In this document: one piece after another, positions 1 through 64,000 of the stretch
How positions within the stretch are numbered: the first letter of the stretch is position 1
Layout: each line of letters starts with the position of its first letter
Assembly: GCA_007376485.1 (NCBI GenBank)
Contig: VMGJ01000001.1
Coordinates: 41,788 to 105,787, forward strand
Direction of reading: 5' to 3'
Length of the DNA stretch: 64,000 bases
DNA from: Parcubacteria group bacterium Licking1014_17
GTDB lineage: Bacteria > Patescibacteriota > Minisyncoccia > 2-02-FULL-40-12 > IGHO2-01-FULL-4-A
Notes under the pieces: generated by a model
The model's database searches: none
What the model saw: the letters and a program-made list of their open reading frames with translations, nothing else
Told to the model about the DNA's origin: nothing
Program-made: the position numbers and the translations under genes

Positions 1-945
1 AATCCGGAACCGAGTTTTGTCCTTGGATGGACGCACGAGGAAGTCGTCACCGAGATTGCTGCGAGGTTCATCAATTCTTATCGGGACCTGCCGCTTGCCG
101 TTTATCAGATACAGACCAAATTTAGGAACGAAGCCCGGGCAAAATCCGGGATTCTCCGCGGCCGCGAGTTTTTGATGAAGGACCTTTATAGTTTTCATGC
201 TGATGAAAGAGACTTGCTTGAATATTATGAAAAAGCAAAGCAGGCGTATTTTAAAATTTTTGAACGATGCGGTTTGAGAACTTACTATACTCTCGCCGGC
301 GGGGGAGATTTTACGGCGGGCAACACTCACGAATTCCAAGTTTTGGCTCCGGTGGGCGAGGATGTGACTTATTATTGCGAAAAATGCGGTTACGCCGAGA
401 ACAAGGAAATTTCAAAACTGAAAGCGGGCGATAAATGCCCGGGATGCGGCGGGAAAATCGGAGAAGCGAATTCAATTGAAGTCGGGAATATCTTTCCTTT
501 GGGCACGAAATATTCGGAAGCGCTCGGACTTGCCTACGCGGATGAAAAAGGGAACCGCCAGCCGGTAGTAATGGGCTCTTACGGCATCGGTTTGGGACGG
601 ATGATGGGCGCGATTGTGGAAATCCATAATGACGACAAAGGAATTATCTGGCCCGAAGCGGTCGCGCCGTTCAAAGTTCATTTAATCGCGCTCGAAGGCG
701 CCGAATCGGAAGCCGATAAGTTTTATGATAAACTTATAAAAGCCGGGATAGATGTTTTTTACGACGACAGAGCTTACGCCACCGCCGGCGAAAAATTCAA
801 CGACGCCGATTTAATCGGCATCCCGTGCAGGTTGGTAATCAGCAAGAAGACGCTTGAAAACGATGGCGTAGAAATTAAAAAACGTTTTGATAAAATCGGC
901 GAAATTGCCAAAATGGACGCTACTATTGACATATTGAGTAAATAA
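1..945 (+). CDS. proS: prolyl-tRNA synthetase (class II), 5' end outside window
   Basis: Frame 1 open from nt 1; motif 2 'RGREFLMKDLYSFH', motif 3 'GSYGIGLGRMMGAIVE', C-terminal anticodon-binding domain; only ~120 aa between motifs 2 and 3 (no INS editing domain) with C4 cluster 'CEKCG..CPGCGG'. Confidence 0.85.
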   Translation, partial: NPEPSFVLGWTHEEVVTEIAARFINSYRDLPLAVYQIQTKFRNEARAKSGILRGREFLMKDLYSFHADERDLLEYYEKAKQAYFKIFERCGLRTYYTLAGGGDFTAGNTHEFQVLAPVGEDVTYYCEKCGYAENKEISKLKAGDKCPGCGGKIGEANSIEVGNIFPLGTKYSEALGLAYADEKGNRQPVVMGSYGIGLGRMMGAIVEIHNDDKGIIWPEAVAPFKVHLIALEGAESEADKFYDKLIKAGIDVFYDDRAYATAGEKFNDADLIGIPCRLVISKKTLENDGVEIKKRFDKIGEIAKMDATIDILSK

Positions 946-958
946 TTTATTATACAAT

Positions 959-1035
959 TAAGCCCATTCATTAGCCGCAAAATCAGTAAGAGTTCTTTTC
1001 ACATATCAATTTGCGGCTAATGAATGGGCTTTTTA
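959..1035 (+). terminator. long inverted repeat / putative intrinsic terminator after proS
   Basis: Arms 'TAAGCCCATTCATTAGCCGCAAA' (959-981) and 'TTTGCGGCTAATGAATGGGCTT' (1010-1030), ~22-bp stem, 28-nt loop, followed by TTTTT. Confidence 0.5.
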
Positions 1036-1126
1036 GTTATCTATTCCGCGCTAAAATTTTTATAAAAAAGCAGCAAGGGGCAAATCTTTTGCTTGTTTGA
1101 AAGCTTTTTGGTAGGGTATATGGATT

Positions 1127-2176
1127 ATGCTGAACAAGCTTTTCAGTTTCTGGTCAAAAGACATCGGCATTGATCTTGGCACGACCAATACTCTTGTTTA
1201 CGTGCGCGGCGAAGGAATTGTCATCAATGAACCGTCCATTGTCGCCATCAATCAAAAAACGGGCCAAATTCTTGATATCGGGCAAGGAGCCCGAAGAATG
1301 GTCGGAAGAACGCCGGGTTTTATTACTGTTACCAAACCGCTGGTTGCCGGGGTCGTTTCGGATTTTGAGGTGACGGAACAGATGCTTAAATATTTTATTG
1401 ATAAAGTCCACCAGAAATCTTTTTCTCTGGTGCCGCGCCCGAAAGTGGTTATCGGCATACCGGCGGAAATTACGGAAGTGGAAAGAAAAGCAGTTGAAGA
1501 CGCCACTTATAATGCCGGCGCCAGAGAAGTTTTTCTTATTGAAGAACCGATGGCGGCGGCGATTGGCGCCAGAATGCCGGTGCACGACGCCGTAGCGAAT
1601 TTTGTTGTTGATATAGGCGGCGGCACGACTGATGTCGCCTTGATATCAATGGGCGGTGTTGTCGCGTCGCGCTCCCTGCGTATCGCCGGCGACAAATTCA
1701 CTTCAGATATAACCCAATACTTGAGAGAAGAACATAATATGCTGGTCGGCGAAGCCACCGCCGAGCAAGTTAAAATTACCGTCGGCTCTGCTTACCCCCT
1801 TGTCGAAGAGCTAACCACGCGAATCAGGGGCAGAGACCTTATATCCGGTCTCCCCAAAGAATTAACGGTGACTTCTGAAGAAATAAGAAAAGTGCTGCAG
1901 CATTCAGTCAGAAGCATAGTCACTGCAATCAAAAGCACAATTGAAGAAACACCGCCTGAATTGCTCGCTGATCTCGTCAGCCGCAGTATCCTTATGACCG
2001 GAGGTAGCAGTCTTTTGAGAGGTTTTGACAGCTTAATAAGCCATGAAACAAAACTGCCGGTAGTGATAATGGAAGATCCCCTTACTTCCGTTGTCCGCGG
2101 TTGCGGCATAGTGCTTGAAAATCTTGATAAATACAAACAATTATTGGTTTTAACCCCCAAAGAAGCGTATTCGTAG
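1127..2176 (+). CDS. mreB: rod shape-determining actin homolog MreB
   Basis: 'DLGTTNTLVYVRG..IVINEPSIVAI', 'DIGGGTTDVALIS', full-length ~349 aa typical MreB; followed by mreC/mreD. Confidence 0.92.
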   Translation: MLNKLFSFWSKDIGIDLGTTNTLVYVRGEGIVINEPSIVAINQKTGQILDIGQGARRMVGRTPGFITVTKPLVAGVVSDFEVTEQMLKYFIDKVHQKSFSLVPRPKVVIGIPAEITEVERKAVEDATYNAGAREVFLIEEPMAAAIGARMPVHDAVANFVVDIGGGTTDVALISMGGVVASRSLRIAGDKFTSDITQYLREEHNMLVGEATAEQVKITVGSAYPLVEELTTRIRGRDLISGLPKELTVTSEEIRKVLQHSVRSIVTAIKSTIEETPPELLADLVSRSILMTGGSSLLRGFDSLISHETKLPVVIMEDPLTSVVRGCGIVLENLDKYKQLLVLTPKEAYS

Positions 2177-2179
2177 TTA

Positions 2180-2971
2180 TTGATGAAAAAAATAAACAGT
2201 CGGATTAAAGCGGGACTTTTTCTTTTGGCGATAATTTTTGCCGTTTTGAGCGTTGCTTTCCGGGGTTTTCCCAGAAACATTGTTTTTTCGCTGACCGAGA
2301 GAATCGCCGTACCCGTGAACCGTTTTTTCTTGGGACTCTCGGTTTATACTAAGGCTCTGATAAATGTAAAACAGCTGGCTGGCGAAAATGCCAAACTGTC
2401 CGAAGAAAACAGATTGCTTTTGGGAAAAGTGAGCGAATCCGACCGGCTTAAAAGAGAAAATGACCTTTTGCGCAGCCAGCTTAATTTAACAGGAAGCGAA
2501 GACAGAAAACTTCTTTTGGCGGAAGTCGTGAGTTATGATAAAAGCCCGATTTCATCGGCTATTATTTTGAACAAAGGAAGTAATGATGGGGTAAAAAAAT
2601 CCATGACTGTCGTCGTGGAAAGCGGCGTCTTGGCGGGCGTGGTGCGGGAGGTCTATGACGATTCCTGCCTCGTTTTCCTCGTTGATGATTCGCGGGTCCG
2701 GATAAGCGTGCGGGGGCTGGCATCCCAAGTTGTCGGCTACGCGCGGGGCGATTTCCAAAAAGGTTTGAGGCTCGAACTTATCGGGAAAAATGAGCAGATA
2801 TCGGTCGGGGAAACACTAGTGACCAGCGGTTTAGATGCTTTGCCCAGTTCGCTGACGGTCGGTAAGATAACTTCGGCGGAAAGCAGTAATGGCGACCTGT
2901 TCCAAAATATATCAGCCGAGCCGTTATATTCAAAAAAAATCGGAGCCGAGATGTTTATTATTTTGAAATGA
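2180..2971 (+). CDS. mreC: rod shape-determining protein MreC
   Basis: N-terminal TM, coiled-coil 'KLSEENRLLLGKVSESDRLKRENDLLRSQL', C-terminal beta domain; position between mreB and mreD. Confidence 0.75.
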   Translation: MMKKINSRIKAGLFLLAIIFAVLSVAFRGFPRNIVFSLTERIAVPVNRFFLGLSVYTKALINVKQLAGENAKLSEENRLLLGKVSESDRLKRENDLLRSQLNLTGSEDRKLLLAEVVSYDKSPISSAIILNKGSNDGVKKSMTVVVESGVLAGVVREVYDDSCLVFLVDDSRVRISVRGLASQVVGYARGDFQKGLRLELIGKNEQISVGETLVTSGLDALPSSLTVGKITSAESSNGDLFQNISAEPLYSKKIGAEMFIILK

Positions 2972-3441
2972 AAATTTCAACTTTTTTAATTTTATCGGCA
3001 TTATTCTGGCTTATTGAAAAGCTGGTTTATGTTTTGCTCGGAATTCCTTATTTTATTTTCTACCAGTGGATTATTTTTTCCTTGATAGCGTTGCCGGCAA
3101 CCCGCGGTTTTGTTTCGGCGGCGCTAACCGCGGCGTTAATAGCCGACATTTTTTCCGGATTCACTTTCGGGCTGGGTTTTATTTCCATTCTGGCTGTTTT
3201 CGGTTTAATCTTGATTATTAAGAAACTGATAAACATAGACAGAAAACCCTTATACTTCTTTTTATCGTCTTTATTATTTACGGCTGTCTTTTACCTGCTT
3301 CTCGGTTACCTTGCGGGAGCGAATTCAGTTTTCGGCCGTCTGCCCATGATTATTTACTGCTGGATTGTAAGTTCGGTTGTTATAATTTTATTTACCAAAT
3401 TGGCAAAAATAAAATTTCCATGGCCAGGATTTACAAGATAA
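2968..3441 (+). CDS. mreD: MreD-like polytopic membrane protein
   Basis: 157-aa all-hydrophobic protein, start overlaps mreC stop (ATGA), conserved mreBCD-pbp2 order. Confidence 0.55.
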   Translation: MKISTFLILSALFWLIEKLVYVLLGIPYFIFYQWIIFSLIALPATRGFVSAALTAALIADIFSGFTFGLGFISILAVFGLILIIKKLINIDRKPLYFFLSSLLFTAVFYLLLGYLAGANSVFGRLPMIIYCWIVSSVVIILFTKLAKIKFPWPGFTR

Positions 3442-5306
3442 AAAGAACCAAAGAAAGCGACGTGATGCCAGAAGAAACTCTTCTGGATTCCCGGAGCGAG
3501 CACACGATGATGGAAGCCCCCATAAGCCGGCTGGCTTTTAGATTTGTGTACTTCGTTATCGGCGCGGTGCTGGTTTTCTTTGTTGTTAAGGCGTTTCAGT
3601 TTCAGGTGGTCAGCGGTTCCAAATATGAACGCCAGGCAATCCGGAGCAACGAGGTGCTGTATTTTTTGCCGTCGCTAAGAGGAATAATTTACGACAGAAA
3701 CGGAAATCCGCTTGTTGAGAACATACCCCAGTTTGACGTCATGATACTGCAAAGCGATTTACCCCACGACCAACAGCAAATGGAATTGGAAATAGTATCG
3801 CTTTCAAAAATACTCGGGCTGTCCGAAGCGGACATCAGAAAAACTTTTGACGGCAATAGCGCCAACGCCATCTTCAAGATTAAAAGCGGCGTTGCCAAGG
3901 AAACGGCGATTTCTCTGGAATCCGAAAGTCTTCCCGGAGTGAGGGTGGTGGCTAACCCGCAGCGGAATTATTTTTACGGCTCCGCGTTTGCTCATATACT
4001 TGGCTATACGACTTTAGTCGGCCCCGAAGATATGGCGAGTGATTTTTATTATAAAACAATTGACCAGAAGGGGAGCACGGGTCTCGAGGCGTATTATGAA
4101 ACGGCTCTAAGAGGCGAGCACGGAATCGTAGATTTTAAAGATGAAACTTCAGAAGTTCAGCCGGCGCGGCTCGGAAACAGTCTGGGGCTCACCGCGGACA
4201 AAGATGTTCAGCTTCATTTATTCGATTCCGTAAGCAGAATTTTTAAAGCGTCCGGCGTTTCGCGCGGAGCGGCGGTTGTCCAGAACGTGAAAACAGGCGC
4301 GGTGTTGGGTCTCGTGAGCGTGCCGTCATTTGACCCAAACGCCTTTGAGCGCAGTTATGACGATAAATACAGAAATATTGTTAATTCGCTTTTGAATGAC
4401 ACGTCCCACCCGCTTTTCAACAGGGCGATCGCGGGATTGTACAGTCCGGGTTCAACAATCAAACCATTACTGGCGCTTGCCGGGCTGAAGGAGGGCGTGA
4501 TAACACCGCAGACGCTTGTCAACGCCCAGGGCAGTATTAGCGTCAGAAGCGAGGTTGACCCGAATGTGATTTACTCTTTCCGCGACTGGAAAGTCCACGG
4601 GCTGACCGACATCCGGAAAGCCATTTCCGATTCGGTGGACGTCTATTTTTATATTTTGGGCGGCGGCTATGAAAATATCAGAGGCTTGGGCGTGGACAAG
4701 ATATCCGAATATTACCGCATGTTTTTAGCCGACAGGGCATTGGGCATCGATCTTCTCGGTGAAGCGTCCGGTCTTGTGCCGGACAAGGAATGGAAGATGA
4801 AAACCAAAGGCGAAGCGTGGTATGTCGGCGATACCTATAATATTTCCATCGGGCAGGGCGACCTTAGCATTACGCCCCTCTGGCTCAATAGCTATATTTC
4901 CGCGATCGCCAACGGCGGCTACATTTACCGTCCGTATCTGGTTTCAAAAGAATTCAACGAGAAAGGCGAGCTGATAAGCGAAACGAAACCCGAAATAATC
5001 CAGAGAATAGATATCAGTTCCGCCATAATGAATGTCGTCCGCGAGGGCATGCACCGGACGACGACTACCGGCACCGCCCGCTCATTGAGTGATTTGCCGG
5101 TGCAATTAGCCGCCAAAACCGGCACCGCCCAGACGACGGGCTCAAATATGAATTCGCTTTTTACGGTTTACGGTCCTTACGGCAATCCCGATATAGTGAT
5201 GACCGTTCTGGTTGAAAATATTAAAGAGAGCCAGTCAATCGCGGTAAGAGTTGCGCATGATTTCTTGTCGTGGTATTTTGCAAAACCGGATAGGGATGTG
5301 AAGTAA
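3420..5306 (+). CDS. mrdA: penicillin-binding protein 2 (peptidoglycan D,D-transpeptidase)
   Basis: N-terminal TM + dimerisation domain; transpeptidase motifs 'STIKP' (SxxK), 'SDS' (SxN), 'KTGTA' (KTG); true start may be a downstream Met (3465 or 3507). Confidence 0.85.
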   Translation: MARIYKIKRTKESDVMPEETLLDSRSEHTMMEAPISRLAFRFVYFVIGAVLVFFVVKAFQFQVVSGSKYERQAIRSNEVLYFLPSLRGIIYDRNGNPLVENIPQFDVMILQSDLPHDQQQMELEIVSLSKILGLSEADIRKTFDGNSANAIFKIKSGVAKETAISLESESLPGVRVVANPQRNYFYGSAFAHILGYTTLVGPEDMASDFYYKTIDQKGSTGLEAYYETALRGEHGIVDFKDETSEVQPARLGNSLGLTADKDVQLHLFDSVSRIFKASGVSRGAAVVQNVKTGAVLGLVSVPSFDPNAFERSYDDKYRNIVNSLLNDTSHPLFNRAIAGLYSPGSTIKPLLALAGLKEGVITPQTLVNAQGSISVRSEVDPNVIYSFRDWKVHGLTDIRKAISDSVDVYFYILGGGYENIRGLGVDKISEYYRMFLADRALGIDLLGEASGLVPDKEWKMKTKGEAWYVGDTYNISIGQGDLSITPLWLNSYISAIANGGYIYRPYLVSKEFNEKGELISETKPEIIQRIDISSAIMNVVREGMHRTTTTGTARSLSDLPVQLAAKTGTAQTTGSNMNSLFTVYGPYGNPDIVMTVLVENIKESQSIAVRVAHDFLSWYFAKPDRDVK

Positions 5307-5342
5307 CCAATACACTTTTCGGGACTGAATTAGTCAGGTAAT

Positions 5343-5467
5343 ATGTCTTTTCGCAGATATTCGGGCTTTCCAGCGAAGCCCTCACTTATAGCTCGCCAGT
5401 TTTCCCACACCGGCGCGCCGGTGGGGGACCAAGCAAAACTGGCTCGCTGTACTGCTCAAAGACATAT
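5343..5467 (+). repeat. structured intergenic element family A, copy A1
   Basis: ~125 nt; terminal stem 'ATGTCTTTT'/'AAAGACAT', hairpin 'GGGCTT-TCCAGCG-AAGCCC', stem 'GCCAGTTTT'/'AAAACTGGC', variable apical hairpin 'ACCGGCGCGCCGGT'; 4 further copies in window. Confidence 0.8.
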
Positions 5468-5569
5468 TCCCTGACAATAATTTTAGTGCTCTTGTTTTCC
5501 TTACAGAGTTTAATTGTCCACATATTTCACATAAAAATTTAAATCTGTGGTATAATCCGCATTTAGAAT

Positions 5570-6031
5570 ATGGCTAATCAATATTTTACCCGCGAGGGTC
5601 TGGAGAAGTTGAAAGAGGAATTAAGAGAATGCGTGGAAAAAATACGCCCGGAGATTGCCGCTAAAATTTACGAAAGCAAGGAGCTTGGCGACATTTCGGA
5701 AAATGCCGAATTTGCCGAGGCGAAAAATGCGCAGGCGATGAACGAAGGCAAAATCGAAGAGCTGACGGAAATAATCAAAAATGCGGTAATCATAGAACAT
5801 GAAATCGGGCATCAAGATGTTATTGCCGTCGGCTCAACCGTGAAAGCGAAATCTTCGGAAGGCGTGAAAGTTTTTACGATTGTCGGCATAGCCGAAACCA
5901 ACCCAGCGGCGGGCTTGATTTCCAACCAATCGCCACTCGGCACGGCTTTTTTGGGCCACAAGAAGGGTGATAAAGTTGAAGTCAACACTCCCGGCGGCAA
6001 AACCGAATATAAGATTCTGGAGGTAAGCTAA
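5570..6031 (+). CDS. greA: transcription elongation factor GreA
   Basis: 153 aa, N-terminal coiled-coil 'FTREGLEKLKEELRE..', C-terminal FKBP-like domain; strong similarity pattern to GreA. Confidence 0.9.
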   Translation: MANQYFTREGLEKLKEELRECVEKIRPEIAAKIYESKELGDISENAEFAEAKNAQAMNEGKIEELTEIIKNAVIIEHEIGHQDVIAVGSTVKAKSSEGVKVFTIVGIAETNPAAGLISNQSPLGTAFLGHKKGDKVEVNTPGGKTEYKILEVS

Positions 6032-6095
6032 TTTCTCCGTATAAAATCTATGATCTCATGGTGGGGTTTATTTTTTGCCGATAGCCCATCTGGTA

Positions 6096-6124
6096 TTGAC
6101 AGCCTTGATGTTTTATGCTATCAT
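6096..6124 (+). promoter_or_regulatory. sigma70-like promoter for small ORF
   Basis: -35 'TTGACA' (6096-6101), 17-nt spacer, -10 'TATCAT' (6119-6124); SD 'AGGAGGTG' 5 nt before ATG at 6190. Confidence 0.45.
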
Positions 6125-6189
6125 TATAGCAAGTAATGTTCCTTGTAATTGTGATTCTAACACCAGCGTAGCTGGCAGGAGGTGTCAAA

Positions 6190-6414
6190 ATGGAAGGTCT
6201 TAGGAGATGGGTAAAAAGATGGATACCCAAAGTTGTCGCCGGAGCGGTGGCAATCGTGGGCTTGCCCCTGTGGGTATACTTTCCAATGTGCGAGTCACTG
6301 AGTTACGGTCTGTCGACAGCAGTTGATGCCCCGGTGGTGGCGGAGTACATCGTTTTCATGATGATATTCCCCGCCAGGGGCGTCCGGATCTTCGCAAACG
6401 CGCTTAGCCGTTAA
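6190..6414 (+). CDS. small hypothetical membrane protein (74 aa)
   Basis: Own promoter, strong SD, hydrophobic segment 'VVAGAVAIVGLPLWVYFP', followed by intrinsic terminator at 6443-6483. Confidence 0.45.
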   Translation: MEGLRRWVKRWIPKVVAGAVAIVGLPLWVYFPMCESLSYGLSTAVDAPVVAEYIVFMMIFPARGVRIFANALSR

Positions 6415-6442
6415 AGACGAACTTACCGAGCACAACACCCCA

Positions 6443-6483
6443 AGAGACCGCGGATTCCATATCTGGCGGTCTCTTTTATTTTA
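6443..6483 (+). terminator. intrinsic terminator
   Basis: 'AGAGACCGC'(6443-6451) / 'GCGGTCTCT'(6466-6474) 9-bp GC-rich stem followed by 'TTTATTTTA'. Confidence 0.65.
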
Positions 6484-6522
6484 CCTTGGTTTTTATTCTA
6501 GATTTGTTATTATTTACTTATT

Positions 6523-7992
6523 ATGCCCATTGATGAAATTCGCAGGAATAAGGAGGAAAAAGTCGCAAAATTGAAAAAATTGGGGATTGACCCGTTTCCG
6601 GCGGTTTCGGGCAGGGATACTGAAATTCGCGACGCGCTGGAAAATTTTGACTCGCTGGCGCAGGACAAAAAGGAAATTACCATTGCCGGCAGAATTATGG
6701 CAAAACGCGAGCACGGCGGTTCGCTGTTTGCCGATATTAATGACGGAAGCGGGAAACTGCAGATTTTGCTCAAAGAAGATGTTTTGGGCGCCGAAAAATA
6801 TTCCTTATTTAATGATTATTTTGATATCGGCGATTTCGCCGATTTTACGGGTATTCTTTTTGAGACCAAGCGCGGCGAGAAAACGCTGGAAGCCAAAGAT
6901 TTTAAACTTTTAACTAAAACCCTATTGCCTCTGCCGGAAAAATGGCACGGGCTGAAAGATATTGAGGAGCGGCTAAGAAAAAGATATCTGGATGTTATTT
7001 TTAATCCCGAAGTCAGGGAGATGGTGGAAAAAAGGGCAAAATTCTGGAGCGCGTTCAGAAAATTTATGACGGACAAGGGATTTCTGGAAGTGGAAACGCC
7101 GGTTTTGGAAAATACCGCCGGCGGCGCTGACGCCCGGCCGTTTATAACCCATCACAATGCGTTGGGTATAGATGTTTATCTAAGAATTTCCGGCGGCGAG
7201 CTCTGGCAAAAACGGCTGATGGTCGCCGGTTTTGAAAAAACTTTTGAAATCGGCAGGATTTTCAGAAACGAAGGAATAGACGATGAACATCTACAGGATT
7301 ACACCCAGATGGAGTTTTACTGGGCTTACGCCGACTACAAAAAAGGAATGAAGCTGGTTGAAGAAATGTATAAATACGTGGCGCGGGAAACTTTCGGCAC
7401 ACTGGAATTTGATATCAGGGGACATAAAGTTGATCTTGATAAAAAGTGGGAAATTTATGATTATACAGGAACTATTAAAGAGATGACCGGAGTTAACGTC
7501 TTAAATGTTGATTCAAAACAAGTGGAGGAAAAATTGCGGGAGTTGAAAGTTGAGTATAAAAATGAGGGCTTTAATCTGGAAAGGGCTATCGATTGCTTGT
7601 GGAAATACTGCCGAAAGAATATCGCCGGTCCCGGATTTTTAATAAACGCCCCGGTTGTTATTTCGCCTCTGGCTAAAAGGTTGTCCGATAATCCAAAGCT
7701 GACCCAGAAATTTCAGATAATTATCGCCGGCAGTGAAATGGGCAACGGTTACAGCGAGTTAAACGACCCGCTTGACCAGGCGGAAAGATTCAAAGAACAA
7801 CAGAAACTCCGCGAAGCCGGCGACGAGGAAGCCCAGATGTACGACAAGGAATTCGTGGAGGCGCTTGAATACGGAATGCCGCCCACCTGCGGTTTCGGCG
7901 TCAGCGAAAGATTATTCAGTTTTCTGATGAACAAACCGGCGCGCGAGTGCCAAATTTTTCCGCTGATGAGGCCGCGCGACAAGGAAAAATAA
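6523..7992 (+). CDS. lysS: lysyl-tRNA synthetase, class II
   Basis: N-terminal OB anticodon-binding domain 'GRIMAKREHGGSLFADINDGSGKLQIL', class II motifs ('FRNEGID', 'GNGYSELNDP', 'GMPPTCGFGVSERL'). Confidence 0.92.
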   Translation: MPIDEIRRNKEEKVAKLKKLGIDPFPAVSGRDTEIRDALENFDSLAQDKKEITIAGRIMAKREHGGSLFADINDGSGKLQILLKEDVLGAEKYSLFNDYFDIGDFADFTGILFETKRGEKTLEAKDFKLLTKTLLPLPEKWHGLKDIEERLRKRYLDVIFNPEVREMVEKRAKFWSAFRKFMTDKGFLEVETPVLENTAGGADARPFITHHNALGIDVYLRISGGELWQKRLMVAGFEKTFEIGRIFRNEGIDDEHLQDYTQMEFYWAYADYKKGMKLVEEMYKYVARETFGTLEFDIRGHKVDLDKKWEIYDYTGTIKEMTGVNVLNVDSKQVEEKLRELKVEYKNEGFNLERAIDCLWKYCRKNIAGPGFLINAPVVISPLAKRLSDNPKLTQKFQIIIAGSEMGNGYSELNDPLDQAERFKEQQKLREAGDEEAQMYDKEFVEALEYGMPPTCGFGVSERLFSFLMNKPARECQIFPLMRPRDKEK

Positions 7993-7993
7993 A

Positions 7994-9307
7994 ATGTTGG
8001 ACATTGAATTCATAAAACAAAATAAAGAAAAAGTAGCGGAAGCCATCAAGAATAAAGGGGCTAAGGTTGATTTAGAGGAACTTCTCAAATTTGACGGCGA
8101 GAGGAGAAAATTGGTCGGCCGGATAAATGAATTGCAGAAAAAGAAAAACGAACTGGCCGAAGAAAATAAAAAACAGAAACCGACTCCTGAACTTATAGAC
8201 GAGGGCAGAAAAATCAAAGAGCAGATCGCCGAACTGGAATCGCATTTCACGCCGGTTGAGGAGGCATTCCTGCGACTATTGAGCCGGATGCCTAATATCC
8301 CGACCGACGACACGCCCATTGGCAAAGATGAAAGCGGGAATGTTATTTTGAGGAAAGTTGGCGAATTGCCGGAGTTTGGTTTCAAACCCAAGGAGCATTG
8401 GGAGCTTGGCGTGGAGCTTGATTTAATTGATACCGAAAAAGCGGGCGAGATTTCCGGCTCAAGGTTTGCTTATCTGAAAAGGGAATTAGTGCTCATGGAA
8501 TTCGCGCTAATTCAATATGCCATGCAATCACTGACAGATGAGAAAACAATCAAAAAGATAATTTCAAAATATGATTTGGATGTGCCGGCGACGCCATTCG
8601 TTCCCATAGTTCCGCCGGTGATGATAAAACCAGAAGTGATGCAAAAAATGGCGCGCTTGGAGCCAAGAGAAGAACGCTATCACATTCAAAGTGACGATTT
8701 GTATTTAATCGGCAGTGCCGAGCATACTCTCGGGCCACTGCATATGAATGAAATTTTAGAGGAAAAATTTCTGCCTATCAGATATCTTGGTTTCTCGACC
8801 GCTTTTCGCCGCGAAGCCGGTTCTTATGGAAAAGATGTAAAGGGGATTTTGCGGGTCCACCAATTTGACAAGCTGGAAATGGAATCATTTGCCTTGCCGG
8901 AACAGGGGATTGCCGAGCAGAATTTCTTCGTGGCGGTGCAGGAATATCTGATGAGCTTGTTGGAACTGCCATACCAAGTAGTCGCGATTTGCACCGGCGA
9001 TATGGGCGGTCCGGACGCGCGCCAGATTGACATTGAAACTTGGATGCCCGGACAAAACAAGTATCGGGAAACCCACACGGCAGATTATATGACGGATTAC
9101 CAATCCCGCCGGCTGAACACCAAAGTCAAACGTACCAACGGCAAATCAGAATTTATCCATATGAACGACGCCACCGCCGTCGCCATTGGCAGAACGATTA
9201 TCGCCATAATGGAAAATTATCAGACAAAAGAAGGAACAATAAAAATCCCGAAAGTTTTGCGGCCGTTTATGGGAGGAATTAAGAAAATCGCGAGTCGGCA
9301 TTCATAG
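7994..9307 (+). CDS. serS: seryl-tRNA synthetase
   Basis: N-terminal coiled-coil arm, class II core 'RVHQFDKLEM', 'FRREAGSYGKD', 437 aa; starts 2 nt after lysS stop. Confidence 0.92.
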   Translation: MLDIEFIKQNKEKVAEAIKNKGAKVDLEELLKFDGERRKLVGRINELQKKKNELAEENKKQKPTPELIDEGRKIKEQIAELESHFTPVEEAFLRLLSRMPNIPTDDTPIGKDESGNVILRKVGELPEFGFKPKEHWELGVELDLIDTEKAGEISGSRFAYLKRELVLMEFALIQYAMQSLTDEKTIKKIISKYDLDVPATPFVPIVPPVMIKPEVMQKMARLEPREERYHIQSDDLYLIGSAEHTLGPLHMNEILEEKFLPIRYLGFSTAFRREAGSYGKDVKGILRVHQFDKLEMESFALPEQGIAEQNFFVAVQEYLMSLLELPYQVVAICTGDMGGPDARQIDIETWMPGQNKYRETHTADYMTDYQSRRLNTKVKRTNGKSEFIHMNDATAVAIGRTIIAIMENYQTKEGTIKIPKVLRPFMGGIKKIASRHS

Positions 9308-9330
9308 TTTTTGTTATTGCTCGAGCCAGC

Positions 9331-9462
9331 ATGTTTTTCGGGACTGGATTTTCACCAGCGATGAAAATCCATCTGGTGAAGTCGCTGTCATTTGTCAAGA
9401 TATTCATTTCATTCAATCATTGACAAAACCATGCTGCCAGCGACTTCAACAGCCCTCAAAAC
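9331..9462 (+). repeat. structured intergenic element family B, copy B1
   Basis: Hairpin 'GGATTTTCA-CCAGCGA-TGAAAATCC'; stem 'GAAGTCGCTG'/'CAGCGACTTC'; stem 'TTTGTCAAGA'/'TTGACAAA'; conserved 'AACCATGC'; 5 more copies. Confidence 0.8.
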
Positions 9463-9495
9463 ACGCCGGCTCTCGCTGAATACCGCGAACTACTT

Positions 9496-9632
9496 GCGCC
9501 GCATTATTGCTTTAGGGCACTATTTGAAACGCTGATTGCATGGTCCTGAGCTCGTCGAAGGAATCAGTGGTTCAACAGAATGAGCCCGCTCGCTGGGCGG
9601 GCGAATGGTGACATAAAGCAATAATGCGGCGC
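9496..9632 (+). ncRNA. candidate structured ncRNA (possibly SRP/4.5S-like); identity unconfirmed
   Basis: Perfect 19-bp closing stem 'GCGCCGCATTATTGCTTTA'(9496-9514)/'TAAAGCAATAATGCGGCGC'(9614-9632); internal hairpins 'CTGATT..AATCAG' and 'GCCCGC-TCGCTGG-GCGGGC'; internal 'GGTCC...GAAGGAATCAG' resembles SRP domain IV 'GGUCC..GGAAGGAAGCAG'. Confidence 0.3.
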
Positions 9633-9649
9633 TACAACAGAATTTTGTA

Positions 9650-10456
9650 ATGAGGACCTATACTAAAAAATTTCAGGACAGATTACGCCTTGAGAAGCGG
9701 CGGAGATCCGTTGTTAAGCCGATTATTTATACGCTTGTTGTTTTAGCCGTTCTCGCCGCCGGCATTTTTGTCCTTTTCTTTTCCGATTTATTTTACGTGA
9801 AAGAAATAAATATTTCCGGAGCCGAAAAAATCCAGGGGCTCAATGTCGCCCAGTTCGTCAATAGTTGGCTGGACTCGGGGTTTATCGGGATTAAGCGCCG
9901 GAGCAACTCAATCATTTTCGGGCAGGACATGCTCGCGCGCTCTCTGATGAACCAGTCGGCGAGAATTTCTTCCGTAGTCATAAAAAGAGAGTCGCCGCAC
10001 AAGCTTGACATAACCGTTACCGAGCGTTCGCCGGCGGGCATTTGGTGTTACGAAACGAGCGGCAGCTGCTACTATTTTGACACTAACGGCTACGCTTACA
10101 GCAAAATCGGGGCCACATCAGGACACGTGTTTCTTAAGGTCAACGATGAGGTCAAGCAGGATACTGAAATCGGACGTCCCGTTTCGGACAATTCTTTATT
10201 CCAACTGGTAAAAAAGGTCAGTGATTCTTTAGCGCAGGCGAAATTTGCCATTACGGAGTTTGTTATTCCTAAAGATAATTTAAACGAACTGGATTTCAGA
10301 ACTAATCTTGGTTTTCTGGTGAAAATAGACACGACAGAGGATATAGACAGGCAAATTTCAGCCCTTAATCTTTTATTAAGCGAAAAACCTTATCTTCTCA
10401 AGCATCTTCTTGAATACATAGACCTCCGAATCCCGAGCAGGATTTATTACAAATAA
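9650..10456 (+). CDS. ftsQ: cell division protein FtsQ/DivIB-like
   Basis: Basic cytoplasmic N-term, single TM, POTRA-like 'VKEINISG', beta domain, C-terminal 'YIDLRIPSRIYY' typical of FtsQ. Confidence 0.7.
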   Translation: MRTYTKKFQDRLRLEKRRRSVVKPIIYTLVVLAVLAAGIFVLFFSDLFYVKEINISGAEKIQGLNVAQFVNSWLDSGFIGIKRRSNSIIFGQDMLARSLMNQSARISSVVIKRESPHKLDITVTERSPAGIWCYETSGSCYYFDTNGYAYSKIGATSGHVFLKVNDEVKQDTEIGRPVSDNSLFQLVKKVSDSLAQAKFAITEFVIPKDNLNELDFRTNLGFLVKIDTTEDIDRQISALNLLLSEKPYLLKHLLEYIDLRIPSRIYYK

Positions 10457-10476
10457 TCCCTGGTTTGCCGGAGAAT

Positions 10477-10600
10477 ATGTCTTTTCGCAGATGCTCGGGC
10501 TTTCCAGCGAAGTCCTCGCTTATAGTTCGCCAGTTTTCTCCTGCCGGCACACCGGCGGTAGACCAAGCAAAACTGACTCGCTGTACTGCTCAAAGACATA
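10477..10600 (+). repeat. structured intergenic element family A, copy A2
   Basis: Same architecture as A1; apical hairpin replaced by 'CTGCCGG-CACA-CCGGCGG' (compensatory). Confidence 0.8.
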
Positions 10601-10641
10601 CTCCCTGGCAAAAAATTGTGGTGTTAATTATAAGTTTCCTT

Positions 10642-12447
10642 TTACTTTTCTATCCTGTACACAAAAATTGAGCCGCCGATATTTGCAACGGGTTTGTAGA
10701 TATCAAGCCATCTGTAATTCGGTTTGGAGGGATTTTTGTCGGTGCCGTAAGAACCGCGCAAAGATGTTGCCGAAACCGCCAGCCAGCCGTCCGACTGATT
10801 GTTTTTTATAAAATCGGCGACATCTTTATATTTCTTGGAATAGGTCCAGATATATCTGTCGCCGAGATAATAATGCGGGTCAGCCCAGCCGAAATAATCA
10901 AATTCAATTTTTTTGATATCCTGCCCTTTCACCCAGTCGCTGAATCTTATCAAATCCTGTCCCCAATCCAAGTTTGAATCAACCACATAATTGCTTGCCC
11001 CGTTAGAAACGGAGTTTTTTTCGGGGCTGGCGTTCGCCGTGCCGCTGATGAACTGGTTAAAATAACTTAAATAATTCGGGTAAGCGCGGAAATTTTCCAG
11101 CGCGTAAAAACCGATAATCACAAAAATGGCGGTAACGGTTATTTTACCCAAAGCGGCGCTCCTATTTTTTGCCGCGTTTATTATATTAACCATGGCTCCG
11201 GAAACCAGAATTATCGCCGCGCCGTAAATCGGCAAAAGATGGCGGATGCCGATATTCAGCCCGCCGATTACGCTTATGAAAATATAAACAGCCAGCCATA
11301 AACCGAGAGCCAATTCGTCAAAGTGATTTACGGCCCATGTTTTTTTATCTTTAGCCCAATCGCTTTTTATTGCCCGCGAAATAAACCAGACGATAGCAAC
11401 TACAACCAGAAACAGCCAGGCGATTGGTTCTTTTATCAAATAAACGAACGGGAAATAACCGCGCAGCGCCGTGCTGTAGACTTTGCCCAAGAAAAATATT
11501 GTGCCTCCTCCCCGCGCCGCCCGGTCCTCTGCCATCAAAACTCCGGCGCCATAATAAGCCAGCGCTCTCACGACCGGCACGCCCGAAAGCGTCTCTATTA
11601 TTTTTACAGGGACTTTGTTGGGATAAATCGCCAGAAATGTTTTTGTGTCCTGAATCTGCTTTTGAATAGGATAATTGAAAGTGTTTAAAAAATAAACCGG
11701 GGATACTATCAAAAATATTGCAATCAGAGTGATTTTTATGGTTCCGGAAATCGGGCGGCTTCCAGCGGTTTTTAGAAACACCGCGTAACCAACTATCGCC
11801 AGTATGAAAAAGTAGGGAACGAGAAGCACCGTGGAAAATTTTGTGAGCAGGGCAAAACCCAATCCGATACCTGCCCACCAGAGATTTTTTCCGGTCTGGT
11901 TTTTCAGGTATTTAATAAATAAATAAGAACTAACCAAAACGCCCGTCAACGCCGGCACGTCGGTAGTAACAAAATGGGCGTGCGAGAGAATCGTGGTTGA
12001 AAGGGAATACAAAACAACTGCGATAAACGAACCGAGCCGGCCGTATATTTTTTGAGTCCATACAAAAACAGCCGTGCCGCCAAGAATGAAAAATAACAGC
12101 ATTGGCAAACGGGCGACGAACCGGATTTTGTCGGCGTCATTGCCCGTAGTGTTGAATATGAGACTTCTGCCGAAATTCCACTCCCCATCCACGCCTTTCT
12201 GCCAGTCGGCAGAATCAAACGCGCCCTGCTTCAGCGGCAAAGCCAGCAAGGCGATTCCCGCCAGATCTTTCACCAAAGGCGGGTGTTCAGGATTCATTCT
12301 CATATCGGCTTTTTTGACGTAGGAATAGCCGGCGCCGATATGGGGAACCTCGTCAATAATAAGCGATTCGTGCCACGAGCTTGCATAACTTAAAACAGCG
12401 CCAAGAAGAATAACAGCCGCCGCCAGAAGAATTGCCGAACGTTTCAT
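10642..12447 (-). CDS. GT-C fold glycosyltransferase (ArnT/PMT family 39-like), polytopic membrane
   Basis: 601 aa, >10 TM helices in N-terminal part, first-loop 'IIDEVPH' acidic motif, C-terminal soluble domain; start overlaps stop of upstream paralog (TAATG). Confidence 0.6.
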   Translation of the reverse strand: MKRSAILLAAAVILLGAVLSYASSWHESLIIDEVPHIGAGYSYVKKADMRMNPEHPPLVKDLAGIALLALPLKQGAFDSADWQKGVDGEWNFGRSLIFNTTGNDADKIRFVARLPMLLFFILGGTAVFVWTQKIYGRLGSFIAVVLYSLSTTILSHAHFVTTDVPALTGVLVSSYLFIKYLKNQTGKNLWWAGIGLGFALLTKFSTVLLVPYFFILAIVGYAVFLKTAGSRPISGTIKITLIAIFLIVSPVYFLNTFNYPIQKQIQDTKTFLAIYPNKVPVKIIETLSGVPVVRALAYYGAGVLMAEDRAARGGGTIFFLGKVYSTALRGYFPFVYLIKEPIAWLFLVVVAIVWFISRAIKSDWAKDKKTWAVNHFDELALGLWLAVYIFISVIGGLNIGIRHLLPIYGAAIILVSGAMVNIINAAKNRSAALGKITVTAIFVIIGFYALENFRAYPNYLSYFNQFISGTANASPEKNSVSNGASNYVVDSNLDWGQDLIRFSDWVKGQDIKKIEFDYFGWADPHYYLGDRYIWTYSKKYKDVADFIKNNQSDGWLAVSATSLRGSYGTDKNPSKPNYRWLDIYKPVANIGGSIFVYRIEK

Positions 12448-14015
12448 TATTCAAGAGGTATCACAACCGCGTTCTTTGGTAAACTGTAGCCCGAATCTAT
12501 AAGTTTGGGAGTAACATAATAAATATTGCGCTGTTTTTGCTTTTCCAGCGTGAATGTATCAGTCAGAAACATTACCGTTTGAGCGGGCATCGGGATTCCG
12601 TTAACTTGGACCCCTCCAGCTTTGACTAAAACGTAAACCGGTTTTGAAAGCGATTGCAGATAAACCTTATCGGCAAGCTTCACGTAATTTTCATTGAAAG
12701 CCGCGGCGGTGTTCGGGTCTTTAGCCCATTTGTTGAAATATTTGTCGTATTCAACGACGGAGAAAGAGAAGAGCAGAATGCAAATCGCGATTGTGGCAAT
12801 GAAAGTATCTTCAGCCACAAAGCCCGGAATTTCTTTTTCGTGCTTCGGGTCCTGCTCGTGATAACGTTTCTCTATCAGCGTGAATATCCACCAAAGCGTT
12901 TCAGCAGCAAAAATACAGACGACCGGCGTGACGAGGATGGTTCTCAAGGCGTGGGGGATTCCTTCGTTGGAAAATATTCCCGGCAGGAGTCCGATTACCA
13001 GCCAGGATAAAAGCATCGCGTGCGCCGCCGAATGGTGGCCGTGGGCTTCTTTGGATTTTACCGTTTTAACAATGCTTCTGATGACGCCGATTAAGAAAAG
13101 TATCCCAACCGGCCAGATAAGCATCGCCGAGCCGGATAGATTATGGCGCCAGTTCAAGTCGCCTTTCGTGAAAAACATCGCGATTGTTTTTCCGGCATTG
13201 GCTATTATTTGCCACAGGGGATTATCGGCGCTAAAAACCGATACCTGTCCGGCGCGGTAGAATAACATGCCGGGATTATTCATAAAGTACCAAACCAAAG
13301 GCGCCGCGGCTAAAATGCCGAGTATAATGGTCAGTCCCAATCCGCGGAGAATGTAATTGCTGGCGTGCTTGCCTGCTCCGACGGCGACATGTTTTCTGAC
13401 GGTAGCCCAATACACCACTAAAGTTATTATAGCTATCAACGGAGCGACCCTGAAAGGCAGGTATGTCTGCAGCCCAAGTCCAAACAACAAACCGCTCGCC
13501 CCGAAGTCCCATAAACTTGCCCTCGCAAGCCCGAGCCAGAAGAAATACAAAGCCCAGACCAGAAACAGAGGGGCCAGAATGCCGGCAAAGGCGATGCGGG
13601 AAAATAAAACATGCCAGAAAGAAATCGCCAGCAAAAAACTTGCGAATGCCGCCGTCTGCCAATTGAATAATTGTTTGACCAGCAGATACAAACCAAGCAC
13701 CGTCAGCGTGCCGGCAAGCGCCGGTATCAATCTTAATACCCACGGCTTATTGCCAAACGCGTTTGTCGCTATCGAGAGCAGGTTAATATACAACCCCTCC
13801 CGTCCGTTATTGTCTTTGTAAAATACTTTGTAATTTCCGGTTTCGTATGCCTGAATGGCTTCGTTGCCGTTTATGGCTTCGTCCGGATAAAGTCCGGGCG
13901 GAGTAGCGGCTAAATTATTGAAGCGGAAAAACGCGGCGGTGAAAAGTATAAAAACCGCCACAATCAATTCTTTTTTCTTATGGTTCATAATCTGATAATA
14001 GTAGTAATGGGACAT
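12447..14015 (-). CDS. GT-C fold glycosyltransferase (ArnT/PMT family 39-like), polytopic membrane
   Basis: 522 aa, multi-TM, 'GLYPDEAINGNEA' resembling the ArnT/PMT DE loop motif; paralogous to downstream gene. Confidence 0.6.
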   Translation of the reverse strand: MSHYYYYQIMNHKKKELIVAVFILFTAAFFRFNNLAATPPGLYPDEAINGNEAIQAYETGNYKVFYKDNNGREGLYINLLSIATNAFGNKPWVLRLIPALAGTLTVLGLYLLVKQLFNWQTAAFASFLLAISFWHVLFSRIAFAGILAPLFLVWALYFFWLGLARASLWDFGASGLLFGLGLQTYLPFRVAPLIAIITLVVYWATVRKHVAVGAGKHASNYILRGLGLTIILGILAAAPLVWYFMNNPGMLFYRAGQVSVFSADNPLWQIIANAGKTIAMFFTKGDLNWRHNLSGSAMLIWPVGILFLIGVIRSIVKTVKSKEAHGHHSAAHAMLLSWLVIGLLPGIFSNEGIPHALRTILVTPVVCIFAAETLWWIFTLIEKRYHEQDPKHEKEIPGFVAEDTFIATIAICILLFSFSVVEYDKYFNKWAKDPNTAAAFNENYVKLADKVYLQSLSKPVYVLVKAGGVQVNGIPMPAQTVMFLTDTFTLEKQKQRNIYYVTPKLIDSGYSLPKNAVVIPLE

Positions 14016-14079
14016 ATACGGTCATCTTAGCACATTAATGTTCTATATTCTTGTTTTAATATCCACAAATCAGGGGATA

Positions 14080-14108
14080 TTGACACACATTGCCGCTCGT
14101 GTAAAATA
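14080..14108 (+). promoter_or_regulatory. sigma70-like promoter of groESL
   Basis: -35 'TTGACA'(14080-14085), 17-nt spacer, -10 'TAAAAT'(14103-14108). Confidence 0.55.
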
Positions 14109-14114
14109 TCCTCA

Positions 14115-14141
14115 TTGGCACTCTCATACTTTGTGTGCTAG
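14115..14141 (+). promoter_or_regulatory. CIRCE-like inverted repeat (HrcA operator-like)
   Basis: 'TTGGCACTC-N9-GTGTGCTAG' vs CIRCE consensus 'TTAGCACTC-N9-GAGTGCTAA' (15/18), immediately downstream of -10, upstream of groES. Confidence 0.45.
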
Positions 14142-14217
14142 CATGTTTTTGCACCCAGTTAAAAATCCGGCATCTTTGGGGTTGCGGGTTTTTTGACTTT
14201 GTGCTTTATTATTAACT

Positions 14218-14505
14218 ATGAAAATAAAACCATTATCCGACAGGGTTCTTATTGAACCCATAAAAGAAGAGAAGAAAAAAGGCGGGATAATTCTGCCCGA
14301 AACGGTGGAGAAAGAACGCCCGCAGGAAGGGAAAGTTATTGCCGTCGGACCGGGCAAGAAAGACGATAGCGGCAAACTAATGCCGATGAATGTCAAGAAG
14401 GGCGATAAAGTCCTCTTCACCAAATACGGACCAAATGAAATAAAGGTCGAGGACAAGGAATACTTGATTGCCCGCGAAGAGGATATTTTGGCGATTATTG
14501 AATAA
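14218..14505 (+). CDS. groES: co-chaperonin GroES
   Basis: 95 aa, '[26 protein letters not shown]' canonical Cpn10. Confidence 0.93.
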
Positions 14506-14543
14506 TTTGGTATTAGTTAAAAATTCGTTGCAAAAACCACAGT

Positions 14544-16336
<1,793 letters not shown>

Positions 16337-16344
16337 TTAATTAT

Positions 16345-16495
16345 TATGCCTTTTCGGGACTAAATTTTCGCCAGCGACGAAAATTTATCTGATGAGATTG
16401 CCTCTGTTTGTCAAGATATTTACCCCGACTATAAGTCGGGGCTCAATCATTGACAAAACCGTGCCAGAGGCAATCTCAACAGCCCTCAAAAGCAC
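16345..16495 (+). repeat. structured intergenic element family B, copy B3
   Basis: Hairpin 'TAAATTTTCG-CCAGCGA-CGAAAATTTA'; stem 'GAGATTGCCTCTG'/'CAGAGGCAATCTC' (fully compensatory vs B1). Confidence 0.8.
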
Positions 16496-16600
16496 AATAA
16501 TCTTTTACATTTGACTTTTGGTTGGTTTTGTGATAGCATTATGAAAGCATCTTAAAACCTTTTATTCTTACATTCTTGTCTGACCCGAAAGGAGACGGTC

Positions 16601-16897
16601 ATGAAAAAGTTTCTTCTGATTGTATCAAATTTTCTTTTCCCTCCTGAACATCTGTGTGTTGATCTTCAGAAGGCCGGCATCGGCATCATTCGGTGGCCGG
16701 GAGAGACCGACCAAACCGGTGCCAGATTCAACGGCATCAACTGGGTAGAGGTAGCAAAAGCCCGCGAAGCGGGAAGCCGGACTGTCCAGGAAAAAATGGA
16801 CATCACCGTTTTGTCCCGCGAGGCGGTGAAACGGGGAAAAGAAAATATAAAACTGGCGGTAGTAGCTGTTGCCGCCAATAAAGGAAATAAGAAGTAA
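16601..16897 (+). CDS. hypothetical protein (98 aa)
   Basis: Promoter-like 'TTGACT..TAGCAT' and SD 'AGGAGA' upstream; followed by two hairpin terminators; no recognisable motif. Confidence 0.4.
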   Translation: MKKFLLIVSNFLFPPEHLCVDLQKAGIGIIRWPGETDQTGARFNGINWVEVAKAREAGSRTVQEKMDITVLSREAVKRGKENIKLAVVAVAANKGNKK

Positions 16898-16920
16898 ACA
16901 AAAAAGAGGAGAATGAAAGG

Positions 16921-16947
16921 GAAAGCCCAGTTTTACTGGGCTTTTAA
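16921..16947 (+). terminator. intrinsic terminator
   Basis: 'AAGCCCAGT-TTTA-CTGGGCTT' + 'TT'. Confidence 0.55.
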
Positions 16948-16960
16948 ATTTAAATAAAGA

Positions 16961-17001
16961 AAGCCCCTAACCTCTTGCGGAGATTGGGGGCTTTTTAAAA
17001 A
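16961..17001. terminator. bidirectional hairpin terminator between convergent genes
   Basis: 'AAAGCCCCTAACCTC-TTGCG-GAGATTGGGGGCTTTTT' flanked by A-run and T-run. Confidence 0.55.
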
Positions 17002-17019
17002 GAGCCGTGTTACCGTCAT

Positions 17020-17925
17020 TCACTTAATTTCCTCAAGGCTCGCAGGCCGTAAATTATTAATTGCCTGCTGGACTGCCTCAAAGACAACTTCAGAGAGGAG
17101 GGTGTTCTGGATGCCCTCTACTTTTTCCGTTCCCCATGGCATCCTGACTCTCTGGCAGGATTGGGCAACACCCGTTGCAAAACCACTGGAACCGAGAACC
17201 ACATTACCATTGGGGTCTTCAAACCACATATTGATAAAGAATGACACTAAATATTGACCTTTCTTCTTTTGGGCCCCACGCACGACATTAAAGATGTCGT
17301 TCCTTATTTTTTTGTTTTTGTAACGTGTTCCGACTATACTGTCGGCGAGAGCAGTGATTTCATTATTTCCACTGGCACTCTTCCCCTCATAACGACTTCC
17401 TGAAATTCCGATGCAACTTTTGAGGATAAACGCCGGGGACTGCTCGGAATTCGTGAGCCGGTATCCGCTACTGTTCCGGAAAGCTCTGCTTAACTCCCCT
17501 AGAACATAGAGCTGGAGAGGCATGACACCGCGACTATTGGACTGATTTCCTCTCCAATAGTTCATATTGTTAAAACCATAATTGTCGGAACCGCAACCCA
17601 TCTGGTTGAGCCAATGTCCGATGAATCCCGTATCTAAACCGAAATTACCCTGCGGAAATATGAATATGTCCCAGTCGCCGCGATATTTATCCACTAATTC
17701 CGGCAGGTAATTCCTCTCCGGCATTTCAACCCGGATTAATGATATCCCGGGTGCCCCAACTTTTTTCCAGGATTCTTTTTCCAGATCAATCTGGTTCAGT
17801 TTTTCAATGTTGTAATTAGGCGGAGTTGGTAGCTGTTTTGATTCTTTTTTTTTGCCCGCCGCCGCGGGCGGCAATAATAGCAAAGACAAGACAAGAAATA
17901 TCAATATCGTTTTCAGATATTTCAA
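17020..17925 (-). CDS. hypothetical secreted protein (signal peptide)
   Basis: 301 aa, N-terminal 'MKYLKTILIFLVLSLLLLPPAAAG' signal peptide; start overlaps upstream stop; no recognised domain. Confidence 0.6.
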   Translation of the reverse strand: MKYLKTILIFLVLSLLLLPPAAAGKKKESKQLPTPPNYNIEKLNQIDLEKESWKKVGAPGISLIRVEMPERNYLPELVDKYRGDWDIFIFPQGNFGLDTGFIGHWLNQMGCGSDNYGFNNMNYWRGNQSNSRGVMPLQLYVLGELSRAFRNSSGYRLTNSEQSPAFILKSCIGISGSRYEGKSASGNNEITALADSIVGTRYKNKKIRNDIFNVVRGAQKKKGQYLVSFFINMWFEDPNGNVVLGSSGFATGVAQSCQRVRMPWGTEKVEGIQNTLLSEVVFEAVQQAINNLRPASLEEIK

Positions 17926-19364
17926 TTTTGTTCTCCTCTAGCCATTTCGGCCGGTTGTTTACTGATAATGACAAAAAGCACGTCTTTGGTAAAACTCATT
18001 GTTGATCTGTCGGGCAGGTTAAGGTGAAATTCTAAAACAGCTACCAAATTTTCTGGAATACTGAATTCCGCTTCTCTTCCCAATGTAAAGGATTTTTCCG
18101 CCTGTACCCCGTTGACGTCGTAACGCAGCGTGCCTATCAGGGCTAAAAACCTCTCATCCGGCATTGGAAAAAGATTCATATCTCTTCTTCCGACATCTCT
18201 TGGTGTCCAATTCATCCCCTCGGGACCAACACAGATGTTTTTTGTTTCCAGCTCGTAAGAACAAACCTGCCCGATTGCCTTGACTGTGTATTCTCCCGGT
18301 TCCAGATTGACAATCCGCCACGAATATCTGAGACTCGGATCAAGATCAAGTTTAATCACTGCTGGCGTAATGGCACCGGAAACCACGGCGCGTCCAGTTT
18401 CTTCGGTTTGCTTTTCCGGAATGGGCGGCGGTATCGCATCAACCTTGGCTGACTCTATTTTTAATTTAACCCTTGTTCTTTCTTCCGCTTTCCTGTCTGC
18501 TTCTTTTCTGTCAATCTCGGCTTGCTTGCAGATTAGGTCTATCTCTACCTGCGTGTCGACAGGCTCGAGCCGTTTTCCAGTGGCCGGATGGAAGCCATCC
18601 TCTTCAAAAAGCCCGATTCTCCCGCTGGCATCTTTCCCGTAATACCAAACGTAAGTGACTGTGGGGTTGCCTTTATCGTCAGTGTCGGTTTTTGTCCAAG
18701 AAAATTTACCACAATCGCCAATTGATTCAAGCGAATATTCTTTAGGAACAAACAGCCTTTCTCTTTTGATTTCTTTAGCCTCTTGCATGTCGTGTCGCTG
18801 AACATTTTCTAATCTCGCGCCCAGTCTCTCTTGGTATCCGAACCTTACGATAAGAATGGTAATAACCAATCCAATACGAACTAAGTGAAATTGCCAGCCG
18901 ATTTTTTCAATCGGCAGCCACATTATCAGGGAGACAAGGATGCAACCGCCCAACATTAAAGTGGTAATGGCATGTCCCGCGAAATGCTCGGTTGAGAACC
19001 CGCTGGTGATTATCGCGAGAAGACAGAAAGAGGTTATCATCCACGCGACTATCCGCAACGCCGTCCCGAGAGCCGGAATTTCTTTTGTCAGGATGATGAG
19101 GACGGTAATCAGAGGAACAAAGGCAAAAAGCAGAACAGAAATCGCTCCTGTGGACAACGCGAGGAAAATCGCGTGAACCGACGAATTGCCCGTGAATGAA
19201 CCGATTGTCAGCCACCCAGCCATAAGCAGGATAAAGACTGCCATCGCGACGCCGAGAAATGCCAGCCATATTCGGATGCCCCTGAAAACGTGATCTCCTA
19301 ACCAGCAAAGTGCTTCCCAGGAAGTTCCTAATAGTTCACCGATAAAATCAACTATTTGATTCAT
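17922..19364 (-). CDS. hypothetical polytopic membrane protein with C-terminal soluble domain
   Basis: 480 aa, ~6-7 predicted TM helices in first 200 aa, charged coiled segment 'AEIDRKEADRKAEERTRVKLK', beta-rich C-terminus; start overlaps upstream stop. Confidence 0.6.
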   Translation of the reverse strand: MNQIVDFIGELLGTSWEALCWLGDHVFRGIRIWLAFLGVAMAVFILLMAGWLTIGSFTGNSSVHAIFLALSTGAISVLLFAFVPLITVLIILTKEIPALGTALRIVAWMITSFCLLAIITSGFSTEHFAGHAITTLMLGGCILVSLIMWLPIEKIGWQFHLVRIGLVITILIVRFGYQERLGARLENVQRHDMQEAKEIKRERLFVPKEYSLESIGDCGKFSWTKTDTDDKGNPTVTYVWYYGKDASGRIGLFEEDGFHPATGKRLEPVDTQVEIDLICKQAEIDRKEADRKAEERTRVKLKIESAKVDAIPPPIPEKQTEETGRAVVSGAITPAVIKLDLDPSLRYSWRIVNLEPGEYTVKAIGQVCSYELETKNICVGPEGMNWTPRDVGRRDMNLFPMPDERFLALIGTLRYDVNGVQAEKSFTLGREAEFSIPENLVAVLEFHLNLPDRSTMSFTKDVLFVIISKQPAEMARGEQN

Positions 19365-20029
19365 TTCTTGCCTCTGTGCCAGCGAGCCTGATCAGCCTTC
19401 CTTTTTTCTTGAATGGCTTTTTTCGTCTCGCGGAGTTTAGCGGTTAAAGATTCAAGAGAATCCGATTTGTCCTTAATTTCTTTCTCTTTTGAGTAAAGGC
19501 AGAGAAGGATTTCCTGACTTTTTTTGTCCGCCTTTAGAAATTTTTTGATTTCTTCTGGCGATAATTCGGAAAGTTTTTGAAATACATGATTTCGTTCTTT
19601 CTCGCTTCTTCCCTCGAGTAATATGGCCAGGTGACCAGTAAATGCGATAAAATCTTCTTCCTCCAACTTAACAGCTGTTTTTAGAAGATTTTTTACCGGC
19701 TCACCCTGCTCAAGGGCAACAATATCACCAATACTTTCCTTTATACCATTGACAAACCCGGTTCTTTTTAATGCCTCAGCGGGAACATCATCCACAATTT
19801 CTTTGAAGAATTTTCCAAGCGCCGAATTTTCCGGGATATTTTTACTGACGATGGCGCCAGTCAATACCAAGGCAGCGCCAATAATTCCCTTCTGGATTTT
19901 AGGCAAATCCCGGAGTCCCTTCAGAGGACCCTCAAAAAGCTTGTCATACTGCCCCTCAAGCAGGGCCTTACCCAAAGTTGAGCTGCCCATAGAAAACACA
20001 TCACTCAATCCCGGAAATTTGATACCCAT
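19361..20029 (-). CDS. hypothetical protein, first gene of 3-gene operon
   Basis: 222 aa, one hydrophobic segment 'GIIGAALVLTGAIV', lysine/glutamate-rich C-terminus; no recognised motif. Confidence 0.55.
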   Translation of the reverse strand: MGIKFPGLSDVFSMGSSTLGKALLEGQYDKLFEGPLKGLRDLPKIQKGIIGAALVLTGAIVSKNIPENSALGKFFKEIVDDVPAEALKRTGFVNGIKESIGDIVALEQGEPVKNLLKTAVKLEEEDFIAFTGHLAILLEGRSEKERNHVFQKLSELSPEEIKKFLKADKKSQEILLCLYSKEKEIKDKSDSLESLTAKLRETKKAIQEKRKADQARWHRGKK

Positions 20030-20253
20030 TATGACCTCCGATTTTGAATAGGTTAAACACGTTTTAGATTAGCATCTATTTATCGCTGTTGTTTAAATTG
20101 TCAAAGAACAATTCCGTTATACGATATTATGGGGTTTTAGTAAATAACATGAACTAGGTAAAGCCCTCGCCATTCTTCGGCAGCGGGTTATTTTTGTCTT
20201 GTTTATAACTGATTATTGTATTGTTTGCCGGCCGTGTTACGATACAGATAACA

Positions 20254-22860
20254 ATGAAAAATGCCAATTTGGCAAGAATCACTGCGGGGAAGCAGTTTTT
20301 CGGGTTAGGGAAAAAACTCGGGCTGTTTTTGTTTGTAATTTTTTCCGTTTGGATTTTATTTTTTGTTGTCGGGAAAAATGTAGCCGCGGATATTGCTTAT
20401 AGCTGCACCACCAAAGCTTCTGGCAATTGGGACGACCCCAATATCTGGAGCGGTTGTAATCCGACTTCTGGTTATCCGCAAACGAACGACACGGTTACGA
20501 TTGACGGCAATAACCAGGTGACATTAAATGTTCCCTCAGCTACCATCGCCGGACTTTCTTTCAGGGATACGGGATCCTTGGTTCATAAAAACGGAAACTC
20601 GCTGGCAATTAGCGGCTCGGTCGCGCTAAGCCAGCCCATAAGCGGAAATGACGTGTTTAATCAATGGCAGATAAATGATGGTTCGGCGATTGCCGTCGGG
20701 CAGATTTCTTTGGGCGGAATCGGTGCCGGCAAACTTGGCAGTAAGATTATCATTACTTCCGGAACCTTGACTGCCAAGAGCGGCATCGCTTTCCTGTGTA
20801 ACGGGCTAAATTACGAAAATTGCGTTCTTGATATGTCCGGCGGCGCGGGACGCGTTAACGTGAAAGGTCCCTTAGGTGGAATTGAAAATGCGACATTAGT
20901 GGCTGGATCAGAAAGCACAATCAGTTTCATTGATGATTCAGCAGACATGGACATTTATATGTCATGGGGCAGCGGCAGTTTTAATAATATTGAGATTAAC
21001 AGCTCCGATAAAAACGTTTATTTGGGCGAGGACATAACGCCTTTGAATGTCTTAGGAAATTTAACGGTATCAAGCGGGGTGTTTAAGCAAAACGGATATA
21101 ATGTCGAGGGCAATAATGGCAAAACACTTGAGGTAAAGAACGCCGGAACCTACGTTATAGAAGGCAATGCAACATTTCCCCCGGGTTTTGGCGCTTATTC
21201 TTTCGATGAAACCAGCACCGTGGTGTACGCGCAGAATGTAAATACGGCCATTTCGGCTCAAAACTACGGCAATGTTACGATAGAACCGGATCAGCCGGCT
21301 GATAGCGGAAGCATTGTTTTCACAATTGACCAGGGCAAGATTGTTATGGCCGGTGGCTTAGCGATAGAAACAGGAATCGCAGCCAAACCGATCACGGTTG
21401 ATGCGAATAAGAACGAAGTTCTTCTGGATATCGGAATCGGAGGCGTAATGATAGCGCAAAATGCCGAATTAATAGCCAATGGCAAAAATTTTCTCGAAAA
21501 CGACGGACCGTGGATAAACGAAGGAACATTCACTCACAACAACAACGCGGTTTATTTCGGCGGCGACAAATCAGATGCATATAAATTCATTCCGGGCAAA
21601 AGTTCGTTTTACAATCTTTTTATTGTCGGCAAGAGCATTTGGGACCTGAATAGCAACGATTTAAATGTGGAGAATTTGTTGAAGGTGGACAATGGCATAC
21701 TTTCCGGCACCGGAAACGTTGAAGTTAATGGCAATGTTGATTGCGCTTTTTCCTGCGCCGGTTCAATAAACATGACCGGCGGCAATTTTACGGTTAGGGC
21801 GCCGAAGGATGTTAATTTCGGCACCATTGGCGGTTCCGCTGACTGGCTGTTTAATAATCTCACTTTTAATAATTCTGATTCATCCGAACATACAGTAACC
21901 GCAAGCGCCGGCGGAACAGGAGAAATCAAAATCAGCGGCGTATTGACCGTTGGCGACGCCGATGATATAGCTAAAACTGTTTTTGACGCGAGTAACCGGA
22001 CTTGGGAATTAAGCGGAGGAAAAACGCCGTTTGATATTGTTGCCGGTTCTTTCAAGTCAAACACCTCAACATTCAAATACACCGCGGCAGAAGATGCCAC
22101 CATAACGGCTGAAAGCTATTATAATCTTCAGATTATGCCGGGAGAAGAAAGCACTCATACGATTGCCGAGGGCGCGCTGGCGGTGAGCAGCAATCTTGAT
22201 ATTGGAGACAAGGGAGCCGGCACGGTGACGGCGGACGCGAATAATCCGACCATAGACATTGACGGCAATTTTTCAATCGCCGAAGATTCCACTTTTATCG
22301 CGCCCGGAAAAACGGTTCTTTCAATCGCCAAGAATTTTTCAAACAAAGGAATATTCACCAACAGCGGTGGGATGGTGAGTTTTGACGGTGACAAAGACAG
22401 CGTAATCAGCGGTGACAAAACGGCTTTTTATAGCTTATCAATTACGACGCCGGGCAAGAAAATGAAATTCAGCGCCGGCCAAACATTTAATATAGGAGGG
22501 GATTTCACCGTTACCGGTTCGGTAAGCGGCAGTATTTATATTTCATCCGATATAGAAGGCTCAAAATGGTTTATTAACAAACAAGGCAAAGATAACATAA
22601 CTTTTGCCGATATTAAAGATTCCGGATGCGACGAGAAAAGCGGGGATATCGCATGCGGAGAAACATCCATAAACAGCAGTAATAATGATTTCTGCTGGAA
22701 GTTCGGTTCCGGTTTAAGAATAACATCCTACCCAAACAACGCATCCAAATCGGTTATTCCGATGGCCAGCCCAGCCGGCAAAGCTTCCTATGCCGGTACC
22801 AGTACTTACACCAACCAACCCTTGCCGTCGTTAAGACCGTTACCGCCAATCCGCAGATAA
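20254..22860 (+). CDS. large S/T/G/N-rich cell-surface protein, paralog of the giant protein's N-terminal module
   Basis: ORF open from 20221; likely start ATG 20254 (MKNANLAR..) then TM 'LFLFVIFSVWILFFVV'; 'YSCTTKASGNWDDPNIWSGC' module and C-terminal 'W[FV]INKQG..DSGCD' module both shared with 22939..31227. Confidence 0.75.
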   Translation: MKNANLARITAGKQFFGLGKKLGLFLFVIFSVWILFFVVGKNVAADIAYSCTTKASGNWDDPNIWSGCNPTSGYPQTNDTVTIDGNNQVTLNVPSATIAGLSFRDTGSLVHKNGNSLAISGSVALSQPISGNDVFNQWQINDGSAIAVGQISLGGIGAGKLGSKIIITSGTLTAKSGIAFLCNGLNYENCVLDMSGGAGRVNVKGPLGGIENATLVAGSESTISFIDDSADMDIYMSWGSGSFNNIEINSSDKNVYLGEDITPLNVLGNLTVSSGVFKQNGYNVEGNNGKTLEVKNAGTYVIEGNATFPPGFGAYSFDETSTVVYAQNVNTAISAQNYGNVTIEPDQPADSGSIVFTIDQGKIVMAGGLAIETGIAAKPITVDANKNEVLLDIGIGGVMIAQNAELIANGKNFLENDGPWINEGTFTHNNNAVYFGGDKSDAYKFIPGKSSFYNLFIVGKSIWDLNSNDLNVENLLKVDNGILSGTGNVEVNGNVDCAFSCAGSINMTGGNFTVRAPKDVNFGTIGGSADWLFNNLTFNNSDSSEHTVTASAGGTGEIKISGVLTVGDADDIAKTVFDASNRTWELSGGKTPFDIVAGSFKSNTSTFKYTAAEDATITAESYYNLQIMPGEESTHTIAEGALAVSSNLDIGDKGAGTVTADANNPTIDIDGNFSIAEDSTFIAPGKTVLSIAKNFSNKGIFTNSGGMVSFDGDKDSVISGDKTAFYSLSITTPGKKMKFSAGQTFNIGGDFTVTGSVSGSIYISSDIEGSKWFINKQGKDNITFADIKDSGCDEKSGDIACGETSINSSNNDFCWKFGSGLRITSYPNNASKSVIPMASPAGKASYAGTSTYTNQPLPSLRPLPPIRR

Positions 22861-22938
22861 CAATTAAATAGATTTCCCCACTTCTCAACAATCCGCGGTT
22901 TAACTTCCCCGCGGTTTTGTTAAAATATACAGGTAACA

Positions 22939-25900
22939 ATGAAAAGGATTGATTTAAAGAAGATCATCCATACTGGTCAGTTTTTTGCCGTGAAAAAGAT
23001 TTTCGCAACAAAAAGAACTCTCAAGCTGATTTTTGCCGCTGCCATAACAGCTACCGTCATATTTATTGTCATTTTCTCCTTTGTTAATGCCGGTCTTTTC
23101 AACTTCTATCCTCAAACCTGCCTTGGCGACTGGGAATACGCCGAAAACGCTTCCGGCAAACCCGACCTTCCTCCCGACGCCACTACCGAGAAATTTGATA
23201 AGAACAATTCCGCCTTCTTTTCCGGCGGTTACCGCAAGATATTCTGTGGCAACTTCAGAAGCAATGATGAATCCGGAGATAAAATCTTCCAGAAAGCAAA
23301 ATTGAGGTTGTCGTGGACACTCGTGCCGGACATCAACTCTGCGGTGCCTGTCATCGACCAATCCGAGTTTCAAAAAAATATACTGGATTATAGCGGGGAC
23401 GAAAAGATTATCGTGGTTCCCGATGAAGAAAAATCCGCTCCCGAAAAACAAGAGAATACGGTTTTACCTTCACCCGATGTAAGTTCATCAGCCGAAGAAA
23501 AAACACTGGAGCCGGTTCCGTCAGAATCACCCAGCCCTCAATCCGAATCGATTCCACCGACCGAGTCACCGCAATCTCCGGCGGAAGAGAATACCGCCCA
23601 AGAAAACGCTGATGTCGGCGAGCCGAGCAGTTTTAATGGAACATCTTTATTTAAAATGGGGCTTCTTGGCGTTTTCAGGACAGCGCTTACAGAGAATATC
23701 GGATCACTTCTGGGGTTAATAATGGAAATTAACAACAACAGCAGTTCCAGCTTGGAGGAAACGCTAACTCCTACAGAGCCCTCGGTTTTCATGCCCGAAA
23801 TAAGTATGGAGACGACTTCTGAAAAAGTTGAAACAAGTTCTACGCCCGCGAGCATTGCCGCCGGCGACGGCACGGCCTCAAAATCGGAATCCCCTCTGGA
23901 AAAAGAAATAATACCGCCAAAATCTTTGGATGATTTTCTTGAAATACTTTACAGCGTTGACGGCAAAAACTGGGAATCCATCGGCAATGTAAATCTTGAC
24001 AGTTTCAATAACGCCGAATTTGAGGTGCCTATTATTTCATGGAACGAACTGGCGAATCTCCAAATCAGAATCGGCGGGACGGGGCTGACGGACAGCGTGA
24101 GCGGAGTGTATTTGGACGGGATGTGGCTGGAAGTCAGTTATAGCGACAGTCAAGACGAGGTTGTTAGCGAGGATATAATGAGGGGATTGCCGAAAGTTCA
24201 GGTCAAAGACTCGGACGTTTTCAAATCAAAGAAAAAAGATTTTCGCTTTAACGAAGACGTGAAGTTTGAAATTAATCTTGGAAAAACGGCTTCCGGGAGC
24301 GTTGATGAAAACACGAAACCGCCAGCAACGCCTGAACCGTCGTCGCTTCTCAAAAATTCTTATAAAAATATTTTGGGCGCCGAGAGCGCCTTAGCCGCCG
24401 GCAGGATTGTTGAAGCCAGAGTATACAGCCCGACCGGCAAGCTGACAAATATAAAACCGTATATCAAGCAAGATACGGGGACTGAAACCGCGCAAATCTT
24501 TTTTTCGCCGCCCGGGCGAGCATACAAATCGGGCAAATACAAACTGGTCGTTGAGATTCTTCAGGATGACCGGGTAGTTGTGGCGGAACACGATTTTACC
24601 TGGGGTGTCCTTGCTTTGAACGCCAATAAGTCCATCTATATACCGGGCGAGTCGGCTTATCTTCAGTTCGCTTCGTTGAGCAATATAGGGCACACTTTGT
24701 GCGACAGCAATCTTGAGCTCATTATCACTCCGCCAAAAGGGCCAGAGTGGGTATTAAGCGTAGAGGACGGCGATATAAAAAGGAGCGACACCTGCGGACC
24801 CAATAATTATACCGACAAACCGGATTACTACGCGTATTACACGCCCGAATACACGGGCGCTTACGGACTCACACTGAAAAATTTGGATAACGGGAATGAA
24901 ATAACCGACTCCATTCAAGCCGACGGTTTGGTTGATATGGATGTGGAACGCGTCGGTGCGACGCGCATTAATCCGTTTTTGGGACAGAACTATTTTACGA
25001 CCATTAATATCAAAGCAGGTCAGCCTTTTGAGGGAGAAATTGTGGATACGCTCCCAAAGGGATTTGTGGTTATGGGCAGTTCCGATTACATTGTCCGCAA
25101 AACACCGACGGGCGACGTAGAAGTAGTATGGAGAAAAATTTTATTGCGTGGGGACACGGCTATCCTGACCTATGAATATGACCCGGCTGATATCTCGCCG
25201 GAGCTGTTTCTTCTGGGTCCGTTAAAATTTATCGCGAAGTCGGATCCGCTATCGTCTTTTTTTCAGGAAGCGCGCCAGTGGCAACTGGCGTCGGATTATT
25301 CCTGCGTCGCAAAAGCGACCGGCGCCTGGAGTGCCAGCGGCACTTGGACAACATGTAATTCAACCACACCCCAACCGACGGATACGGTTACAATCGCCAC
25401 AACATATGTTGTGACATTGGATACTTCGGCTACCATCGCCGGTCTTAGCCTTGCAAACACAGCTCAACTGAATCATCCCGGCACAAATGCCCTAACTGTG
25501 AATGGTTCAGTTGCCCTTACACCGCCGCCGACAGTCAATTTTAATCAATGGAACATTGCGGGAGGTACCGCGACCGTAACCGGCGCGATAACGTGGGGTG
25601 CCGGTGGCAGTTCAAAGGTATCTAAGATTTTAATTACAACCGGAACATTAAATGCCAGTGGCGGATTATCATTCGGCTGCCTTAATTACCCGGCAAGCTG
25701 CCTTATTGATATGTCGGGGGGCGCGGGCACTTTAAATTTAAGCGGCGCCATAACAAGCGTAACCAAAGGGCAACTAACGGCCGGGACCACCAGCACTTTC
25801 GTATACGCTGACCAGAGTGCCGACCAAACAATACAAATGGCTTGGGGCGGCGGCAGTTACAATAATCTTGGAATTAATAACGGCGCTAAGGTGGCAACCG

Positions 25901-28900
25901 TAGCCGAAAATATAACGACATCAAACGTGAGCGGTAGTATAACAGTTACCAGTGGCACTTTCAACGCCAGTAATGTTACGATTGCGGGCAACAGCGGCAA
26001 AACATTTGAGGTTGATAACGGAGCCACCTTCACGATGAGCGGCAATACAACTTTTCCGACCGGCTTTTCCACGTTTACTTTTCAGAGCACGAGCACCACA
26101 AAATACGGACAGAGTGTGGATTCGGATATTTCGGCGCAGAGCTATGGTTATCTGATAGTCAGTCCTGTTGCCGACCCCTCCAGCCACAGCGCTGATTTTT
26201 ATCTTGCTTCGGGAACCATTTCCACCGCCAGTGCTTTTATTGTCGCTTTGGGTTCCGCTGCCACTTCAGTTTTTGTTAATGCCGACACGAACGACCCGAC
26301 TCTTGATATAAACAGTTATTTGTCCATAGGCGCGAGCACGACTTTTCAGGCTTCAAATTCCGGAACTTTCACCATCAACGGCAGTTTGTTTAACGCCGGC
26401 ACGTTTACCCACAATAGCGGCACCGTCACTTTTGACAGCACCGCGAGCGGCAGGGGGATAAATATGAACGGCAGTTCACTATATAACTTGACGATTAACG
26501 GTTCCGGCGGCGAATGGTCGTCGCTCACAAATATGCTGACAGTAGCCAATGATTTAATCTTGACCGCCGGAACTTTAAACAATGCTTCCGGCAGTGCGGA
26601 CATTGAAGTCAACGGAAACGTTTCCTGTAACGGCACCTGCGGCACAGTCAGTTTGACAGCCGGAAAGTTTACCCAGAAAGTTGCCGCCGACAAAAATTTC
26701 GGAACGTCAGTGGCTGTTGCCACTGCCTGGACTTTCAATGCCTTGCATTTCACCAACAGCAGCGGCACCGACAGGATAATCACAACCAGTACCACCGGCA
26801 CCGGAACCATCACCGTAACAGCTTCCATGTCCATCGGCGTTTTCAGCGCCACCAACAAAGCCACGCTTGACGCCGACCACAGAACCTGGATTTTAAGCGG
26901 AAGTAATGAAGCCGATGCACACATTCCTCTTTCCATTGACGCCACCAAAGGAGCTCTAACCGCTCACGCATCGATTTTCCGCTACACCGGCAGTTCCACT
27001 ACCACAATCGAGGCGGCAACCTACTACAATCTTGAAGTAAAACCCGGTGGTGCCGTGACCCATACTTTCAAAGCGGGGACGACGACGGCTTACACTTTAA
27101 CCGCGGGAGACGGATCCAATAGCGGAACAATAACCACCAATACCAATAGCACGACCCTTGATATTGGTTTTGGAGGAGTTTCTATAGCTGCCTATGGCAC
27201 TCTCGTCGCCCATGCCAGCAATGCTTTTACTGTTGAAGGTTCATGGACAAACGCCGGCACTTTTACTCATAGTAGCGGCACGGTAACTTTTGACGGAACG
27301 ACGGTAGCTTCAATTCCAGTAACAACCGGCGGCAGTTCTTTCAATAATTTAATGATAGCGGGAGCGGGTAACTTCGCATTGCAGGATTCAACGACAATCG
27401 CCGGCGATTTGAAAGTAAACAGCGGCACCTTTTCTGGTGGCGTTGTCACGACTGTTAACGGCGACGTAACTTGTGTTACCACCTGCGGCACGATAAACTA
27501 TGCCAGCGGTATTTTTATACAAAACGTTGCCGGAAACAAAGCCTTCGGCACTACCGCCGGTACTGCTACGTGGACATTTAATGTTCTTCACTTTGCCGCC
27601 AGTGACGGTACTGACAGGGTGATTACCGCCAGTTCGGGTGGCACCGGAACCATCACCGTCACTGCCTCCATGTCCATCGGCGTATTCAGCGCCACTAACA
27701 AAGCTACGCTTGATGCCGGCAACAGAACATGGATTTTAAGCGGAAGCGACTCAAACGGTGATTCTCCCCTATCTATAGACGCCACTAAGGGCGCCTTAAC
27801 CGCTAACACGTCAACTTTCCGTTATACCGGCAGTTCAGCCACTACGATTGAGGCGGCTACTTATTACAATCTTGAAGTAAAACCCGGCGGCGCCGTGACC
27901 CATACTTTCAAGGCGGGGACAACAGGAGCAAATCATTTACTTACTATTGGCGACGGAGCTAATAGCGGAGTCGTAACAGCAAATACCAACAGTACTATTT
28001 TGGATGTAGGCGACGGCACAAGCGGCAGCGGCGTTTCAATCGCCGCCAGCGCCACGCTGACGGCCAACGCCAGCAACGGTTTCACGGTTTACGGCTCATG
28101 GACAAACGCCGGCACGTTTACCCACAGCAACGGCACGGTTACCTTTGACGGGGATGATGACTTAATTAGCTTTACCCTTACTCCGGCAAGCAGTCCATTC
28201 TACAATCTGACCGTAAATAATACGGGAGGCGCAATATGGACATTACAAAGCGGTCAGACTCTTATTGTAGCTAACGATTTATATATTAACGGCGGGACAC
28301 TGAACGACGATAGCGCTACTGCCATGGTTTTTAACGGAAACGTAACCTGTTCGGTGACCTGCGGTATTATCAACACCTCTGCCAATGTTATCCAAAACGT
28401 TGCCGCCAATAAAGTCTTCGGCACTACTGCCGGCACCGCCGCCTGGACTTTCAAAGCCCTTCATTTTGCCAACAGCAATGGAACCGACAGATTAATCACT
28501 ACCAGTTCGGGTGGCTCCGGAACCATCACCGTCACTGCCTCCATGTCCATTGGCGTTTTTAGCGCCACCAATAAAGCTACGCTTGATGCCGGCAATAGAA
28601 CTTGGATTTTAAGCGGGAGCGACTCAAACAGTGATCCCCCCTTAACTATTGACGCCTCCAAAGGGGTTTTGACTGCCAATACATCTACATTCAGATTTAC
28701 CGGTAGTTCCGCCACCACAATCGAACAAGCGACTTATTACAACCTTGAAGTAAAACCCGGCGGCGCCGTGACTCATACTTTCAAAGCGGGAACAACAGCG
28801 GCTTACGGGCTAACCGCTGGAGATGGAGTCAATAGCGGAGTCATAACGGCCAACACCAACAGCACAATCCTTGATATAGGTTTTGGGGGAGTTTCCATAG

Positions 28901-31227
28901 CCGCCAACAACACCCTTATTGCCCATGCCAGCAATGCTTTTACCTGCGAAGGTTCCTGGACAAACGCCGGCACATTCACCCATAGCAACGGCACGGTAAC
29001 TTTTGACGGAACTGGTTCCCACACAATTAATAACGGGGATAAAACCATTAATTCTTTTTACGGTCTAATAATTAATAAGGCGGGTGGAGTTTGGGATGTT
29101 ACGAGCAATGATATTGTAGTTCAATACTCACTTACAATAACAGCGGGAACTCTTGATTTAAACGGGCAGGGGTTATCTGCTAGTCTGACTTTGGTCAATG
29201 ATGACACTCTGCGTCTTCAAGGCGGTGAAACGATAACTGGATTAACTATGGACACAAATTCGGGGACAGTTGAATATGATGGCACTACCGGATACACCGG
29301 GCTTAAGGCAGGAAATGAATATTTTAATCTGAAATTTAGCGGTTCCGGAGGTTCTTGGACGTTAAATCATGACTTAGTCGTAAATGCCACTTTTGCTATT
29401 ACAAACGGAACAGTGGATGCGTCCGGTTCAAATTATGATATCAGCGTCGGCAAAAGCTGGAATAATGCCGGAACGTTCACCGCCCAGCAGGGTGCGGTCA
29501 CTTTTGACGGCAATTTTAATGTGGCGACATGGGGTATCACAACTGGCAGTAGTCCTTTTTATGATTTGGTAATAATCGGACCCGACCCCTATATGATCAG
29601 TAGCGACATTACTGTCCAAAACGATTTGGACGTGAACGGAAGCACCTTAAACGGCTTTGGTTCAAATGTCATGACCGTCAATGGAAATGTTACCTGCGTC
29701 ACTACTTGTGGCACTATTTCTGGATTAAATCTTTTCCAGACTGTCAGCGCAAACAAAGTCATTGGGCCCGTTACCGGCACGAACGACTGGTCGTTTGGTT
29801 TTCTTCATCTGTCCACTTCCGGAGGTTCGGACAGAACCATTACCGTGAACAGCGGAGGTAGCGGGGCATTTGCCGTGGCTTCCTCCATGTCCATCGGTGT
29901 TTACAGCGCTTCCGCGAAGACCATTCTTGACGCGGACAATAAGACATTTATATTGAACGGCAGCGACGAAGCCGATGGAGATGTTCCGTTCACCGTCGGC
30001 GCCAACGGCACTTTTACGCAAAATACTTCCACTTTCAGATTCGCCGGCACTTCGGCGACCACCGTTGCTGCGGGAACTTATTATAATTTGGAAATAAAAC
30101 CGGGCGGAACAGGCACTCACACCATAGCAAGCGGCGCTTTGAAAACGAATAATAATTTTGTAATTGGCGACGGGACGCATACCGGCTCGGTAAACGCTAC
30201 GACAAACGACCCCAATATCAACGTGGACGGAAGCTTTTCAATCGCGGCGAGTTCCGAGTTTGTTGCTTCTGACGCCGGAACATTTTCAATAGCCAAAAAC
30301 TTTTCGAATTCCGGCGCATTTACCCATAGCAATGGCACGGTAACTTTTGACTCACTTAACAACAGCACCGTCAGCGGCTCTAATACAATCTTTTATGGTT
30401 TATCGATGGCGACTGACAACAAAAAAATGAGGTTCACTGCCGGGCAGACGTTTGAAACTGACGGATTGATGACGCTTGGCGGTTCCGATGCCGACAATCA
30501 GGTTCAAATCGTTTCTACCGCCTCTGATTCGCAATGGTTTATAAATCACCAAGGGACCGAAAGCGTGAACTATACGTACGTCCATGATTCGGGTTGCGAC
30601 GCTTCCTCAACGGACATAACAGTTACTACGGGTACCGACGGCGGCAACAACGGGCTATGCTGGGTGTTCGATTATAATATAACGGTTGCGCTCTGTTCGG
30701 ATCCCGACATTGATTTTGGAACTTTGGCGCCGGGCAGCGGCAGGGTTACCAGAACCTCGTGTATTTCGATTAACACCAACAATCCCAGCGGTTATTCGAT
30801 CAGCGCCGGAAGGGACCGGGCAAGTCCGGCAACCACGCTTGCCTCCGAGGGGGATACAAGCATTAATATTTCCGATACGCTGAACGGCATTGATGTTTTT
30901 GACGGATTATCCAGTTGCACCGCCAGCCCCAATATAACTTCGCCGTGGGTTGAAGGTGCGTCAACAGGCCTCGGCTATGTTCTTTATAGAGCCGATGTCG
31001 GTAAAAGCACAACATGCTGGGGCACGGGGACAAACGAAACCGATTCCGCGAACCGATATGCTGCCTTGCCGGCTTCAAATGGACCGGCGGATGTATTTTT
31101 GAATGTGCCCGTAAATTCTCCGAATCCTTCCTATTCTTCGGTCGGCTGGAGTTTGGATATCCCCACAAATCAAATTCCCACTTCTTACGGCGGTATGGTG
31201 ATTTATTCAATTACCGCTAATCCTTAA
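22939..31227 (+). CDS. giant (2762 aa) repetitive cell-surface protein
   Basis: N-terminal TM, S/P/E-rich linker, ~285-aa tandem repeats ('TFTHSNGTVTFDG..TGTITVTASMSIGVFSATNKATLDAGNRTWILSGS..'), C-terminal ~230-aa domain shared with 33669..34433. Confidence 0.85.
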   Translation: MKRIDLKKIIHTGQFFAVKKIFATKRTLKLIFAAAITATVIFIVIFSFVNAGLFNFYPQTCLGDWEYAENASGKPDLPPDATTEKFDKNNSAFFSGGYRKIFCGNFRSNDESGDKIFQKAKLRLSWTLVPDINSAVPVIDQSEFQKNILDYSGDEKIIVVPDEEKSAPEKQENTVLPSPDVSSSAEEKTLEPVPSESPSPQSESIPPTESPQSPAEENTAQENADVGEPSSFNGTSLFKMGLLGVFRTALTENIGSLLGLIMEINNNSSSSLEETLTPTEPSVFMPEISMETTSEKVETSSTPASIAAGDGTASKSESPLEKEIIPPKSLDDFLEILYSVDGKNWESIGNVNLDSFNNAEFEVPIISWNELANLQIRIGGTGLTDSVSGVYLDGMWLEVSYSDSQDEVVSEDIMRGLPKVQVKDSDVFKSKKKDFRFNEDVKFEINLGKTASGSVDENTKPPATPEPSSLLKNSYKNILGAESALAAGRIVEARVYSPTGKLTNIKPYIKQDTGTETAQIFFSPPGRAYKSGKYKLVVEILQDDRVVVAEHDFTWGVLALNANKSIYIPGESAYLQFASLSNIGHTLCDSNLELIITPPKGPEWVLSVEDGDIKRSDTCGPNNYTDKPDYYAYYTPEYTGAYGLTLKNLDNGNEITDSIQADGLVDMDVERVGATRINPFLGQNYFTTINIKAGQPFEGEIVDTLPKGFVVMGSSDYIVRKTPTGDVEVVWRKILLRGDTAILTYEYDPADISPELFLLGPLKFIAKSDPLSSFFQEARQWQLASDYSCVAKATGAWSASGTWTTCNSTTPQPTDTVTIATTYVVTLDTSATIAGLSLANTAQLNHPGTNALTVNGSVALTPPPTVNFNQWNIAGGTATVTGAITWGAGGSSKVSKILITTGTLNASGGLSFGCLNYPASCLIDMSGGAGTLNLSGAITSVTKGQLTAGTTSTFVYADQSADQTIQMAWGGGSYNNLGINNGAKVATVAENITTSNVSGSITVTSGTFNASNVTIAGNSGKTFEVDNGATFTMSGNTTFPTGFSTFTFQSTSTTKYGQSVDSDISAQSYGYLIVSPVADPSSHSADFYLASGTISTASAFIVALGSAATSVFVNADTNDPTLDINSYLSIGASTTFQASNSGTFTINGSLFNAGTFTHNSGTVTFDSTASGRGINMNGSSLYNLTINGSGGEWSSLTNMLTVANDLILTAGTLNNASGSADIEVNGNVSCNGTCGTVSLTAGKFTQKVAADKNFGTSVAVATAWTFNALHFTNSSGTDRIITTSTTGTGTITVTASMSIGVFSATNKATLDADHRTWILSGSNEADAHIPLSIDATKGALTAHASIFRYTGSSTTTIEAATYYNLEVKPGGAVTHTFKAGTTTAYTLTAGDGSNSGTITTNTNSTTLDIGFGGVSIAAYGTLVAHASNAFTVEGSWTNAGTFTHSSGTVTFDGTTVASIPVTTGGSSFNNLMIAGAGNFALQDSTTIAGDLKVNSGTFSGGVVTTVNGDVTCVTTCGTINYASGIFIQNVAGNKAFGTTAGTATWTFNVLHFAASDGTDRVITASSGGTGTITVTASMSIGVFSATNKATLDAGNRTWILSGSDSNGDSPLSIDATKGALTANTSTFRYTGSSATTIEAATYYNLEVKPGGAVTHTFKAGTTGANHLLTIGDGANSGVVTANTNSTILDVGDGTSGSGVSIAASATLTANASNGFTVYGSWTNAGTFTHSNGTVTFDGDDDLISFTLTPASSPFYNLTVNNTGGAIWTLQSGQTLIVANDLYINGGTLNDDSATAMVFNGNVTCSVTCGIINTSANVIQNVAANKVFGTTAGTAAWTFKALHFANSNGTDRLITTSSGGSGTITVTASMSIGVFSATNKATLDAGNRTWILSGSDSNSDPPLTIDASKGVLTANTSTFRFTGSSATTIEQATYYNLEVKPGGAVTHTFKAGTTAAYGLTAGDGVNSGVITANTNSTILDIGFGGVSIAANNTLIAHASNAFTCEGSWTNAGTFTHSNGTVTFDGTGSHTINNGDKTINSFYGLIINKAGGVWDVTSNDIVVQYSLTITAGTLDLNGQGLSASLTLVNDDTLRLQGGETITGLTMDTNSGTVEYDGTTGYTGLKAGNEYFNLKFSGSGGSWTLNHDLVVNATFAITNGTVDASGSNYDISVGKSWNNAGTFTAQQGAVTFDGNFNVATWGITTGSSPFYDLVIIGPDPYMISSDITVQNDLDVNGSTLNGFGSNVMTVNGNVTCVTTCGTISGLNLFQTVSANKVIGPVTGTNDWSFGFLHLSTSGGSDRTITVNSGGSGAFAVASSMSIGVYSASAKTILDADNKTFILNGSDEADGDVPFTVGANGTFTQNTSTFRFAGTSATTVAAGTYYNLEIKPGGTGTHTIASGALKTNNNFVIGDGTHTGSVNATTNDPNINVDGSFSIAASSEFVASDAGTFSIAKNFSNSGAFTHSNGTVTFDSLNNSTVSGSNTIFYGLSMATDNKKMRFTAGQTFETDGLMTLGGSDADNQVQIVSTASDSQWFINHQGTESVNYTYVHDSGCDASSTDITVTTGTDGGNNGLCWVFDYNITVALCSDPDIDFGTLAPGSGRVTRTSCISINTNNPSGYSISAGRDRASPATTLASEGDTSINISDTLNGIDVFDGLSSCTASPNITSPWVEGASTGLGYVLYRADVGKSTTCWGTGTNETDSANRYAALPASNGPADVFLNVPVNSPNPSYSSVGWSLDIPTNQIPTSYGGMVIYSITANP
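26395..29010 (+). repeat. tandem ~856-nt (285-aa) intragenic repeats, 3 near-identical units plus degenerate units to ~30.4 kb
   Basis: Unit starts marked by 'GGCAC.TT.AC.CA.A..A.CGGCAC.GT.AC.TTTGAC' at ~26398, 27258, 28110, 28966; long identical stretches e.g. 'GTCACTGCCTCCATGTCCATCGGCGT' recurring. Confidence 0.8.
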
Positions 31228-31230
31228 CTT

Positions 31231-33588
31231 ATGTTTATCAGGGATGATTTTATAAATAGTTTTGATTATATTCTCTACAGGATAATCAGGTTCGGCATTC
31301 TGTTCGTGCCGTTTATTTCTCTGGTTGTAATTAGGAATATTTATTCGCCGTTTGAATTCAGTAAAGGGATTGTTTTCCGGGTAATCACCGAAATAATTTT
31401 TTTCATTTATGTTTATCTGGCGTTTAAATATCCGAATCTCCGCCCGTCTTTTTTTAAAAAAAGGCCGGATAAATATGTGCTGGCCGGTTTGGTCGCCTTA
31501 GTGGTTCTCGTAGTATGGCATTTTATTTCCGGATTATTCAGTTCAAGCTGGACTCTTAGTTTTTGGGGCTATATAGAGAGGATGGGCGGCATTTTCGCGT
31601 TGCTTCACTATATCGCTTTTTTTGGAGTTGCCGCTTCAATACTGCGCACGAGGAAAGAGTGGGAAAATCTTATCTGGGCTTCGGTGGCGGCGGCGCTGAT
31701 TTCATCAGTTTACGGCATTCTGCAAAAATATTCCGTAAGCGCGGTTGTCGGCGCGGACCAGAGGTTCAGAATTTTCGGGACCGTCGGCAACCCGGCTATA
31801 TTCGCCGGCTATCTGCTTTTTAATTTCTATTTTGTTTTATACCTGTCTTCGCGTCAGGAATCGAAAATACGCAGATTCCTTCTGTATTTCGCCGCATTCA
31901 TATTCGCATCCGCGATAATTTTGTCAGCCTCCCGGGGAGCGGCGGCGGCTCTAATTGTAAGTTTTGTTTTTTTGATTTTTTATATTCTGTATAAAAAAAG
32001 CGCCAGTCCATACGGAAAAAAGAAGAGCTTGATTATCGCGGCGCTCGCGGTAGTCATTATTGCCACAATTTTTTCCGGGATTGTATTAACTCGTTCCGGG
32101 TCCGGGCTCGGATATTTTTCCAGACTGACCGATTTCAGTGTGAAGAGCGGCTCCATAAATTCGCGGTTGCTTGTCTGGGGCATGGCGCTAAAAGGGATAG
32201 CCGAAAAACCGGTTTTGGGCTGGGGTCCCGAAAATTTTATAGCCGTTTATTACAAGAAATACGACCCTAAAATGTATGAGTCGCCGGCTCAAGATTATTC
32301 TTCTGACAGGGCTCATAATATTATTTTGGATTGGCTGGCTGCCGTCGGTGTTGTGGGCTTGCTGTCTTATCTGCTGATTTGGTACTGCGCGATAAGGAAA
32401 ATTGGCGCCCGGGATTACAATGATATGCCGTATTTTTCTCGAGGAGCGCTTTATGCCGCCGCCGTCGCGTATTTTGTTTTTAATTGCACTTTTTTTGACA
32501 CGACTAACACTTATCTGATGGTTATTTTTTTTATGGGCTTGGCTTTTCTTTGGGACGATTATGTGGCAGACGGAGTGGCGACAAAAGTGCCGGAAGGTAA
32601 TACCCCGGTCAACACCGTAGTCGGCGTATTGGCTCTGGTTTCCTGTTCTATTTTAATTATCTGGGCGAATATCCTGCCGTTTCTGTCAAACTATTATACA
32701 AATATGAATAAGAGGGCAAACAGCAGGGGGGATTTCGGGGAAGCGTTTAAGTATCTTGAACTCGCGAGAAACACCGCCACATGGACGGAAACCGACGCCG
32801 TGAGGAATTTAACTTCAGAACTGATAACCGCCCTGAACACGCAAGCGGATTATTTTAAAAACGAAGATAACAGAAAATCTTTCGGGGTTATCGCGCAGGA
32901 TCTTCGCGACGAGATGGAAAAACGTCCGGAGGACGCCGCTTCGTACACTTTTTTATTTAAAATGGAACAAATACTCGCGGCAAATTTTGGAAAGCAGATT
33001 AAACCCGTTGAAGATACCATCTGGACAGCAACCGCCATATTTCCCAAATTGATTCCGCTTTATTATGAACTTTATTACAGCGCCTTGATACGAAATGATT
33101 TTGAAGGAGCCACGAATGTAGCGAACAAAATATTGGAAATCAGACAGGACTTGCCCTTTGGAAAGTTTTGGCTCGCGTATGTCATAACTCGGAAGGATTT
33201 AAACGATAAAAATAGGACAAAACTGCGGAGTTCTTTAAATACCTTGGGCGACAGCTTTGACAGTTCGTTGTTTAACGCAGGCGATAATTACGGCAGTATA
33301 AAACCGTTGCTTGACGAGTTGAGTTATAAATTAAGGAAGACGGGTTATTATCTGGAGATGAGAGATTTGCATTTAATGATAGCAAAATATAAGCCTTCAA
33401 GTTATGTTTATGCGAGCTACGCGAGTTATATGATGCGTGACTTAAAATCAGCCATGAAATACGCCGACGAAGCGCTCGCTCTTGACAATAGCCTAATGAG
33501 CAGTAAGGACTATGAAACATTAGCCGACATTTATGGGGCATTGGGTGATAGAAAAAAACAAGGAGAAGCATACATAAAGATTCAATAA
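31231..33588 (+). CDS. Wzy_C (O-antigen ligase / O-oligosaccharyltransferase-like) polytopic membrane protein with C-terminal TPR repeats
   Basis: 785 aa; ~12 TM helices; 'SASRGAAAALIVSFVFLIF' matches Wzy_C/RfaL/PglL-type ligase core; C-terminal ~300 aa of TPR-like helical repeats ('DYETLADIYGALGDRKKQGEAY'). Confidence 0.65.
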   Translation: MFIRDDFINSFDYILYRIIRFGILFVPFISLVVIRNIYSPFEFSKGIVFRVITEIIFFIYVYLAFKYPNLRPSFFKKRPDKYVLAGLVALVVLVVWHFISGLFSSSWTLSFWGYIERMGGIFALLHYIAFFGVAASILRTRKEWENLIWASVAAALISSVYGILQKYSVSAVVGADQRFRIFGTVGNPAIFAGYLLFNFYFVLYLSSRQESKIRRFLLYFAAFIFASAIILSASRGAAAALIVSFVFLIFYILYKKSASPYGKKKSLIIAALAVVIIATIFSGIVLTRSGSGLGYFSRLTDFSVKSGSINSRLLVWGMALKGIAEKPVLGWGPENFIAVYYKKYDPKMYESPAQDYSSDRAHNIILDWLAAVGVVGLLSYLLIWYCAIRKIGARDYNDMPYFSRGALYAAAVAYFVFNCTFFDTTNTYLMVIFFMGLAFLWDDYVADGVATKVPEGNTPVNTVVGVLALVSCSILIIWANILPFLSNYYTNMNKRANSRGDFGEAFKYLELARNTATWTETDAVRNLTSELITALNTQADYFKNEDNRKSFGVIAQDLRDEMEKRPEDAASYTFLFKMEQILAANFGKQIKPVEDTIWTATAIFPKLIPLYYELYYSALIRNDFEGATNVANKILEIRQDLPFGKFWLAYVITRKDLNDKNRTKLRSSLNTLGDSFDSSLFNAGDNYGSIKPLLDELSYKLRKTGYYLEMRDLHLMIAKYKPSSYVYASYASYMMRDLKSAMKYADEALALDNSLMSSKDYETLADIYGALGDRKKQGEAYIKIQ

Positions 33589-33668
33589 TCTACCTGTGGA
33601 TAATGCTATTTGCGCTTGTTTGCAGGGGGTTTATAATTAAATGAGTTTATTAATTACCTACACATACC

Positions 33669-34433
33669 ATGAGTAAAAAGCCGTCGTTTTTCTCGGCGAG
33701 TGCCGAATTGAAGGTTGTGGTATTCGTTGCCGTGTTTGTCTTCTTTTCTTGGATTTTTATTGATAACAGAATCTATTTTAATTTTTTTAAATCGTTGGAC
33801 GCCAACGCGGCCACAAGCGGAACGGCCAGCCAAAATATGAGTATTGATGTGGGTGTGGGGCTTACTTTCGTGAAATACAGCAGTGTTGCATGGCGCAATG
33901 ATTCGGAGACTCCCACGAGTACTATAACTTCCGGCACTCCTCTGCATTCTACGCAAGCCTTGCAGGTTACGACTAACGACAATTACACAATATCGGTCGG
34001 TCGAAAAAGGCAAAGCCCCAATACGACACTCGCTTCGGCCAGCGATGTGACTATTCATATAGAAGATGCGAGTACAGGTATTGATGTTTTTAACGGGCTG
34101 GCAAATTGCACTACTGCTACAAGCACGACAGCCTACTGGCCTGTCACGGGAGCTGTATCAGTCGGTATTGGCTTCAGCAACTGGAAAACCCAGATTGCCG
34201 GCGATAAAAGCTCTTGCTGGGGAACGGGGACTGTAGATAATGAATCTACCCCCTCCACAAATAGATATGCCGCGCTTCAAGCGTCAGCCAGCGCCAGTAC
34301 GTTTTTGTCAACTACTAATCATCCCTTGGGGGTTTCGTATTTTTCCGTCGTGTACCGACTAGACGTAACGGCTAGCCAAAGAGCCACCAACTATTCAGGC
34401 ACGGTTAATTATACGGCGACTACCCAACCCTGA
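33669..34433 (+). CDS. small surface protein sharing the giant protein C-terminal domain
   Basis: 254 aa; N-terminal hydrophobic anchor; aligned motifs with end of giant protein: 'IDVF(N/D)GL', 'SCWGTGT', 'NRYAAL', C-terminal 'Y(S/G)G(T/M)V.Y..TA'. Confidence 0.7.
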   Translation: MSKKPSFFSASAELKVVVFVAVFVFFSWIFIDNRIYFNFFKSLDANAATSGTASQNMSIDVGVGLTFVKYSSVAWRNDSETPTSTITSGTPLHSTQALQVTTNDNYTISVGRKRQSPNTTLASASDVTIHIEDASTGIDVFNGLANCTTATSTTAYWPVTGAVSVGIGFSNWKTQIAGDKSSCWGTGTVDNESTPSTNRYAALQASASASTFLSTTNHPLGVSYFSVVYRLDVTASQRATNYSGTVNYTATTQP

Positions 34434-34475
34434 TCGATTTTGCGCCGCAACGGCAACTAATTTAAATGATTAATT

Positions 34476-35405
34476 ATGATGAAAAGATTTAACAAGAAAA
34501 TAATAATAACACTGGTGATTATTTTGGGTGTTTTTATGTTATCTCTTGGTTTTGTTTGGGCGATAGGCGTGGGGATATCCATTTCTCCATTGAAATATAA
34601 ATATAGTGTCGACCCAGGCACGGTTATAGATGATGTGATTAATGTCGGCAATCCGAATGCAGGTGATCTTAGAGTGAAGGTTGAGTTTCAGGATTTTATG
34701 GTTACCGAGGGTAATAATATCAAATGGATTCCAAACGACATCGAGAACCCCCATAAAATGGTTGACTGGATTGATATTGATACGGAGCCGTTTACGGTGG
34801 CCCCGGGGAAACAGGTAGCCGTGCCCTTTAAAATAAATGTCCCGAAAAACGCCACTCCGGGAGGAAAATACGCGGCAATATTTTTCAGCGAGGCGGATAA
34901 AGGTGGCGGAAATTTATTAGGCGCGATCGCACGTGTCGGGTCACTGATTATTATGAATGTTAATGGTGACGTCAAGCAAACCGGGCAGCTGGTTGATTTC
35001 ACCGGGCCCACCATAGCGTGGAGCGGACCGGTCAATTTTGTTCTTAGTATGATGAACGTGGGCACCACGCATTTTGAGGTAAAGCCGGTGGTCACGATAA
35101 ATAATTTTTTCTGGCAAAGCGCAAAGATATTGCCGGAGTCAAAATTTATTTATCCCAATGTCAAGAGAGATATTCCGATTAAATGGGAGAAAAGCAATCC
35201 GTTCGGATTGTACAGCGCCAAAGTTTCCGTAACCGATGGGGAGGGGACTGTTTTTGAGAAAACAAAATGGTTTGTCGCAATTCCGGCTACATATGCCATA
35301 ATAATACTGGCCGTTGTTTTGGTGTTATGGTTTGGAATCAGGTTCTTTAAGCATACGTTCAAAATTTCCAAGATTATTACCAGAAAAAGCAGATCGGCAG
35401 CCTGA
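34476..35405 (+). CDS. surface protein with signal peptide and C-terminal TM anchor (paralog 1)
   Basis: 309 aa; N-terminal TM/signal, 'PGGKYAAIFFSEA', C-terminal 'AIIILAVVLVLWFGIRFFKH' + basic tail. Confidence 0.65.
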   Translation: MMKRFNKKIIITLVIILGVFMLSLGFVWAIGVGISISPLKYKYSVDPGTVIDDVINVGNPNAGDLRVKVEFQDFMVTEGNNIKWIPNDIENPHKMVDWIDIDTEPFTVAPGKQVAVPFKINVPKNATPGGKYAAIFFSEADKGGGNLLGAIARVGSLIIMNVNGDVKQTGQLVDFTGPTIAWSGPVNFVLSMMNVGTTHFEVKPVVTINNFFWQSAKILPESKFIYPNVKRDIPIKWEKSNPFGLYSAKVSVTDGEGTVFEKTKWFVAIPATYAIIILAVVLVLWFGIRFFKHTFKISKIITRKSRSAA

Positions 35406-35424
35406 TATTAATTATTATTTAATA

Positions 35425-36303
35425 ATGCTTAGAAACTTTCTAGTTATTGTTGGCGTAGCTTTGGTTACGTTGTTTTTTCCCTTTTTTGTCCATGCTTACC
35501 AGGGAGGAATTCTTTTGGATCCCGTAAAAATCGAACTTGACGTTTTTGCGGGACAGGCGGCATCTAGAGAGATAACAATTACGAATCAAAATCCGTTTGC
35601 GGTGACGATCAGTCCGGAAGTGATGAATTTTAAAGTTAGTGAGAACAGCGAAATTCACTGGTATATCGGCGCGATTTCAGACCCATTGCGGAGTTCGGCC
35701 TGGCTGGAGGTAGACGAAAAATCCTTTGTCCTTAAATCCGGCGAAGCAAAAAGAGTCGGAGTCAGCGTGGCAATACCCGCCGATACCCAACCGGGCGGTA
35801 GATATGCGACCGTTTTTTTCAACAGCAAGCCCGTTGATGCTCAAAATAAAAACGCGGACGTAAGAGCCGGCACTATGGTTATCATCAATGTACCCGGCGC
35901 CATCAGTAAAGCCGGGAATATTGTCGGTTTTAATTCGCCTTTATTCGTCATCGGCGGGCCGCTTGATTTCATCGTAAAATTCGCGAACACCGGCAAGACG
36001 CATTACAACACCAAAGCGACCCTGAAAATATCCAATTTATTCTGGAATGTCGCCAATATTTCAAGCGACCAAAAATTTTTATATCCGGACGTCATACGCG
36101 AGATTCCGATCAAATGGAACACGGCTTCCCTTTTTGGCATCTACACCGCGCAGCTGTCCGTTACCGACGGCCAGGGCGTCGTACATACGGCAGAGAAACA
36201 TTTTGTAGGCGTTTCCATCAAATATTTGGCGCTGCTCATTGCCTTAGGATTTATTGCCTGGTTTGGGAGAAAAAAACTTCTGGCCAGAAAAAGTAGCGCG
36301 TAA
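35425..36303 (+). CDS. surface protein with signal peptide and C-terminal TM anchor (paralog 2)
   Basis: ORF open from 35314 but upstream gene ends 35405; ATG 35425; 'PGGRYATVFFNSK', C-terminal 'YLALLIALGFIAWFGRKKLLARK'; co-linear similarity with 34476 gene. Confidence 0.65.
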   Translation: MLRNFLVIVGVALVTLFFPFFVHAYQGGILLDPVKIELDVFAGQAASREITITNQNPFAVTISPEVMNFKVSENSEIHWYIGAISDPLRSSAWLEVDEKSFVLKSGEAKRVGVSVAIPADTQPGGRYATVFFNSKPVDAQNKNADVRAGTMVIINVPGAISKAGNIVGFNSPLFVIGGPLDFIVKFANTGKTHYNTKATLKISNLFWNVANISSDQKFLYPDVIREIPIKWNTASLFGIYTAQLSVTDGQGVVHTAEKHFVGVSIKYLALLIALGFIAWFGRKKLLARKSSA

Positions 36304-36319
36304 TTTATTTCTCTAACTA

Positions 36320-36964
36320 ATGGTTGATAAGTTTTCACACAAGATATTTTTTGTGTTCCTGTTTGCAGCCCTGGTTTTTATTTGTATAACAAAAGTATAC
36401 GCGGCAGATCCAGTAGACCAAAACGTTACTATAACCGTAGGGCAAACCGGTATTGTATATTTGAATTTTACTTTTAGCCCCCAAGGCAGATGGACCGGCG
36501 GAGGAAATAATGACGCGTCAAATGTTGTCGTTGAGGTAAGACCCGTAGACGGCAATAAGGACAGTATAATTTTTAGCGAGGAAGTGACTACCGACAACAG
36601 CGGCCAATATTCATCCTTGCTTCTGGATAATGTAAGTCCGGGAACATATGACGTGAGCGCCAAGGGTTGGGCAACTCTAAGAAAAAAGGAGGTAACCGTA
36701 ATATTGGCGGAGGGCAATAACACCATTGATTTTACCGACACGGGCGCCGATAAAGCCCTCTCCGGAGATTTGGATTCAACGACCCGGGTCGGAAGCGCCG
36801 AAAGCGGTGATAACGAAATCAGCGCCGCCGATTATTCAACTTTGATCGGAAATTACAATACGGTGCAGGACAGGTATGATTTGGATAAATATACGGACCA
36901 GTTAATCGCCGGCCCGGATTATTCAATTCTTGTATCGAATTATAGCCAAGAAGGCGACCAGTGA
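36320..36964 (+). CDS. secreted protein: carboxypeptidase-regulatory-like domain + dockerin-like tandem Ca-binding repeats
   Basis: Signal peptide 'FFVFLFAALVFICITKVYA'; 'LDNVSPGTYDVSAKGW' (CarbopepD_reg-like); C-terminal duplicated 'GDLDSTTRVGS..ISAADYSTLIGNY' / 'DRYDLDKYTDQLIAGPDYSILVSNY' dockerin-like. Confidence 0.55.
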   Translation: MVDKFSHKIFFVFLFAALVFICITKVYAADPVDQNVTITVGQTGIVYLNFTFSPQGRWTGGGNNDASNVVVEVRPVDGNKDSIIFSEEVTTDNSGQYSSLLLDNVSPGTYDVSAKGWATLRKKEVTVILAEGNNTIDFTDTGADKALSGDLDSTTRVGSAESGDNEISAADYSTLIGNYNTVQDRYDLDKYTDQLIAGPDYSILVSNYSQEGDQ

Positions 36965-36977
36965 TGTTTTATAAAAA

Positions 36978-37658
36978 ATGAATACGCGCTTTTCAGTCAA
37001 AATTATTTTTTTTACCGCCGTTCTGGCATTAGTTATTATTTTATTGGCATTCAACAACAAGGAGAGCCGAAATAACGGTAATAATTTGATAACCGTCTAT
37101 GGAAATGTGTTAAATGCCCGGGATAATCTTCCCCTTGGCAGTGTTACTGTCCAATCGGGCGAGTCCAGAAGCGTAACTGATTATCAGGGCAAATTTGTCT
37201 TACTGAATGTCCCCCGAGACGGTGAAATAAGGATTGAAAGCGGAAACTTATATGAAGAAGTTATTATTCCTATTAATGGGCGATCGAACATTACCGTTTA
37301 TCTGGATGGAGATTTGCTTGGAATTTTTCGGGATATTGAGCGATATGAAAACAACAGGCAATATTCAAAAATCTATGACCTATTTACGCCTGATTTAAAA
37401 AAACATTACACGCTGGATGCTTACTTGAAAAAAAAGAATAGCTGGCGCGATAACATTACGGAGGGAAAAAATTATGACGGGTTCAAAATGGAATTTCTGC
37501 GCCATACCGTCAAAGGCGGCAATTCTTCATCTATTATAACGGTTACTACTAAATATTCCTGGCTTAAGGGCGAGGAAACTAAATATATTCACGCAATTGA
37601 TGTAAAATTAATATGGGACGGCAACATCTGGGAGTTGGGCAATGATTTGATCTGGTAA
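36978..37658 (+). CDS. membrane-anchored protein with carboxypeptidase-regulatory-like domain
   Basis: 'VYGNVLNARDNLPLGSVTVQSGESRSVTDYQGKFVLLNVPRDGEIRIE' matches CarbopepD_reg-like beta-sandwich pattern. Confidence 0.55.
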   Translation: MNTRFSVKIIFFTAVLALVIILLAFNNKESRNNGNNLITVYGNVLNARDNLPLGSVTVQSGESRSVTDYQGKFVLLNVPRDGEIRIESGNLYEEVIIPINGRSNITVYLDGDLLGIFRDIERYENNRQYSKIYDLFTPDLKKHYTLDAYLKKKNSWRDNITEGKNYDGFKMEFLRHTVKGGNSSSIITVTTKYSWLKGEETKYIHAIDVKLIWDGNIWELGNDLIW

Positions 37659-39815
37659 ATGAATTTTAAAGGCAAAAATATTTTTTACTACGCAAGCCGG
37701 TTGTTTTTCGGGTTCTTTGCGCTCGCCGGCATTTTTTATTTTTTATCGTGTGATGCCAGGGCGGCTGTCACAATGGACATGACCGCCTCCGCCGGCGTCA
37801 AATATGTCGGTACCACGTTTAATGTCAGTGTGAGGGTAAAGTTGGATAGTCAGAATATTGATACCGTTTCGTTGAGAAATCTGAACTTTGACCACGATAT
37901 TTTGGAAATAACCGGAACGTCCATCCAGAGCTTGTTTTCATCCCAAGCAACATTAAGAAATGTTACCGACAACACCGCGGGGACAAAAAGGCTCGATATC
38001 GGCAAATTGCCGCTAACCGATGATTACACCAATTCATCGGCAGCTACATTTGCAATTTTAACCTTTAAGGTGAAGAACGTTGGTACCGGAACGACAACCT
38101 TAACAATAGATTATGACGGTAGCCCGGGAAAATCCGGAGTTTTTTTGGCAGGAACAAATTATTTGGCGTCGGTGCTGCCGCTTGATGTTTCGCTTGGTTT
38201 GGACGACACGGGACCGGCTTTCAGCAATTGTACGCCCGTGGCTAACGTCGTGAACCAGCAGGTTACCGCCAACATAGTTTGCGACGTAACCGACACGGAG
38301 ACTGGAGTTTATCTGGGAGGTACGACTCTGACTGTCAACGGCATCACTTATTCCAATAGCGGAGCTAACCAGTACACAAGCGCCGAGATTGCCAACGGTT
38401 ACCAGTTGACCGTGAATCCCGAAGATAATCTGCCCTACAACACGTCCATAACGGTCAGCGGATCCGCGCAGGATAGCGCCTATGATGACGGTCCGGTACT
38501 GGCGCGAAATACCGGCACACTGGCGGAATACGCGTTTACCACCGAGGATGACGATGACGCGCCGACTATTTATAATAAAAGCCCCGACTCCGGCGCCACA
38601 AGTATTTCAGTGTCAACTAATGTCAGTTTTGGCATAAAAGACATTGCTGTTCCGGGAGACTATAATGGTCTTGGCGTTGATATTGATAGTATTCAAGTGA
38701 TTATATCCGCCGATAACTGGGGAACTGTAACCTACACTCACGGCGGCGAAAAACAATTCAGCCATTCCGGCAATCAATACGATTATACCATCACGATCAA
38801 CCCTTCGCCGGATTTTCCCCAAAATACCACCGTTACCGTAAGTATTGCCGCTGACGACCTGCACAGTTCACCTAATTCAGTATCCACCTCTTATTCGTTT
38901 ACCACGGCGGATACCTCTCTGCCGACATGTTCCAATTTTATACCGGCGGAGAATAAAGCGGATATCGAGCCAACCGACACTATCTCTTTTGATTGTTCCG
39001 ATTCCGGGGCAGGAATTAATATAGATACCATAAGCGTGATCGTTAATAAATCCACCTATACAAAATCAAAGAGCGGTTTTTCGTATACTGGCGACTCATC
39101 AAAATACAATATAGTCATAACTCCGCCGGGCGGATTTGCTTATGATTACGCTTTTGAGGTGATAATCAACGGCAGAGATATGAAAAGCAACTCAATAACG
39201 GAGACTAGCTACGGGTTGGCTACAAGAATACAAGGGGGAGGCGGCGGAGGCGGCGGAGGAGGAGGGGGAGGGGGAGGAGGAAATCAATGCCCGACCTGCC
39301 AAGTATGCCCGGCGCAACCATCGCCGGAATTTTCCAATGGGCCTTTGCCGACAGAAAATCCTTACTCAACTCCAAAACCCGGGAAAACACCCAATCCGGC
39401 CATTTGTCCTTCAATAGCACCCGAAGTTCCTTATCAAATACCGTTTGCCCCGACAATTGAAGATATGCAATCTGTCGCGTTGCAAAAAGTCAACGGGACC
39501 GATGTTCAAGGCATCACCATTTATCAAATATCCGGACCGATGATTACATTGGAAGGAACCGCGAAACCGCAGGGTTTGGTTGGCCTCCAAATGGAACCGG
39601 GACCGATTGTGGTCCAAACAATCGCCGACAACAAAGGTGAATGGAAAGTAACCATATCCAATGTTCTGGGTCCCGCCGAAAATCTGCTATACGCGATCTC
39701 CCGCAACCCAATTAACGGCGCCACGGAAAAAAAATTCCTGATTATCCTTCATAACACCTATAAAGGCATAGATGCTTATCTCCGGGCGCAAAAGATGAGA
39801 ACGCAACTTTGGTAG
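37659..39815 (+). CDS. cell-surface protein: cohesin-like N-terminal domain, three Ig-like repeats, poly-Gly + Pro-rich linker, C-terminal domain
   Basis: Signal/TM; 'TTFNVSVRVKLDSQNIDTVSLRNLNFDHDILEITG..ATFAILTFKVKNVGTGTTTLTIDYD' cohesin-like; repeated 'D(T/D)..P..S(N/P)..P' Ig-like units; 16xGly; 'NQCPTCQVCPAQPSPE..'. Confidence 0.6.
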   Translation: MNFKGKNIFYYASRLFFGFFALAGIFYFLSCDARAAVTMDMTASAGVKYVGTTFNVSVRVKLDSQNIDTVSLRNLNFDHDILEITGTSIQSLFSSQATLRNVTDNTAGTKRLDIGKLPLTDDYTNSSAATFAILTFKVKNVGTGTTTLTIDYDGSPGKSGVFLAGTNYLASVLPLDVSLGLDDTGPAFSNCTPVANVVNQQVTANIVCDVTDTETGVYLGGTTLTVNGITYSNSGANQYTSAEIANGYQLTVNPEDNLPYNTSITVSGSAQDSAYDDGPVLARNTGTLAEYAFTTEDDDDAPTIYNKSPDSGATSISVSTNVSFGIKDIAVPGDYNGLGVDIDSIQVIISADNWGTVTYTHGGEKQFSHSGNQYDYTITINPSPDFPQNTTVTVSIAADDLHSSPNSVSTSYSFTTADTSLPTCSNFIPAENKADIEPTDTISFDCSDSGAGINIDTISVIVNKSTYTKSKSGFSYTGDSSKYNIVITPPGGFAYDYAFEVIINGRDMKSNSITETSYGLATRIQGGGGGGGGGGGGGGGGNQCPTCQVCPAQPSPEFSNGPLPTENPYSTPKPGKTPNPAICPSIAPEVPYQIPFAPTIEDMQSVALQKVNGTDVQGITIYQISGPMITLEGTAKPQGLVGLQMEPGPIVVQTIADNKGEWKVTISNVLGPAENLLYAISRNPINGATEKKFLIILHNTYKGIDAYLRAQKMRTQLW
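39232..39282 (+). repeat. GGN codon homopolymer (16 consecutive Gly)
   Basis: 'GGGGGAGGCGGCGGAGGCGGCGGAGGAGGAGGGGGAGGGGGAGGAGGA'. Confidence 0.85.
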
Positions 39816-39956
39816 CTGTTGATTCTGGCGCTGTTGATTATTTTCATGCTTGTCCTTAGGGCGCTACACAAATCTCTTCATCCGGAAGAATACGATAAAA
39901 ACAAGAGGGAATTGAAATGATGTATTAATTTGATAGTTGATGTATGATAGGTTTCT

Positions 39957-41120
39957 ATGGTTTTTTCTATTCTGAAAAAAGATAAAAAAACGAAAGCCCG
40001 GCTGGGGATTTTGCGCACCGCCCACGGTAATATTATGACCCCGGCTTTTATACCGGTGGGAACGCGCGCAGCTGTGAGGTCGCTGGCTTCCGATGAAATA
40101 AAATCTTCCGGCGCGCAGGCGATTCTGGCTAATACCTACCACCTCTGGCTTCAGCCCGGTGATAATTTAATAAAAAAAGCCGGCGGTTTGCACAAATTTA
40201 TGGACTGGGATGGACCGATTTTTACCGACAGCGGGGGATTCCAGATATTTTCGCTCGGCGAGCGCAAATGGTCTGCGGCCCCCCACCAGCACGCAGGTGG
40301 GGGATTCTTGAAAAATAGCGGCAATAATTCGCCGTTCAACGTAAAAATAAGCGACGATGGGGTTTCATTTCAATCAGGAAAAGACGGAAGCGTCCACAAA
40401 CTCACACCCGAAAAATCCGTCCGGATTCAAGCCAATCTCGGGAGCGATATTTCACTGGTTCTGGATTATTTTTGCGGTTATCCGTTTAAGCGTGAATCAG
40501 CCGAGAAATCAGTTGAGCTGACGACTAAGTGGGCGGAAAGAGCCGGAAAAGAATTTTTAAGAATTAAAAAATCGGCGGTCAACAAGGGGCAGCTGCAGTT
40601 TGGGATTATTCAGGGAGCGGGTTATAAAAAATTGCGCGAAAAATCAGCCAAAGAAATTTCGGCCTTGGATTTTGACGGCTATGCCATCGGCGGGGTGGCA
40701 GTGGGCGAACCGGAGAAATATATGTATCAAGCCGTTGAATTTTCGGTGCCTTTTTTGGAAGAAAACAAACCCCGCCATCTTCTCGGCGTCGGCACGCCCG
40801 AAAATATCATTGAAGCCGTCAAACGCGGCTGTGACACTTTTGACTGTGTGATTCCCACCCGCGAAGCAAGGCACGGGAAGGCGTACATTTTTACCGGCGA
40901 AGGATTAAAATATAAAACCATGGACATCAAGAAAAAAATGTTTGCCGGTGATTTTAAATCTCTCGACCCGAACTGCGACTGTTTCGCCTGCGCCCGCCAC
41001 ACCCGCGCCTATATCCACCATTTGTATCAAATCAAAGAAATCCTCGGCTTGCGTTTAATGACAGAGCATAATTTGATGTTTTATAATCGGCTTATGGAAA
41101 AAATACGGGCATCCGTTTGA
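39957..41120 (+). CDS. tgt: tRNA-guanine transglycosylase (queuine tRNA-ribosyltransferase)
   Basis: 'FTDSGGFQIFSL', 'LGSDI', 'GVGTPENI..GCDTFDCVIPTR', zinc site 'CDCFACARHTRAYIHHL'; ~25-aa insertion after 'FSLGE'. Confidence 0.85.
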   Translation: MVFSILKKDKKTKARLGILRTAHGNIMTPAFIPVGTRAAVRSLASDEIKSSGAQAILANTYHLWLQPGDNLIKKAGGLHKFMDWDGPIFTDSGGFQIFSLGERKWSAAPHQHAGGGFLKNSGNNSPFNVKISDDGVSFQSGKDGSVHKLTPEKSVRIQANLGSDISLVLDYFCGYPFKRESAEKSVELTTKWAERAGKEFLRIKKSAVNKGQLQFGIIQGAGYKKLREKSAKEISALDFDGYAIGGVAVGEPEKYMYQAVEFSVPFLEENKPRHLLGVGTPENIIEAVKRGCDTFDCVIPTREARHGKAYIFTGEGLKYKTMDIKKKMFAGDFKSLDPNCDCFACARHTRAYIHHLYQIKEILGLRLMTEHNLMFYNRLMEKIRASV

Positions 41121-41157
41121 TTAAATATTTTATCTCTGGCATCATTTACTTATATTT

Positions 41158-41880
41158 ATGCCGAATCCATCTTTATTCCCTTCAATAAAAATGGTCTGCG
41201 ATATTGAAACCGTTGGCGAGGATTTTGATTCTCTGGATAAAACCACGCAAGATGTTCTGACGGACTGGATAAGAAAAGAATCGGGGACCGAGGAAGAATA
41301 CAGAGTGGCGCTTGAAGAACTGAAAAACCGGCTGGGATTTTCGCCTCTTACGGCACAGGCGGTGGCGGTCGGGCTTCTGGACGTTGACGGCGACAAAGGC
41401 GCCGTTTATTATCAGAATCCGGCGGATAAAAATCAGGAATCCGAAGAAGGCGGAATAAAATACAAAGCAATGTCCGAACCGGAAATGCTTTCAAAATTCT
41501 GGGAGTTGGCGGGCAAGTGCAGGGAAGTGATTACTTTCAATGGGCGGTCTTTTGACGTCCCGTTTTTGATTATCCGCTCCGCCGTCCATAAAATCCGCCC
41601 AAGTGTGAATCTTATGCCGCCGCGTTTTGCCTCCGACTCGCGCCATATAGATTTGCTTGACCAGCTCACTTATTACGGCTCCGTCAGGAAAAAAGGTAAT
41701 CTGCATTTATGGTCAAGAGTTTTCGGCATAACAAGCCCGAAAGAACAGGGGGTTAAAGGCGAAGACGTCGGGCGGCTTTTCAAAGAAGGCAAATATCTGG
41801 AGATTGCTAAATACAACGCGGGCGACCTATTCGCCACCCGCGAGCTATATGAAATTTGGGACGATTACGTGAGGTTTTAG
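41158..41880 (+). CDS. RNase H-like 3'-5' exonuclease (PolB-exonuclease-like, DEDD)
   Basis: 'MVCDIETVGEDF' Exo I motif, 'ITFNGRSFDVPFL', 'YNAGDLFATRELYE' Exo III-like; alternative start ATG 41191. Confidence 0.6.
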   Translation: MPNPSLFPSIKMVCDIETVGEDFDSLDKTTQDVLTDWIRKESGTEEEYRVALEELKNRLGFSPLTAQAVAVGLLDVDGDKGAVYYQNPADKNQESEEGGIKYKAMSEPEMLSKFWELAGKCREVITFNGRSFDVPFLIIRSAVHKIRPSVNLMPPRFASDSRHIDLLDQLTYYGSVRKKGNLHLWSRVFGITSPKEQGVKGEDVGRLFKEGKYLEIAKYNAGDLFATRELYEIWDDYVRF

Positions 41881-42174
41881 AGTAACGGTGTTCTTTTATT
41901 CGGAGGTGTAAATTGAGGGACAAATACGTGAAGGCATTATGCGGTTTTTTGGGGGAAGAGGCAATCGAAGTTCTCGAGGAAAATCCCGAAAAAATAAGTG
42001 AAGCCGTGGGATTACTAAAAGTGATTGAGTCAAAATTTGGGGTGCCTCGCCATGATCAAACCCCATTACCGGGATTGGGAATTTCTCCCCCGCTGATTCA
42101 AGGTAGTTTAGATATCTGTCGCACATAGTTTACCTCTGTTTCGAGCATTAGGCGGGCTGTTCCACTAAGTCCGC

Positions 42175-42226
42175 CTTTTATATTCAATCGCCCGACTTCC
42201 CGTATTCCGGTCCGAGAAAATCATTT
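42175..42226 (+). repeat. ~52-nt direct repeat copy 1 (preceded by hairpin + TTTTAT)
   Basis: 'CTTTTATATTCAATCGCCCGACTTCCCGTATTCCGGTCCGAGAAAATCATTT' ~85% identical to 43019-43071. Confidence 0.6.
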
Positions 42227-42243
42227 GTAGCTTAACAGGGGAT

Positions 42244-42271
42244 TGACTTTTTACTCTCACCTTGCTATCAT
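42244..42271 (+). promoter_or_regulatory. sigma70-like promoter with no downstream ORF
   Basis: -35 'TTGACT'(42244-42249), 16-nt spacer, -10 'TATCAT'(42266-42271). Confidence 0.4.
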
Positions 42272-42452
42272 ATATGGCATAAGCGCACTTTGAATATAAG
42301 TTTCTTTTAGGGCTCAATAAAGCCAGTATTTTTGAATCTATTTATGAGATTTTAGCTAACTTTCAGGCAAGAGAAAATTCATTGTATAAAAAGGCCGAGT
42401 AGAAATTTAGTTAGATATTGGTTTTATTAAGTTCTAAATGACGTTCAAAGCA

Positions 42453-42474
42453 AAACCCGCCTAAGGCGGGTTTT
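42453..42474. terminator. bidirectional hairpin terminator (3' of RRM gene on - strand)
   Basis: 'AAAACCCGCC-TAA-GGCGGGTTTT' perfect 10-bp stem with A/T runs on both sides. Confidence 0.65.
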
Positions 42475-42495
42475 GCTTTGCGGATTCCGGCGCTG

Positions 42496-42825
42496 CTAAT
42501 TTCCGCCGTAACCCCCGCCGCCGAAACCGTGGCTTCCGCGGAATCCTCCTCCGCCGCCTTGTCTGGGCGGGCGGGCTTCCGGCGGGCGGGCTTCGTTGAC
42601 CGTAATGGTGCGGCCGTCAAATTCCTTGCCGTTCATGCCTTCTATGGCTTTTTGGGCTTCTTCCTCCGTGGACATTTCCACAAAGCCGAATCCCTTTGAA
42701 CGGCCGGACATTCTGTCGATAATGACTGCCGCCGACTCAACCGTGCCAAACTGGGCGAATGCCTCTTTCAGCTTTTCCTCGGTTGTATCGTAAGACAATC
42801 CTCCGACGTATAATTTCTTTGCCAT
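42496..42825 (-). CDS. RRM-type glycine-rich RNA-binding protein
   Basis: 'KLYVGGLSYDTTEEKLKEAF' RNP2, 'KGFGFVEM' RNP1, C-terminal 'GGGGGFRGSHGFGGGGYGG'; start set at MAKK (ORF extends to 42858). Confidence 0.8.
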   Translation of the reverse strand: MAKKLYVGGLSYDTTEEKLKEAFAQFGTVESAAVIIDRMSGRSKGFGFVEMSTEEEAQKAIEGMNGKEFDGRTITVNEARPPEARPPRQGGGGGFRGSHGFGGGGYGGN

Positions 42826-43018
42826 TTTTTCTGTACACACAACTAAACTAATTTGCAAGTCCGACCCTCGCTACTTTTTCCCTTTCGGACTCGCACATGT
42901 TTATTTGTGTAAGGAAGTAAAAAAATAGAAGCGCTTGCATCTAATATTAATAATAAGACATTCCGGGGGAGAAAGCAATAGAAGAGCAGCTGCCGGACGG
43001 GATGGTTAACTGCTATCC

Positions 43019-43071
43019 CTTTTATATTTAGTCGCCCGACTTCCTGTATCCCGGTTCGGGAAAATCTTTTT
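43019..43071 (+). repeat. ~52-nt direct repeat copy 2
   Basis: 'CTTTTATATTTAGTCGCCCGACTTCCTGTATCCCGGTTCGGGAAAATCTTTTT'. Confidence 0.6.
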
Positions 43072-43082
43072 CCTCACACAGC

Positions 43083-43116
43083 GACATTCTCACATTCTTG
43101 AGAATGTGAGAATGAC
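43083..43116. promoter_or_regulatory. 34-bp palindrome (candidate operator) upstream of ArsR-like gene
   Basis: 'GACATTCTCACATTC-TTGA-GAATGTGAGAATGAC' (one mismatch). Confidence 0.55.
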
Positions 43117-43127
43117 ATATTTTATAG

Positions 43128-43469
43128 GTGTGTTATGATGTATTTATGGGTGTGGGACTTTTTCATAAAAGAAATAGAAATAAAAATAAGTCTGCCAAAA
43201 CCGCCAAGCAGATGGAACGACATTTCAAGGGGATAGCCAATCACCGACGAATTGAAGTTCTACTTCTCATTGATAAGCATGGGGGAATAAGCGTGGAAGA
43301 AATAGCGGAAAGCGTTGCCTGCAATTTCAAAACAATTTCTGAACATGTGCGCCGGCTCGCGCAAGCGGGGCTTGTTGAGAAAAAATACAAGGGCCGTTTA
43401 GTCACTCACACCCTGTCTCCCTACGGTAAAATTTTTACTGAATTTATATTGACATTCTCACATTCTTGA
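43128..43469 (+). CDS. ArsR/SmtB-family winged-helix transcriptional regulator
   Basis: 'HFKGIANHRRIEVLLLI..ISVEEIAESVACNFKTISEHVRRLAQAGLVEKKYKGRLVTHTL' ArsR-type HTH; real start may be a downstream Met. Confidence 0.65.
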   Translation: MCYDVFMGVGLFHKRNRNKNKSAKTAKQMERHFKGIANHRRIEVLLLIDKHGGISVEEIAESVACNFKTISEHVRRLAQAGLVEKKYKGRLVTHTLSPYGKIFTEFILTFSHS

Positions 43470-43484
43470 GAATGTGAGAATGTC
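43451..43484. promoter_or_regulatory. 34-bp perfect palindrome overlapping ArsR-like stop codon, upstream of helicase gene
   Basis: 'GACATTCTCACATTC-TTGA-GAATGTGAGAATGTC' perfect 15-bp arms. Confidence 0.55.
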
Positions 43485-43522
43485 ATATTTTTTGGGAAGT
43501 GTGCTAGTGTTATTATGAATAT

Positions 43523-46504
43523 ATGGATAATTTTGAGCGCGAATATAAAAAGCTCAATCCGGAGCAGAAAAAAGCCGTAGACGAGGTTGAAGGGCCGGTA
43601 ATGGTTATTGCCGGGCCAGGGACGGGGAAAACAAAGGTTTTAACTTTACGGATTGCCAATATTCTGAAAAAGACCCAGGCGGAGCCGAGGGTAATTCTAG
43701 CGCTTACTTTTACCGAAAACGGGGCGGTGACAATGCGCCGGCGGCTGGCGGAAATCATCGGCGGAGCGGCTTATGAGGTTAACTTTTCCACCTATCACGG
43801 TTTTTGCAACGGCATAATTCAGCGTTATCCCGATAAATTTCCTGCCATAATCGGCTCGACGAACATAACCGAAGTGGAACAGATTGAATTGCTGGAAAAA
43901 ATTTTAAATGGCGCTCCCCAGTCGGAATTGAAACCGTTCGGCGACCCCTTGCACCACATCAAATCAATCAAAGGAGTCATCCGCGACCTGAAACGGGAGG
44001 GCGTCTCGCCCGAAGAATTTGAAAAAGCCGTCAAAGAGGAAGAAAAAGAGTTCCGCGCCCGCGAGGATTTGTATCATGAGAAAGGAAAATACAAGGGGAT
44101 GATGAAGGGCGAGCACCAGAAAACCGAAAGCAGAATCAAGCGCAATAAATTATTAATTCCTATTTACAAGGAACACGAAAAGGCTTTACGGGAGGGCAAG
44201 CGCTATGATTATGAGGATATGATAGTCAGCGTGCTTGATGTTTTAAGAGAGGACAAGGAATTCCTTCTGCTCCTGCAGGAGCAATATCAGTATTTTCTAG
44301 TTGACGAACATCAGGACACAAACAACGCCCAAAACAAAATTCTTGAACTTCTGGCGGGTTATTTTGACAGGCCGAATCTTTTCGTGGTTGGCGACGAAAA
44401 GCAGGCGATTTACAGATTTCAGGGCGCTTCCATCGAAAATTTTTTGTATTTCAGGAATTTATATAAAGACGTTAAGTTAATAAATCTGAACAGCAATTAC
44501 CGCTCGACCCAGACAATTTTAGACGCCGCCATCGGTTTAATGGCGGGAAGAGATAATATTTCAGGACTAAAAGCCGAAACCGGCAATAAGGAAAAGCCGG
44601 TGATGATTTACGGTTTCAGTCTGCCGGCGGTTGAGTATTATTTTATTGCGCGCGACATCAAGCAGAAAATCAAGGAAGGCGCCGATCCGGGAGAAATCGC
44701 GGTTTTTTGCCGGACCAACCGCGAAACCTCACCTATAAGCAGGACTTTTGAAAAATTAGGCGTGCCATTCATTAACGAATCGGAATACAGCGTTCTTGAT
44801 GATGTTGACGGCAAAGCGTTTATTTCCATCCTGCGGGCGGTTAATAATTTCGGCGAAAGCGAATATTTGATTTCATTGCTCCATCTGGACATTTTTGGCA
44901 TTAAACCGCTTGATGCCTATAAAATAATCGCCTATGCCGGCGGAAAAAATTTGTATGAGATTATAAAGTCCGAGGAAAAATTAAAATCAGCCGGCGTTGA
45001 GGATGAGGAAGTGCCGATGGAACTTTATAAGAAATTGGAAAATTGGAACATAAAGGCGAACAACGAAAATTTAATAAACGTCTGCGAATTGATTTTGAGC
45101 GAGTCCGGACTTTTGAGGCGGGCGCTGAAAAAGCCCAACGCCGTTGATGCTGTCGGCCGTCTGGGGCGCATTTGCGACGAAGCTGAATCGCTGATAATAA
45201 GCCGGAAAAACTGCGTTTTCGGTGATTTTGTCTCTTATCTGGATACTTTAGACAAACACGAACTGACCTTCAAGTGTCGCGACAGCGAATTCGTGCCGGA
45301 AGGCAGAGTCCGGCTGATGACCGCCCATGGAGCGAAGGGGCTGGAGTTTGATTATGTTTACATAACCGGCGCCAATGATAAGCGCTGGGGCAACAGATGG
45401 CGGGCAGAATCATTCAAGCTTCCACCGCGTCTTCTGACGCTGTCCAACAAGCCGGCGGAGCAGAAAGACGAAGACGACGACGAAAGAAATCTGTTTTTCG
45501 TGGCTCTGACGCGGGCGCGCAAAGAAGCGGTTATTGTCTATTATCTTGGCACTCAAGACGGGAGAGAAGCGATGGAATCAAAATTCGTCGCTGAACTGAA
45601 AAAAGAGCTTGTGAAAAGAGGGGACACCGAAACCATAGAAAAAGAATTTATCGGGAAATCCGGCGAATTGCTGGCCCCAGCTCCTGATAAAAAACCGGAT
45701 TTGGAAGATAAAAAATTCCTGGCGGGACTTTTTGCCGAACGCGGTTTTTCGGTGACTCATTTGAATAATTATTTAAAATGCCCATGGAGATATTTTTACG
45801 TCAATCTTCTGCGCATTCCCCAAAAACGCGATGATGCCCTGATTTTCGGCAGTGTGATCCACAGGGCGCTTCAGATATTTTTCAATAAGGCGGCCGCGCT
45901 CAAAAAAGTGCCTCCCCTAACCTTACTTCTTAAAGCTCTTGAAGGCAGTTTTATTAATATGCCTTTCAACGAAAAAGAAGCGAAGGGTTGGCTCAAGCGG
46001 GGGCAGGAAGCTATTTCCGGCTGGTATAAAGCCAACAGCGGTAAATGGCGAACTGACATTTTATCCGAACTTTACATAAGCGAGGTGTGGCTGTCTCCAG
46101 AAATCCGGCTGACGGGTAAATTGGATAAGGTTGAATTGCTTGGCGGAGGATGGGTTAATGTCGTTGACTATAAAACCGGAAGGCCGAAATCGCGCGGCGA
46201 AATAGAAGGCAGAACTTATAAATCCGACGGCGGCTACAAACGCCAGCTGGTTTTTTACAAATTACTGCTGGATAAATATCAGAATGGCAAATATAAAATG
46301 AAGACGGGAGAGATTGATTTTGTGGAGCCGAACGATAGTGGAAAATACAAAAAAGAGGCGTTTGAAATTACCGGCGGCGAAACCGAAGAACTGGAAAGAT
46401 TAGTCAAAGAAAAAGCCGGAGAAATAATTAACGGAGAATTCTGGGACAAAACCTGCAGCGACCCAAAGTGCGAGTGGTGTGAACTTCATAGGAAAATCTC
46501 ATGA
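43523..46504 (+). CDS. UvrD/PcrA/AddA-family ATP-dependent helicase fused to C-terminal PD-(D/E)xK (RecB-like) nuclease
   Basis: 'LNPEQKKAVD', Walker A 'GPGTGKTKV', 'LVDEHQDTN', 'VVGDEKQAIYRFQGA', C-terminal 'VVDYKTGRPK..YKRQLVFYKLLL' nuclease core and Cys cluster 'CSDPKCEWC'. Confidence 0.8.
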   Translation: MDNFEREYKKLNPEQKKAVDEVEGPVMVIAGPGTGKTKVLTLRIANILKKTQAEPRVILALTFTENGAVTMRRRLAEIIGGAAYEVNFSTYHGFCNGIIQRYPDKFPAIIGSTNITEVEQIELLEKILNGAPQSELKPFGDPLHHIKSIKGVIRDLKREGVSPEEFEKAVKEEEKEFRAREDLYHEKGKYKGMMKGEHQKTESRIKRNKLLIPIYKEHEKALREGKRYDYEDMIVSVLDVLREDKEFLLLLQEQYQYFLVDEHQDTNNAQNKILELLAGYFDRPNLFVVGDEKQAIYRFQGASIENFLYFRNLYKDVKLINLNSNYRSTQTILDAAIGLMAGRDNISGLKAETGNKEKPVMIYGFSLPAVEYYFIARDIKQKIKEGADPGEIAVFCRTNRETSPISRTFEKLGVPFINESEYSVLDDVDGKAFISILRAVNNFGESEYLISLLHLDIFGIKPLDAYKIIAYAGGKNLYEIIKSEEKLKSAGVEDEEVPMELYKKLENWNIKANNENLINVCELILSESGLLRRALKKPNAVDAVGRLGRICDEAESLIISRKNCVFGDFVSYLDTLDKHELTFKCRDSEFVPEGRVRLMTAHGAKGLEFDYVYITGANDKRWGNRWRAESFKLPPRLLTLSNKPAEQKDEDDDERNLFFVALTRARKEAVIVYYLGTQDGREAMESKFVAELKKELVKRGDTETIEKEFIGKSGELLAPAPDKKPDLEDKKFLAGLFAERGFSVTHLNNYLKCPWRYFYVNLLRIPQKRDDALIFGSVIHRALQIFFNKAAALKKVPPLTLLLKALEGSFINMPFNEKEAKGWLKRGQEAISGWYKANSGKWRTDILSELYISEVWLSPEIRLTGKLDKVELLGGGWVNVVDYKTGRPKSRGEIEGRTYKSDGGYKRQLVFYKLLLDKYQNGKYKMKTGEIDFVEPNDSGKYKKEAFEITGGETEELERLVKEKAGEIINGEFWDKTCSDPKCEWCELHRKIS

Positions 46505-46519
46505 TGTAATTATAAATAT

Positions 46520-47146
46520 ATGGAGGAACAATTTGAGCAAAAAAAGAGCGATGCCAGTGAAGACGTTAATAGTCTTTTCGAAAAGGAAACCGTTGAACAA
46601 CTGGAAAAAACAAAAGAGGCGATATTAAATGATCCCAATTATCAAAAATACAAGAAGGGGAAAATTGATATTCCTACACTTAAGAGCCTATCCAAAGATT
46701 ATGAAGATCTGATTAGTGATAATTCCAATTTAGATAAAGAAAAGATTATTCGCTTTAGAAGCACGCTTGGAAGTTTGATAAACGATATAATCAAAAACGC
46801 CGAATCATACGCGGATATACTTATTTCCATAGAAGAATTCAAAAATACCGCTACTTATTTTCATTTGGATGATTGGGGAAAGGCGGAATGGCTGGGAAAC
46901 AAGGAAAAGACAAGAAAGAACACCCACAATTCTTTATTATCCAGTCTTGCTGGGCTTACAAGATTCTGTAGGATTGTTTTGCCAAAGGAGCTAAATATCC
47001 ATTTTTCTGACAATAAATTTTTTACCAGAAGCGAATTAGAAAATAGGGATTATATAGGCAGTTGGGCATTCTATTTAGTAAGGGGCCATATTCTGGAACA
47101 AAAACTCGAAGAGATTGAAAAAGAATTAAATAAAAGAAAGGGATAG
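46520..47146 (+). CDS. hypothetical protein
   Basis: 208 aa, hydrophilic, no recognised motif. Confidence 0.5.
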   Translation: MEEQFEQKKSDASEDVNSLFEKETVEQLEKTKEAILNDPNYQKYKKGKIDIPTLKSLSKDYEDLISDNSNLDKEKIIRFRSTLGSLINDIIKNAESYADILISIEEFKNTATYFHLDDWGKAEWLGNKEKTRKNTHNSLLSSLAGLTRFCRIVLPKELNIHFSDNKFFTRSELENRDYIGSWAFYLVRGHILEQKLEEIEKELNKRKG

Positions 47147-47169
47147 ACAGCCACACGGGTCGCCTATCC

Positions 47170-47433
47170 CTAATTCGCAAGTTGCCTCTTCCCCAATTCG
47201 GTTACTACAGAAAAGGCCCATATCAGAAGAAGGAGAGAATTGTTGTCTTCTGGTCTGATATCCTTGGGGAGACCTTTAATTTTTTCCCCCAACAGGGCAA
47301 GATGAAGATTTAACTCATCGCCCCCTGTCCTGGAGTCTCTATCGATTTTGAGGCAGAGACCAATTACTTCCGACACGAGCGTGTCGGTTTTGCTACCTCT
47401 TTCTCCTCTGTGGGACTCGAGATTTATGGGCAT
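47170..47433 (-). CDS. hypothetical protein (87 aa)
   Basis: ATG at 47433 preceded by SD 'GGAGGTGA' (ORF track extends to TTG at 47454). Confidence 0.4.
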   Translation of the reverse strand: MPINLESHRGERGSKTDTLVSEVIGLCLKIDRDSRTGGDELNLHLALLGEKIKGLPKDIRPEDNNSLLLLIWAFSVVTELGKRQLAN

Positions 47434-47564
47434 TCTGATCACCTCCTTAAACAAGGAACTTTTGAACTGAGTGAGTCTATCATATATATCTTAATAAGTC
47501 AAACTTTTTGACGTTCATTATCTATTGACACGACAACGTTTTTGTAGTATTTATGGGTTAGTAT

Positions 47565-48926
47565 ATGATTAATCTTTGCAATCCGAAACTGGTGTTGTCG
47601 CCCATACAAGAAAGCCCGAAAACGGCCGGTTCCGGCGTTTTTGACGGATTCCGCAGCAATTTGAGGCGGTCAGCCGCCGATAAAGTATTCATGGGCGTTG
47701 CCGGAGGTTTTGGAGAATATTTCGGGGTAAATTCTTTCATCTTCAGATTATTTTTTATACTTTTAGCTTTTACGGTTAACCCGGTTATCCCTCTGGTTAT
47801 TTATCTGGCTTTTACCGCTTTTGTGCCTCTTAAGCGCGGCAATTTTAATTTTAGTTTAGCGGAAGCCGGCAAGGGTTTTCTGGTTGAAAGAAATATTTTC
47901 GGGATGGCGCTCGCGTTAGCGGGGGCGTTTATCCTTTGGAGCGATATCCTTCATTTTAATTGGGCTGACCGTAATTTAATTATCGGAGCCCTGATTTGTG
48001 TTTTGGGTTTTTATATATTGTTTAATAAAAATAACATTGTTTCTTACAAGGAAAGACTGGCACTCGGGCTTGTCATAATTGGTCTTGGAATTTTTTGGTA
48101 TGTCCGCAGCCATAATCTTTTACCGATGCGTTTGGAAATATCATGGTATCAAATATGGCCTTTGATTTTATCGGCGGTGGGCATTTCTCTAATAAGAGGC
48201 AGGAACTTGCCGACTGTGTTTTTCAGCGGAACGGCGTTGTTCGCGGCCGCTTTGGCGACTGTTTTTATAGCTCTCGGGAGTATGGTTATTACGCCGGATG
48301 CAAATATAAGCGGCGCCGAGACGAAGACGATTCAAAGGGAAATAAGCGCCAGTTCGGCAATCGCGGATATTCACACTTCAGCCGGGAAATTGTATTTGGC
48401 TGGCGGGACTATCGATGCCGCAAGAATGGATTTTGACTCCGGCCAGATCGAAATTAATTCAAACTCGCGGCTTGAGAACGGCGTCCAGAAACTTTTGATT
48501 GACGGCAGGAGAAATAATACTTACGGGCAGGGTGCGGCATTTTTGAGCGTCCAGTTGAATTCAAAAATACCCGCGAAAATTGATTTAAAAACCGGCGGCG
48601 CCCAGATTAACTTGGACTTCAGCAATCTTAACGCCGAAGAAATTAATCTGACTACCGGAGTTTCGGCGGTGACGGTGATGTTCGGAGAAAAAGCCGCCGT
48701 GACGAACATGAAAGTAAAATCCGGCGACAGTTCGATAATATTGATAATTCCAAAAATCGCGGGTGTGAGAATTCACTTCGGGGACACTGTTTTGTCGCCC
48801 GAAGCCGGTAATCTGATACAGGTTGACGATAAAACATTTGAAACCGAGAATTTTAAAACGACATACAAAAAAATATTGCTCGATTTTGATACCGGCGCTT
48901 CTTCGGTGAGTATTGTCAAGAGATAA
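47565..48926 (+). CDS. PspC-domain membrane protein with C-terminal beta-rich domain
   Basis: 'DKVFMGVAGGFGEYFGVNSFIFRLFFILLAF' PspC domain, further TM helices, C-terminal repetitive beta region; promoter-like 'TTGACA..TATTTA' upstream. Confidence 0.7.
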   Translation: MINLCNPKLVLSPIQESPKTAGSGVFDGFRSNLRRSAADKVFMGVAGGFGEYFGVNSFIFRLFFILLAFTVNPVIPLVIYLAFTAFVPLKRGNFNFSLAEAGKGFLVERNIFGMALALAGAFILWSDILHFNWADRNLIIGALICVLGFYILFNKNNIVSYKERLALGLVIIGLGIFWYVRSHNLLPMRLEISWYQIWPLILSAVGISLIRGRNLPTVFFSGTALFAAALATVFIALGSMVITPDANISGAETKTIQREISASSAIADIHTSAGKLYLAGGTIDAARMDFDSGQIEINSNSRLENGVQKLLIDGRRNNTYGQGAAFLSVQLNSKIPAKIDLKTGGAQINLDFSNLNAEEINLTTGVSAVTVMFGEKAAVTNMKVKSGDSSIILIIPKIAGVRIHFGDTVLSPEAGNLIQVDDKTFETENFKTTYKKILLDFDTGASSVSIVKR

Positions 48927-49111
48927 CCCGCAATGATAAGGTGTTGTCGTCAATTCTTTACATGTTGATAACTCCGGTATAGAATGCAGCCATATGAATC
49001 CCGTACGAAGCGGCCCTTACGGGACTGTAAATGATGGACATTATTAGCTAAAAATTATTAATCAGTAGACACAGCTTAAACCTGTGCGTTGCTGTTGCTA
49101 CTTCATACGGG

Positions 49112-49666
49112 ATGAACAACTCAAAAAACAATGATATGGATAGTAACGAGGGCAATAAAATGCCTGGTGGGAGTAACTTAAGAATCTATATAATAGGCGT
49201 GGCAGTGTTTATTATCGGATTGTCAATAGGTTTTGGCGTCGGGCGGAGCGGGCGCGGTGTCGGAACGAGCGGAGAGCCGCTCAAGCAATCGGCGGCTCCA
49301 ACAGCCATCTCGCTGGCTAACGGGGATAATTACATGCTGATAAAAGATCAAGCCGCCGGTTCCAAAGTTACCGTTACCGATTTGAAAGTCCAAGACAATA
49401 CATGGGTGGCAATTTACGAGGATTATAACGGAAAGCCGAGATATATCTATGGTGCCAGATTGTTCGCGGCGGGGGAACAGCACGGTATTGATGTCAAATT
49501 GATAAAACCGACCGTGCCCAGTGCCACTTATTACGCGATGTTCCATGTGGATAATGGCGACAGAGCTTTTGATTGGCAACAGGACAAAGTCATAACCGAT
49601 GATGCCGGCAAAAACTTAATATTTACGTTTCATACAACTAGTGCGCCGGCGAGCGGATCGATTTAG
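49112..49666 (+). CDS. hypothetical membrane-anchored protein
   Basis: 184 aa, TM 'IYIIGVAVFIIGLSIGFGVG', no recognised motif. Confidence 0.5.
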   Translation: MNNSKNNDMDSNEGNKMPGGSNLRIYIIGVAVFIIGLSIGFGVGRSGRGVGTSGEPLKQSAAPTAISLANGDNYMLIKDQAAGSKVTVTDLKVQDNTWVAIYEDYNGKPRYIYGARLFAAGEQHGIDVKLIKPTVPSATYYAMFHVDNGDRAFDWQQDKVITDDAGKNLIFTFHTTSAPASGSI

Positions 49667-49706
49667 TAGGATACGAGTGCTTTTAAGAAAATCATGTTAA
49701 GGGTAC

Positions 49707-49864
49707 GCCGATATGCCTTTTCGGGACTGAATTTCCCCCCGCGAGGAAAATTCATCTGGTGAAGCCACTGTTATTTGTCAAGACACAAACCCCGCCACTG
49801 GTGGGGTTTGATCGTTGACAAAGCCGTGCTAACAGTGGCTTCAACAGCCCGAAAAGGCATATCG
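49707..49864 (+). repeat. structured intergenic element family B, copy B4
   Basis: 18-bp outer stem 'CCGATATGCCTTTTCGGG'/'CCCGAAAAGGCATATCGG'; hairpin 'TGAATTTCCCC-CCGCGA-GGAAAATTCA'; stem 'GAAGCCACTGTTA'/'TAACAGTGGCTTC'. Confidence 0.8.
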
Positions 49865-50010
49865 GCTAATGCAAGCAATACAGATTGACCCATTCGGCAA
49901 GGTTCAGGGTCAATCCTGAGCGAAGCCGAAGGATTGACTTCCGGCGGTTTTTGCTTTAGTATAGACTTTCTACTTTTGAGTAATTTTTTTGTTTTAATAA
50001 CACCATTTAA

Positions 50011-51585
50011 ATGCTTGCTTTTATTGGAAAATTCATCAAAAAGCCGAGAAATATATTTTTTACAGCCATTTTAATTATTGGGCTTATTTTGATATTCTCA
50101 TCGCTTTCTAAGAGCTCGGGGAACACTATTGGCGGGATTGCCGTCGCCAGGGGCACGGTGGAGCAGATTGTCAATGTTACGGGTAAAATTAAATCAGCTG
50201 ACAAGATTAATCTGGCATTCGACAGATCGGGCAAAGTTACTTTCATAGGCGCTAAAGTCGGAGACAGGGTTGGCGCCGGCAGGATAATAATGAAACTAGA
50301 TACCAGCGAACTCGACGCGCAGGCAATGAACGCGAGTGCCGGCATTCAGGCGGCACAGGCAAGGCTGGACCAGGTCTCAAAAAGCGCACGAGGTGAAGAA
50401 GTTAATTTAGCCCAAGCGAATCTTAACAATTCCCTGCAATTACAGGTGGAAGCCAAAAAGAACGTCATAGACGCGATGCGTTCCGCGCTCGATACCGCTA
50501 TTAATTCTCTGGTTGCTTTTACCGACATTCAAAAAGAGTATTTTGCAAATTCATTTTCGGACAGTGTGGTTCTTATGGATATGAAGGAAAAAGTCATTTA
50601 TGCTATTTACGGCGAACACAATTTAGGCAGGACGGATGCCTGGTACTTCCTGGCTTTAAAGGGCGGTTTGGAGGGGCGTTTGAACGGTTTGGGAGCGGAT
50701 GCCGGCGACAGCACGATTAGCCAGTATGTGTCGGAATCTAAATCGGCCTTACTGTTGGTTCAGGACCTGCTTGAGTCCGCGCTAACGTATATGTCTAATC
50801 TCAACAGCGTAACCGATGCGGATAAAACAGCCGTTAATTCGGCAAAAACAGGGCTTCTTGCCCAAACTTCAGCGCTGAACGCCCAGCAGCAGAGTATAAT
50901 ATCCGCGAATAATGCCGTGAGCCAGGCGCGGGCGCAGTTATCTATAAAAGAAGTTCCCGGTTCTCTATATGATATTCAACTGGCCCAATCCCAACTTGAC
51001 CAGGCAAAAGCCAATCTTGCTTTAATCCAGGCGCAAATCGCCAAGTATTATATCAGAGCGCCGATCTCGGGCATTATAACCGATGTTGAGGGCAATGTCG
51101 GAGAAATCGCCGCGCCCAATAAAACGGCAATTTCAATTCTTGGAAATACGCCTTTCTATATTGAAGCGTTCGTGCCCGAAACCGATATCGTTCGTATTGG
51201 GGTGGGCGATAGTGCCAACGTAATATTGGATGCCTTCGGACCGGACACATTACTCTTCGCCAAAGTCACATCAATCAATCCGGCAGAAACCGTAATTGAA
51301 GGAGTAACCACTTTCAAAACGCGGCTTCAATTTGTTGATAAAAATCAGGAAATATTGCCGGGGTTAACGGCTGAAATAGATATTATCGCCGACAAAAAAG
51401 ACAATGTGCTGTATGCGCCGACGCGTTCAATCACGATTCGCGGCTCCAAGAGATATATTAAATTAATCAGAGGCGAAGACGGCAAGACCCAAGAGACGGA
51501 AGTAACTGTAGGATTGAAGGGCACGGATGGCAGGACTGAAATTGTTTCGGGGTTAAACGAGGGGCAAATTATCGCGCCAAGGTAA
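50011..51585 (+). CDS. HlyD/MacA-family periplasmic adaptor (membrane fusion protein) with extended coiled coil
   Basis: N-terminal TM, barrel-sandwich 'VTGKIKSADKINLAFDRSGKV', long Q/A-rich coiled coil, C-terminal beta-barrel; upstream of MacB-like ABC genes. Confidence 0.7.
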   Translation: MLAFIGKFIKKPRNIFFTAILIIGLILIFSSLSKSSGNTIGGIAVARGTVEQIVNVTGKIKSADKINLAFDRSGKVTFIGAKVGDRVGAGRIIMKLDTSELDAQAMNASAGIQAAQARLDQVSKSARGEEVNLAQANLNNSLQLQVEAKKNVIDAMRSALDTAINSLVAFTDIQKEYFANSFSDSVVLMDMKEKVIYAIYGEHNLGRTDAWYFLALKGGLEGRLNGLGADAGDSTISQYVSESKSALLLVQDLLESALTYMSNLNSVTDADKTAVNSAKTGLLAQTSALNAQQQSIISANNAVSQARAQLSIKEVPGSLYDIQLAQSQLDQAKANLALIQAQIAKYYIRAPISGIITDVEGNVGEIAAPNKTAISILGNTPFYIEAFVPETDIVRIGVGDSANVILDAFGPDTLLFAKVTSINPAETVIEGVTTFKTRLQFVDKNQEILPGLTAEIDIIADKKDNVLYAPTRSITIRGSKRYIKLIRGEDGKTQETEVTVGLKGTDGRTEIVSGLNEGQIIAPR

Positions 51586-51623
51586 ATTGTCTGTTTTTTC
51601 GGGGTTTATAAAAATGCGAATAA

Positions 51624-51766
51624 TTAGCGGTTTTTATCATCATTTACCCTGCCAGCGTCAGGATTCATTCCGTCAGAGCTGTGGATTTGGCTTGAAGTTT
51701 AGGAAGATATTATACTTCAAGCCAACCGTGCAATCCACAGCTCTGAACGGTGCTAAAAACCGCTAG
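51624..51766 (+). repeat. structured intergenic element family B, diverged copy B6
   Basis: Outer stem 'TAGCGGTTTTTA'/'TAAAAACCGCTA'; 'CCAGCG' loop; stem 'CAGAGCTGTGGATT'/'AATCCACAGCTCTG'; inner 'GGCTTGAAGT'/'ACTTCAAGCC'; 'AACCGTGC' conserved. Confidence 0.7.
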
Positions 51767-51781
51767 TTATTTGTTTTTTTT

Positions 51782-52501
51782 ATGTCCTTAATAGAAGTAA
51801 AAAATCTGACAAAAATATACCGCGAGGGCGATGTTGAAACCCGCGCGGTTGACGAAATAAACCTTAAAATTGAGAAAGGCGAGTTTGTCGCAATTATAGG
51901 CCCGTCGGGCTCCGGCAAATCAACCCTACTTCAGATATTAGGAGGGTTGGACAGACCGACAAGCGGAGAATATTTATTTGATGATAAGGACATAAGCCGG
52001 CTTCCAGACAATGAAGTAGCCCACATTAGAAACCGCCAGATGGGTTTCGTTTTTCAGGCGTTTAATTTATTGCCCCGCCTGACCGTCATTGAAAACGTAA
52101 AATTACCTTTAATTTACCGGGGAGTTGATGAACCGGAAAGAACCGTGATAGCCCGCAAGATGATAGAACTTGTAGGTCTTCAGGACAGAGAGAACTACAA
52201 ATCAGTTAAGCTTTCGGGCGGCCAGAAACAGCGCGTGGCAATTGCCCGGGCGCTCGTCAATTCGCCGAAAGTTATTTTTGCCGATGAGCCAACCGGAAGT
52301 TTGGACTCAAAATCCGGCGAGGTTGTATTAAAATATCTGGAGGAATTAAATGGGGAGGGCAATACAATTGTAATGGTGACGCACGAAAGTTACGTAGCCA
52401 AAACGGCTAAGCGCATTATTATGTTGAGAGACGGTAAAATTGAAAGCGACGAACCGGTAAGTGAAAGGCATTCGGCGTTTAAGGACGGTTTAATAAAATA
52501 A
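51782..52501 (+). CDS. ABC transporter ATP-binding protein (MacB/LolD type)
   Basis: Walker A 'GPSGSGKST', signature '[15 protein letters not shown]', Walker B '[11 protein letters not shown]'. Confidence 0.9.
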
Positions 52502-52503
52502 TT

Positions 52504-53745
52504 ATGTTCATCAGGGATATATTCACAATGTCGGTCAAAGGGGTGTCTATCCAGAAATCGCGTTCAGCGCTGACAATTTTAGGCATCGTAATCGGTATCG
52601 CGTCGGTAATTTTAATAATGTCCCTCGGCAGTAGCGCTCAAAGTCTGATTGTCAGCCAGGTTGAAAGCCTGGGTCCCGCTAATATTTTTATATTGCCCGG
52701 CAGAGAGCCGACCAGTGTTCAGGATTTTGCCGGTTCGTTGCTTAGCGATTCACTGCGGGAGCGCGACGTCGCCGAATTAAAGAAAAAAGAGAATGTGCCT
52801 CATATGGTTCGTATTGTGCCATTTGTTTTCGGTCCGGCGGTGATGTCTTACGAGTCAGAGGTAAGAAGCGAAACGGTTATCGGCGGGACCTCGGAATTGG
52901 CGAGCACCTTTAATTTAACGGTCGGCACGGGCGATTTTTACACCGATGACGACGTTCTTCAAAAAAACCAGGTAGTGGTGCTTGGTTCCAAAATCGCCAC
53001 TGATTTATTCGGAACGCAGGATATAATCGGCCATCGGGTGCACATAAAAGACAGGTCTTTCAGGGTGATTGGCGTGATGGATTCAAAGGGGCAAGGTTCG
53101 TTTGCCGATTTTGACCAATCGGTTCTGATGCCCTATTCAACCGCCCAGCAGTATCTTTTGGGCATCAGGTATTTTCACAGGATAATTATCGAAATAGATT
53201 CGGCTAATTACATAAATGACAGCATAGCGGATATACAGGATACGCTTCGGACAACCCATAATATCAAGGATCCTTCCAAGGATGATTTTAACGTAAAAAC
53301 ACAGGCGGATTTGGTAAAAACAGTGGGGAGCATAACAACCGTGCTCACAACGCTGTTGTCAGCCGTGGCGGCGATTTCACTGCTTGTTGGTGGCATCGGC
53401 ATTATGAACATAATGCTGGTTTCCGTTACCGAGCGCACGCGAGAAATCGGCTTGAGAAAAGCGCTAGGTGCGACAAACAGGGATGTTCTGCTTCAATTTC
53501 TGCTTGAAGCCGTGATTCTGACTTTAGCCGGAGGCGTTATTGGAATAATTATCGGCGCGGGTGGGTCTTTATTGGCGTCTATCGCTTTTAAAAGTCTTGT
53601 ATCTTCGAGCTGGAATTTTTCCCTCCCGTTTTCCGCGATTTTACTTGGCTGCGGCGTGTCGGTGATTATTGGAATTATTTTCGGCATTTATCCGGCGCGC
53701 TCGGCCGCCAAGAAAAGCCCGATGGAGGCGTTGAGGTACGAATAA
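52504..53745 (+). CDS. ABC transporter permease, FtsX/MacB-like
   Basis: 413 aa, N-terminal TM + large periplasmic MacB_PCD-like domain + 3 C-terminal TM (FtsX fold). Confidence 0.8.
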   Translation: MFIRDIFTMSVKGVSIQKSRSALTILGIVIGIASVILIMSLGSSAQSLIVSQVESLGPANIFILPGREPTSVQDFAGSLLSDSLRERDVAELKKKENVPHMVRIVPFVFGPAVMSYESEVRSETVIGGTSELASTFNLTVGTGDFYTDDDVLQKNQVVVLGSKIATDLFGTQDIIGHRVHIKDRSFRVIGVMDSKGQGSFADFDQSVLMPYSTAQQYLLGIRYFHRIIIEIDSANYINDSIADIQDTLRTTHNIKDPSKDDFNVKTQADLVKTVGSITTVLTTLLSAVAAISLLVGGIGIMNIMLVSVTERTREIGLRKALGATNRDVLLQFLLEAVILTLAGGVIGIIIGAGGSLLASIAFKSLVSSSWNFSLPFSAILLGCGVSVIIGIIFGIYPARSAAKKSPMEALRYE

Positions 53746-53750
53746 ACTCT

Positions 53751-53887
53751 CGCTAATCGCTTTGACGGACGTAAATTTTCCCGGCGAGAAAATTTACTCT
53801 CGTGATGTTGCTGTTGTTTGTCAAGACATAAAGCCGTTGACAAAACCATGCCAACAGCAACATCAAGAGCCGACAAAGCGATTAGCT
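53751..53887 (+). repeat. structured intergenic element family B, copy B5
   Basis: Outer stem 'GCTAATCGCTTTGACGG'/'CCGACAAAGCGATTAGC'; hairpin 'GTAAATTTTCCC-GGCGA-GAAAATTTAC'; stem 'GATGTTGCTGTTG'/'CAACAGCAACATC'. Confidence 0.8.
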
Positions 53888-53950
53888 CGTTTCACATCAT
53901 TCACCCATCATTAGCGAATAGATGTATTGTTGATATGTTTTTATTTTTAA

Positions 53951-54250
53951 GTGGTAGAATATTTTTATATGGTTACGGGAATAATTGTTTTTTTAATAGA
54001 TTTAGTTGTGGGTATAATTGAGGTTCTGCTGGCTTTGCGGTTTTTACTCCGGCTTTTTGGGGCGAGCGGGGTGGCGGCATTTGTGGCGTGGATTTACAGG
54101 GTAAGCCAGGTCTTCAGGGAGCCGTTCGCAGGCATTTTGCCCGATATCCACTTAACCCAAAGATTGGTTTTGGAGTTATCGTCTCTTGTGGCAATTATCA
54201 TTTACGGAATCATCGGCTATTTGGTGATAAGGTTTCTGCACAAAATGTAG
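53951..54250 (+). CDS. YggT-family small membrane protein
   Basis: 99 aa, two TM helices, 'LRFLLRLFG..FREPFAGILPD' pattern typical of YggT/Ycf19. Confidence 0.55.
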   Translation: MVEYFYMVTGIIVFLIDLVVGIIEVLLALRFLLRLFGASGVAAFVAWIYRVSQVFREPFAGILPDIHLTQRLVLELSSLVAIIIYGIIGYLVIRFLHKM

Positions 54251-54286
54251 CTTTCATTTATTTCGCGAGGAGTGTAGAATGAGGCG

Positions 54287-55231
54287 GTGAAATACACTGT
54301 CTTGTTTTTATTTGTACTTCTTTTTGCCGCGGGTATAACGCTGGGTTTTCTGGGGCGGAATGTCGTTTTCGTAAAAAATTCCGCTGGCGGTAATTTCCCG
54401 ATAGCAATAAAAACTCCGGAACCGGAGAAAACTCTCCTGATTTTGGGCGATATTATGCTTGGGCGGCACGTTGAAGTGCTCATGGACAAAAACGGCGAAG
54501 ATTACCCTTTTGAAAAAATTTCCGGCTTGCTCAAAGGCGCCGATTTGGTTTTTGCCAATCTTGAAGGGCCGATTGTAAACGACCATCAGCGGACGCCGGA
54601 ACTTTCCACCTTCTTTTCTTTCAAGAGCTCAATTGCTACTTTGCTGAAGAAATACAATATCGGCGTTGTCTCGCTCGCCAATAACCATTTGCTTGACCAG
54701 GGGAAAATAGGGCTTCAGGATGCGAAAGATTTACTCGCTTTAGCCAGCGTCGCGTATACCGGCGATCCGACGACTATTGATGCAGATAATATTTTTTATA
54801 CAAAACTGGGGAATGCGAACCTCGCTTTAATCGGATTCAATGCCACCTGGCCGAGTTTCGATAAAGTTAAGGCGTTCAATCTTATTAAATCTGTTAAAAC
54901 CGCGAGTCCGGACAAATTTGTTATTGTTTATCTCCATTGGGGCGAAGAATATCAGGTTAAATCTAATGCGGCCCAGAAAGCCCTATCTCATGAGATGATT
55001 GATGCCGGCGCGGACTTAATTGTCGGCAGCCATCCTCACGTCGTTCAGGACGAAGAAACCTATAAAGACAAGCGCGTATTTTATTCCCTCGGCAATTTTA
55101 TTTTTGACCAGTATTTTTCAAAAGAAGTCCAAACCGGACGGGCGATAAGGGTAAAATTCAGCGGGGGTAGTGTTAGTTATGAAACCATTCCCTATGTCAG
55201 CAAATTGAGCCAACCCCAACCTGTGTTATAA
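54287..55231 (+). CDS. CapA/PgsA-family (PGA_cap) metallophosphatase-fold protein
   Basis: 'LLILGDIMLGRHV', 'FANLEGPI', 'LHWGEEY', 'ADLIVGSHPHVVQ', 'FYSLGNFIFDQ'. Confidence 0.75.
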   Translation: MKYTVLFLFVLLFAAGITLGFLGRNVVFVKNSAGGNFPIAIKTPEPEKTLLILGDIMLGRHVEVLMDKNGEDYPFEKISGLLKGADLVFANLEGPIVNDHQRTPELSTFFSFKSSIATLLKKYNIGVVSLANNHLLDQGKIGLQDAKDLLALASVAYTGDPTTIDADNIFYTKLGNANLALIGFNATWPSFDKVKAFNLIKSVKTASPDKFVIVYLHWGEEYQVKSNAAQKALSHEMIDAGADLIVGSHPHVVQDEETYKDKRVFYSLGNFIFDQYFSKEVQTGRAIRVKFSGGSVSYETIPYVSKLSQPQPVL

Positions 55232-55239
55232 TTTTCCTA

Positions 55240-56874
55240 ATGGCTTCTGGTTTTTTGGATATAGCTTTGATAGTTATTTTAGCGGCGGTTTTTGGTTTCA
55301 CGCTCAAAGCTTTAAAACAGCCGACAATACTCGCTTATATCTTAGCCGGAGTAGCCATCGGCTATTTTAATTTGGTTGGAAACGCCGAGCCGTTGAAAGT
55401 ATTTTCCGAGCTCGGTGTCGTGTTGCTTTTGTTTTTAGTCGGGCTGGAAATCAATTTCAGCGCCCTGAATCTGGTAAGCAAGCCGTCAATCATAATCGGG
55501 CTTCTGCAGATGGCTTTTACTTTTGCCCTTGCTTTGCTTTTAGCCGGAGTTTTGCATATAAGCCATTCCTCCGCGCTTTATCTCGCGGCGGCGATTACTT
55601 TTTCCAGCACGATTATTGTCGTTAAATTGCTATCCGAAAAAAAGGACATTGGCAGTCTTCACGGAAAAATCAGTGTCGGAGTTTTATTGGTTCAAGACTT
55701 GATTGCGATTTTGGTCTTAATGCTCGTCGAAAACGCCTATGTCAATCAAGCGGGGAAAAATGCGGTTCTGATGATAGCGGGGGGAATTTTAGTTTTAATT
55801 GCTCTGCTGATTATCGGCAGAAAACTTGTTTCAAAAGTATTTTCAAAGATTTCTCGTTCCAATGAACTGCTGTTTATATCGAGTATCGCGTGGATGTTTG
55901 TTGCCGCGTTAATAACCAAAGGGATAGGCCTTTCCATGGAAATTGGCGGACTTATCGCAGGCGTGGCAATTGCCAATTCCATTGAAAGCCTGCAAATCGC
56001 CGGCAAAATCAGGCCGCTTAGGGATTTTTTTGTGATGATTTTCTTCGTTATGCTCGGCGCGTCCATGTCCCTGCCCATGCTTGGCGCGCTGTGGCCCAAA
56101 ATCATTATTCTGCTGTTGTTTGTGCTGATAATTAAGCCGGTAATTATTATGGCGATTATGGGTATCCTCGGCTATCGGAAAAGGACCAGCTTCATGGTCG
56201 GCGTGTCGTTGGCGCAGATATCGGAATTCAGCCTTATACTGGCGGCTCTGGGCTTGCGATTGGGGCACATAGACCAGCAGACCGCCGCGCTAATCACCGC
56301 GGTTGGCATCTTGTCAATCATATTTTCTTCATATTATATTGTGTTCGGCGAAAAAATATACAAGAAGCTTTCCTGGATTCTTTCAATTTTTGAAAAAATC
56401 GATGCCAGCAGGGAAAATTATAAGACGGGTCCCGCGTCAGCGCCCATTGTTATCGTGGGGTTTCAGAGAACCGGGAAAAGCATCGCCGGAGGGCTTGATA
56501 AAAAAGACCTGCTTATTGTTGATTTTGACCCGGACGCCAAAAAATATCTGGACGAAAACGGCTATAAATACATTTTCGGCGATATTTCCGATTCGGAAAT
56601 ATGCAGAGAGGTTGATTTTAAAAAGACTAAACTAGTTGTAAGCACCGTCCCCGATTTAAACCACAATTTATCTTTAATTTCACACGTCAAAAAAGAGGGC
56701 GGCGGCTGCAAAATTATCGCGAGAGCCGAAAACGAAAAGGACGCCGGTATTTTATACCGCCACGGCGCGGATTACGTCCTAGTGCCGAACATCACCGCCG
56801 GGCATGTTCTTGGCAGTTTTATCACTCTGGATTCAAGCCTTGATTTTATCGGCAAACTTCGCGCGAAAATTTAA
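55240..56874 (+). CDS. monovalent cation:proton antiporter (CPA2/Kef-type) with C-terminal RCK/TrkA-N domain
   Basis: ~12 TM helices, Na+/H+ exchanger-like core; 'IVIVGFQRTGKSIAGGL' Rossmann-type TrkA-N. Confidence 0.8.
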   Translation: MASGFLDIALIVILAAVFGFTLKALKQPTILAYILAGVAIGYFNLVGNAEPLKVFSELGVVLLLFLVGLEINFSALNLVSKPSIIIGLLQMAFTFALALLLAGVLHISHSSALYLAAAITFSSTIIVVKLLSEKKDIGSLHGKISVGVLLVQDLIAILVLMLVENAYVNQAGKNAVLMIAGGILVLIALLIIGRKLVSKVFSKISRSNELLFISSIAWMFVAALITKGIGLSMEIGGLIAGVAIANSIESLQIAGKIRPLRDFFVMIFFVMLGASMSLPMLGALWPKIIILLLFVLIIKPVIIMAIMGILGYRKRTSFMVGVSLAQISEFSLILAALGLRLGHIDQQTAALITAVGILSIIFSSYYIVFGEKIYKKLSWILSIFEKIDASRENYKTGPASAPIVIVGFQRTGKSIAGGLDKKDLLIVDFDPDAKKYLDENGYKYIFGDISDSEICREVDFKKTKLVVSTVPDLNHNLSLISHVKKEGGGCKIIARAENEKDAGILYRHGADYVLVPNITAGHVLGSFITLDSSLDFIGKLRAKI

Positions 56875-57440
56875 TATTTTCTTATAACCGCTCTGACGAC
56901 AGCGGCGATGTTGAGTTCATGTCTTGGAACTATGGGCTTGTATTTTTTGTTCCCGGGGACAAGCAGAACCTTGCCGTCTTTTTTCTTGAAAAATTTCATT
57001 GTCCATTCGTGGTCTACTTCGGCAACAACAATATCGCCGTTGTGAGGCAGTTTCCCGCGCTCCACCAAAACCATATCTCCCGGCAATATCCCGGCTTCAA
57101 CCATCGAGTCGCCTTTAACTTTTAAAATAAAACTGGACTCGTAATTTCTGATTAAGTATTCGTCTATGTTGATTGTTTCCGCTTTTTCCTGCTCCGCCGA
57201 AAGGGGAATGCCGGCTTCTACCGTGCCGAGAATTCTTACCATTCCTGAAAGTTTATTGGGTATCAGCCTGCCGGCGCTGTCCTTCTCAACTAGGTCGGCT
57301 TCTATCATTTTATTGACCAGCCGGTAGATGGCATTTTTGGATTTAAAACCGGTCAGCTTCATAATTTCGCTGTAACTCGGCATTCTCCGGAACTTCCTTA
57401 AAAAATTTAAAATTTTGGCCGAATATTCTTCTATGCCCAT
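56871..57440 (-). CDS. lexA: LexA repressor (S24 peptidase)
   Basis: N-terminal wHTH, cleavage site 'VEAGIP', 'GDSM' catalytic Ser, 'TMKFF' catalytic Lys. Confidence 0.85.
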   Translation of the reverse strand: MGIEEYSAKILNFLRKFRRMPSYSEIMKLTGFKSKNAIYRLVNKMIEADLVEKDSAGRLIPNKLSGMVRILGTVEAGIPLSAEQEKAETINIDEYLIRNYESSFILKVKGDSMVEAGILPGDMVLVERGKLPHNGDIVVAEVDHEWTMKFFKKKDGKVLLVPGNKKYKPIVPRHELNIAAVVRAVIRKY

Positions 57441-57454
57441 ATGATAATAATAGT

Positions 57455-57470
57455 AAACGAACGTTCACTT
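57455..57470. promoter_or_regulatory. candidate LexA box
   Basis: 'AAACGAAC|GTTCACTT' imperfect 16-bp palindrome with perfect core 'GAACGTTC', 18 nt upstream of lexA start. Confidence 0.3.
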
Positions 57471-57509
57471 GGCAAATGAAGTTGTGGATAAGTAGTTACT
57501 GGCGGCAAA

Positions 57510-57633
57510 CTGCTTTTTCGCAGATGCTCGGGCTTTCCAGCGAAGCCCTCGCTTATACCTCGCCAGTTTTCCCCCACCAGCACGCTGGTGAGGGACCAAG
57601 CAAAACTGGCTCAGTGTACTGCTCAAAGACATA
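57510..57633 (+). repeat. structured intergenic element family A, copy A3
   Basis: Apical hairpin 'CACCAGC-ACG-CTGGTG'; 5' terminal arm diverged. Confidence 0.75.
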
Positions 57634-57751
57634 TTCCCCAGTCAAAACAGCGGCAATCTCAATAGCCCTCAAAGCATATTGGCTCACTGCACCGCTCAAA
57701 AGCGGTTTGCCGCCAGCTCGGGTTGTAATTTTACCTTTTCCTTTATAAAAT

Positions 57752-58393
57752 ATGGATATGGAAAAAATGAGTACTGAGAATAGTGAACAGATAGGAAAGA
57801 AAGAAGATATTAGCCTTATAAGAGTGGAAGATCTTTTAGATATGCTTGAGGCCAAGCTTCCGACTCATTCACTGGCGGCGTTTAGAGATTTTCGTAAAAA
57901 ACTTGAATCTGGCGGTCAGCGTGTACTTGAAAATCCACCGCCTCAGGCCCCTCAGCCATCGGAAAGCATTTCGGAAAGTGTTGAGGAGTTATCTCCCTTA
58001 GTAAAACGGACAACAGATATGTTTAACAGACTAAAGAATGATCCAGATGTGTTGTATGCCGAACGTGAAAACTTTTGGGAAAAATTAAATGCGATTAAGA
58101 CAAAAGTTGACGCCAAAGAAGCTAGAGAAGGTTTTGGAACGGCAACGGGAGGAAAATTCATTGCGGACGGGAATGGAGAATTTTATGTGGTTAAACTGGA
58201 TGGAAAATTTTTCGTATTCCCATCCTTCAATTATGACCCAAATTGGCCAACGGTCAGAGCGGCATTTGAACTTCCTCCGTTGCAGGGACATTTTCCTAGA
58301 GGCATTGAACTGGTAATGCCGGCACCATGCAAGCAAGAGGGAAGCAGGCGGGAATGGACCTTTACCGAAAAAGGCAAGATGCGGCCGCTTTAA
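57752..58393 (+). CDS. hypothetical protein
   Basis: 213 aa, hydrophilic, no recognised motif. Confidence 0.5.
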   Translation: MDMEKMSTENSEQIGKKEDISLIRVEDLLDMLEAKLPTHSLAAFRDFRKKLESGGQRVLENPPPQAPQPSESISESVEELSPLVKRTTDMFNRLKNDPDVLYAERENFWEKLNAIKTKVDAKEAREGFGTATGGKFIADGNGEFYVVKLDGKFFVFPSFNYDPNWPTVRAAFELPPLQGHFPRGIELVMPAPCKQEGSRREWTFTEKGKMRPL

Positions 58394-58407
58394 GCAGTCG
58401 CCATTTT

Positions 58408-59805
58408 TTACTTTGAAACCAATGTTTCGTGGGTTTCGGCTATTTCGGCGGCTATTATTTCCTTGCCGACGCTGAAATATTTTCGCGACAGGCGCCGAAG
58501 AAGAAATGTAAGAACAGAAACTTTGAGTAAACTGCCGAAGAAGTAACCCAATGCCAGACCGGCAACGCCCATATTGAGTTTGACGGCGAAGAAATATCCG
58601 GCGCCGACCGCCAAAGCCAGTCCGCACAACCCGACTATAACCGGCGTGATGCTGTTTTTAAGCGAGTAAAACCCGCGGGCAATCAGATGATTCAAACTTT
58701 CGGTCGGAATCGATAATGAAAAGAACCCGAGGGTGTATGCCGTTGTTTTTACCGCCGATTCAGTAAAAGCGCCGCCGCCTAAAATGTAGGCAATAAGCGG
58801 CTGGCGGATTAAATACAATAAAATTGCCGCCGCGACGGAAGTTAGGAGTATTATTTTCAGAGTGAATTTTATTTCTTTGGAAAAAGCCTGCCTGTCTTTT
58901 TCGGCGGTCATTTTCGCCAGAACCGGAAACGCGGTGAGGGCGAAGGTAATGCCGATGATATTTATGGGCATGCTCTGGAATTTATTGGCAAAATTTAAAA
59001 TTGCGATTGAGCCCGCGCTCAAAGTTGACGCAATAATGGTAAATCCGAGAAATATCATTTGCTCAACCGGGTGTCCGATCATTTTCGGCGCCATTAACCT
59101 AAGAAATCTTTTATACTGGTCGTTTAATTTAAACTGGAATTTGAATTTATAATCCGATTTCCAGAGTCCTATCATCCGGGCGACTAGATGGAGAACCGCG
59201 CCGCCAATCGCGCCGACCGCGGTGGCGTAAATGCCGATTTTATGCGAAAGAAGCAGCGTCCCTGCAATTATGCCAACATTGTAAAGAACCGCCGATGTCC
59301 CGTACCAGAAAAATCTTTCTTCGCTGACAAGCATGCTCCCAAGAGTATTGCTGATGGCAAAAATTATGGGTGACAAAAGAAGAATCCGCAATAAATTGAC
59401 AAAAGTGCTTCTTGACGCCGCGTCAAATCCGGGAACAATCAAGTGGCTTAAAAACGGAGCAAGAAGGAAAACTATCAAGCCGACTATTATAACGACAACA
59501 AGCGAACTATTAAGAACTGCATTGGTAAATTGTTTGTGGTCCTCGCCGCGGTTCTTTAATTCCGCGAAAATAGGGATGAAAGCCGCCGTCAGGGCGCCGG
59601 CGACAAAAATGTTCAATATCAAATCAGGCGCCGTAAAGGCGGCGTTATACGCATCCAACGCGCGGGCGGCTCCGAATTGCTGGGCAAGAATCCTGTCCCG
59701 CAAAATACCGAAAAGATAGCTCACGAGAGTGGTAATGGCCAAAACCGCCGAACCTCTGAAAAAGTTCTTTCTGGAAAATATTGAAGAAAATAAATTACTC
59801 ACCAT
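58408..59805 (-). CDS. murJ: lipid II flippase MurJ/MviN
   Basis: 465 aa, 14 TM; N-terminal 'LFGILRDRILAQQFGAARALDAYNAAFTAPDLILNIFVAGALTAAFIPIF' matches MurJ signature. Confidence 0.8.
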   Translation of the reverse strand: MVSNLFSSIFSRKNFFRGSAVLAITTLVSYLFGILRDRILAQQFGAARALDAYNAAFTAPDLILNIFVAGALTAAFIPIFAELKNRGEDHKQFTNAVLNSSLVVVIIVGLIVFLLAPFLSHLIVPGFDAASRSTFVNLLRILLLSPIIFAISNTLGSMLVSEERFFWYGTSAVLYNVGIIAGTLLLSHKIGIYATAVGAIGGAVLHLVARMIGLWKSDYKFKFQFKLNDQYKRFLRLMAPKMIGHPVEQMIFLGFTIIASTLSAGSIAILNFANKFQSMPINIIGITFALTAFPVLAKMTAEKDRQAFSKEIKFTLKIILLTSVAAAILLYLIRQPLIAYILGGGAFTESAVKTTAYTLGFFSLSIPTESLNHLIARGFYSLKNSITPVIVGLCGLALAVGAGYFFAVKLNMGVAGLALGYFFGSLLKVSVLTFLLRRLSRKYFSVGKEIIAAEIAETHETLVSK

Positions 59806-59892
59806 CAGATATTAGCACGGCTTTTGATTCAAAAAAAGTTGTCCACAATTGAAGCGCACGGAAACGTAAGTTATATTTATTGTTAAAACATT

Positions 59893-60306
59893 ATGGACGT
59901 CATGGATAAACAAGTAGTGATTTTATTTATTATTGTTTTTATCGTAATTACTTTTTCGGTTTTTGGGGCGAGTAATTTTATTGAGAATCTACATTTCGGC
60001 GGAGACAGCGCCAATGCCTCGGATAACACAGGCATGAAAATTATTTTGACCAACGACGGGATTTTTCCTGACGTCGTAACGATAAAATCCGGCGGACGTG
60101 CCGTTTTCCAAAATTCCGACACGCAGCCACATTCAATCGGGCTTGAAAAAAATGGCGATGCCAGTATTTGCGCCGGTCTGGCGAACGTTATTATTCAAAG
60201 CGGCAGATATTATTCAAATACTTTTCACGATAAAGGTATTTGCCGTTTTTTTGACCGTTCCGGCTCTGCAACGGCCGGTTTCAGGGGAGAAATTATTGTG
60301 AAATAA
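59893..60306 (+). CDS. hypothetical membrane-anchored protein
   Basis: 137 aa, N-terminal TM, small beta-rich domain with Cys/His residues; fold not assignable. Confidence 0.5.
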   Translation: MDVMDKQVVILFIIVFIVITFSVFGASNFIENLHFGGDSANASDNTGMKIILTNDGIFPDVVTIKSGGRAVFQNSDTQPHSIGLEKNGDASICAGLANVIIQSGRYYSNTFHDKGICRFFDRSGSATAGFRGEIIVK

Positions 60307-60340
60307 AAATCTGCGATCAAATACCATAAACTGGTTGGGA

Positions 60341-60465
60341 ATATATCTTTTCGCAGATGCTCGGGCTTTCCAGCGAAGCCCTCGCTTATACCTCGCCAGT
60401 TTTCCCGCACTATATCAGTGCGGGGCCAAGCAAAACTGGCTCGCTGTACTGCTCAGAGATATATT
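60341..60465 (+). repeat. structured intergenic element family A, copy A4
   Basis: Terminal stem 'ATATATCTTTT'/'AGAGATATAT' (G>A and C>T compensatory vs A1); apical hairpin 'CCGCACT-ATAT-CAGTGCGG'. Confidence 0.8.
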
Positions 60466-60545
60466 TCCAGCCAGCCATCATGCATCGACTCATAGTCGGA
60501 TTATTATGTTGGTTTACTATTATTAGCATATGCTATAATAAAAAG

Positions 60546-61847
60546 ATGATGAAAGCCGGCATTATTTGCTTAGTTTTGTTCGTGTTCGCGGTGTTTTGGG
60601 CGCCATCGGCTTTTGGCGTCACCAATGTTCAGCAGGAGATCGACATCAGAAACAAACAAATCGAAGAGATCCAGAAACAAATTGACCAGTATCAAAAAGA
60701 AATTGATGCCAACAGCAGTATGGCGCGCACTCTGTCGAGCGAGATTGGCAAACTAAACGCGCAAATCGGTAAAATTCAGCTTGAAATAAAAAGCCTTGGC
60801 ATTGCCATAGAGCAGACCGGGATGGAAATTCAGAATACATCCGGGCAAATTCAGGAACTGGAATCGCAATTGAATTTGCATAAGGCGGCAATGGGGTGCT
60901 ACCTGGCTTCTTTAAATGAACTGGATAGCCGCAGCCTGACCGAAATTCTGTTCAAACATCAGCGGCTCTCGGAATATTTCAATCAGATAAAAGAGCTGGA
61001 GGACACCCAAAACAATTTACAGTTGGCTATCGTCGAAATAAAAGGGATCAGGAGCGATTTAGAGGATAAAAAGCTGACTTTAGAAAATAAAGAGAACGAA
61101 CTTCAGGATTTAAAACGGTTCCAGGTATCCGCTAAATCCAGTTTGGAACAAAACAAAACAGTTAAAAATAAAATTTTAGTTGACACGAAGGGGAAGGAAG
61201 TGAAATTTCAGGAGCTTGTTACAAAAGCCCAGAAAGATATTGAGGCGATTAAAGGGCAAATCGGGTATTTGCTCCAGCAGGGCATTACCGTTGAGGATGC
61301 CATCAAATACGGGGAACTGGCGGCAATGCGCTTGGGAATCAGACCGGCGTTCTTAATTGCCTTGTTGGATGTAGAATCGGGCTTGGGTAAAAATGTCGGC
61401 ACGGGTAACTGGATGGACGATATGTATAATTGCTATTTGAAATTAGGAAAAGAATCCAGAGCTGCCCAGGAAAAGGATGCCTTTTTTGCGATTGTAAACA
61501 AGCTGGGTATCGATCCGAATAGCGTAAAAGTTTCCCGGGAACCGAATTACGGTTGCGGCGGCGCTATGGGACCGGCGCAGTTTATTCCGACGACATGGCT
61601 GGCGTATGAAGCTCAAGTTGCCAATCTTACCGGGCATACTTTGCCGAACCCATGGAATATAGAAGACGCATTTACAGCGGCGGCGATAAAACTGGCTAAA
61701 GGTGGCGCCGCCGACAAAACCAGAACGGGCGAGATAAGAGCCGCGAAAGCGTACATAAGCGGCAGTTCGACATGCAGTTCGAAAATCTGCAATTATTATT
61801 CGAATATAATTTTGAATAAGGCGGCCATCATCGAGAGCAATCTCTAA
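60546..61847 (+). CDS. coiled-coil + SLT-like lytic transglycosylase domain protein (PcsB/CwlO-like architecture)
   Basis: ORF open from 60357 (inside repeat A4); ATG 60546 'MMKAGIICLVLFVF' signal; long Q/E/I-rich coiled coil; C-terminal 'LLDVESGLG..CGGAMGPAQFIPTTW'. Confidence 0.65.
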   Translation: MMKAGIICLVLFVFAVFWAPSAFGVTNVQQEIDIRNKQIEEIQKQIDQYQKEIDANSSMARTLSSEIGKLNAQIGKIQLEIKSLGIAIEQTGMEIQNTSGQIQELESQLNLHKAAMGCYLASLNELDSRSLTEILFKHQRLSEYFNQIKELEDTQNNLQLAIVEIKGIRSDLEDKKLTLENKENELQDLKRFQVSAKSSLEQNKTVKNKILVDTKGKEVKFQELVTKAQKDIEAIKGQIGYLLQQGITVEDAIKYGELAAMRLGIRPAFLIALLDVESGLGKNVGTGNWMDDMYNCYLKLGKESRAAQEKDAFFAIVNKLGIDPNSVKVSREPNYGCGGAMGPAQFIPTTWLAYEAQVANLTGHTLPNPWNIEDAFTAAAIKLAKGGAADKTRTGEIRAAKAYISGSSTCSSKICNYYSNIILNKAAIIESNL

Positions 61848-63109
61848 TGTTTACCAGAAAAAACATAATAATAGCGGTTGTCGTTATTTCAATTGCGTTG
61901 GGAGTTCTGATCAGAAACGCGGCAAAAAGCAGATCGTGGGCGATTAACGAAATAAATGTCAAAAACAGCAACGCCTCCGCGCAAAATACGAGTGTTTTCG
62001 GAAAACCGAAAATAAATCTTCCCGCGAAAATCGCGGAGGGCGTTGAACTGTTGAAAAAATCGGCGCCGATTGAAGTCGAGAAGGGTTTAAAAAAGGGCAA
62101 GTCCGTTGACAGGCGGCAGATTGCGCTGGCGATTCTCGATACGAACACGGGAGCGGTGTTTGAAAAGCGCTATTGGCTCAACAAGAACGAGCTTGAAATG
62201 TACGGCGACTCGGGGATGGTAAAACTGGAGCCGATTGACCCGAAAAATGATTTAATTATCGAGGTCAAATACTGGAACGGCTATAACTCTTTTCTGGATG
62301 TGTCTAATAAAGACGGCATGATTGTCGTCGCCAATAAATACACGCTTTCCAAAACCAGCCTCGGTTCGTTGATAGACGATAAAACTAATGACCGGCAGGA
62401 TATTGTTTACGTGCCTTATTCGGAATCTTTGCAAACCAAAGAAATGATTAAGGCCGGTAAAAGATACCTGACAAACACGGTTGAGCGGGCAATGGACGAT
62501 TTGGAGCAAAGAAAGGTGGTTTCAAAAGCTGAACCGGATAAATTAGTGACGAAGGTGTTTGACAAGAATTTTATAAAAAGCATCGCGCTGGTTGAGCATA
62601 TCGACCCAAGTGAATTTTATCTTGCGGATGACGGCGGCAAGGAGCTTGTTGAGCGCGTTTTGACGATAATCGGCGCCAACAAAAATCTGGCGTATAAATA
62701 CTCCGGTTCGCCGGCTGGGGCTTACGGCATGGCGCAGTTTATTGAACCAACTTATGATGCCATAGCCAACGCTTATCCCGAAGCCGGTTTGATAAAAGAT
62801 TTCAGGCAGGGCATGGCTGACCACGTGAACGCCATTAAAGCGATGTATCTTTATTTTGACATTCATAAAAAAGAAATTGACGTTCAGATAGCCGAGAAAG
62901 GACTTACGGATAAAAAGGGGATTGAAGAAGAAATGCTTGCCGCCACTTACAACGGCGGTCCCGGCAATGTCCTTGAATCGGTCAGGCAATTTGGCTTTTC
63001 GTGGATTTCAAAGCAAAGCGAACTGTCGCCGTCAAAATCCATAATGAAAGACGAAACCCTGACCTACGTCAAAAAATTCCGAGCGGTGAGAAGTTTATCG
63101 GTGTTTTAG
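61847..63109 (+). CDS. SLT-like lytic transglycosylase domain protein
   Basis: N-terminal TM; 'YSGSPAGAYGMAQFIEPTYDAIAN' SLT-like; start overlaps upstream stop. Confidence 0.55.
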   Translation: MFTRKNIIIAVVVISIALGVLIRNAAKSRSWAINEINVKNSNASAQNTSVFGKPKINLPAKIAEGVELLKKSAPIEVEKGLKKGKSVDRRQIALAILDTNTGAVFEKRYWLNKNELEMYGDSGMVKLEPIDPKNDLIIEVKYWNGYNSFLDVSNKDGMIVVANKYTLSKTSLGSLIDDKTNDRQDIVYVPYSESLQTKEMIKAGKRYLTNTVERAMDDLEQRKVVSKAEPDKLVTKVFDKNFIKSIALVEHIDPSEFYLADDGGKELVERVLTIIGANKNLAYKYSGSPAGAYGMAQFIEPTYDAIANAYPEAGLIKDFRQGMADHVNAIKAMYLYFDIHKKEIDVQIAEKGLTDKKGIEEEMLAATYNGGPGNVLESVRQFGFSWISKQSELSPSKSIMKDETLTYVKKFRAVRSLSVF

Positions 63110-63160
63110 CTATATACTAGCTGTTCGCCATTACTTTTTTGCACCACTTGCTTTAACTGA

Positions 63161-63288
63161 AATAAACACAGTTTTTCGCAGATGCTCGGACTTTCCAGCG
63201 AAGTCCTCGCTTATAGCTCACCAGTTTTCCGCTAATGAGCGGACCAAGCAAAACTGGCTCGCTGTACTGCTCAAAACTATGTTTATTT
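63161..63288 (+). repeat. structured intergenic element family A, copy A5
   Basis: Terminal stem replaced by 'AAATAAACACAGTTTT'/'AAAACTATGTTTATTT' (different sequence, same pairing); apical hairpin 'CCGCT-AATG-AGCGG'. Confidence 0.8.
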
Positions 63289-63333
63289 CGGGGGATAATA
63301 GCTATGCAGAAGCTATTGAACCATAACAAGCTA

Positions 63334-63362
63334 TTGACATAAGTATTCATTCGTAATATCAT
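63334..63362 (+). promoter_or_regulatory. sigma70-like promoter
   Basis: -35 'TTGACA'(63334-63339), 17-nt spacer, -10 'TATCAT'(63357-63362). Confidence 0.45.
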
Positions 63363-63456
63363 ACCCATGGTACGTTCTTTTTTAATCTTATCTAACGTCG
63401 CCGTGATGGTGGCAAGTAGCAATCTGCTTTGAGGCGTGATACCTCTGGAGGAAATC

Positions 63457-63858
63457 ATGGATACAGAGAAAAGAAGTAAACGTGAAATTCATGCGCTTGA
63501 GTATGCCGTAGTGGAGCTCATGGTGAAACTGACGGAACTTACGAGAGGGGTAGTTGAGGGATGGTGTGTTGAGGGGGGATTGAATTTGGAAATTGTTGAT
63601 AGGATTGATGAATCACAGGATATCATGGTTTTCATTCATCCCGTGAACTGGCCCGATGAGTCATCTTATATTTCCTGTGTTTTTATCCCCTTCGGAAAAT
63701 CGTCGTGGCGTCCCTACAAGGGGATGATTAGTACCCCACATTTGGCCAATTTCAAGAAGTTGTCTTTTCGTTATAGCGGGGGGAATATATATGCGCTTGA
63801 CAAGAATACCCGCGAAGAGATTATGCTCCGTGAAGCCATATTAAGACGATACAGATGA
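63457..63858 (+). CDS. hypothetical protein
   Basis: ATG 63457 with SD 'GGAGG' (ORF track starts at GTG 63436); 133 aa; hairpin terminator follows. Confidence 0.5.
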   Translation: MDTEKRSKREIHALEYAVVELMVKLTELTRGVVEGWCVEGGLNLEIVDRIDESQDIMVFIHPVNWPDESSYISCVFIPFGKSSWRPYKGMISTPHLANFKKLSFRYSGGNIYALDKNTREEIMLREAILRRYR

Positions 63859-63880
63859 TTTTTGATTTTGTGAAAAATTT

Positions 63881-63920
63881 AAAGTCCTGCGCGTTCACCA
63901 GCCGCAGGACTTTTTTATTT
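63881..63920 (+). terminator. intrinsic terminator
   Basis: 'AAAGTCCTGCG-cgttcaccagc-CGCAGGACTTT' + 'TTTTATTT'. Confidence 0.65.
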
Positions 63921-64000
63921 ATCTGTTTTTTTGTATAAAGATAGAATGCGGAAAATATCAAAAGAAAATAGTCCCCTTGTCTATGTGGCTATGAGTGGCG

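Follow-up and report, generated by a model that had tools for sequence, protein, structure and literature searches.

The repeats dispersed over this part of the contig of Parcubacteria group bacterium Licking1014_17 are diverged copies of one element, homologous over its whole length; they fall into three families (A, B, and C) and share a single three-way-junction architecture in every copy, with element lengths of 137–174 nt. The bacterium is uncultured and known as a metagenome-assembled genome, in which the contig measures 188 kb; the GroEL encoded here is 100% identical to the one recorded under this name, and window position 1 was placed at contig position 41828. The census comprised 15 copies (six A, six B, and three C) in ~82 kb of contig, of which they make up ~2.7%, and 12 of them lie in the window, i.e., the whole stretch of 64,000 nucleotides that was analyzed. 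The preliminary description had counted 11 copies; the window holds 12 (five A, five B, and two C), with three more just upstream. Bacteria of the candidate phyla radiation (CPR) have small, streamlined genomes with few described repeats or non-coding RNAs, and we found no description of such elements in the literature on Parcubacteria or the wider radiation. Compared with known dispersed structured intergenic repeats, the element is new in its branched fold, its unconstrained closing helix, its two invariant single-stranded motifs, and its streamlined CPR host. Moreover, core operons such as groESL harbor some of the copies, and the fold and both motifs are kept in every copy.

Homology of the three families

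Covariance models were built from family A alone (R1) and from family B alone (R2), and were run without filters on the window and the upstream locus. R1 matched all B and C copies at full length and on the right strand, with 24–48 bits, against at most 19.5 bits at unrelated sites. Together, R1 and R2 added one A and one B copy upstream of the window, as well as three elements matched by both models at 37–65 bits, which constitute family C (9494–9634 on the minus strand, 51614–51776, and one copy upstream of the window). The joint alignment and single covariance model that the preliminary description had proposed were realized as R3, for which 13 distinct A, B, and C copies were aligned to R1, with B1 and B3 held out. 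This model recovered all 15 copies at 79–140 bits, the held-out B1 and B3 included (79.2 and 80.9 bits, respectively), and its next-best matches were the reverse strands of the same elements (at most 28.5 bits) and simple unrelated hairpins (at most 22 bits).

In the joint alignment, 91.5% of cells were standard pairs, against 56% in column shuffles and ~40% with slid partners, and 52 of 57 pairs had changed on both sides, no shuffle equaling any observed measure; since this alignment was fitted to the structure, its pairing and covariation figures are somewhat inflated, and independent family-wise and single-sequence folds agree with it. Furthermore, C2 is intermediate between B and C, and the homologue in L093, from another genome, is B-like in its 5′ half and C-like in its 3′ half; therefore, the families grade into one another. 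On account of the end-to-end matches of R1, the recovery by R3, and the covariation, A and B are homologous over their whole length, and the common ancestor that had been suggested for them from a shared start and hairpin is borne out across the whole element, with the intermediates pointing the same way.

Fold and constrained motifs

In all three families the element is closed by a helix (P1) of 15–20 bp whose sequence differs among copies while its pairing is kept; the columns of this helix show 3–6 pair types each, 21 of 23 pairs have changed on both sides, and the outer 8–10 bp are unrelated from copy to copy. P1 is followed by a small internal loop, where TC faces TC in families A and B, and then by a short helix (P2), which leads into a three-way junction with two branches. 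The first branch is a hairpin (P3) with the loop CCNGCG, usually followed by A, and the second is a long arm whose tip varies in length and whose 3′ strand has a 7-nt bulge, RCCRWGC. Consensus folding of each family separately gave the same architecture, as did individual folding of ten elements (nine from the window and one from L093), in which z ranged from -4.1 to -8.9 and none of 200 shuffles was as stable. Predicted folding energies were between -50 and -95 kcal/mol.

The start motif that had been noted as common to A and B is indeed shared, TTTTCG being present in all six A copies and exact in four of six B copies (the deviants are B2, with CTCTTCG, and B5, with CTTTGAC). Structurally, it consists of the innermost P1 positions together with the 2-nt internal loop, and its counterpart on the 3′ side is CTCAAAG or CTCAAAA. 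Likewise, the two reported hairpins were found as described, with GGGCTT-TCCAGCG-AAGCCC at 5363–5381 in A1 (CCAGCG at 5370–5375) and TTTTCA-CCAGCGA-TGAAAA in B1 (CCAGCG at 9355–9360). The loop reads CCAGCG in 12 of the 15 contig copies; B4 has CCCGCG, B5 has CCGGCG, and one homologue outside this genome has CCTGCG. Among the 15 contig copies and two foreign homologues, 13 elements have A at the third position, with C, G, and T found once each, so the constrained form is CCNGCG. In this form the loop is conserved in all 17 elements, from three genomes, and the stem beneath it covaries freely (e.g., GGGCTT/AAGCCC, GGATTTTCA/TGAAAATCC, and GCCCGC/GCGGGC); copies with an unconserved loop, which would have spoken against the loop as a functional site, as proposed earlier, were not encountered. 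In family A, the bulge is either ACCAAGC or GCCAAGC, and family B has ACCATGC, ACCGTGC, or GCCGTGC; in the C copies, whose fold is the same, the loop is CCAGCG followed by A or T, and the bulge is ACCATGC or ACCGTGC. The bulge core, CCRWGC, was found without exception in the 15 contig copies and the two foreign homologues.

The CCNGCG loop may bind a protein or make a tertiary contact. Loop position 3 and the bulge positions showed no consistent covariation, and no consistent complementary partner was found for the loop. The hairpin is 5–11 bp long and the bulge lies ~15–18 bp up the other arm, which makes a direct contact between loop and bulge look unlikely; from the predicted geometry, two separate recognition sites would be more plausible.

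Three features had escaped the preliminary description: the third family (C), the one copy on the minus strand, and the second invariant single-stranded motif, i.e., the 3′ bulge RCCRWGC.

Copies and genomic context

The copies form two clusters, with none from 16.5 to 49.7 kb, and the contig, walked ~9 kb further on each side, held no copies beyond the three upstream ones. All 15 are intergenic, no annotated gene overlapping any of them, and they are flanked by ordinary core genes (mreBC, the PBP2 gene, greA, lysS, serS, an ftsQ-like gene, groES, groEL, and frr, among others). Fourteen of the 15 are on the plus strand, as are most genes of the window, and 12 begin no more than ~70 nt from where the plus-strand gene before them stops, the exceptions being B2 (~24 nt past the groES stop by annotation), C1, and A3. 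Near-identical pairs are absent among the copies on this contig, which speaks against a recent burst.

In the first cluster (plus strand unless stated otherwise), A1 (5331–5477; 164 bits with R1 and 139.9 with R3; z = -8.9) lies between the PBP2 gene and greA, with its closing helix from 5333 and its bulge, ACCAAGC, at 5428–5434. B1 (9318–9477; 165 bits with R2 and, held out, 79.2 with R3) stands just after serS and has the bulge ACCATGC at 9428–9434. Back to back with it lies C1 (9494–9634; loop at 9591–9596 and bulge at 9538–9544), the sole minus-strand copy, which is antisense to the neighboring genes and scored 48.1 bits with R1, 43.1 bits with R2, and, with R3, 111.7 bits on the minus strand vs. 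25.6 on the plus strand; B1 and C1 fill the 342-nt spacer between serS and the ftsQ-like gene. A2 (10465–10611; 158.3 bits with R1 and 132.1 with R3) lies between the convergent ftsQ-like and PMT glycosyltransferase genes. B2 (14529–14689; 151 bits with R2 and 91.2 with R3) is within the groES-groEL spacer, which measures 202 nt with it, and a strong promoter-like site stands upstream at 14080–14107; B3 (16334–16507; 151.3 bits with R2) begins 6 nt past the groEL stop codon.

The second cluster, entirely on the plus strand, starts with B4 (49700–49873; 148 bits with R2 and 94.5 with R3), which has its loop CCCGCG at 49738–49743 and the bulge GCCGTGC, and continues with C2 (51614–51776; 64.6 bits with R2, 39.2 with R1, and 98.5 with R3), with the loop CCAGCG at 51652–51657 and the bulge ACCGTGC. 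B5 (53745–53893; loop CCGGCG at 53781–53786; 140.1 bits with R2 and 100.2 with R3; z = -8.3) begins at the stop codon of an FtsX-like gene. A3 (57498–57642; 142 bits with R1) is a chimera located in a divergent promoter region, with a closing helix that is partly paired in the predicted fold. It is followed by A4 (60331–60474; 150.9 bits with R1; z = -8.5), with a fully paired 20-bp closing helix, and by A5 (63156–63292; 138.9 bits with R1 and 124.1 with R3).

A promoter and terminator scan gave counts at chance level, with no dedicated promoter or T-run terminator beside the elements. Those copies that lie inside operons would necessarily be transcribed with the flanking genes.

Hybrid junctions

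The family B leader that had been described directly before A1 is present, as CTTTTCGGGACTGAATT at 5315–5331 on the plus strand, one base to the left of the reported 5316–5332. It abuts A1 and is identical (17 of 17 positions) to the start of B4 at 49717–49733. With up to three mismatches, CTTTTCGGGACTGAATT occurs at five sites only (5315–5331 and the 5′ ends of B1–B4), against a shuffle mean of 0.4, and none of 100 shuffles reached five. The fragment is made up of the closing helix at its inner end, TTTTCG, and GGGAC, and stops after the first few bases of the B hairpin's 5′ strand.

The hybrid junction thus holds at A1 but not as a single event, since there are further junctions at A0, A3, and C0. 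A0, which lies outside the window on its upstream side, likewise has a leader in front of it, TTCGGGACTGAATC, with the same end point as the fragment before A1. A family B 3′ tail follows directly after A3 (57643–57685, plus strand; nhmmer match to the B profile at 57649–57685, E = 0.0012), in which 57652–57673 match GGCAATCTCAAYAGCCCTCAAA exactly, as the tail of B3 does, with 0 matches expected by chance; in a hand alignment, the 5′ closing strand of A3 pairs at ~11 of 14 positions with this tail vs. ~8 of 13 with its own 3′ strand. At C0, AACCATGCT stands in front of the copy and a B tail behind it. Judging from these sequences, 5315–5331 is evidently one of at least four scars at which copies of different families fused or were partly replaced, and TTTTCG and other shared motifs would be plausible sites of crossover. 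Moreover, ACTGR is retained in A3–A5 and CTGG in A2, 12–21 nt upstream of TTTTCG, so a B-type leader may be ancestral to family A.

Distribution in other genomes

Neither R1 nor R2 found the element in 80 GTDB loci around groEL (other Patescibacteria included; best relative with 74% GroEL identity), and none was found in the three closest of these loci when they were also searched with filters off. The closest GroEL relatives in the protein collection are 79–82% identical and the nearest relative of the fast-evolving ftsQ-like gene only 36%, so no close relative of the lineage is on record. The four loci searched of P0002, P0003, and P0007, from relatives whose GroEL identity is 80–81%, as well as the contigs of P0022, P0036, and P0122, contained no element, and the contigs of P0005 and P0010 contained one homologue each.

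Profile and descriptor searches located these two homologues, in two other Parcubacteria (L092, 9736–9880; L093, 13080–13249), both in the spacer between LemA and Peptidase_M48 genes. As read from the alignment, the interiors of these two elements are ~90% identical, against ~60% for the adjacent LemA coding DNA; their stems keep their sequence instead of covarying, and their closing helices are unrelated in sequence and paired in both.

The groES-groEL spacer is 1–28 nt in L082 and L085 vs. 202 nt here, and the flanks of B2 still resemble the empty L082 spacer. In the nearest relative by the ftsQ-like gene, serS abuts the ftsQ-like gene, with no intervening elements. Overall, copy density was 15 in ~82 kb here vs. 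0–1 in ~12–21 kb samples of the closest relatives found.

In wider searches, a metagenome scan with a pattern of the family A 3′ half gave two chance matches within coding sequence, and scans of viral contigs gave nothing or chance matches in coding sequence spelling LDKAM. Additionally, no plasmid or phage record was matched in a blastn search. The descriptor scan (hairpin, bulge, and closing helix) was loose, with ~30 false positives in 1.5 Mb, mostly in G+C-rich genomes, and it missed 2 of the 12 window copies, so it serves as a pointer only.

Strand of action

Inside helices, 34 G-U and 33 A-C oppositions were counted; structures selected as RNA normally show far more G-U than A-C. Single oppositions within helices gave no robust strand signal after loop-closing artefacts were discounted, the apparent A-C excess in B and C being largely due to C...A positions that close the loop. 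The reverse complement had the lower predicted RNA folding energy in 15 of 17 elements, likely because the unpaired motifs are C-rich on the gene-sense strand. Since the window has a positive GC skew throughout and the plus strand carries most of its genes, transcription and replication predict the same copy orientation here.

Possible roles

Our preferred reading, held at a little less than even confidence, is that of a dispersed repeat acting as a folded RNA module in operon transcripts. The closing helix, free of sequence constraint, would be an insulating or processing stem, either as the substrate of a double-strand-specific RNase or as a block to 3′ exonuclease, and the invariant loop and bulge would be docking sites for a trans-acting factor. 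The repeat would have spread in this lineage through some copying mechanism, with recombination at shared motifs such as TTTTCG giving rise to the chimeras. With predicted folding energies of this size and presumed cotranscription (e.g., of B2), the element would not be neutral for the mRNA, which favors the RNA module. Furthermore, the closing helix is the part least conserved in sequence, the opposite of a terminal repeat recognized by a transposase and similar to a processing stem. Intergenic and intra-operon placement, the bias to the plus strand, the maintenance of the fold and both motifs, and the retention of the element in L092 and L093 are in line with this reading; the equality of G-U and A-C oppositions, the better folding of the antisense strand, the placement of C1 and A3, the insertion-like pattern (multiple copies, patchy occurrence, and orthologous spacers of relatives without the element), and the stems of L092 and L093, which are conserved in sequence rather than covarying, speak against it. 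If the element acts as RNA, it would represent a structured RNA class that is new and, for a single genome, unusually rich in covariation, and it would offer a way to study the processing of operon transcripts in these bacteria.

A mobile single-stranded DNA element is a close rival of the RNA module, and the main one. The copies would be non-autonomous mobile DNA of the REP/REPIN or IS200/IS605-derived kind, folding as single-stranded DNA on the lagging-strand template, in which the loop and bulge would be recognition sites for a transposase or HUH-type enzyme encoded elsewhere and any effects on RNA would be incidental. We regard this as possible, with about one chance in three by our own estimate. 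The lineage-specific expansion (15 copies against none or one in the samples of relatives), the empty orthologous spacers at groES-groEL and between serS and the ftsQ-like gene, and the nested and chimeric copies would all be expected of such DNA; 14 of 15 copies are on the positive-GC-skew strand, which should be the lagging-strand template, and the near-equal numbers of G-T and A-C oppositions would follow if wobble pairing gave no benefit. However, the ends of the element, i.e., its closing helix, are its least conserved part, no consistent target-site duplication was seen, near-identical copies are absent, and Pfam searches over ~82 kb found no transposase, integrase, or reverse transcriptase. 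The intact fold and both motifs in all 15 copies, as well as the element at the orthologous locus in two species, with an interior more conserved than the adjacent coding DNA, also count against mobile DNA. If the element is mobile DNA after all, its ends would be defined by pairing and not by sequence, suggesting an unusual copying mechanism. Whichever reading holds, R3 is a search tool for other genomes.

A more specific proposal, which we consider rather unlikely, is that of an undescribed multi-copy structured RNA of the CPR, which would be excised at the closing helix to leave a core of ~110 nt, with the CCNGCGA loop and the RCCRWGC bulge, bound by a lineage-specific protein; its fold might possibly be the recognition unit of a new RNA or single-stranded DNA copying mechanism without conserved ends.

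Far less probable is that A and B are unrelated and that recombination merely passed a module between them, namely the start motif with the CCAGCG hairpin, as in the modular alternative offered by the preliminary description. Real chimeras exist (A1 and A0 with a B leader in front, and A3 and C0 with a B tail behind), but the likeness spans the whole architecture, the 3′ bulge and the 3′ closing motif included, R1, which was trained on A only, aligns the B and C copies over their full length, and C2 and the L093 element are intermediates. A multi-copy small self-cleaving ribozyme or ligand-sensing riboswitch, to which we give a similarly slight chance, would suit the compact three-way junction, the few invariant unpaired nucleotides, and the strong covariation. 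Nevertheless, the window has no Rfam match at gathering score (and, around A1 and B1, no match to such classes even at E ≤ 10), the short junction strands differ from family to family, the neighboring genes have no common function, copies lie 3′ of genes as often as 5′, and the element is absent in most relatives.

The ssoA signals of rolling-circle plasmids are orientation-specific folded DNA of ~150 nt with a conserved TAGCG(T/A) in the terminal loop, and their hallmarks are a conserved RS-B region and the CS-6 loop motif, on a plasmid. Chromosomal single-stranded DNA priming signals of a comparable kind would be the least probable reading, by a possible analogy of size, strong fold, strand bias, and AGCG(A/T) loop with ssoA, given that blastn found no similarity to plasmid or phage records, the copies are clustered (none at 16.5–49.7 kb) and not spaced like priming sites, one copy is inverted, and a relative encodes the DnaG primase, so the clade has ordinary priming.

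Comparison with known repeats and RNAs

Among described repeats, the REP, BIME, and REPIN elements of proteobacteria, which are associated with RAYT, are alike in being short folded repeats, intergenic or intra-operon, with many diverged, long-lived copies that are able to affect mRNA stability. REPs are imperfect palindromes of ~35 nt (REPINs being doublets) with a conserved stem sequence, whereas the elements described here are branched, 137–174 nt long, and have a variable closing stem with an invariant loop and bulge; no RAYT gene and no Y1/HUH transposase domain were found in the ~82 kb examined, and assignment to REP/REPIN was rejected on these grounds. ERIC (IRU) sequences of enterobacteria also resemble them, as transcribed intergenic elements of ~125–150 nt with a long RNA stem and variants that arise through internal insertions. 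Yet ERIC sequences form one long imperfect palindrome, occur in both orientations, and are strongly conserved in sequence, both between copies and between species, in contrast to the branched fold, the subfamilies with unrelated stem sequences, and the strong strand bias observed here.

Miniature elements (MITEs), such as Correia and the Rickettsia palindromic elements, are likewise non-coding, multi-copy, and lineage-specific, with ends that pair and with chimeric or nested copies. They are defined by conserved terminal inverted repeats and target-site duplications, whereas here the terminal pairing region is the least conserved. A MITE of Correia-like or Tc1/IS-derived type was rejected since the terminal inverted repeats are not conserved in sequence between copies. 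No clear target duplication was seen: by eye, none was consistent in the 45-nt flanks, where element ends are known only to within a few nt, and the groES-groEL site showed a weak ATTC...ATTC when compared with the empty L082 site.

Integron attC sites share several features with the element, being folded as single strands (57–141 nt) after genes, in one orientation, with structure conserved over sequence, an unpaired center, and a variable tip. Unlike attC, the ends, which read ...YTTT-TC-G and C-TC-AAAR..., showed no RYYYAAC or GTTRRRY boundaries, the fold is branched, there is no nearby integrase, and the flanks are core genes (groESL, serS, greA, and frr) and not cassettes. The stems that flank rRNA and tRNA precursors, as substrates of RNase III, are similar in having a long flanking helix with pairing kept and sequence free around a structured core; here, by contrast, the core has no Rfam 15 match at gathering score, the 15 copies are embedded in mRNAs, and processing is putative.

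With regard to known RNA classes, Rfam 15 gave no match at the gathering threshold over the whole window, and at E ≤ 10 around A1 and B1 it gave only short matches of at most 15.1 bits, to unrelated miRNAs, snoRNAs, and the rpsB sRNA; a 5S-like or other stable RNA was rejected for want of an Rfam match, and ARAGORN found no tRNA or tmRNA in the window. A hammerhead does not fit, CTGATGAG being present in B3 alone and the core broken in the other B copies. T-box action or mimicry of the tRNA 3′ end through CCA was rejected as well, several copies having CCG or CCC. A protein-coding mini-gene was dismissed because there is no conserved frame, stem substitutions are compensatory, and no gene was called on any copy; indeed, the tip lengths of family A differ by non-multiples of three, which rules out a common reading frame. 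The invariant TTGACA of family B has no usable -10 hexamer beside it, against an internal promoter. Finally, an intrinsic terminator was rejected, as no T run follows the closing helix and the position of B2 between groES and groEL argues against efficient termination; canonical T-run terminators occur elsewhere in the window, e.g., at 960–1031 and 16956–16998.

Copies and relatives of the element

Of the 15 copies of the folded intergenic repeat, 14 lie on the plus strand; the sole exception is the family C copy C1 (9494-9634). C1 forms a back-to-back pair with the plus-strand family B copy B1, the two being separated by a gap of 16 nt and together spanning 9318-9634. The single homologues found in two other Parcubacteria loci, at 9736-9880 in L092 and at 13080-13249 in L093, occupy the same LemA-Peptidase_M48 spacer and have almost identical interiors; the sequences of their closing helices (the outer stem of the element) are unrelated, and pairing is good in each. 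Possible explanations for this difference are that the helices changed quickly in a compensatory way, that template switching corrected the inverted repeats, or that the two elements were inserted independently.

Between the family A copy A1 and greA, directly after A1 at 5478-5569, inspection by eye suggested a promoter-like site whose -10 is of the extended type (TTTAAATCTGTGGTATAAT); it was not among the sites listed by the promoter scan of the window. If this sequence were active, greA expression would be independent of read-through across A1.

An unusually long terminator-like hairpin (960-1031; stem of 22 bp, loop of 26 nt, followed by TTTTT) is located between mreB and a tRNA-synthetase gene ending at 945. 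Its weak match to the covariance models of the element (about 20 bits) is due only to the long stem. ARAGORN found no tRNA or tmRNA genes in the whole 64 kb window (1-64000).

Structured insertions of different kinds were observed in comparable spacers of other Parcubacteria, including, ahead of serS, a palindrome present three times (ACATGGCGCCCATGTAG; L091, 1375-1661), and, between groES and groEL, a 126-nt AT-rich palindrome (L094, 7346-7471) and a 116-nt spacer with a hairpin inside (L092, 6590-6705).

Other repeats in the window

A minus-strand gene for an RRM_1 RNA-binding protein (42496-42858) is flanked on both sides by a 53-nt direct repeat with 87% identity (42174-42226 and 43018-43070), which possibly serves this gene as a regulatory or UTR element. 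A plus-strand MarR/winged-helix regulator gene (43128-43469) is bracketed by the two copies of a 46-nt repeat (43083-43128 and 43451-43496). Inside this repeat lies a perfect 13-16 bp palindrome (GACATTCTCACATTC..GAATGTGAGAATGTC), and the two copies look like a pair of operator sites.

Tandem internal repeats were also present in a plus-strand ORF of 2762 aa (22939-31227), with units of about 855 nt and 75-83% identity at 26.3-30.4 kb; this ORF shares a 41-nt motif with the 879-aa ORF preceding it.

What the first reader, a model, noticed from the sequence alone, without database searches (positions are those of the whole stretch)
5343..63288. Family A: five copies of a ~125-nt structured element, related to family B, with covarying terminal and apical stems
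Copies sit at 5343-5467, 10477-10600, 57510-57633, 60341-60465 and 63161-63288. The conserved core is 'TTTTCGCAGATGCTCGGGCTT-TCCAGCG-AAGCCCTCGCTTATA..GCCAGTTTTCC..[apical hairpin]..GACCAAGCAAAACTGGCTCGCTGTACTGCTCAAAGACAT'. The apical hairpin is different in every copy but always self-complementary: 'ACCGGCGCGCCGGT', 'CTGCCGG..CCGGCGG', 'CACCAGC..GCTGGTG', 'CCGCACT..AGTGCGG', 'CCGCT..AGCGG'. The terminal stem covaries: 'ATGTCTTT/AAAGACAT' in A1, 'ATATCTTT/AGAGATAT' in A4, and a wholesale replacement 'AAATAAACACAGTTTT/AAAACTATGTTTATTT' in A5. All five are on the + strand and intergenic, four immediately 3' of + genes and one in the lexA/57752 divergent region. The ORF finder translates parts of them ('MLGLSSEALAYTSPVF..'), which I consider spurious.
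Basis: seen in the sequence. Interest (0 to 1): 0.8.

Follow-up and report, generated by a model that had tools for sequence, protein, structure and literature searches.

The report
Y-shaped hairpin repeats in a Parcubacteria genome
The five copies are real members of a previously undescribed superfamily of ~125-150-nt, Y-shaped, non-coding hairpin repeats that fill about 3% of this tiny candidate-phyla-radiation genome and recur in other Parcubacteria, but which strand folds, and whether they act as RNA or as single-stranded DNA, is still open.

Summary
All five copies exist at the stated coordinates. A sixth, diverged copy lies 330 nt left of the window. The source is a 188-kb contig of the MAG 'Parcubacteria group bacterium Licking1014_17'.

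The copies fold into a three-way junction:
- P1, a long closing stem with copy-specific outer pairs.
- P2, a 5' side hairpin with loop (U)CCAGCG.
- A long arm with an ACCAAGC bulge and a variable apex.

In this fold 18 of 50 pairs change on both sides and 94% of cells pair. The open reading frame is spurious.

Family A is one branch of a superfamily. The family-A covariance model also finds six B copies, three copies of a new family C (one on the minus strand), and elements in five other Parcubacteria contigs. All share the CCAGCG loop and an ACCAWGC bulge. No Rfam family matches.

They behave most like REPIN/REP- or ERIC-type interspersed palindromes. There are composite and truncated copies, distribution is patchy, and different elements occupy one orthologous slot. 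One orthologous copy is about 97% identical between genomes whose proteins are 50-90% identical.

The assumed plus-strand RNA is not established. The complementary strand folds better in 19 of 20 elements and turns three conserved UC/UC loops into tandem G·A motifs.

The parts
5333..5475 (+). It lies 27 nt after the PBP2 stop codon and upstream of a candidate -10 (TGTGGTATAAT) ahead of greA, read by eye. It is preceded at 5316-5331 by a 16-nt fragment identical to the family B 5' end (TTTTCGGGACTGAAT).
10467..10609 (+). A2, between the ftsQ-like gene (9650-10456, +) and a convergent PMT gene (10642-12447, -). P2 carries one G·U (GGGCTT/AAGTCC).
57498..57716 (+). A3 composite locus. It contains a complete A copy (57498-57643), a family B 3' fragment (57649-57684) and a second A 3'-end fragment (57672-57703). 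The whole is enclosed by a 19-bp outer stem, 57497-57515 with 57698-57716. It lies between the predicted divergent promoters of the LexA-like gene and the gene at 57767.
60331..60474 (+). A4, 25 nt after the stop codon of a cupredoxin-like gene. The P2 hairpin is 60363-60381 with loop CCAGCG at 60370-60375. The bulge CCAAGC is at 60426-60431. The terminal stem shows the G-C to A-T compensation.
63157..63291 (+). A5, with the conserved core but a different 16-bp outer stem (AAATAAACACAGTTTT/AAAACTATGTTTATTT), P2 GGACTT/AAGTCC and a short apex. It is followed by an 11/12 promoter match at 63334-63362.
9324..9472 (+). B1, a family B member of the same superfamily, after serS.
14535..14685 (+). 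B2, between groES and groEL.
16339..16502 (+). B3, starting 3 nt after the groEL stop codon.
49705..49866 (+). B4, with loop variant CCCGCG and a perfect 19-bp terminal stem.
53749..53891 (+). B5, starting about 4 nt after the FtsX stop codon, with loop variant CCGGCG.
9494..9634 (-). C2, a family C member and the only copy on the minus strand, between B1 and the ftsQ-like gene.
51621..51769 (+). C3, a family C member closely resembling the element in contig L098 from another genome. It is followed by a T-run and the next start codon.

Best explanation
Family A is one lineage of a Parcubacteria-wide superfamily of non-coding, non-autonomous interspersed palindromic repeats. In behaviour they resemble REPINs/REPs or ERIC elements.

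Each copy is a Y-shaped fold-back with three parts:
- a closing stem;
- a side hairpin presenting CCAGCG (CGCUGG on the complement);
- a long arm presenting ACCAWGC, with a free-to-vary apex.

Inferred mechanism: a host- or element-encoded protein recognises the folded single strand through these unpaired motifs and the conserved mismatched loops. The element is copied into gene-free slots, mostly just 3' of stop codons. Modules are exchanged between copies by recombination or template switching. Stems stay paired because only the folded form is recognised, and/or because replication template switching re-perfects palindromes.

Shown: repetition, structure, covariation, the superfamily, mosaic copies and patchy distribution.

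Inferred: mobility, the protein partner, and single-stranded DNA rather than RNA as the active form. Once inserted, copies are probably co-transcribed with neighbouring genes. Any effect on transcripts would be secondary.
For: Copy number and placement:
- 15 copies lie in 77.5 kb, roughly 2.8% of the DNA by my own arithmetic from the element coordinates. They occupy most intergenic gaps longer than 150 nt.
- 14 of 15 copies are on one strand.

Structure and conserved motifs:
- Helices covary strongly while unpaired motifs stay fixed: family A 18/50 pairs, family B 30/55, family C plus L098 26/41.
- The family-A model finds B, C and elements in L089, L098, L110, L097 and L091 over its full length at 18-40 bits.
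- A strict descriptor gives 0 hits in reversed-sequence controls.

Signs of copying and exchange:
- The A3 locus is nested, and family B fragments sit beside A0, A1 and A3.
- The whole upper P2 hairpin is swapped in an otherwise near-identical copy.
- Two different repeat types sit in one orthologous slot of syntenic genomes.
- A and B are absent from the closest available relative and from 888 kb of related contigs.
- Outer stems are unique to each copy and their flaws are uncompensated transitions, so they look perfect at birth and decaying since.

Other:
- No Rfam match, and no coding frame.
- REPINs show the same pattern of conserved arms and compensating spacer. REP is recognised as strand-specific folded ssDNA through loops and mismatches (PMC3116915 and PMC8266576).
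Against: - No transposase, RAYT or reverse transcriptase appears among the called genes in the 77.5 kb available.
- There is no consistent target-site duplication and no GTAG.
- No empty-site or filled-site pair was observed for A, B or C.
- Variation within A is concentrated in the apex and outer stem rather than spread evenly, as simple post-insertion decay would predict.
- One orthologous copy is about 97% identical between genomes whose neighbouring proteins are 50-90% identical. That looks like purifying selection on a resident functional element.
- The L110 element sits at the same position as A2, after the ftsQ-like gene.
- The better-folding strand is the leading-strand template here, not the lagging-strand template used by IS608-type single-strand transposition.
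Confidence: 0.5

Rival explanations
1. A cis-acting structured RNA module carried in mRNAs, either in 3' UTRs or between cistrons such as groES-groEL. A Parcubacteria RNA-binding protein or RNase recognises the CCAGCG loop and ACCAWGC bulge to set transcript 3' ends, stability or processing. Each copy is maintained by selection at its own locus.
For: - 14 of 15 copies are co-oriented with the flanking genes and start 3-66 nt after stop codons.
- Candidate promoters lie downstream of A1, A4 and A5. Only the A5 site (63334-63362) was scored by the promoter scan. Those after A1 and A4 were read by eye.
- Canonical terminators are no more frequent than chance in this DNA.
- Unpaired motifs and junction strands are conserved across genomes while helices covary.
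- The orthologous copy in L091/L097 is about 97% identical, and A2 and the L110 element share a position.
- B2 sits inside the groES-groEL pair, so read-through must be tolerated.
Against: - The gene-sense strand is the poorer folder in 19 of 20 elements.
- In B and C its flaws are A·C (30) rather than G·U (6), and its conserved internal loops are pyrimidine-pyrimidine.
- A3 lies between predicted divergent promoters and may not be transcribed.
- C2 is antisense to its neighbours.
- In L091/L097 the element sits downstream of a separate canonical terminator.
- No A copy has a U-tract.
- The element is absent from the closest relative.
Confidence: 0.27
2. An element whose active form is the complementary strand. 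This could be an antisense small RNA, or a single-stranded cDNA/DNA made from read-through transcripts in the manner of a retron or SINE. The complement folds with three tandem G·A motifs.
For: - The complement is more stable in 19 of 20 elements, -1416 against -1273 kcal/mol in total.
- Family B has 14 A·C against 2 G·U on the sense strand.
- Pyrimidine-pyrimidine against purine-purine mismatches on the sense strand number 66 to 11.
- All three UC/UC loops of A read 5'-Py-GA-Pu-3' on the complement.
- Co-orientation with genes is what a transcript-templated cDNA would require.
Against: - Family A alone shows no such wobble bias.
- No conserved promoter or terminator for an antisense transcript was seen.
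- No reverse transcriptase is present in the region available.
- DNA-parameter folds of the two strands are equal.
- Mismatch counts are not independent across copies.
Confidence: 0.1
3. Inert palindromic DNA with no recognised structure. On this view the apparent covariation is produced purely by replication template switching that re-perfects and extends quasi-palindromes.
For: - Outer stems are unique to each copy and look perfect at origin.
- Single wobble events are balanced between strands in A.
- Contiguous hairpin modules are swapped whole.
Against: - This does not explain the asymmetric Y shape.
- It does not explain the invariant unpaired CCAGCG and ACCAWGC motifs shared by unrelated stem sequences in several genomes.
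- It does not explain the conserved symmetric mismatched loops, which template switching should erase.
Confidence: 0.08
4. Integron-type attC recombination sites, intrinsic terminators, or a small protein-coding gene.
For: The variable terminal structure, the single orientation and the position 3' of genes superficially recall attC sites and terminators. A frame stays open through A1-A4.
Against: - There is no GTTRRRY/RYYYAAC core at the ends, no integrase in the region, and spacings of 3-47 kb.
- There is no U-tract after A copies.
- Frame shifts and stops occur in A0 and A5, and A1 has no ATG.
- A six-frame peptide search of 5.8 billion proteins found nothing.
Confidence: 0.02

Closest known systems
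REPINs / REP elements mobilised by RAYT (TnpA-REP) transposases
   Same: - High-copy extragenic palindromes.
- Two conserved inverted arms separated by a less conserved spacer that still forms a hairpin, with frequent compensatory changes (PMC3116915).
- Recognition of the folded single strand depends on loops, bulges and conserved mismatches and is strand-specific (PMC8266576).
   Different: - No GTAG tetranucleotide, and no RAYT seen in the region available.
- The element is a three-way junction of 125-165 nt with a dedicated side hairpin, not a simple doublet of 20-40-nt REPs.
- The conserved motifs (CCAGCG, ACCAWGC) are unrelated to REP sequences.
ERIC / IRU elements of enterobacteria (from my own knowledge, not tested here)
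   Same: - Imperfect palindromes of about 127 bp confined to intergenic DNA.
- Copy number differs greatly between related genomes.
- Copies can be more conserved than their surroundings.
- No known transposase.
   Different: - Different phylum and, as far as I recall, different sequence.
- ERIC is a single long hairpin without the side hairpin and bulge motifs, and occurs in both orientations.
MITEs such as Correia/NEMIS, RUP and BOX
   Same: - Short, non-coding, multi-copy.
- Terminal inverted repeats (ATGTCTTTTCGCAG / CTGCTCAAAGACAT).
- Mosaic and nested copies.
   Different: - No consistent target-site duplication, and no parent insertion sequence seen.
- Internal structure and unpaired motifs are conserved across families whose stems differ completely.
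Integron attC sites
   Same: - Folded single-strand sites with conserved structure and a variable terminal structure.
- One orientation, 3' of genes.
   Different: - No R/L core sequences and no integrase.
- Not arranged as an array of short cassettes.

Membership tests
REP / REPIN (RAYT-associated) | Conserved GTAG tetranucleotide at the 5' foot of the palindrome | tested here: not met
   No GTAG on either strand in five of six A copies. The single hit, in A2, lies inside the variable apex.
REP / REPIN (RAYT-associated) | Two conserved inverted arms with a less conserved, compensating hairpin spacer, in high-copy extragenic positions | tested here: met
   All 15 copies lie between called genes.
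REP / REPIN (RAYT-associated) | A RAYT (Y1 HUH transposase) gene in the same genome, flanked by the repeats | not testable with these tools
   Only 77.5 kb of the 188-kb contig could be fetched. No Y1_Tnp hit appears among the precomputed Pfam annotations there.
MITE (IS-derived) | Terminal inverted repeats | tested here: met
   The inner P1, ATGTCTTTTCGCAG / CTGCTCAAAGACAT, is conserved in A0-A4.
MITE (IS-derived) | Target-site duplication of fixed length | tested here: not met
   No consistent direct repeat at any candidate pair of ends. Instead the flanks are inverted complements of each other.
MITE (IS-derived) | A parent insertion sequence with the same ends | not testable with these tools
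   None in the 77.5 kb held.
Integron attC | R''/R' core sites (RYYYAAC ... GTTRRRY) and a neighbouring intI gene | tested here: not met
   No GTTRRRY on either strand in any A copy. No integrase among the called genes.
Any Rfam 15 RNA family | A covariance-model score at or above the gathering threshold | tested here: not met
   0 hits in the window and in five related loci. The best sub-threshold hits are at most 20 bits and unrelated.
Intrinsic terminator | GC-rich hairpin immediately followed by a U-tract | tested here: not met
   No T-run after the closing stem of A0-A4. No closing stem of an A copy is listed by the terminator scan.
Protein-coding small ORF | A conserved reading frame across copies | tested here: not met
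   The frame offset between the conserved halves is 1 in A0 and 2 in A5. A5 has stops, and A1 lacks the ATG. No protein match was found.

The most novel reading that the evidence does not exclude
The Y-shaped elements may define a new, phylum-level class of protein-recognised folded nucleic acid in Patescibacteria. Two forms of this are open. One is a new kind of single-strand (DNA or cDNA) mobile element whose active strand is the complement of the gene-sense strand, stabilised by tandem G·A motifs. The other is a new non-coding RNA class, conceivably catalytic or a punctuation/processing signal, conserved at orthologous sites across genera.
Probability: 0.25. Interest if true: 0.85.

Novelty: new variant of a known kind. 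Interest (0 to 1): 0.58.

Why it matters
Candidate-phyla-radiation bacteria have genomes of about 1 Mb and are thought to carry little dispensable DNA. I found no described interspersed repeat or structured RNA family of this kind for them in Rfam or in the paper library.

Here about 3% of a 77-kb stretch consists of one superfamily of folded elements. Its unpaired motifs are conserved between genomes whose proteins have diverged to 30-90% identity.

That points to a conserved recognition partner that is still unknown. It gives a concrete handle for finding a CPR-specific transposase, recombinase or RNA-binding protein: the CCAGCG loop plus the ACCAWGC bulge in a three-way junction.

It is also a clean example of how covariation in palindromic repeats can mislead strand and RNA-versus-DNA assignment.

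Tried and rejected
Searches for further copies that found nothing:
- Exact-pattern scans for the A core in GTDB genomes, JGI metagenomes and IMG/VR gave 0 hits. The source MAG is not in those collections.
- A six-frame chimeric peptide of the element against 5.8 billion proteins gave no hit.
- nhmmer with the A and B profiles against 80 GroEL-anchored and 80 SerS-anchored loci gave nothing significant.
- Literature searches for CPR/Patescibacteria repeats, MITEs, REPINs and structured RNA motifs found nothing relevant.

Tests that were uninformative:
- Exact look-ups failed for ORFs whose start codons were mis-set.
- A relaxed structural descriptor was useless. It gave 30 control hits in GC-rich genomes.
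- A simple count of CCAGCG-loop hairpins was not enriched over permuted hexamers.
- Strand assignment from folding energy with DNA parameters gave equal values for both strands.

Readings rejected:
- Coding ORF.
- Terminator, attC site and tRNA-like gene.
- A pseudoknot between the CCAGCG loop and CGCTG in P3. B3 lacks that partner.

Full report
**Observation**

The 43-nt 5' core and the 30-nt 3' core each occur exactly five times with at most 3 mismatches, against none in shuffled sequence. A profile search of the window plus fetched flanks found a sixth, more diverged copy. This is A0, at L001:3975-4104, 330 nt left of the window.

The quoted apical hairpins and terminal-stem changes are all present. 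Examples are GTCAGG/CCTGAC in A1 and CTGGTTGG/CCAGCCAG in A4.

**Source**

GreA of the window is identical to a protein of 'Parcubacteria group bacterium Licking1014_17'. The window is bases 41828-105827 of a 188-kb contig, and I could read 77.5 kb of it. The next-best GreA matches are at most 66% identical, so no close relative is available.

**Structure**

Every copy folds into the same three-way junction:
- P1 is a long closing stem.
- P2 is a side hairpin on the 5' arm, GGGCUU-UCCAGCG-AAGCCC.
- The long arm runs UAUAGC / GCCAGUUUU / variable apex. A 7-nt bulge, ACCAAGC, sits on its 3' side.

Three symmetric 2x2 internal loops, each UC opposite UC, are conserved.

On six distinct copies aligned to a covariance model, 93.9% of cells pair and 18 of 50 pairs show changes on both sides. 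No shuffle out of 500 reaches this, and slid controls pair only 36-49%. P2 alone shows four states: GGGCUU/AAGCCC, GGACUU/AAGUCC, GGGCUU/AAGUCC and GGUUUU/AAAACC.

**Not coding**

However, the two conserved halves are out of frame in A0 and A5, A5 has stops, and A1 has no ATG. A six-frame peptide query found no protein among 5.8 billion.

**Not a known RNA**

Rfam gives no hit at gathering thresholds in the window or in five related loci. It gives nothing meaningful at relaxed thresholds. ARAGORN finds no tRNA-like gene.

**A superfamily, not one family**

Family B has six copies in the region held. It shares the 5' TTTTCG, the CCAGCG loop, a 3' CTCAAA, the UC/UC loop in P1 and the overall architecture. 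Its bulge is ACCAUGC. Thirty of its 55 pairs change on both sides.

A strict structural descriptor recovered all A and B copies. It requires a hairpin with loop CC[AC]GCG, a downstream ACC[AG][AT]GC, and an adjacent helix. It also found two copies of a third family, C, and elements in contigs L089, L091, L097 and L110. Reversed-sequence controls gave none.

With its speed filters off, the family-A model finds the following over its full length:
- all B copies, at 24-35 bits;
- three C copies, at 32-38 bits, one of them on the minus strand at 9494-9634 and a new one at 51621-51769;
- elements in L089, L098, L110, L097 and L091, at 18-40 bits.

Family C and the L098 element share the junction strands AUCAYCAYU, CAUUC, ACCRUGCAAUC and GGUGCU, while 26 of 41 pairs covary.

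In total, 15 elements occupy roughly 2.8% of the 77.5 kb (my own arithmetic from the element coordinates) and most of its longer intergenic gaps. Fourteen of the 15 are on the + strand. That is the strand of most genes and, by GC skew, the leading strand.

**Evidence for a proliferating, mosaic DNA element**

- The A3 locus is a composite. It holds a full A copy, a family B 3' fragment and a second A 3' end, all enclosed by a 19-bp outer stem.
- A0 and A1 are each preceded by the first 16 nt of family B.
- Outer stems are unique to each copy. Their flaws are mostly single uncompensated transitions. They therefore look perfect at origin rather than maintained.
- A and B are absent from the closest relative available (GroEL 74% identical, 20 kb read) and from 888 kb of SerS-anchored Parcubacteria contigs.
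- Only five of those 80 contigs carry a superfamily member.
- L091 and L097 are syntenic genomes. One intergenic slot holds a Y-element in L097 but a different hairpin repeat in L091.
- A second L097 copy matches the first almost base for base. The exception is the upper P2 hairpin, which is replaced as one contiguous module.

**Evidence for constraint at resident loci**

- The orthologous L091/L097 copy is about 97% identical. The adjacent terminator hairpin has diverged, and neighbouring proteins are 50-90% identical.
- The L110 element follows the ortholog of the ftsQ-like gene, which is 30% identical, exactly as A2 does.
- Within A, differences concentrate in the apex and the outer stem, and apex variants are connected by stepwise compensated substitutions.

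**Which strand folds?**

- RNA folds of both strands are strong.
- In A, single wobble events are balanced, about 9 G·U against 10 A·C.
- In B, the sense strand has 14 A·C and 2 G·U.
- Across 20 elements the complement is more stable in 19, at -1416 against -1273 kcal/mol in total.
- Across 21 elements, sense-strand symmetric mismatches are pyrimidine-pyrimidine 66 times and purine-purine 11 times. These counts are not independent across copies.
- The three UC/UC loops of A therefore read as tandem G·A in the 5'-Py-GA-Pu-3' context on the complement.
- DNA-parameter folds do not separate the strands.

The strand and the chemistry (RNA or DNA) stay open, with a lean towards the complement.

**Relation to transcription signals**

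- Candidate promoters lie downstream of A1, A4 and A5. The A5 site was scored by the promoter scan, and the other two were read by eye.
- A3 sits between predicted divergent promoters.
- B2 sits between groES and groEL.
- No A copy has a U-tract.
- Terminator-like sites in this DNA are no more frequent than chance.
- In L091/L097 the element follows a separate canonical terminator.

**Interpretation**

The best fit, at about 0.5, is a REPIN/ERIC-like non-autonomous repeat. On this reading it is recognised as a folded single strand through its unpaired motifs and mismatched loops. REPINs show the same conserved arms and compensating spacer. REP recognition by its transposase depends on loops and mismatches (PMC3116915 and PMC8266576).

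It is not a REP by definition, because it has no GTAG. It is not a classical MITE, because it has no target-site duplication. It is not an attC site, because it has no core sites and no integrase.

The main rival, at about 0.27, is a cis-acting mRNA module bound by a lineage-specific protein. A complement-strand RNA or cDNA element (about 0.1) and inert palindromes kept paired by template switching (about 0.08) remain possible.

**Novelty**

I rate this a new variant of a known kind. The architecture and motifs are new. So is the host phylum for interspersed repeats of this sort, as far as Rfam and the paper library show.

Noticed in passing
One copy is on the minus strand. It is homologous to an element in another genome's contig (L098:68-228).
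   Followed up: yes
window 5316-5331; L001:3953-3968; window 57649-57703: Short fragments of family B ends sit directly beside A copies. The B 5' end lies upstream of A0 and A1. A B 3' end plus a second A 3' end follow A3.
   Followed up: partly
window 960-1030: A perfect 22-bp hairpin followed by a T-run, just after the aminoacyl-tRNA synthetase gene. It looks like a canonical terminator and scores weakly with the A model (18 bits).
   Followed up: partly
window 43083-43128 and 43451-43496; 42174-42226 and 43018-43070: Two 46-nt palindrome-containing repeats flank a MarR-family gene and are candidate operators. Two 53-nt direct repeats flank an RRM-domain RNA-binding protein gene (42496-42858, -).
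   Followed up: no
window 22939-31227: A 2762-aa ORF with internal tandem repeats of about 855 nt, probably a surface protein. The element-free stretch from 17 to 49 kb coincides with this block of large and hypothetical genes.
   Followed up: no
L091:60-330 and L097:13035-13315: A long-hairpin non-coding element of about 250 nt, 89% identical between two syntenic genomes but at non-syntenic positions. L097 has an extra insert of about 1.2 kb containing it. There is no Rfam hit.
   Followed up: partly
L091:8355-8475 and 14290-14410; L157:8587-8701, 11323-11438, 902-970; L006 around 4922-8317: Other, unrelated hairpin or AT-rich repeat families in Parcubacteria/Patescibacteria contigs. Interspersed folded repeats may be common in this group.
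   Followed up: partly
window 10457-10463 and 10602-10608: A 7-nt direct repeat, TCCCTGG, brackets A2. It is the only candidate target duplication seen and is not matched in other copies.
   Followed up: partly

Follow-up and report, generated by a model that had tools for sequence, protein, structure and literature searches.

Dispersed, covarying extragenic repeats on a Parcubacteria contig and their likeness to REPIN-type DNA hairpins

INTRODUCTION

Contig VMGJ01000001.1 (assembly GCA_007376485.1; Parcubacteria group bacterium Licking1014_17, a CPR metagenome) carries a structured element that recurs in the spacers between its genes, raising the question of whether the element acts as an RNA at the ends of the upstream messages or is a repeat that is folded and read as DNA. 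An initial annotation of the window, the 64,000-nt stretch analysed here, listed six copies, called family B, and favoured a dedicated RNA of the 3′ UTR or intercistronic region. The present analysis finds a larger family whose behaviour is more like that of a REP/REPIN-type dispersed DNA repeat than of a dedicated mRNA 3′-end element. There is about an even chance that these are dispersed, extragenic, structured REPIN-like repeats, a superfamily of the ultra-small CPR/Patescibacteria whose members fold in single-stranded form and serve as the target of a putative protein.

RESULTS

Six B copies and their fold

All six B copies are present where they had been annotated (9331-9462, 14544-14673, 16345-16495, 49707-49864, 51624-51766 and 53751-53887), at the claimed distances of 6-41 nt from the preceding stop codons, and the stem sequences quoted for them occur in the DNA. 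The copies align and fold in the order described, with an outer stem, a side hairpin (P1), a long P2, an inner P3 and an apex, and the unpaired ACC(A/G)TGC lies on the 3′ side of the fold in each of them. In particular, an RNAalifold run limited to the six copies predicts 43 pairs, and a compensated double change is seen at 31, in agreement with the compensatory substitutions claimed. A conserved 17-mer occurs five times, where 0.11 occurrences are expected by chance.

Several details required amendment. The labels B5 and B6 had been interchanged: the 53751 copy is the one with GATGTTGCTGTTG and GCTAATCGC..., and the 51624 copy the one with TAGCGGTTTTTA. The hairpin loop, said always to read CCAGCG, differs in the 49707 and 53751 copies, and the 51624 copy departs from the inner stem attributed to all six (Table 1). 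In most copies the inverted repeat runs several to ~11 bp past the annotated ends.

Table 1. Copies of the element in the window and reference features of copy B1.
Feature	Position	Strand	Description
B1 (B type)	9319..9476	+	After serS; covariance-model match 9327-9468, 142 bits
B1 outer stem, extended	9319..9476	+	GCTCGAGCC.../...GGCTCTCGC
B1 side hairpin P1 (reference)	9346..9370	+	GGATTTTCA/TGAAAATCC; 7-nt loop CCAGCGA at 9355-9361
B1 inner stem	9391-9398 / 9420-9427	+	TTTGTCAA / TTGACAAA
B1 unpaired bulge ACCATGC (reference)	9428..9434	+	Directly 3′ of inner stem
B2	14528..14690	+	groES-groEL spacer
B3	16340..16501	+	After groEL; apex hairpin CCCCGACTATAAGTCGGGGC
B4	49707..49866	+	Perfect 19-bp outer stem; loop CCCGCGA
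B5 (divergent subtype)	51618..51772	+	Inner stem GGCTTGAAGT/ACTTCAAGCC; loop CCAGCGT; bulge ACCGTGC
B6	53751..53887	+	Minimal apex; loop CCGGCGA
Seventh copy (C type)	9496..9632, match 9504-9624	-	66.5 bits, E 7e-14; 84.5 bits in a further model search; 19-bp outer stem; P1 loop CCAGCGA; bulge ACCATGC
A1 (A type)	5333..5483	+	PBP2-greA spacer; loop CCAGCGA; bulge ACCAAGC; architecture as B; E 8e-11
A2	10464..10617	+	Between ftsQ-like gene and convergent minus-strand gene
A3	57504..57650	+	Divergent spacer; poorest outer-stem pairing
A4	60331..60480	+	29.8 bits
A5	63157..63291	+	Fits covariance model

Further copies on the contig

Beyond the six, the set includes a seventh copy found with a covariance model, a second group of repeats (family A) that match this type of model, three copies upstream of the window and relatives in other genomes. 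The seventh copy is a minus-strand one, so that the claim that all copies are on the plus strand holds for the six listed and not for the family; it stands tail to tail with B1 in a single spacer, 36 nt away. Family A has five members (5337, 10471, 57504, 60337 and 63162), which have their fold and both conserved motifs in common with the B copies, and four of the five match model R2 with E values from 1e-6 to 1e-11, the 60337 repeat being found by model R1 only (29.8 bits, E 5e-5). The A and B copies are one superfamily.

In total, the contig carries 15 copies in ~82 kb, 12 in the window and three just upstream of it, with a regular spacing of about one per 5 kb. A single copy is a near-palindrome of 140-230 nt, one strand of which folds as a rod with one side hairpin, forming a three-way junction. 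Two unpaired motifs of one strand, CCAGCG in the P1 loop and ACC(A/G)(T/A)GC in the bulge, are conserved in sequence, and the inner stem sequence is kept in most subtypes; the loop motif is also conserved among copies that the search pattern had not selected. The four subtypes have only the architecture and the two motifs in common, and copies of one subtype on this contig are just 62-86% identical. The contig holds no near-identical pairs at different loci and so gives no sign of recent movement. None of its 15 copies is decayed, which suggests selection on each copy in place and hence a benefit of some kind for the host, in contrast to a purely selfish element. Both observations count against a mobile repeat.

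Covariation and the nature of the folded strand

In a set of 57 distinct sequences, taken both from this contig and from other genomes, 88.9% of pair cells are paired, a share that falls to 62% after shuffling and to 38-49% when partners are slid; double-sided changes occur at 48 of 50 pairs, one-sided changes are seldom seen, and the covariation score is 0.635 against 0.165. Copies vary more from one to another in paired columns (49%) than in unpaired columns (24%). The fold is therefore under real constraint. Despite the 62-86% identity of copies on this contig, 407 of 450 pair cells are Watson-Crick, with 5 G.U and 14 A.C. The Saccharibacteria-type copies, whose folding energies range from -100 to -130 kcal/mol, have nearly perfect outer stems of up to ~40 bp. 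Wobble pairs are expected in typical RNA helices, and their near-absence, together with the few one-sided changes, fits a DNA hairpin better. A strand test by wobble pairs gives split results, the outer stem pointing to the minus strand and the lower P2 to the plus strand. The annotated argument from covariation to a functional structure thus stands as far as the constraint is concerned, and its extension to RNA does not follow, because compensatory changes are also documented in REPIN-type mobile DNA hairpins (PMC3116915).

Orientation, placement, gain and loss

On this contig, 14 of the 15 copies are co-oriented with the flanking genes and begin 4-41 nt past stop codons. The flanking genes are housekeeping genes (serS, groES/EL, PBP2, greA, frr and ABC-transporter genes), several copies stand at operon ends just ahead of the next promoter (PBP2/greA, groEL), and relatives have ordinary intrinsic terminators where the elements stand here. 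The B5 copy ends 10-16 nt upstream of an ABC ATPase gene that starts at 51782, as counted from its extended end at 51772 or from the end of the model match at 51766, and its subtype also occurs in L137 and L159.

Many copies of other genomes run antisense to the verified genes beside them, for example in L181, L186 (PBP1A) and L158 (PheRS), and in L111 all genes lie on the strand opposite to the element. In tandem gene contexts outside this contig ~40% of copies are antisense; divergent spacers rarely carry copies (2 of 49), and tail-to-tail pairs exist. Moreover, orthologous spacers differ: the groES-groEL spacer is 202 nt long here and 28-33 nt in relatives, and the PBP2-greA spacer contains the element in L159 and lacks it in L135, indicating that copies are gained and lost. 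The initial annotation would have recognised a plain DNA repeat by copies on both strands and inside genes; both orientations do occur, no copy lies within a gene, and co-orientation prevails on this contig.

These data bear on the principal alternative, a cis-acting structured RNA that would serve as a 3′-end or intercistronic signal of the upstream mRNA, in the form of an exonuclease barrier, a processing site for RNase III or RNase Y, or a factor-dependent terminator, and be read by a putative CPR RNA-binding protein through the CCAGCG loop and ACCRUGC bulge. The sense orientation and close placement past stop codons on this contig, the positions at operon ends, the terminators of relatives at the same place, the intactness of every copy with its loops conserved in place, and the G.U pairs of the lower P2 on the plus strand all speak for it, as do the RRM protein and the RNase Y encoded by the contig. 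Likewise, the co-orientation counts against a mobile repeat, since random insertion does not predict it. Against a dedicated sense-strand RNA are the minus-strand copy in the window, the antisense copies elsewhere, gain and loss, and the near-pure Watson-Crick pairing with hardly any wobble; perfect 40-bp stems are more than an RNA signal needs, a U-tract is absent after most copies, and termination at B2 would do harm, since this copy lies within the groES-groEL operon. Overall, the cis-acting RNA is a doubtful alternative.

Distribution and database searches

Related copies were found on 61 metagenome contigs and in Saccharibacteria genomes; the family is thus spread across CPR bacteria. Its density in other carrier genomes is much lower (1-2 per 10-14 kb), and two close GroEL relatives, L122 and L125, have no copy in ~20 kb. 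Phage and plasmid collections contained no copies, and a literature search returned no description of this repeat family. The initial annotation recognised no known ncRNA class, and Rfam 15 indeed gives no match at the gathering threshold in the window; with E values up to 10, the sole matches to B3 and 14 other loci are to miRNA and snoRNA families, at chance level. The superfamily has apparently not been described before.

The regular spacing on this contig, the Watson-Crick-only pairing, the short conserved motifs and the extragenic positions would also suit a chromosomal DNA site with a housekeeping role, whether a cruciform bound by a nucleoid, gyrase or IHF-like protein (as proposed for BIMEs), an uptake signal, or a replication or recombination site, and CPR bacteria rely on DNA uptake. 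However, P1 and the other helices covary without sequence conservation, and it is the extruded single strand that matters rather than a duplex operator; the sparser carrier genomes and the GroEL relatives lacking copies do not fit such a site, and DNA uptake signals are short and also occur within genes. We consider a chromosomal site very unlikely.

Catalytic or trans-acting RNA genes, each expressed separately as a self-cleaving ribozyme, guide RNA or small regulatory RNA, are highly improbable. A three-way junction whose helices covary freely and in which a few unpaired nucleotides are invariant, spread across a large bacterial radiation and absent from Rfam, would suit them. In contrast, 15 copies in 82 kb lack a consistent promoter or terminator, a loop-bulge pseudoknot is unsupported across copies when their sequences are read, and no protein gene recurs beside them (no recurrent partner gene or neighbouring ORF family in 65 clustered loci). 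A hammerhead, with its unpaired core CUGANGA ... GAAA ... UH, was rejected: the CTGATGA box occurs in B3 only, the other copies reading CTGGTGA, CTCATGA or CTCGTGA at this position; the stretch is paired with TCAAC/GAG apart from a single R.A mismatch, and no GAAA follows P2. A tRNA-like element is ruled out because ARAGORN calls no tRNA genes in the window and the ACCA past the inner stem reads ACCG in 5 of 12 copies.

The Pfam-annotated genes of the ~82 kb include no transposase, recombinase or reverse transcriptase, and a tblastn search of 551 kb of CPR DNA with an IS200 TnpA query found none, which is weak evidence. These negatives count against a REPIN-like repeat. The contig does encode an RRM protein and RNase Y.

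Comparison with known systems

The element has in common with REPIN/REP-RAYT systems the high-copy extragenic repeats, the long hairpins in ssDNA or mRNA and the frequent compensatory changes (PMC3116915); as in those systems, there is no target duplication, the populations are old and diverse rather than products of recent bursts, and inverted pairs occur. Many extragenic hairpin copies with compensatory changes, a hallmark of REPINs, are thus found here. Unlike a REPIN, which consists of two inverted 20-35-nt REPs and a spacer, the CPR element is a 140-230-nt three-way junction in which the loop of one hairpin and a bulge on one side form the conserved motifs and occur once apiece; it has no GTAG-type 5′ tetranucleotide at the hairpin feet, no RAYT gene in the sequence examined, and CPR hosts. 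A REPIN proper, with two inverted short REP palindromes, was rejected, the conserved loop, bulge and inner stem being single and the GTAG motif absent.

The attC sites of integrons, such as the Vibrio cholerae repeats, are also alike in several respects: structure is kept with free stem sequence, unpaired or extrahelical bases lie on one strand, the apex is variable, the length is similar, and the sites directly follow ORFs, with the co-orientation seen on this contig; attC is recognised as folded ssDNA. In contrast, the CPR element has neither R''/R' core sites (RYYYAAC/GTTRRRY) nor an integrase, stands beside core housekeeping genes instead of cassettes, and takes both orientations in other genomes. 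An attC site, organised as R''-L''...L'-R', was rejected because the element ends read ...TTTTCGGG / CCCNNAAAA..., the outer arms vary and core sites are lacking, and an intI array of promoterless cassettes because of the housekeeping flanks and the lack of an integrase in 82 kb.

ERIC, Correia/NEMIS and other bacterial MITEs likewise lie in transcribed spacers between genes, facing either way, as imperfect palindromes of 100-160 nt; their RNA forms rod-like hairpins that may change the stability of the mRNA or serve as RNase III cleavage sites. They differ in their terminal inverted repeats, conserved across copies, in their TA or similar duplications and in copies that are much more alike, and they have no counterpart of the conserved side hairpin or bulge. 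Classical MITEs, which derive by deletion from DDE-transposase insertion sequences and are moved in trans through terminal inverted repeats, would be small, dispersed, non-coding, palindromic and intergenic, with both orientations and subfamilies, as seen here. This explanation is disfavoured and very unlikely: conservation is internal and the terminal arms vary between copies, which are old (62-86% identical) but undecayed, and neither a transposase in the ~82 kb nor, in 65 clustered loci, an autonomous parent around one was found. No target-site duplication, target motif or terminal sequence common to the copies was found either. A DDE-type MITE was thus set aside, the outermost arms being copy-specific and the hairpins having no direct repeats beside them.

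Intrinsic terminators, finally, also stand just past stop codons, and the apex of the CPR element is often a GC-rich hairpin. The element is far larger and branched, usually has no U-tract, and occurs inside the groES-groEL operon and in antisense. A consensus scan found no intrinsic terminator at the element 3′ ends, a T-rich run following the 51624 copy only; with antisense copies in existence, this class was rejected.

DISCUSSION

For a REPIN-like repeat, the proposed mechanism would run as follows. The helices change sequence freely provided that both arms remain Watson-Crick complementary. The form that a candidate protein recognises through the loop and bulge would be the folded strand, as DNA more probably than as RNA. 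By analogy with REPIN/RAYT or integron attC, such recognition could drive slow copy-and-paste spread and maintenance. Copies persist between genes only, mostly just past stop codons. When transcribed in either orientation, a copy would place a very stable hairpin at an mRNA 3′ end or in an intercistronic region, and 3′-end stability or processing would probably be affected as a secondary by-product.

A wider reading is offered tentatively, as a possibility well short of even: the element may represent a new CPR-specific class of structured nucleic-acid module, either a folded-ssDNA mobile or recombination site with a putative enzyme or a protein-recognised RNA signal. In the ssDNA form, it would be the CPR equivalent of such pairs as REPIN/RAYT or attC/IntI; in the RNA form, it would replace intrinsic terminators at many gene ends; in either, the CCAGCG loop and ACCRUGC bulge would be the recognition code. 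Further, the B3 apex hairpin is similar to the groEL terminator of the relative L122; if this hint of an ancestral terminator hairpin within the apex is correct, the element would form around hairpins that were already in place, or capture them.

Architecture and covariation

The initial annotation had listed six copies of the element, a branched-hairpin repeat (family B; B1 to B6 in coordinate order), and all six are present in the window as described and adopt the single shape claimed for them, with a mean column identity of 66% in their alignment. From 5′ to 3′, the fold opens with an outer stem and two unpaired bases, followed by the side hairpin P1 with its 7-nt loop, the long helix P2, the inner helix P3 and a variable apex; a bulge of 7–8 nt, ACC(A/G)TGC, is confined to the 3′ side. 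Five of the six copies have TTTGTCAA/TTGACAAA as P3, and a conserved 17-mer around the bulge is present five times in the window, against an expectation of 0.11. The stem sequences quoted earlier are correct apart from swapped labels of B5 and B6, and the P1 loop, said always to be (C)CAGCG(A), reads CCCGCGA and CCGGCGA in two copies.

For the six family B copies alone, RNAalifold yields 43 pairs, 31 of which have at least one compensated double change. Across 57 distinct sequences, whose relatedness and alignment to the model lean the statistics towards structure, the margin is nonetheless very large: 88.9% of pair cells form standard pairs, versus 62.0% in column shuffles and 38–49% when partners are slid by 1–3 columns; both-sided changes occur in 48 of 50 pairs; and the covariation score is 0.635 versus 0.165. 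The same pattern appears independently in the nine copies of B and C type (the latter being the subtype of the minus-strand copy) that the contig carries. Their pairwise identity is overall only 46–76%, 407 of their 450 pair cells are Watson-Crick, and, where both partners of a pair differ between two copies, pairing is kept in both copies in 685 cases versus 71. Moreover, the between-copy difference is 49% in paired columns and 24% in unpaired non-apex columns. These pair-cell and column-difference counts indicate that constraint acts on pairing in the helices, whose sequence may vary freely, and on sequence in the loops. The compensatory substitutions with maintained pairing reported earlier are borne out.

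Two further structural readings were rejected. A pseudoknot between loop and bulge (AGC with GCU) holds in B1 and B2 and co-varies in B6, but fails in B3, B4, B5 and all family A copies (a second repeat, listed in the table). Reading CTGATGA as a hammerhead or k-turn fails because this stretch is paired and variable among copies.

Copies on the Parcubacteria contig

The element set is bigger than the six copies first listed. A covariance model built from those six (R1) matches a seventh copy, 36 nt downstream of B1 within the same serS–ftsQ-like spacer, with a perfect 19-bp outer stem, the P1 loop CCAGCGA and the bulge ACCATGC; the earlier statement that all copies lie on the plus strand therefore applies to the original six, and not to the seventh. 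Further, the family A copies share with family B a 5′ CTTTTCG, the CCAGCGA loop and the order of helices, and have the bulge ACCAAGC. They match R1 weakly; a second model (R2), derived from 59 sequences, matches four of the five (E 1e-6 to 1e-11), and the copy at 60337 is matched by R1 only (E 5e-5).

Coordinates of the element copies and of other features
Feature	Location	Position	Strand	Remark
B1	window	9331	+	family B
B2	window	14544	+	family B
B3	window	16345	+	family B
B4	window	49707	+	family B
B5	window	51624	+	family B
B6	window	53751	+	family B
Seventh copy	window	9504-9624	-	C type; R1 match, 66.5 bits
Family A copy	window	5337		
Family A copy	window	10471		
Family A copy	window	57504		
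Family A copy	window	60337		
Family A copy	window	63162		
Tail-to-tail pair	L187	7597-7734 / 7805-7932	+ / -	
Extended -10 promoter upstream of greA	window	~5540-5560		TGGTATAAT / TGCTATAAT
Same promoter	L135	~3985-4000		
Same promoter	L159	~3900-3915		
Apex hairpin of post-groEL copy	window	16423-16442		CCCCGAC-TATAA-GTCGGGGCT; single occurrence in window
groEL terminator hairpin	L122	~11780-11815		CCCCGAC-GTAA-GTCGGGGCT, then T-run
RRM-domain RNA-binding protein	window	42496-42858	-	
RNase Y	L191	14266-15756		
AT-rich palindrome	window	43087-43112		weak model match
AT-rich palindrome	window	43455-43480		weak model match
AT-rich palindrome	window	60215-60242		weak model match
AT-rich palindrome	window	939-1076		weak model match
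2762-aa ORF	window	22939-31227		faint DUF6423 match alone on record
Tandem repeats in this ORF	window	26317-29009		~855 nt (~285 aa)

The flanks add three copies within 9 kb upstream of the window and none within 9 kb downstream, giving 15 copies (14 plus-strand, one minus-strand) in ~82 kb of the 188-kb metagenome contig, whose GroEL is identical to that of Parcubacteria group bacterium Licking1014_17. At least four subtypes can be told apart, with little in common except the shared fold and the pair of unpaired motifs, and none of the 15 copies is decayed. Overall, the element occupies about one in four intergenic spacers of the contig and ~2–3% of its sequence.

Distribution in other genomes and databases

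A composite search pattern (CCAGCG ... TTTGT ... TTGACAAAACCRTGC) retrieved 61 metagenome contigs, from groundwater 0.1-µm fractions, sediments and peat, and all 61 contain full-length model matches. A genome scan with the shorter 17-mer pattern returned 120 loci, nearly all of them chance matches; the only true copies are at L015, L029, L083 and L111. Two of these four belong to Saccharibacteria genomes, indicating that the family reaches distant lineages of the Candidate Phyla Radiation (CPR, or Patescibacteria). In Saccharibacteria-type copies the inverted repeat extends far past the model, creating hairpins of ~230 nt whose outer stems reach ~40 nearly perfect base pairs, with folding energies of -100 to -130 kcal/mol. 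In a subgroup of Parcubacteria copies (e.g. L128, L134, L153 and L173), the outer stem runs on via a conserved symmetric internal loop (GC-TCC-GSC ... GSC-TCC-GC).

The initial annotation had recognised no known ncRNA class, and the comparison with Rfam 15 agrees: no family reached its gathering threshold, and permissive thresholds gave nothing consistent. ARAGORN found no tRNA or tmRNA in the window, and phage and plasmid collections and viral contigs were without a match. Literature searches on repeats, MITEs, ncRNAs and hairpins of CPR, Patescibacteria, Saccharibacteria and Parcubacteria returned no description of such elements. Judging by Rfam and the literature that could be searched, no earlier description of the family exists.

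Orientation and placement

Copies on the Parcubacteria contig show a marked sense bias. The minus-strand copy apart, they start 4–41 nt past a plus-strand stop codon and run in the same direction as the genes. Some are located inside operons, for example between groES and groEL and among ABC-transporter genes, and others at operon ends, immediately ahead of the next promoter. For example, three genomes share the extended -10 promoter of greA (TGGTATAAT), which follows the element or its replacement in each; greA therefore has a promoter of its own, and the element is located where the mreBCD-PBP2 operon ends. A promoter-like site is also present after groEL in the window. The element avoids promoter-containing spacers and coding sequence.

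This sense bias, the terminator-like placement on the contig and the intactness of every copy there speak for a genuine cis-acting RNA signal, which is the main rival to the interpretation developed below and, in our judgement, rather improbable. The RNA 3′-UTR element proposed in the initial annotation draws support from the same bias and placement, but antisense copies elsewhere count against it. Across the metagenome set, crude ORF calls place 21 copies in sense and 13 in antisense tandem contexts, a further 13 in convergent contexts and just 2 in divergent ones; without duplicate loci, the tandem counts are 16 and 11, all of these being approximate as gene re-calling leaves the labels of L130, L143 and L166 uncertain. 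Clear antisense copies neighbour genes for PBP1A, PheRS, SecD, ribosomal protein S6 and a peptide-binding protein, and in L111 and L181 all contig genes are opposite in strand to the element. Because genuine antisense copies occur, the family is not tied to a sense transcript. Copies also occur in tail-to-tail pairs, one in the window (9327-9468 on the plus strand with the seventh copy) and one in L187, whose minus copy has variant motifs (loop CCTGCG, bulge CCGGC).

Other readings of the placement found no support. L111 and L181 argue against a replication-linked orientation rule; GC skew in the Parcubacteria genome tracks the coding strand (+0.076 vs -0.058) and so has no power to test such a link. 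The element is not an intrinsic terminator, as U-tracts are lacking: a consensus terminator scan found none after the copies, in line with the earlier observation. TTGACA in the inner stem has no -10 box at the proper distance on either strand, which excludes it as a promoter.

Gain, loss and possible mobility

Comparison with relatives shows spacers with and without the element. The groES-groEL spacer is 28–33 nt long in two relatives (GroEL 79–81% identical) versus 202 nt in the window. The PBP2-greA spacer contains a family A copy in the window and a B-type copy in L148/L159 (GreA 60% identical to that of the window); in L135, a close relative of L159, an unrelated 65-nt hairpin replaces the element, and the remainder of the spacer, promoter included, is homologous. 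After groEL, relatives carry ordinary intrinsic terminators, and the terminator hairpin in L122 is nearly identical to the apex of B3, the post-groEL copy. The sequence suggests that this copy holds the ancestral groEL terminator at its apex.

At the element ends, no target-site duplication, terminal sequence common to the copies or target motif was found; apparent C...T flanks, or a flanking direct repeat, proved to be the conserved internal loop of the hairpin in one subgroup. No transposase, integrase or reverse transcriptase was found in the 82 kb of the Parcubacteria contig, and a 268-aa gene between inverted copies, considered as a transposase, has an FtsQ-like product. A Y1 transposase query, itself an approximate sequence, had no tblastn match in 551 kb of CPR sequence. 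Among 65 clustered loci there was no recurrent neighbour gene family, only housekeeping clusters.

Folded DNA or folded RNA

Because P1 and the other helices covary without sequence conservation, a duplex-DNA operator is excluded and a folded single strand is being maintained. Its wobble pairs are nearly absent, with 5 G.U and 14 A.C in the 450 cells of the contig copies, and one-sided changes are uncommon on the large alignment, lower P2 excepted. Natural RNA helices with comparable variation usually hold clearly more G.U. The scarcity of wobble pairs and one-sided changes is better fitted by a DNA hairpin, or by arm-to-arm correction of a palindrome, than by RNA. The minus-strand folds of the B copies have greater stability and more G.U than the plus-strand folds; on the large alignment, where many counts are inherited events, the wobble bias points to the minus strand in the outer stem and to the plus strand in lower P2. 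An RRM-domain RNA-binding protein and RNase Y are encoded on the contig, and would be candidate partners if the elements act as RNA.

Relation to known systems

We rate the element as belonging among the structured dispersed bacterial repeats. The nearest known systems are integron attC sites, ERIC/Correia-type palindromic repeats and REPINs. attC sites are positioned after ORFs, recognised as folded single-stranded DNA, and keep their structure but not their sequence, with one-sided extrahelical bases and a variable apex; ERIC/Correia-type repeats are palindromes that are co-transcribed and alter the fate of the mRNA. REPINs are long extragenic hairpins in which compensatory changes are common; they are thought to fold in single-stranded DNA or mRNA and to be moved by a RAYT transposase without target duplication (PMC3116915). 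The element is filed under none of the three, since defining features of each fail, and it resembles them chiefly in its probable mode of working.

The preferred interpretation, to which we give about an even chance, is that a protein would recognise the single-strand fold via its two fixed unpaired motifs, and that the element would spread slowly, be retained between genes and exert side effects on transcript 3′ ends. Such a protein-read fold and a cis-acting RNA signal are not mutually exclusive.

CPR bacteria have very small, streamlined genomes, thought to be poor in repetitive or mobile DNA, and to our knowledge almost nothing is known of their non-coding elements. The present element is abundant in one such genome and turns up again in Saccharibacteria as well as in many metagenomes from groundwater, sediment and peat. 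Its covariance model can be run over all CPR genomes, and the two invariant motifs are clear handles that should lead to the protein reading it. Should that partner prove to be a new transposase or recombinase acting on single-stranded DNA, or else an RNA-processing factor, this would represent new CPR biology and possibly a new tool. Moreover, the element offers a clear example of covariation, commonly regarded as proof of a functional RNA, that may instead stem from a DNA hairpin.

Other repeats in the window

Four short AT-rich palindromes, which flank a MarR-like gene and sit in other spacers, match the model weakly on both strands (E ~1–2) and are probably unrelated small hairpins or operators. 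Separately, the 2762-aa ORF contains tandem repeats with 61–83% DNA identity, and a shorter 41-nt motif recurs nine times in its region, from 21521 to 30351; its product is probably a giant surface protein.

Follow-up and report, generated by a model that had tools for sequence, protein, structure and literature searches.

Lectins of the PA-IL/LecA family (PF07828), among them Pseudomonas LecA, Photorhabdus PllA and the N-terminal domain of Enterobacter EclA, have a beta-sandwich fold. LecA is a free, soluble tetramer of a 121-aa protein, with a Ca2+/galactose site that comprises Y36, H50, Q53, D100, T104, N107 and N108. The proteins LptE, PelC and CsgG act at the outer membrane, a structure that is not known from Parcubacteria. 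Operons of the sigE-rseA-rseB type encode a cytoplasmic, a membrane and an exported protein in that order. The operon described here is compared with each of these systems. It consists of genes A, B and C (CEN90_55, CEN90_54 and CEN90_53, the first identified by self match) of Parcubacteria group bacterium Licking1014_17, and was analysed within a window of 64,000 nucleotides, which is the whole stretch of DNA considered. The literature search found nothing on this genome or on the A-B-C cassette.

The modelled head of protein B shares the beta-sandwich fold with LecA, but carries it at the end of a membrane protein with five transmembrane (TM) segments, has a conserved but differently arranged Cys pair and shows no recognisable counterpart of the LecA ligands D100, T104, N107 and N108. 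Protein C differs from proteins of the LptE/PelC/CsgG/FlgO type by an extra N-terminal region of ~140 aa of unassigned fold, by the lack of a lipobox cysteine and by its origin in a lineage without a known outer membrane. As in rpoE-rseA-rseB-type operons, a cytoplasmic protein of ~200 aa, a membrane protein with an outside domain and an exported protein are encoded in the same order and tightly coupled. Judged by their sequences, however, A and B do not qualify as an ECF sigma/anti-sigma pair; A has neither sigma region 2 nor a significant region 4, and B lacks an anti-sigma domain and has five TM segments where a single one would be expected. The strongest local sequence match outside the B family (E 1e-10 to 1e-4) is to repeat membrane proteins (P0006, P0007, P0014 and others) that share the extracytoplasmic mini-domain of B in the form 'FFDP.TG.P.VWY...G..ELFD..GFHP.TGE.L.PVT'. 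These proteins, themselves undescribed, have ~3 TM segments (five in B), two to five repeats, and Sel1, PDZ or SH3 ends, and had no A-like neighbour at the one locus inspected.

A coupled operon and its distant relatives

The earlier note on this DNA had described a translationally coupled three-gene operon, and this is borne out by the exact reading frames (Table 1), by syntenic relatives and by 4-nt overlaps between the A stop and B start (ATGA, 19361-19364) and between the B stop and C start (TTGA, 17922-17925). Each of the three starts is preceded, at a distance of 6-9 nt, by a Shine-Dalgarno-like sequence (GGAGG, AGAGG and AGGAG). That of A sits in a divergent intergenic region of 190 bp common to A and the surface-protein gene at 20221. 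The terminator-like hairpins after C were read from the sequence (~16951-16993) and found by a scan (16922-16944). None of the three genes occurs a second time in the window, and Rfam gave no RNA element in 14000-23000. Because distant homologues of each gene occur in the same order and with tight junctions in other genomes, the three overlapping frames are, on sequence grounds, true genes and not chance open reading frames.

Table 1. Coordinates of the operon and its features in the window
Feature	Position	Strand	Description
Gene A	19361..20029	-	222 aa, ATG start; CEN90_55; from the ORF list
Gene B	17922..19364	-	480 aa, ATG start; CEN90_54; polytopic membrane protein
Gene C	17020..17925	-	301 aa, TTG start; CEN90_53; secreted protein
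Shine-Dalgarno of A (GGAGG)	20035..20039	-	6 nt upstream of the A ATG; from the sequence
Five TM segments of B	18834..19277	-	residues ~30-177; hydropathy and K/R counts in 9 members
Motif 'F..(T)G.P..WYY...G.I.LF...GFHP.TG..L.PV' of B	18540..18707	-	residues ~220-275, one copy; from alignments
Charged, proline-rich linker of B	18363..18539	-	residues ~276-334, presumed stalk; from alignment
All-beta head domain of B	17946..18362	-	residues ~335-473; predicted PA-IL/LecA-type beta-sandwich fold
Signal-peptide-like hydrophobic N-terminus of C (...LLLLPPAAA/GKKK)	17854..17925	-	residues 1-24; from the sequence
Alpha/beta region of C	17041..17433	-	residues ~165-295, beta-alpha-alpha-beta-beta-beta-alpha; predicted structure
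Two consecutive hairpin and T-run terminator-like sites	16922..16993	-	directly 3' of the C stop

A word-indexed search of 5.8 billion proteins returned only self matches for A, B and C. An initial view of the operon as an orphan was dropped after an exhaustive HMMER search of 1.84 billion representatives yielded distant relatives of all three proteins (E 1e-17, 5e-12 and 6e-10, respectively). The A family comprises ~35 clusters, with the protein from the window as founding member; B homologues include P0004, P0015, P0016 and P0020, and C homologues include P0005, P0038, P0051 and the third genes of loci L002, L003, L004 and L006. Of two metagenome pattern scans for relatives, one found nothing and the other two short contigs.

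All three genes stand together in three CPR-like contigs (L003, L004, L006) and B and C in a fourth (L002), while A and B are paired in L001, L007, L008, L009, L010, L012, L013, L014, L015 and L016, the carriers of which include Verrucomicrobiota and a 73%-GC contig with conjugation genes. Across 12 tabulated A-B junctions the spacing ranges from -4 to +13 nt, and in L009, too, the two genes were read as overlapping. The spread is patchy and rare (Parcubacteria, Verrucomicrobiota and one 73%-GC organism, in clusters of one to four members). Phyletic distribution and neighbourhood conservation, which the earlier note had suggested examining, thus reveal a cassette kept across phyla. Its conserved core consists of A and the five-TM part of B with one 'WYY...GFHP.TG' motif; these are retained while the outer head of B and the third gene differ among lineages.

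The lack of any recognisable motif, also claimed at the outset, held in every sequence library tried, and no homology to a characterised family emerged from Pfam, NCBIfam, PHROGs, PADLOC or PDB sequence searches with A, B, C and their homologues. On the strength of its sequences, the operon is a rare conserved cassette present in several bacterial phyla that fits no described family.

In the window, the operon does lie between groES/groEL (14218-16336, plus strand) and a surface locus whose giant surface-protein genes start at 20221 (plus strand), as had been stated, but this position is not conserved among the cassettes. The cassettes of L003, L004 and L006 have housekeeping-gene surroundings and have not kept the surface-locus neighbourhood; on a related contig (L005), a lone B-like gene lies beside groESL.

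Layout of the three proteins

Protein A had been credited with one hydrophobic segment. Such a stretch exists at residues 48-63, but it falls short of the TM threshold and aligns within the family to an amphipathic 'KYxIEAGLYAL' stretch, so that A is most likely a soluble cytoplasmic protein. Y28, D81, E85 and R89 are invariant in the family and E25 and D29 nearly so. The invariant residues sit in the N-terminal half, which resembles nothing in the searches made. No family match was obtained for A in Pfam (0 of 32 members), NCBIfam or PDB sequences.

Hydrophobic segments confirm that the operon encodes a membrane protein (B) and a secreted protein (C). The ~7 TM segments previously proposed for B must be reduced to five, and the same five are present in eight of nine family members. 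In the nine members, K and R abound in the N-terminus and in loops 2 and 4 but not in loops 1 and 3; since the five segments follow this positive-inside pattern in eight of the nine, the N-terminus is probably inside and the C-terminus outside. The WYY/GFHP.TG motif that follows is kept in all B homologues, recurs in two to five copies in otherwise unrelated larger membrane proteins and is matched by no Pfam model. Beyond it, the linker varies among homologues in length and sequence.

The head of B contains a conserved Cys pair (C369, C379), which fits an extracytoplasmic location, and the motifs W..P and F.LN.P. In the structure modelled from a concatenated alignment of C and B(325-480), in which the B and C alignments were shallow (4-8 sequences each), the head has a PA-IL/LecA-type beta-sandwich fold. 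The likeness is one of fold and not of homology. There was no Pfam match to the PA-IL profile for B at E<=1 and none for its homologues, and hhalign of the head profile against LecA gave a probability of 1.9%, the sole aligned segment covering LecA 40-79. At the equivalent of LecA 99-108, B has 'LNLPDRSTMSF' and the family 'LN.P....', without ND...NN, in an alignment that is unreliable at the level of residues. With no PA-IL match, so low an hhalign probability and no recognisable Ca2+/galactose motif, sugar binding by this modelled head is only a guess. Elsewhere in the family the B protein of L014 has a Gly-zipper-like end, and the heads in L009, L010 and L015 are unrelated. An idea formed by eye, that these three are CsgG/LPP20-like, received no support from hhalign.

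Protein C begins with MKYLKTILIFLVLSLLLLPPAAAGKKK, and its homologues have N-termini of the same signal type. This N-terminus contains no Cys, so that C is not a lipoprotein. The alpha/beta region may tentatively be likened to the LptE/PelC/CsgG lipoprotein fold, to judge from a model of low confidence (pLDDT 25-64; 37 for a single-sequence AF2 model). A Foldseek comparison with PDB yielded nothing beyond weak matches to cupins and LptE, and a BFVD structure search no useful match. Neither C nor its homologues matched Pfam, including the CsgG (PF03783), FlgO (PF17680), LpoB and LptE profiles. A further candidate identity, that of a divergent CsgG/FlgO protein, has no sequence support, hhalign of the C family against a verrucomicrobial CsgG/FlgO protein returning a probability of 0.2%, and is left only as the low-confidence likeness of fold.

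Possible functions of the cassette

No homologue of known function was found for A or for the membrane core of B. The reading that we favour, though with confidence well short of even, is that A, B and C form an envelope-spanning, receptor-type module in which the binding of an outer ligand, probably a glycan, is coupled to A in the cytoplasm. This reading follows from the pairing of a conserved A and five-TM/WYY core with exchangeable 'ligand' parts, namely the head and the third gene. B would sit in the cytoplasmic membrane with five helices and its N-terminus inside, exposing the WYY/GFHP.TG mini-domain, a charged stalk and the LecA-fold beta-sandwich head. C would be exported and, through its LptE/PelC/CsgG-like alpha/beta domain, might join the outer part of B or the same extracellular target. 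Together with C, the head may bind a ligand outside the cytoplasm, for which a glycan or a glycosylated surface polymer is the likeliest candidate, and the ligand-bound state would pass through the conserved membrane core to A, a cytoplasmic partner that might dock on the N-terminal helix of B and its K/R-rich loops. A wider proposal, which we regard as doubtful, is that A and the five-TM/WYY part of B are the core of a previously undescribed, cross-phylum receptor class with exchangeable heads and an optional exported co-receptor. The head would be a LecA-fold lectin in CPR bacteria and another domain elsewhere; in this host-dependent Parcubacterium, a surface or host glycan might thereby be sensed or gripped and reported to A as a new kind of cytoplasmic effector.

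A conserved anchor with a variable head is equally what one would expect of a passive adhesin or tether. Such a device, a rather unlikely alternative, would carry no signal. B would anchor the lectin-like head and hold it away from the cell, and C would contribute structurally to a ring or layer; together they would attach either a glycosylated surface layer or the host of this episymbiont-type bacterium, with A as no more than an assembly or stabilising factor. The predicted LecA fold on a stalk suits this role, variable heads are typical of adhesins, and proteins of the LptE, PelC and CsgG types are structural parts of the envelope, with a CsgG/FlgO gene as the third gene in Verrucomicrobiota. 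The surroundings in the window, which speak for the receptor reading too, belong to cell-surface glycobiology, with two PMT-type glycosyltransferases, one Wzy_C protein and giant surface proteins, whose promoter region is divergent with that of the operon. However, the best conserved parts are cytoplasmic A and the TM core rather than the exposed parts, other loci carry the cassette without a surface locus nearby, and L014 and L015 have no third gene.

A regulatory role is quite unlikely, in which A, with a degenerate helix-turn-helix like that of sigma region 4, would bind DNA or RNA polymerase, and B would keep it at the membrane until the head or C sensed an envelope signal. The gene order is that of the sigma operons described above, the C-terminal tail of A is basic, and hhalign placed A residues 125-166 on region 4 of E. 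coli RpoE (residues 124-166), yet with a probability of 2.4%. A sigma70-ECF match (TIGR02937, E 6e-4) was obtained for one of 32 A members and none for the other 31, so that both signals are far below significance. The lack of sigma region 2, the position of the invariant residues, the multi-pass build of B without an anti-sigma domain, and the retention in L001 of the N-terminal half of A only all speak against a regulator of this kind.

Horizontally spread mobile-element cargo with a conflict function (surface exclusion, anti-phage defence or a toxin-like membrane protein) would explain the very patchy, rare distribution, but we consider it improbable. The A-B pair of L001 directly follows genes for a T4SS coupling protein and PcfJ, an ORF6N (antirepressor-type) gene lies near L015, and the GC3 of the operon is slightly lower than that of its neighbours. 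Against this, most loci lie among housekeeping genes without an integrase or transposase, and no tRNA or mobile-element signs were seen near the operon in the window. PADLOC-DB 2.0 gave no match at E<=1 for the proteins of the window and none for the B family; for the A family it gave scattered single-member matches (E>1e-3) to seven unrelated models, which is no consistent assignment. PHROGs gave nothing significant for A, B or C, and three pattern-limited scans of IMG/VR with the A and B alignments found no relative, a weak negative.

Least probable, and very unlikely, is an accessory of polymer export or insertion, in which the five-TM core of B would be a small channel or flippase-like unit and C would serve as funnel or plug in the manner of PelC, LptE or CsgG: the best structural matches of the low-confidence C model are all accessory lipoproteins of polymer export machines and the window holds the Wzy_C protein and glycosyltransferases, but the cassette contains no ATPase, barrel, or known transporter fold or motif, the match of the B profile to Rh50 (E 0.035) is not significant, and the lineage has no known outer membrane at which such partners would act.

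Significance of the cassette

In bacteria of the Candidate Phyla Radiation (CPR), most genes lack annotation, and the means by which such tiny, host-dependent cells recognise surfaces or hosts and attach to them are an open question. The cassette offers a testable candidate, in that a membrane protein exposing a predicted lectin-fold head is combined with a conserved cytoplasmic partner and an exported one. Study may be easier in other carriers of the same core, namely Verrucomicrobiota and at least one bacterium of high GC content. By sequence comparison, its proteins found three new families and contain one new repeat motif, all without a Pfam or NCBIfam model, a newness that is argued by exclusion at modest search depth and not from a demonstrated new mechanism. 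Should the cassette prove to signal, a new class would join the two-component, ECF and chemoreceptor systems, and even as a tether without signalling it would present a LecA-type lectin in a new way.

Layout and surroundings of the operon

In this window from Parcubacteria group bacterium Licking1014_17, the ORF listing places three minus-strand genes, here called A, B and C in operon order, exactly where the earlier note had put them. The overlapping stop and start codons that it described are present in the sequence: A and B share ATGA, B and C share TTGA. A Shine-Dalgarno-like motif precedes each of the three starts, and two terminators of the hairpin and T-run type lie 3' of C. Neighbors identified on both sides bear out a location between groEL and the surface locus: groES/groEL lie upstream in the window (lower coordinates) on the other strand, with two PMT-type glycosyltransferases beyond them, and the opposite flank encodes giant surface proteins along with a Wzy_C protein and proteins of Ig-like type. 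Long internal repeats with the pattern 'T.T..A..YYNLE(V/I)KPGG..THT...G' occur in the two large surface proteins, which match no Pfam family; a candidate ORF between groEL and the operon likewise lacks a Pfam family match (CAP-Gly at E 0.12 only). Third-position GC content is slightly lower in the operon (0.41-0.49) than in neighboring genes (0.49-0.58).

Features of the operon and its flanks
Feature	Position	Strand	Remarks
PMT/PMT_2-type (GT39-like) membrane glycosyltransferase genes, two	10642-14015	minus	601 and 522 aa; adjacent, start/stop overlap at 12447
Candidate ORF	16601-16897	plus	98 aa; convergent with C
Gene C (CEN90_53)	17020-17925	minus	301 aa; TTG start
Gene B (CEN90_54)	17922-19364	minus	480 aa
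Repeat copy within B	18540-18707		one copy
Gene A (CEN90_55)	19361-20029	minus	222 aa
Very large surface-protein genes, two	20221-31227	plus	879 and 2762 aa; divergent from operon
Wzy_C (O-antigen-ligase-like) gene	31231-33588		after surface-protein genes
WxL-interacting-protein-like gene	34476-35405

Homologs and retention of the cassette

Pfam, NCBIfam, PHROGs, PADLOC and PDB sequence searches all came back empty for A, B and C, as the claim that none has a recognizable motif had led us to expect, and the clear homology to a characterized family that the earlier note named as its refutation did not emerge from any sequence test run. Profiles of the three proteins have no match in the PDB, none of 32 aligned A-family members matches Pfam, and a word-indexed search of 5.8 billion proteins retrieves only the query proteins themselves. 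An exhaustive phmmer search of 1.84 billion representatives with the concatenated A+B+C query matched 62 proteins. About 35 of them resemble A (180-245 aa), four are B-like over their full length (P0004, P0015, P0016 and P0020), three resemble C (P0005, P0038 and P0051), and about 20 are larger proteins that have only a motif of about 60 aa in common with B. By this measure the three proteins are not orphans; their homolog clusters are tiny (1-4 members each).

When the homolog contigs were scanned with HMMs built from the A, B and C alignments, the A-B-C order was found to be retained in L003, L004 and L006, B-C in L002 (on a truncated contig), and A-B in L001, L007-L010 and L012-L016. Wherever sequence beyond an A gene is available, a B-like gene comes next in the same orientation. 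Spacings at the 12 tabulated A-B junctions run from -4 to +13 nt, and the two genes also overlap in L009, which is outside that tabulation. Carriers include CPR-like contigs with housekeeping flanks, two Verrucomicrobiota MAGs and one contig of 73% GC. Both loci of the P0008/P0011 subfamily of A have a gene fusing a DnaJ J-domain to an S41 (tail-specific) peptidase just upstream of A (L014:99-1448 and L007:1-960). Also, a lone B-like gene encoding P0020 (L005:5369-8727) has the five-segment core and motif with a different C terminus, and lacks A and C; on this CPR-like contig it adjoins groEL/groES with a PMT_2 gene nearby, a setting reminiscent of the operon's own in the window.

Architecture of the encoded proteins

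Hydropathy gives five transmembrane segments for eight of nine B-family members, rather than the approximately seven originally proposed. K/R residues are enriched in the N terminus, loop 2 and loop 4 but not in loops 1 and 3, which implies an internal N terminus and an external C terminus. The membrane region is followed by a single 'WYY...G.I.LF..GFHP.TG..L.PV' unit and then by a variable, charged, proline-rich linker. This unit recurs two to five times in other membrane proteins among the phmmer matches (P0006, P0007, P0012, P0014, P0017, P0018 and P0023 included) as a well-defined repeat some 60-70 aa in length, 'FFDP.TG.P.VWY...G..E(L/F)FD..GFHP.TGE.L.P(V/I)T.E', that is covered by no Pfam model. 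These proteins have about three N-terminal transmembrane segments and end in Sel1, PDZ or SH3 domains, and the single multi-repeat locus inspected has no A-like neighbor.

The C-terminal head of B, a lineage-specific domain of about 140 aa, is marked by an invariant W, a pair of Cys residues and the motifs W..P and LN.P. The CPR-type cassettes and P0004 conserve this head, whereas L014 has a Gly-zipper-like end in its place and L009, L010 and L015 have unrelated sequences. In L006 the B homolog is interrupted by a lone in-frame TGA (2733-2735), which separates ORFs 1548-2732 and 2736-2984 exactly at the second, otherwise invariant Cys of the head's Cys pair ('PEG-TGA-ISPDGASW' versus 'PEGCVAADGASW'); sequencing error, pseudogene formation, recoding or selenocysteine could each account for it.

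In a model of C with correctly aligned B(325-480), the head is confidently all-beta (pLDDT 70-93) and C is poor (pLDDT 25-64). The modeled head shares the fold of the lectin PA-IL/LecA, but it is not a family member at the sequence level (no Pfam match; hhalign 1.9%), and the Ca2+/galactose motif of LecA is not recognizable in it. A second group of fold matches comprises alpha/beta envelope lipoproteins, namely LptE (9.3), PelC (9.3), CsgG (9.0), RlpB and others, whose sole possible counterpart in the model would be the beta-alpha-alpha-beta-beta-beta-alpha segment of C. Matches in the PDB by Foldseek are weak and again fall into these two classes, with cupin-type sandwiches on the one hand and LptE on the other. 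At both verrucomicrobial loci B is followed by a gene for a signal-peptide protein whose CsgG/FlgO domain exceeds Pfam thresholds; since the CPR C family has no profile similarity to this protein, the link is one of position, backed by a fold resemblance of low confidence. A third gene is absent from L014 and L015.

Possible roles of the module

The conserved core is A plus the five-segment/WYY part of B, and the exposed head and exported partner are exchangeable. The most economical reading, a tentative one, is of a trans-membrane module that would bind an extracytoplasmic ligand through its outer parts and couple their state to cytoplasmic A. The ligand here would probably be a glycan, because of the lectin fold and the surface-glycosylation neighborhood. 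The same outer parts might instead make B a passive tether or adhesin, which is a possible but less favored explanation.

A membrane-tethered regulator of the sigma/anti-sigma style seems unlikely. Protein A is predicted to be soluble, and presumably helical. Its family aligns well; the conserved residues (invariant Y28, D81, E85 and R89; near-invariant E25 and D29) fall in the N-terminal half, and its C-terminal half shows an 'LL.L..., WL...ER..., LS.EEL' pattern with a basic tail. One of 32 members touches an ECF sigma model (E 6e-4), and hhalign matches residues 125-166 of A to region 4 of RpoE with a probability of 2.4%; these signals are a lead, not evidence.

Slightly less probable still is cargo of mobile-element conflict. 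The L001 locus (1627-5613), on the contig of 73% GC, has a conjugative-element context, in which a T4SS coupling-protein-like ATPase gene (919 aa, TrwB/TraG-D_C/DUF87) and a PcfJ-like gene are directly followed by a truncated A (105 aa, the N-terminal half only) and a full B. Near the operon, the window search found neither a tRNA nor an Rfam element nor a mobile-element gene, and three pattern-limited scans of IMG/VR, which are weak negatives, found no relative. An export accessory, to which the envelope-lipoprotein matches might point, is the least probable role.

Conserved cassettes of unknown role are common in CPR genomes. In this one, the LecA-type fold predicted for one domain is the sole solid connection with known biology. 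None of the sequence tests run places a component in a described family, and by exclusion, on shallow alignments, the module as a whole appears to match no known kind of system.
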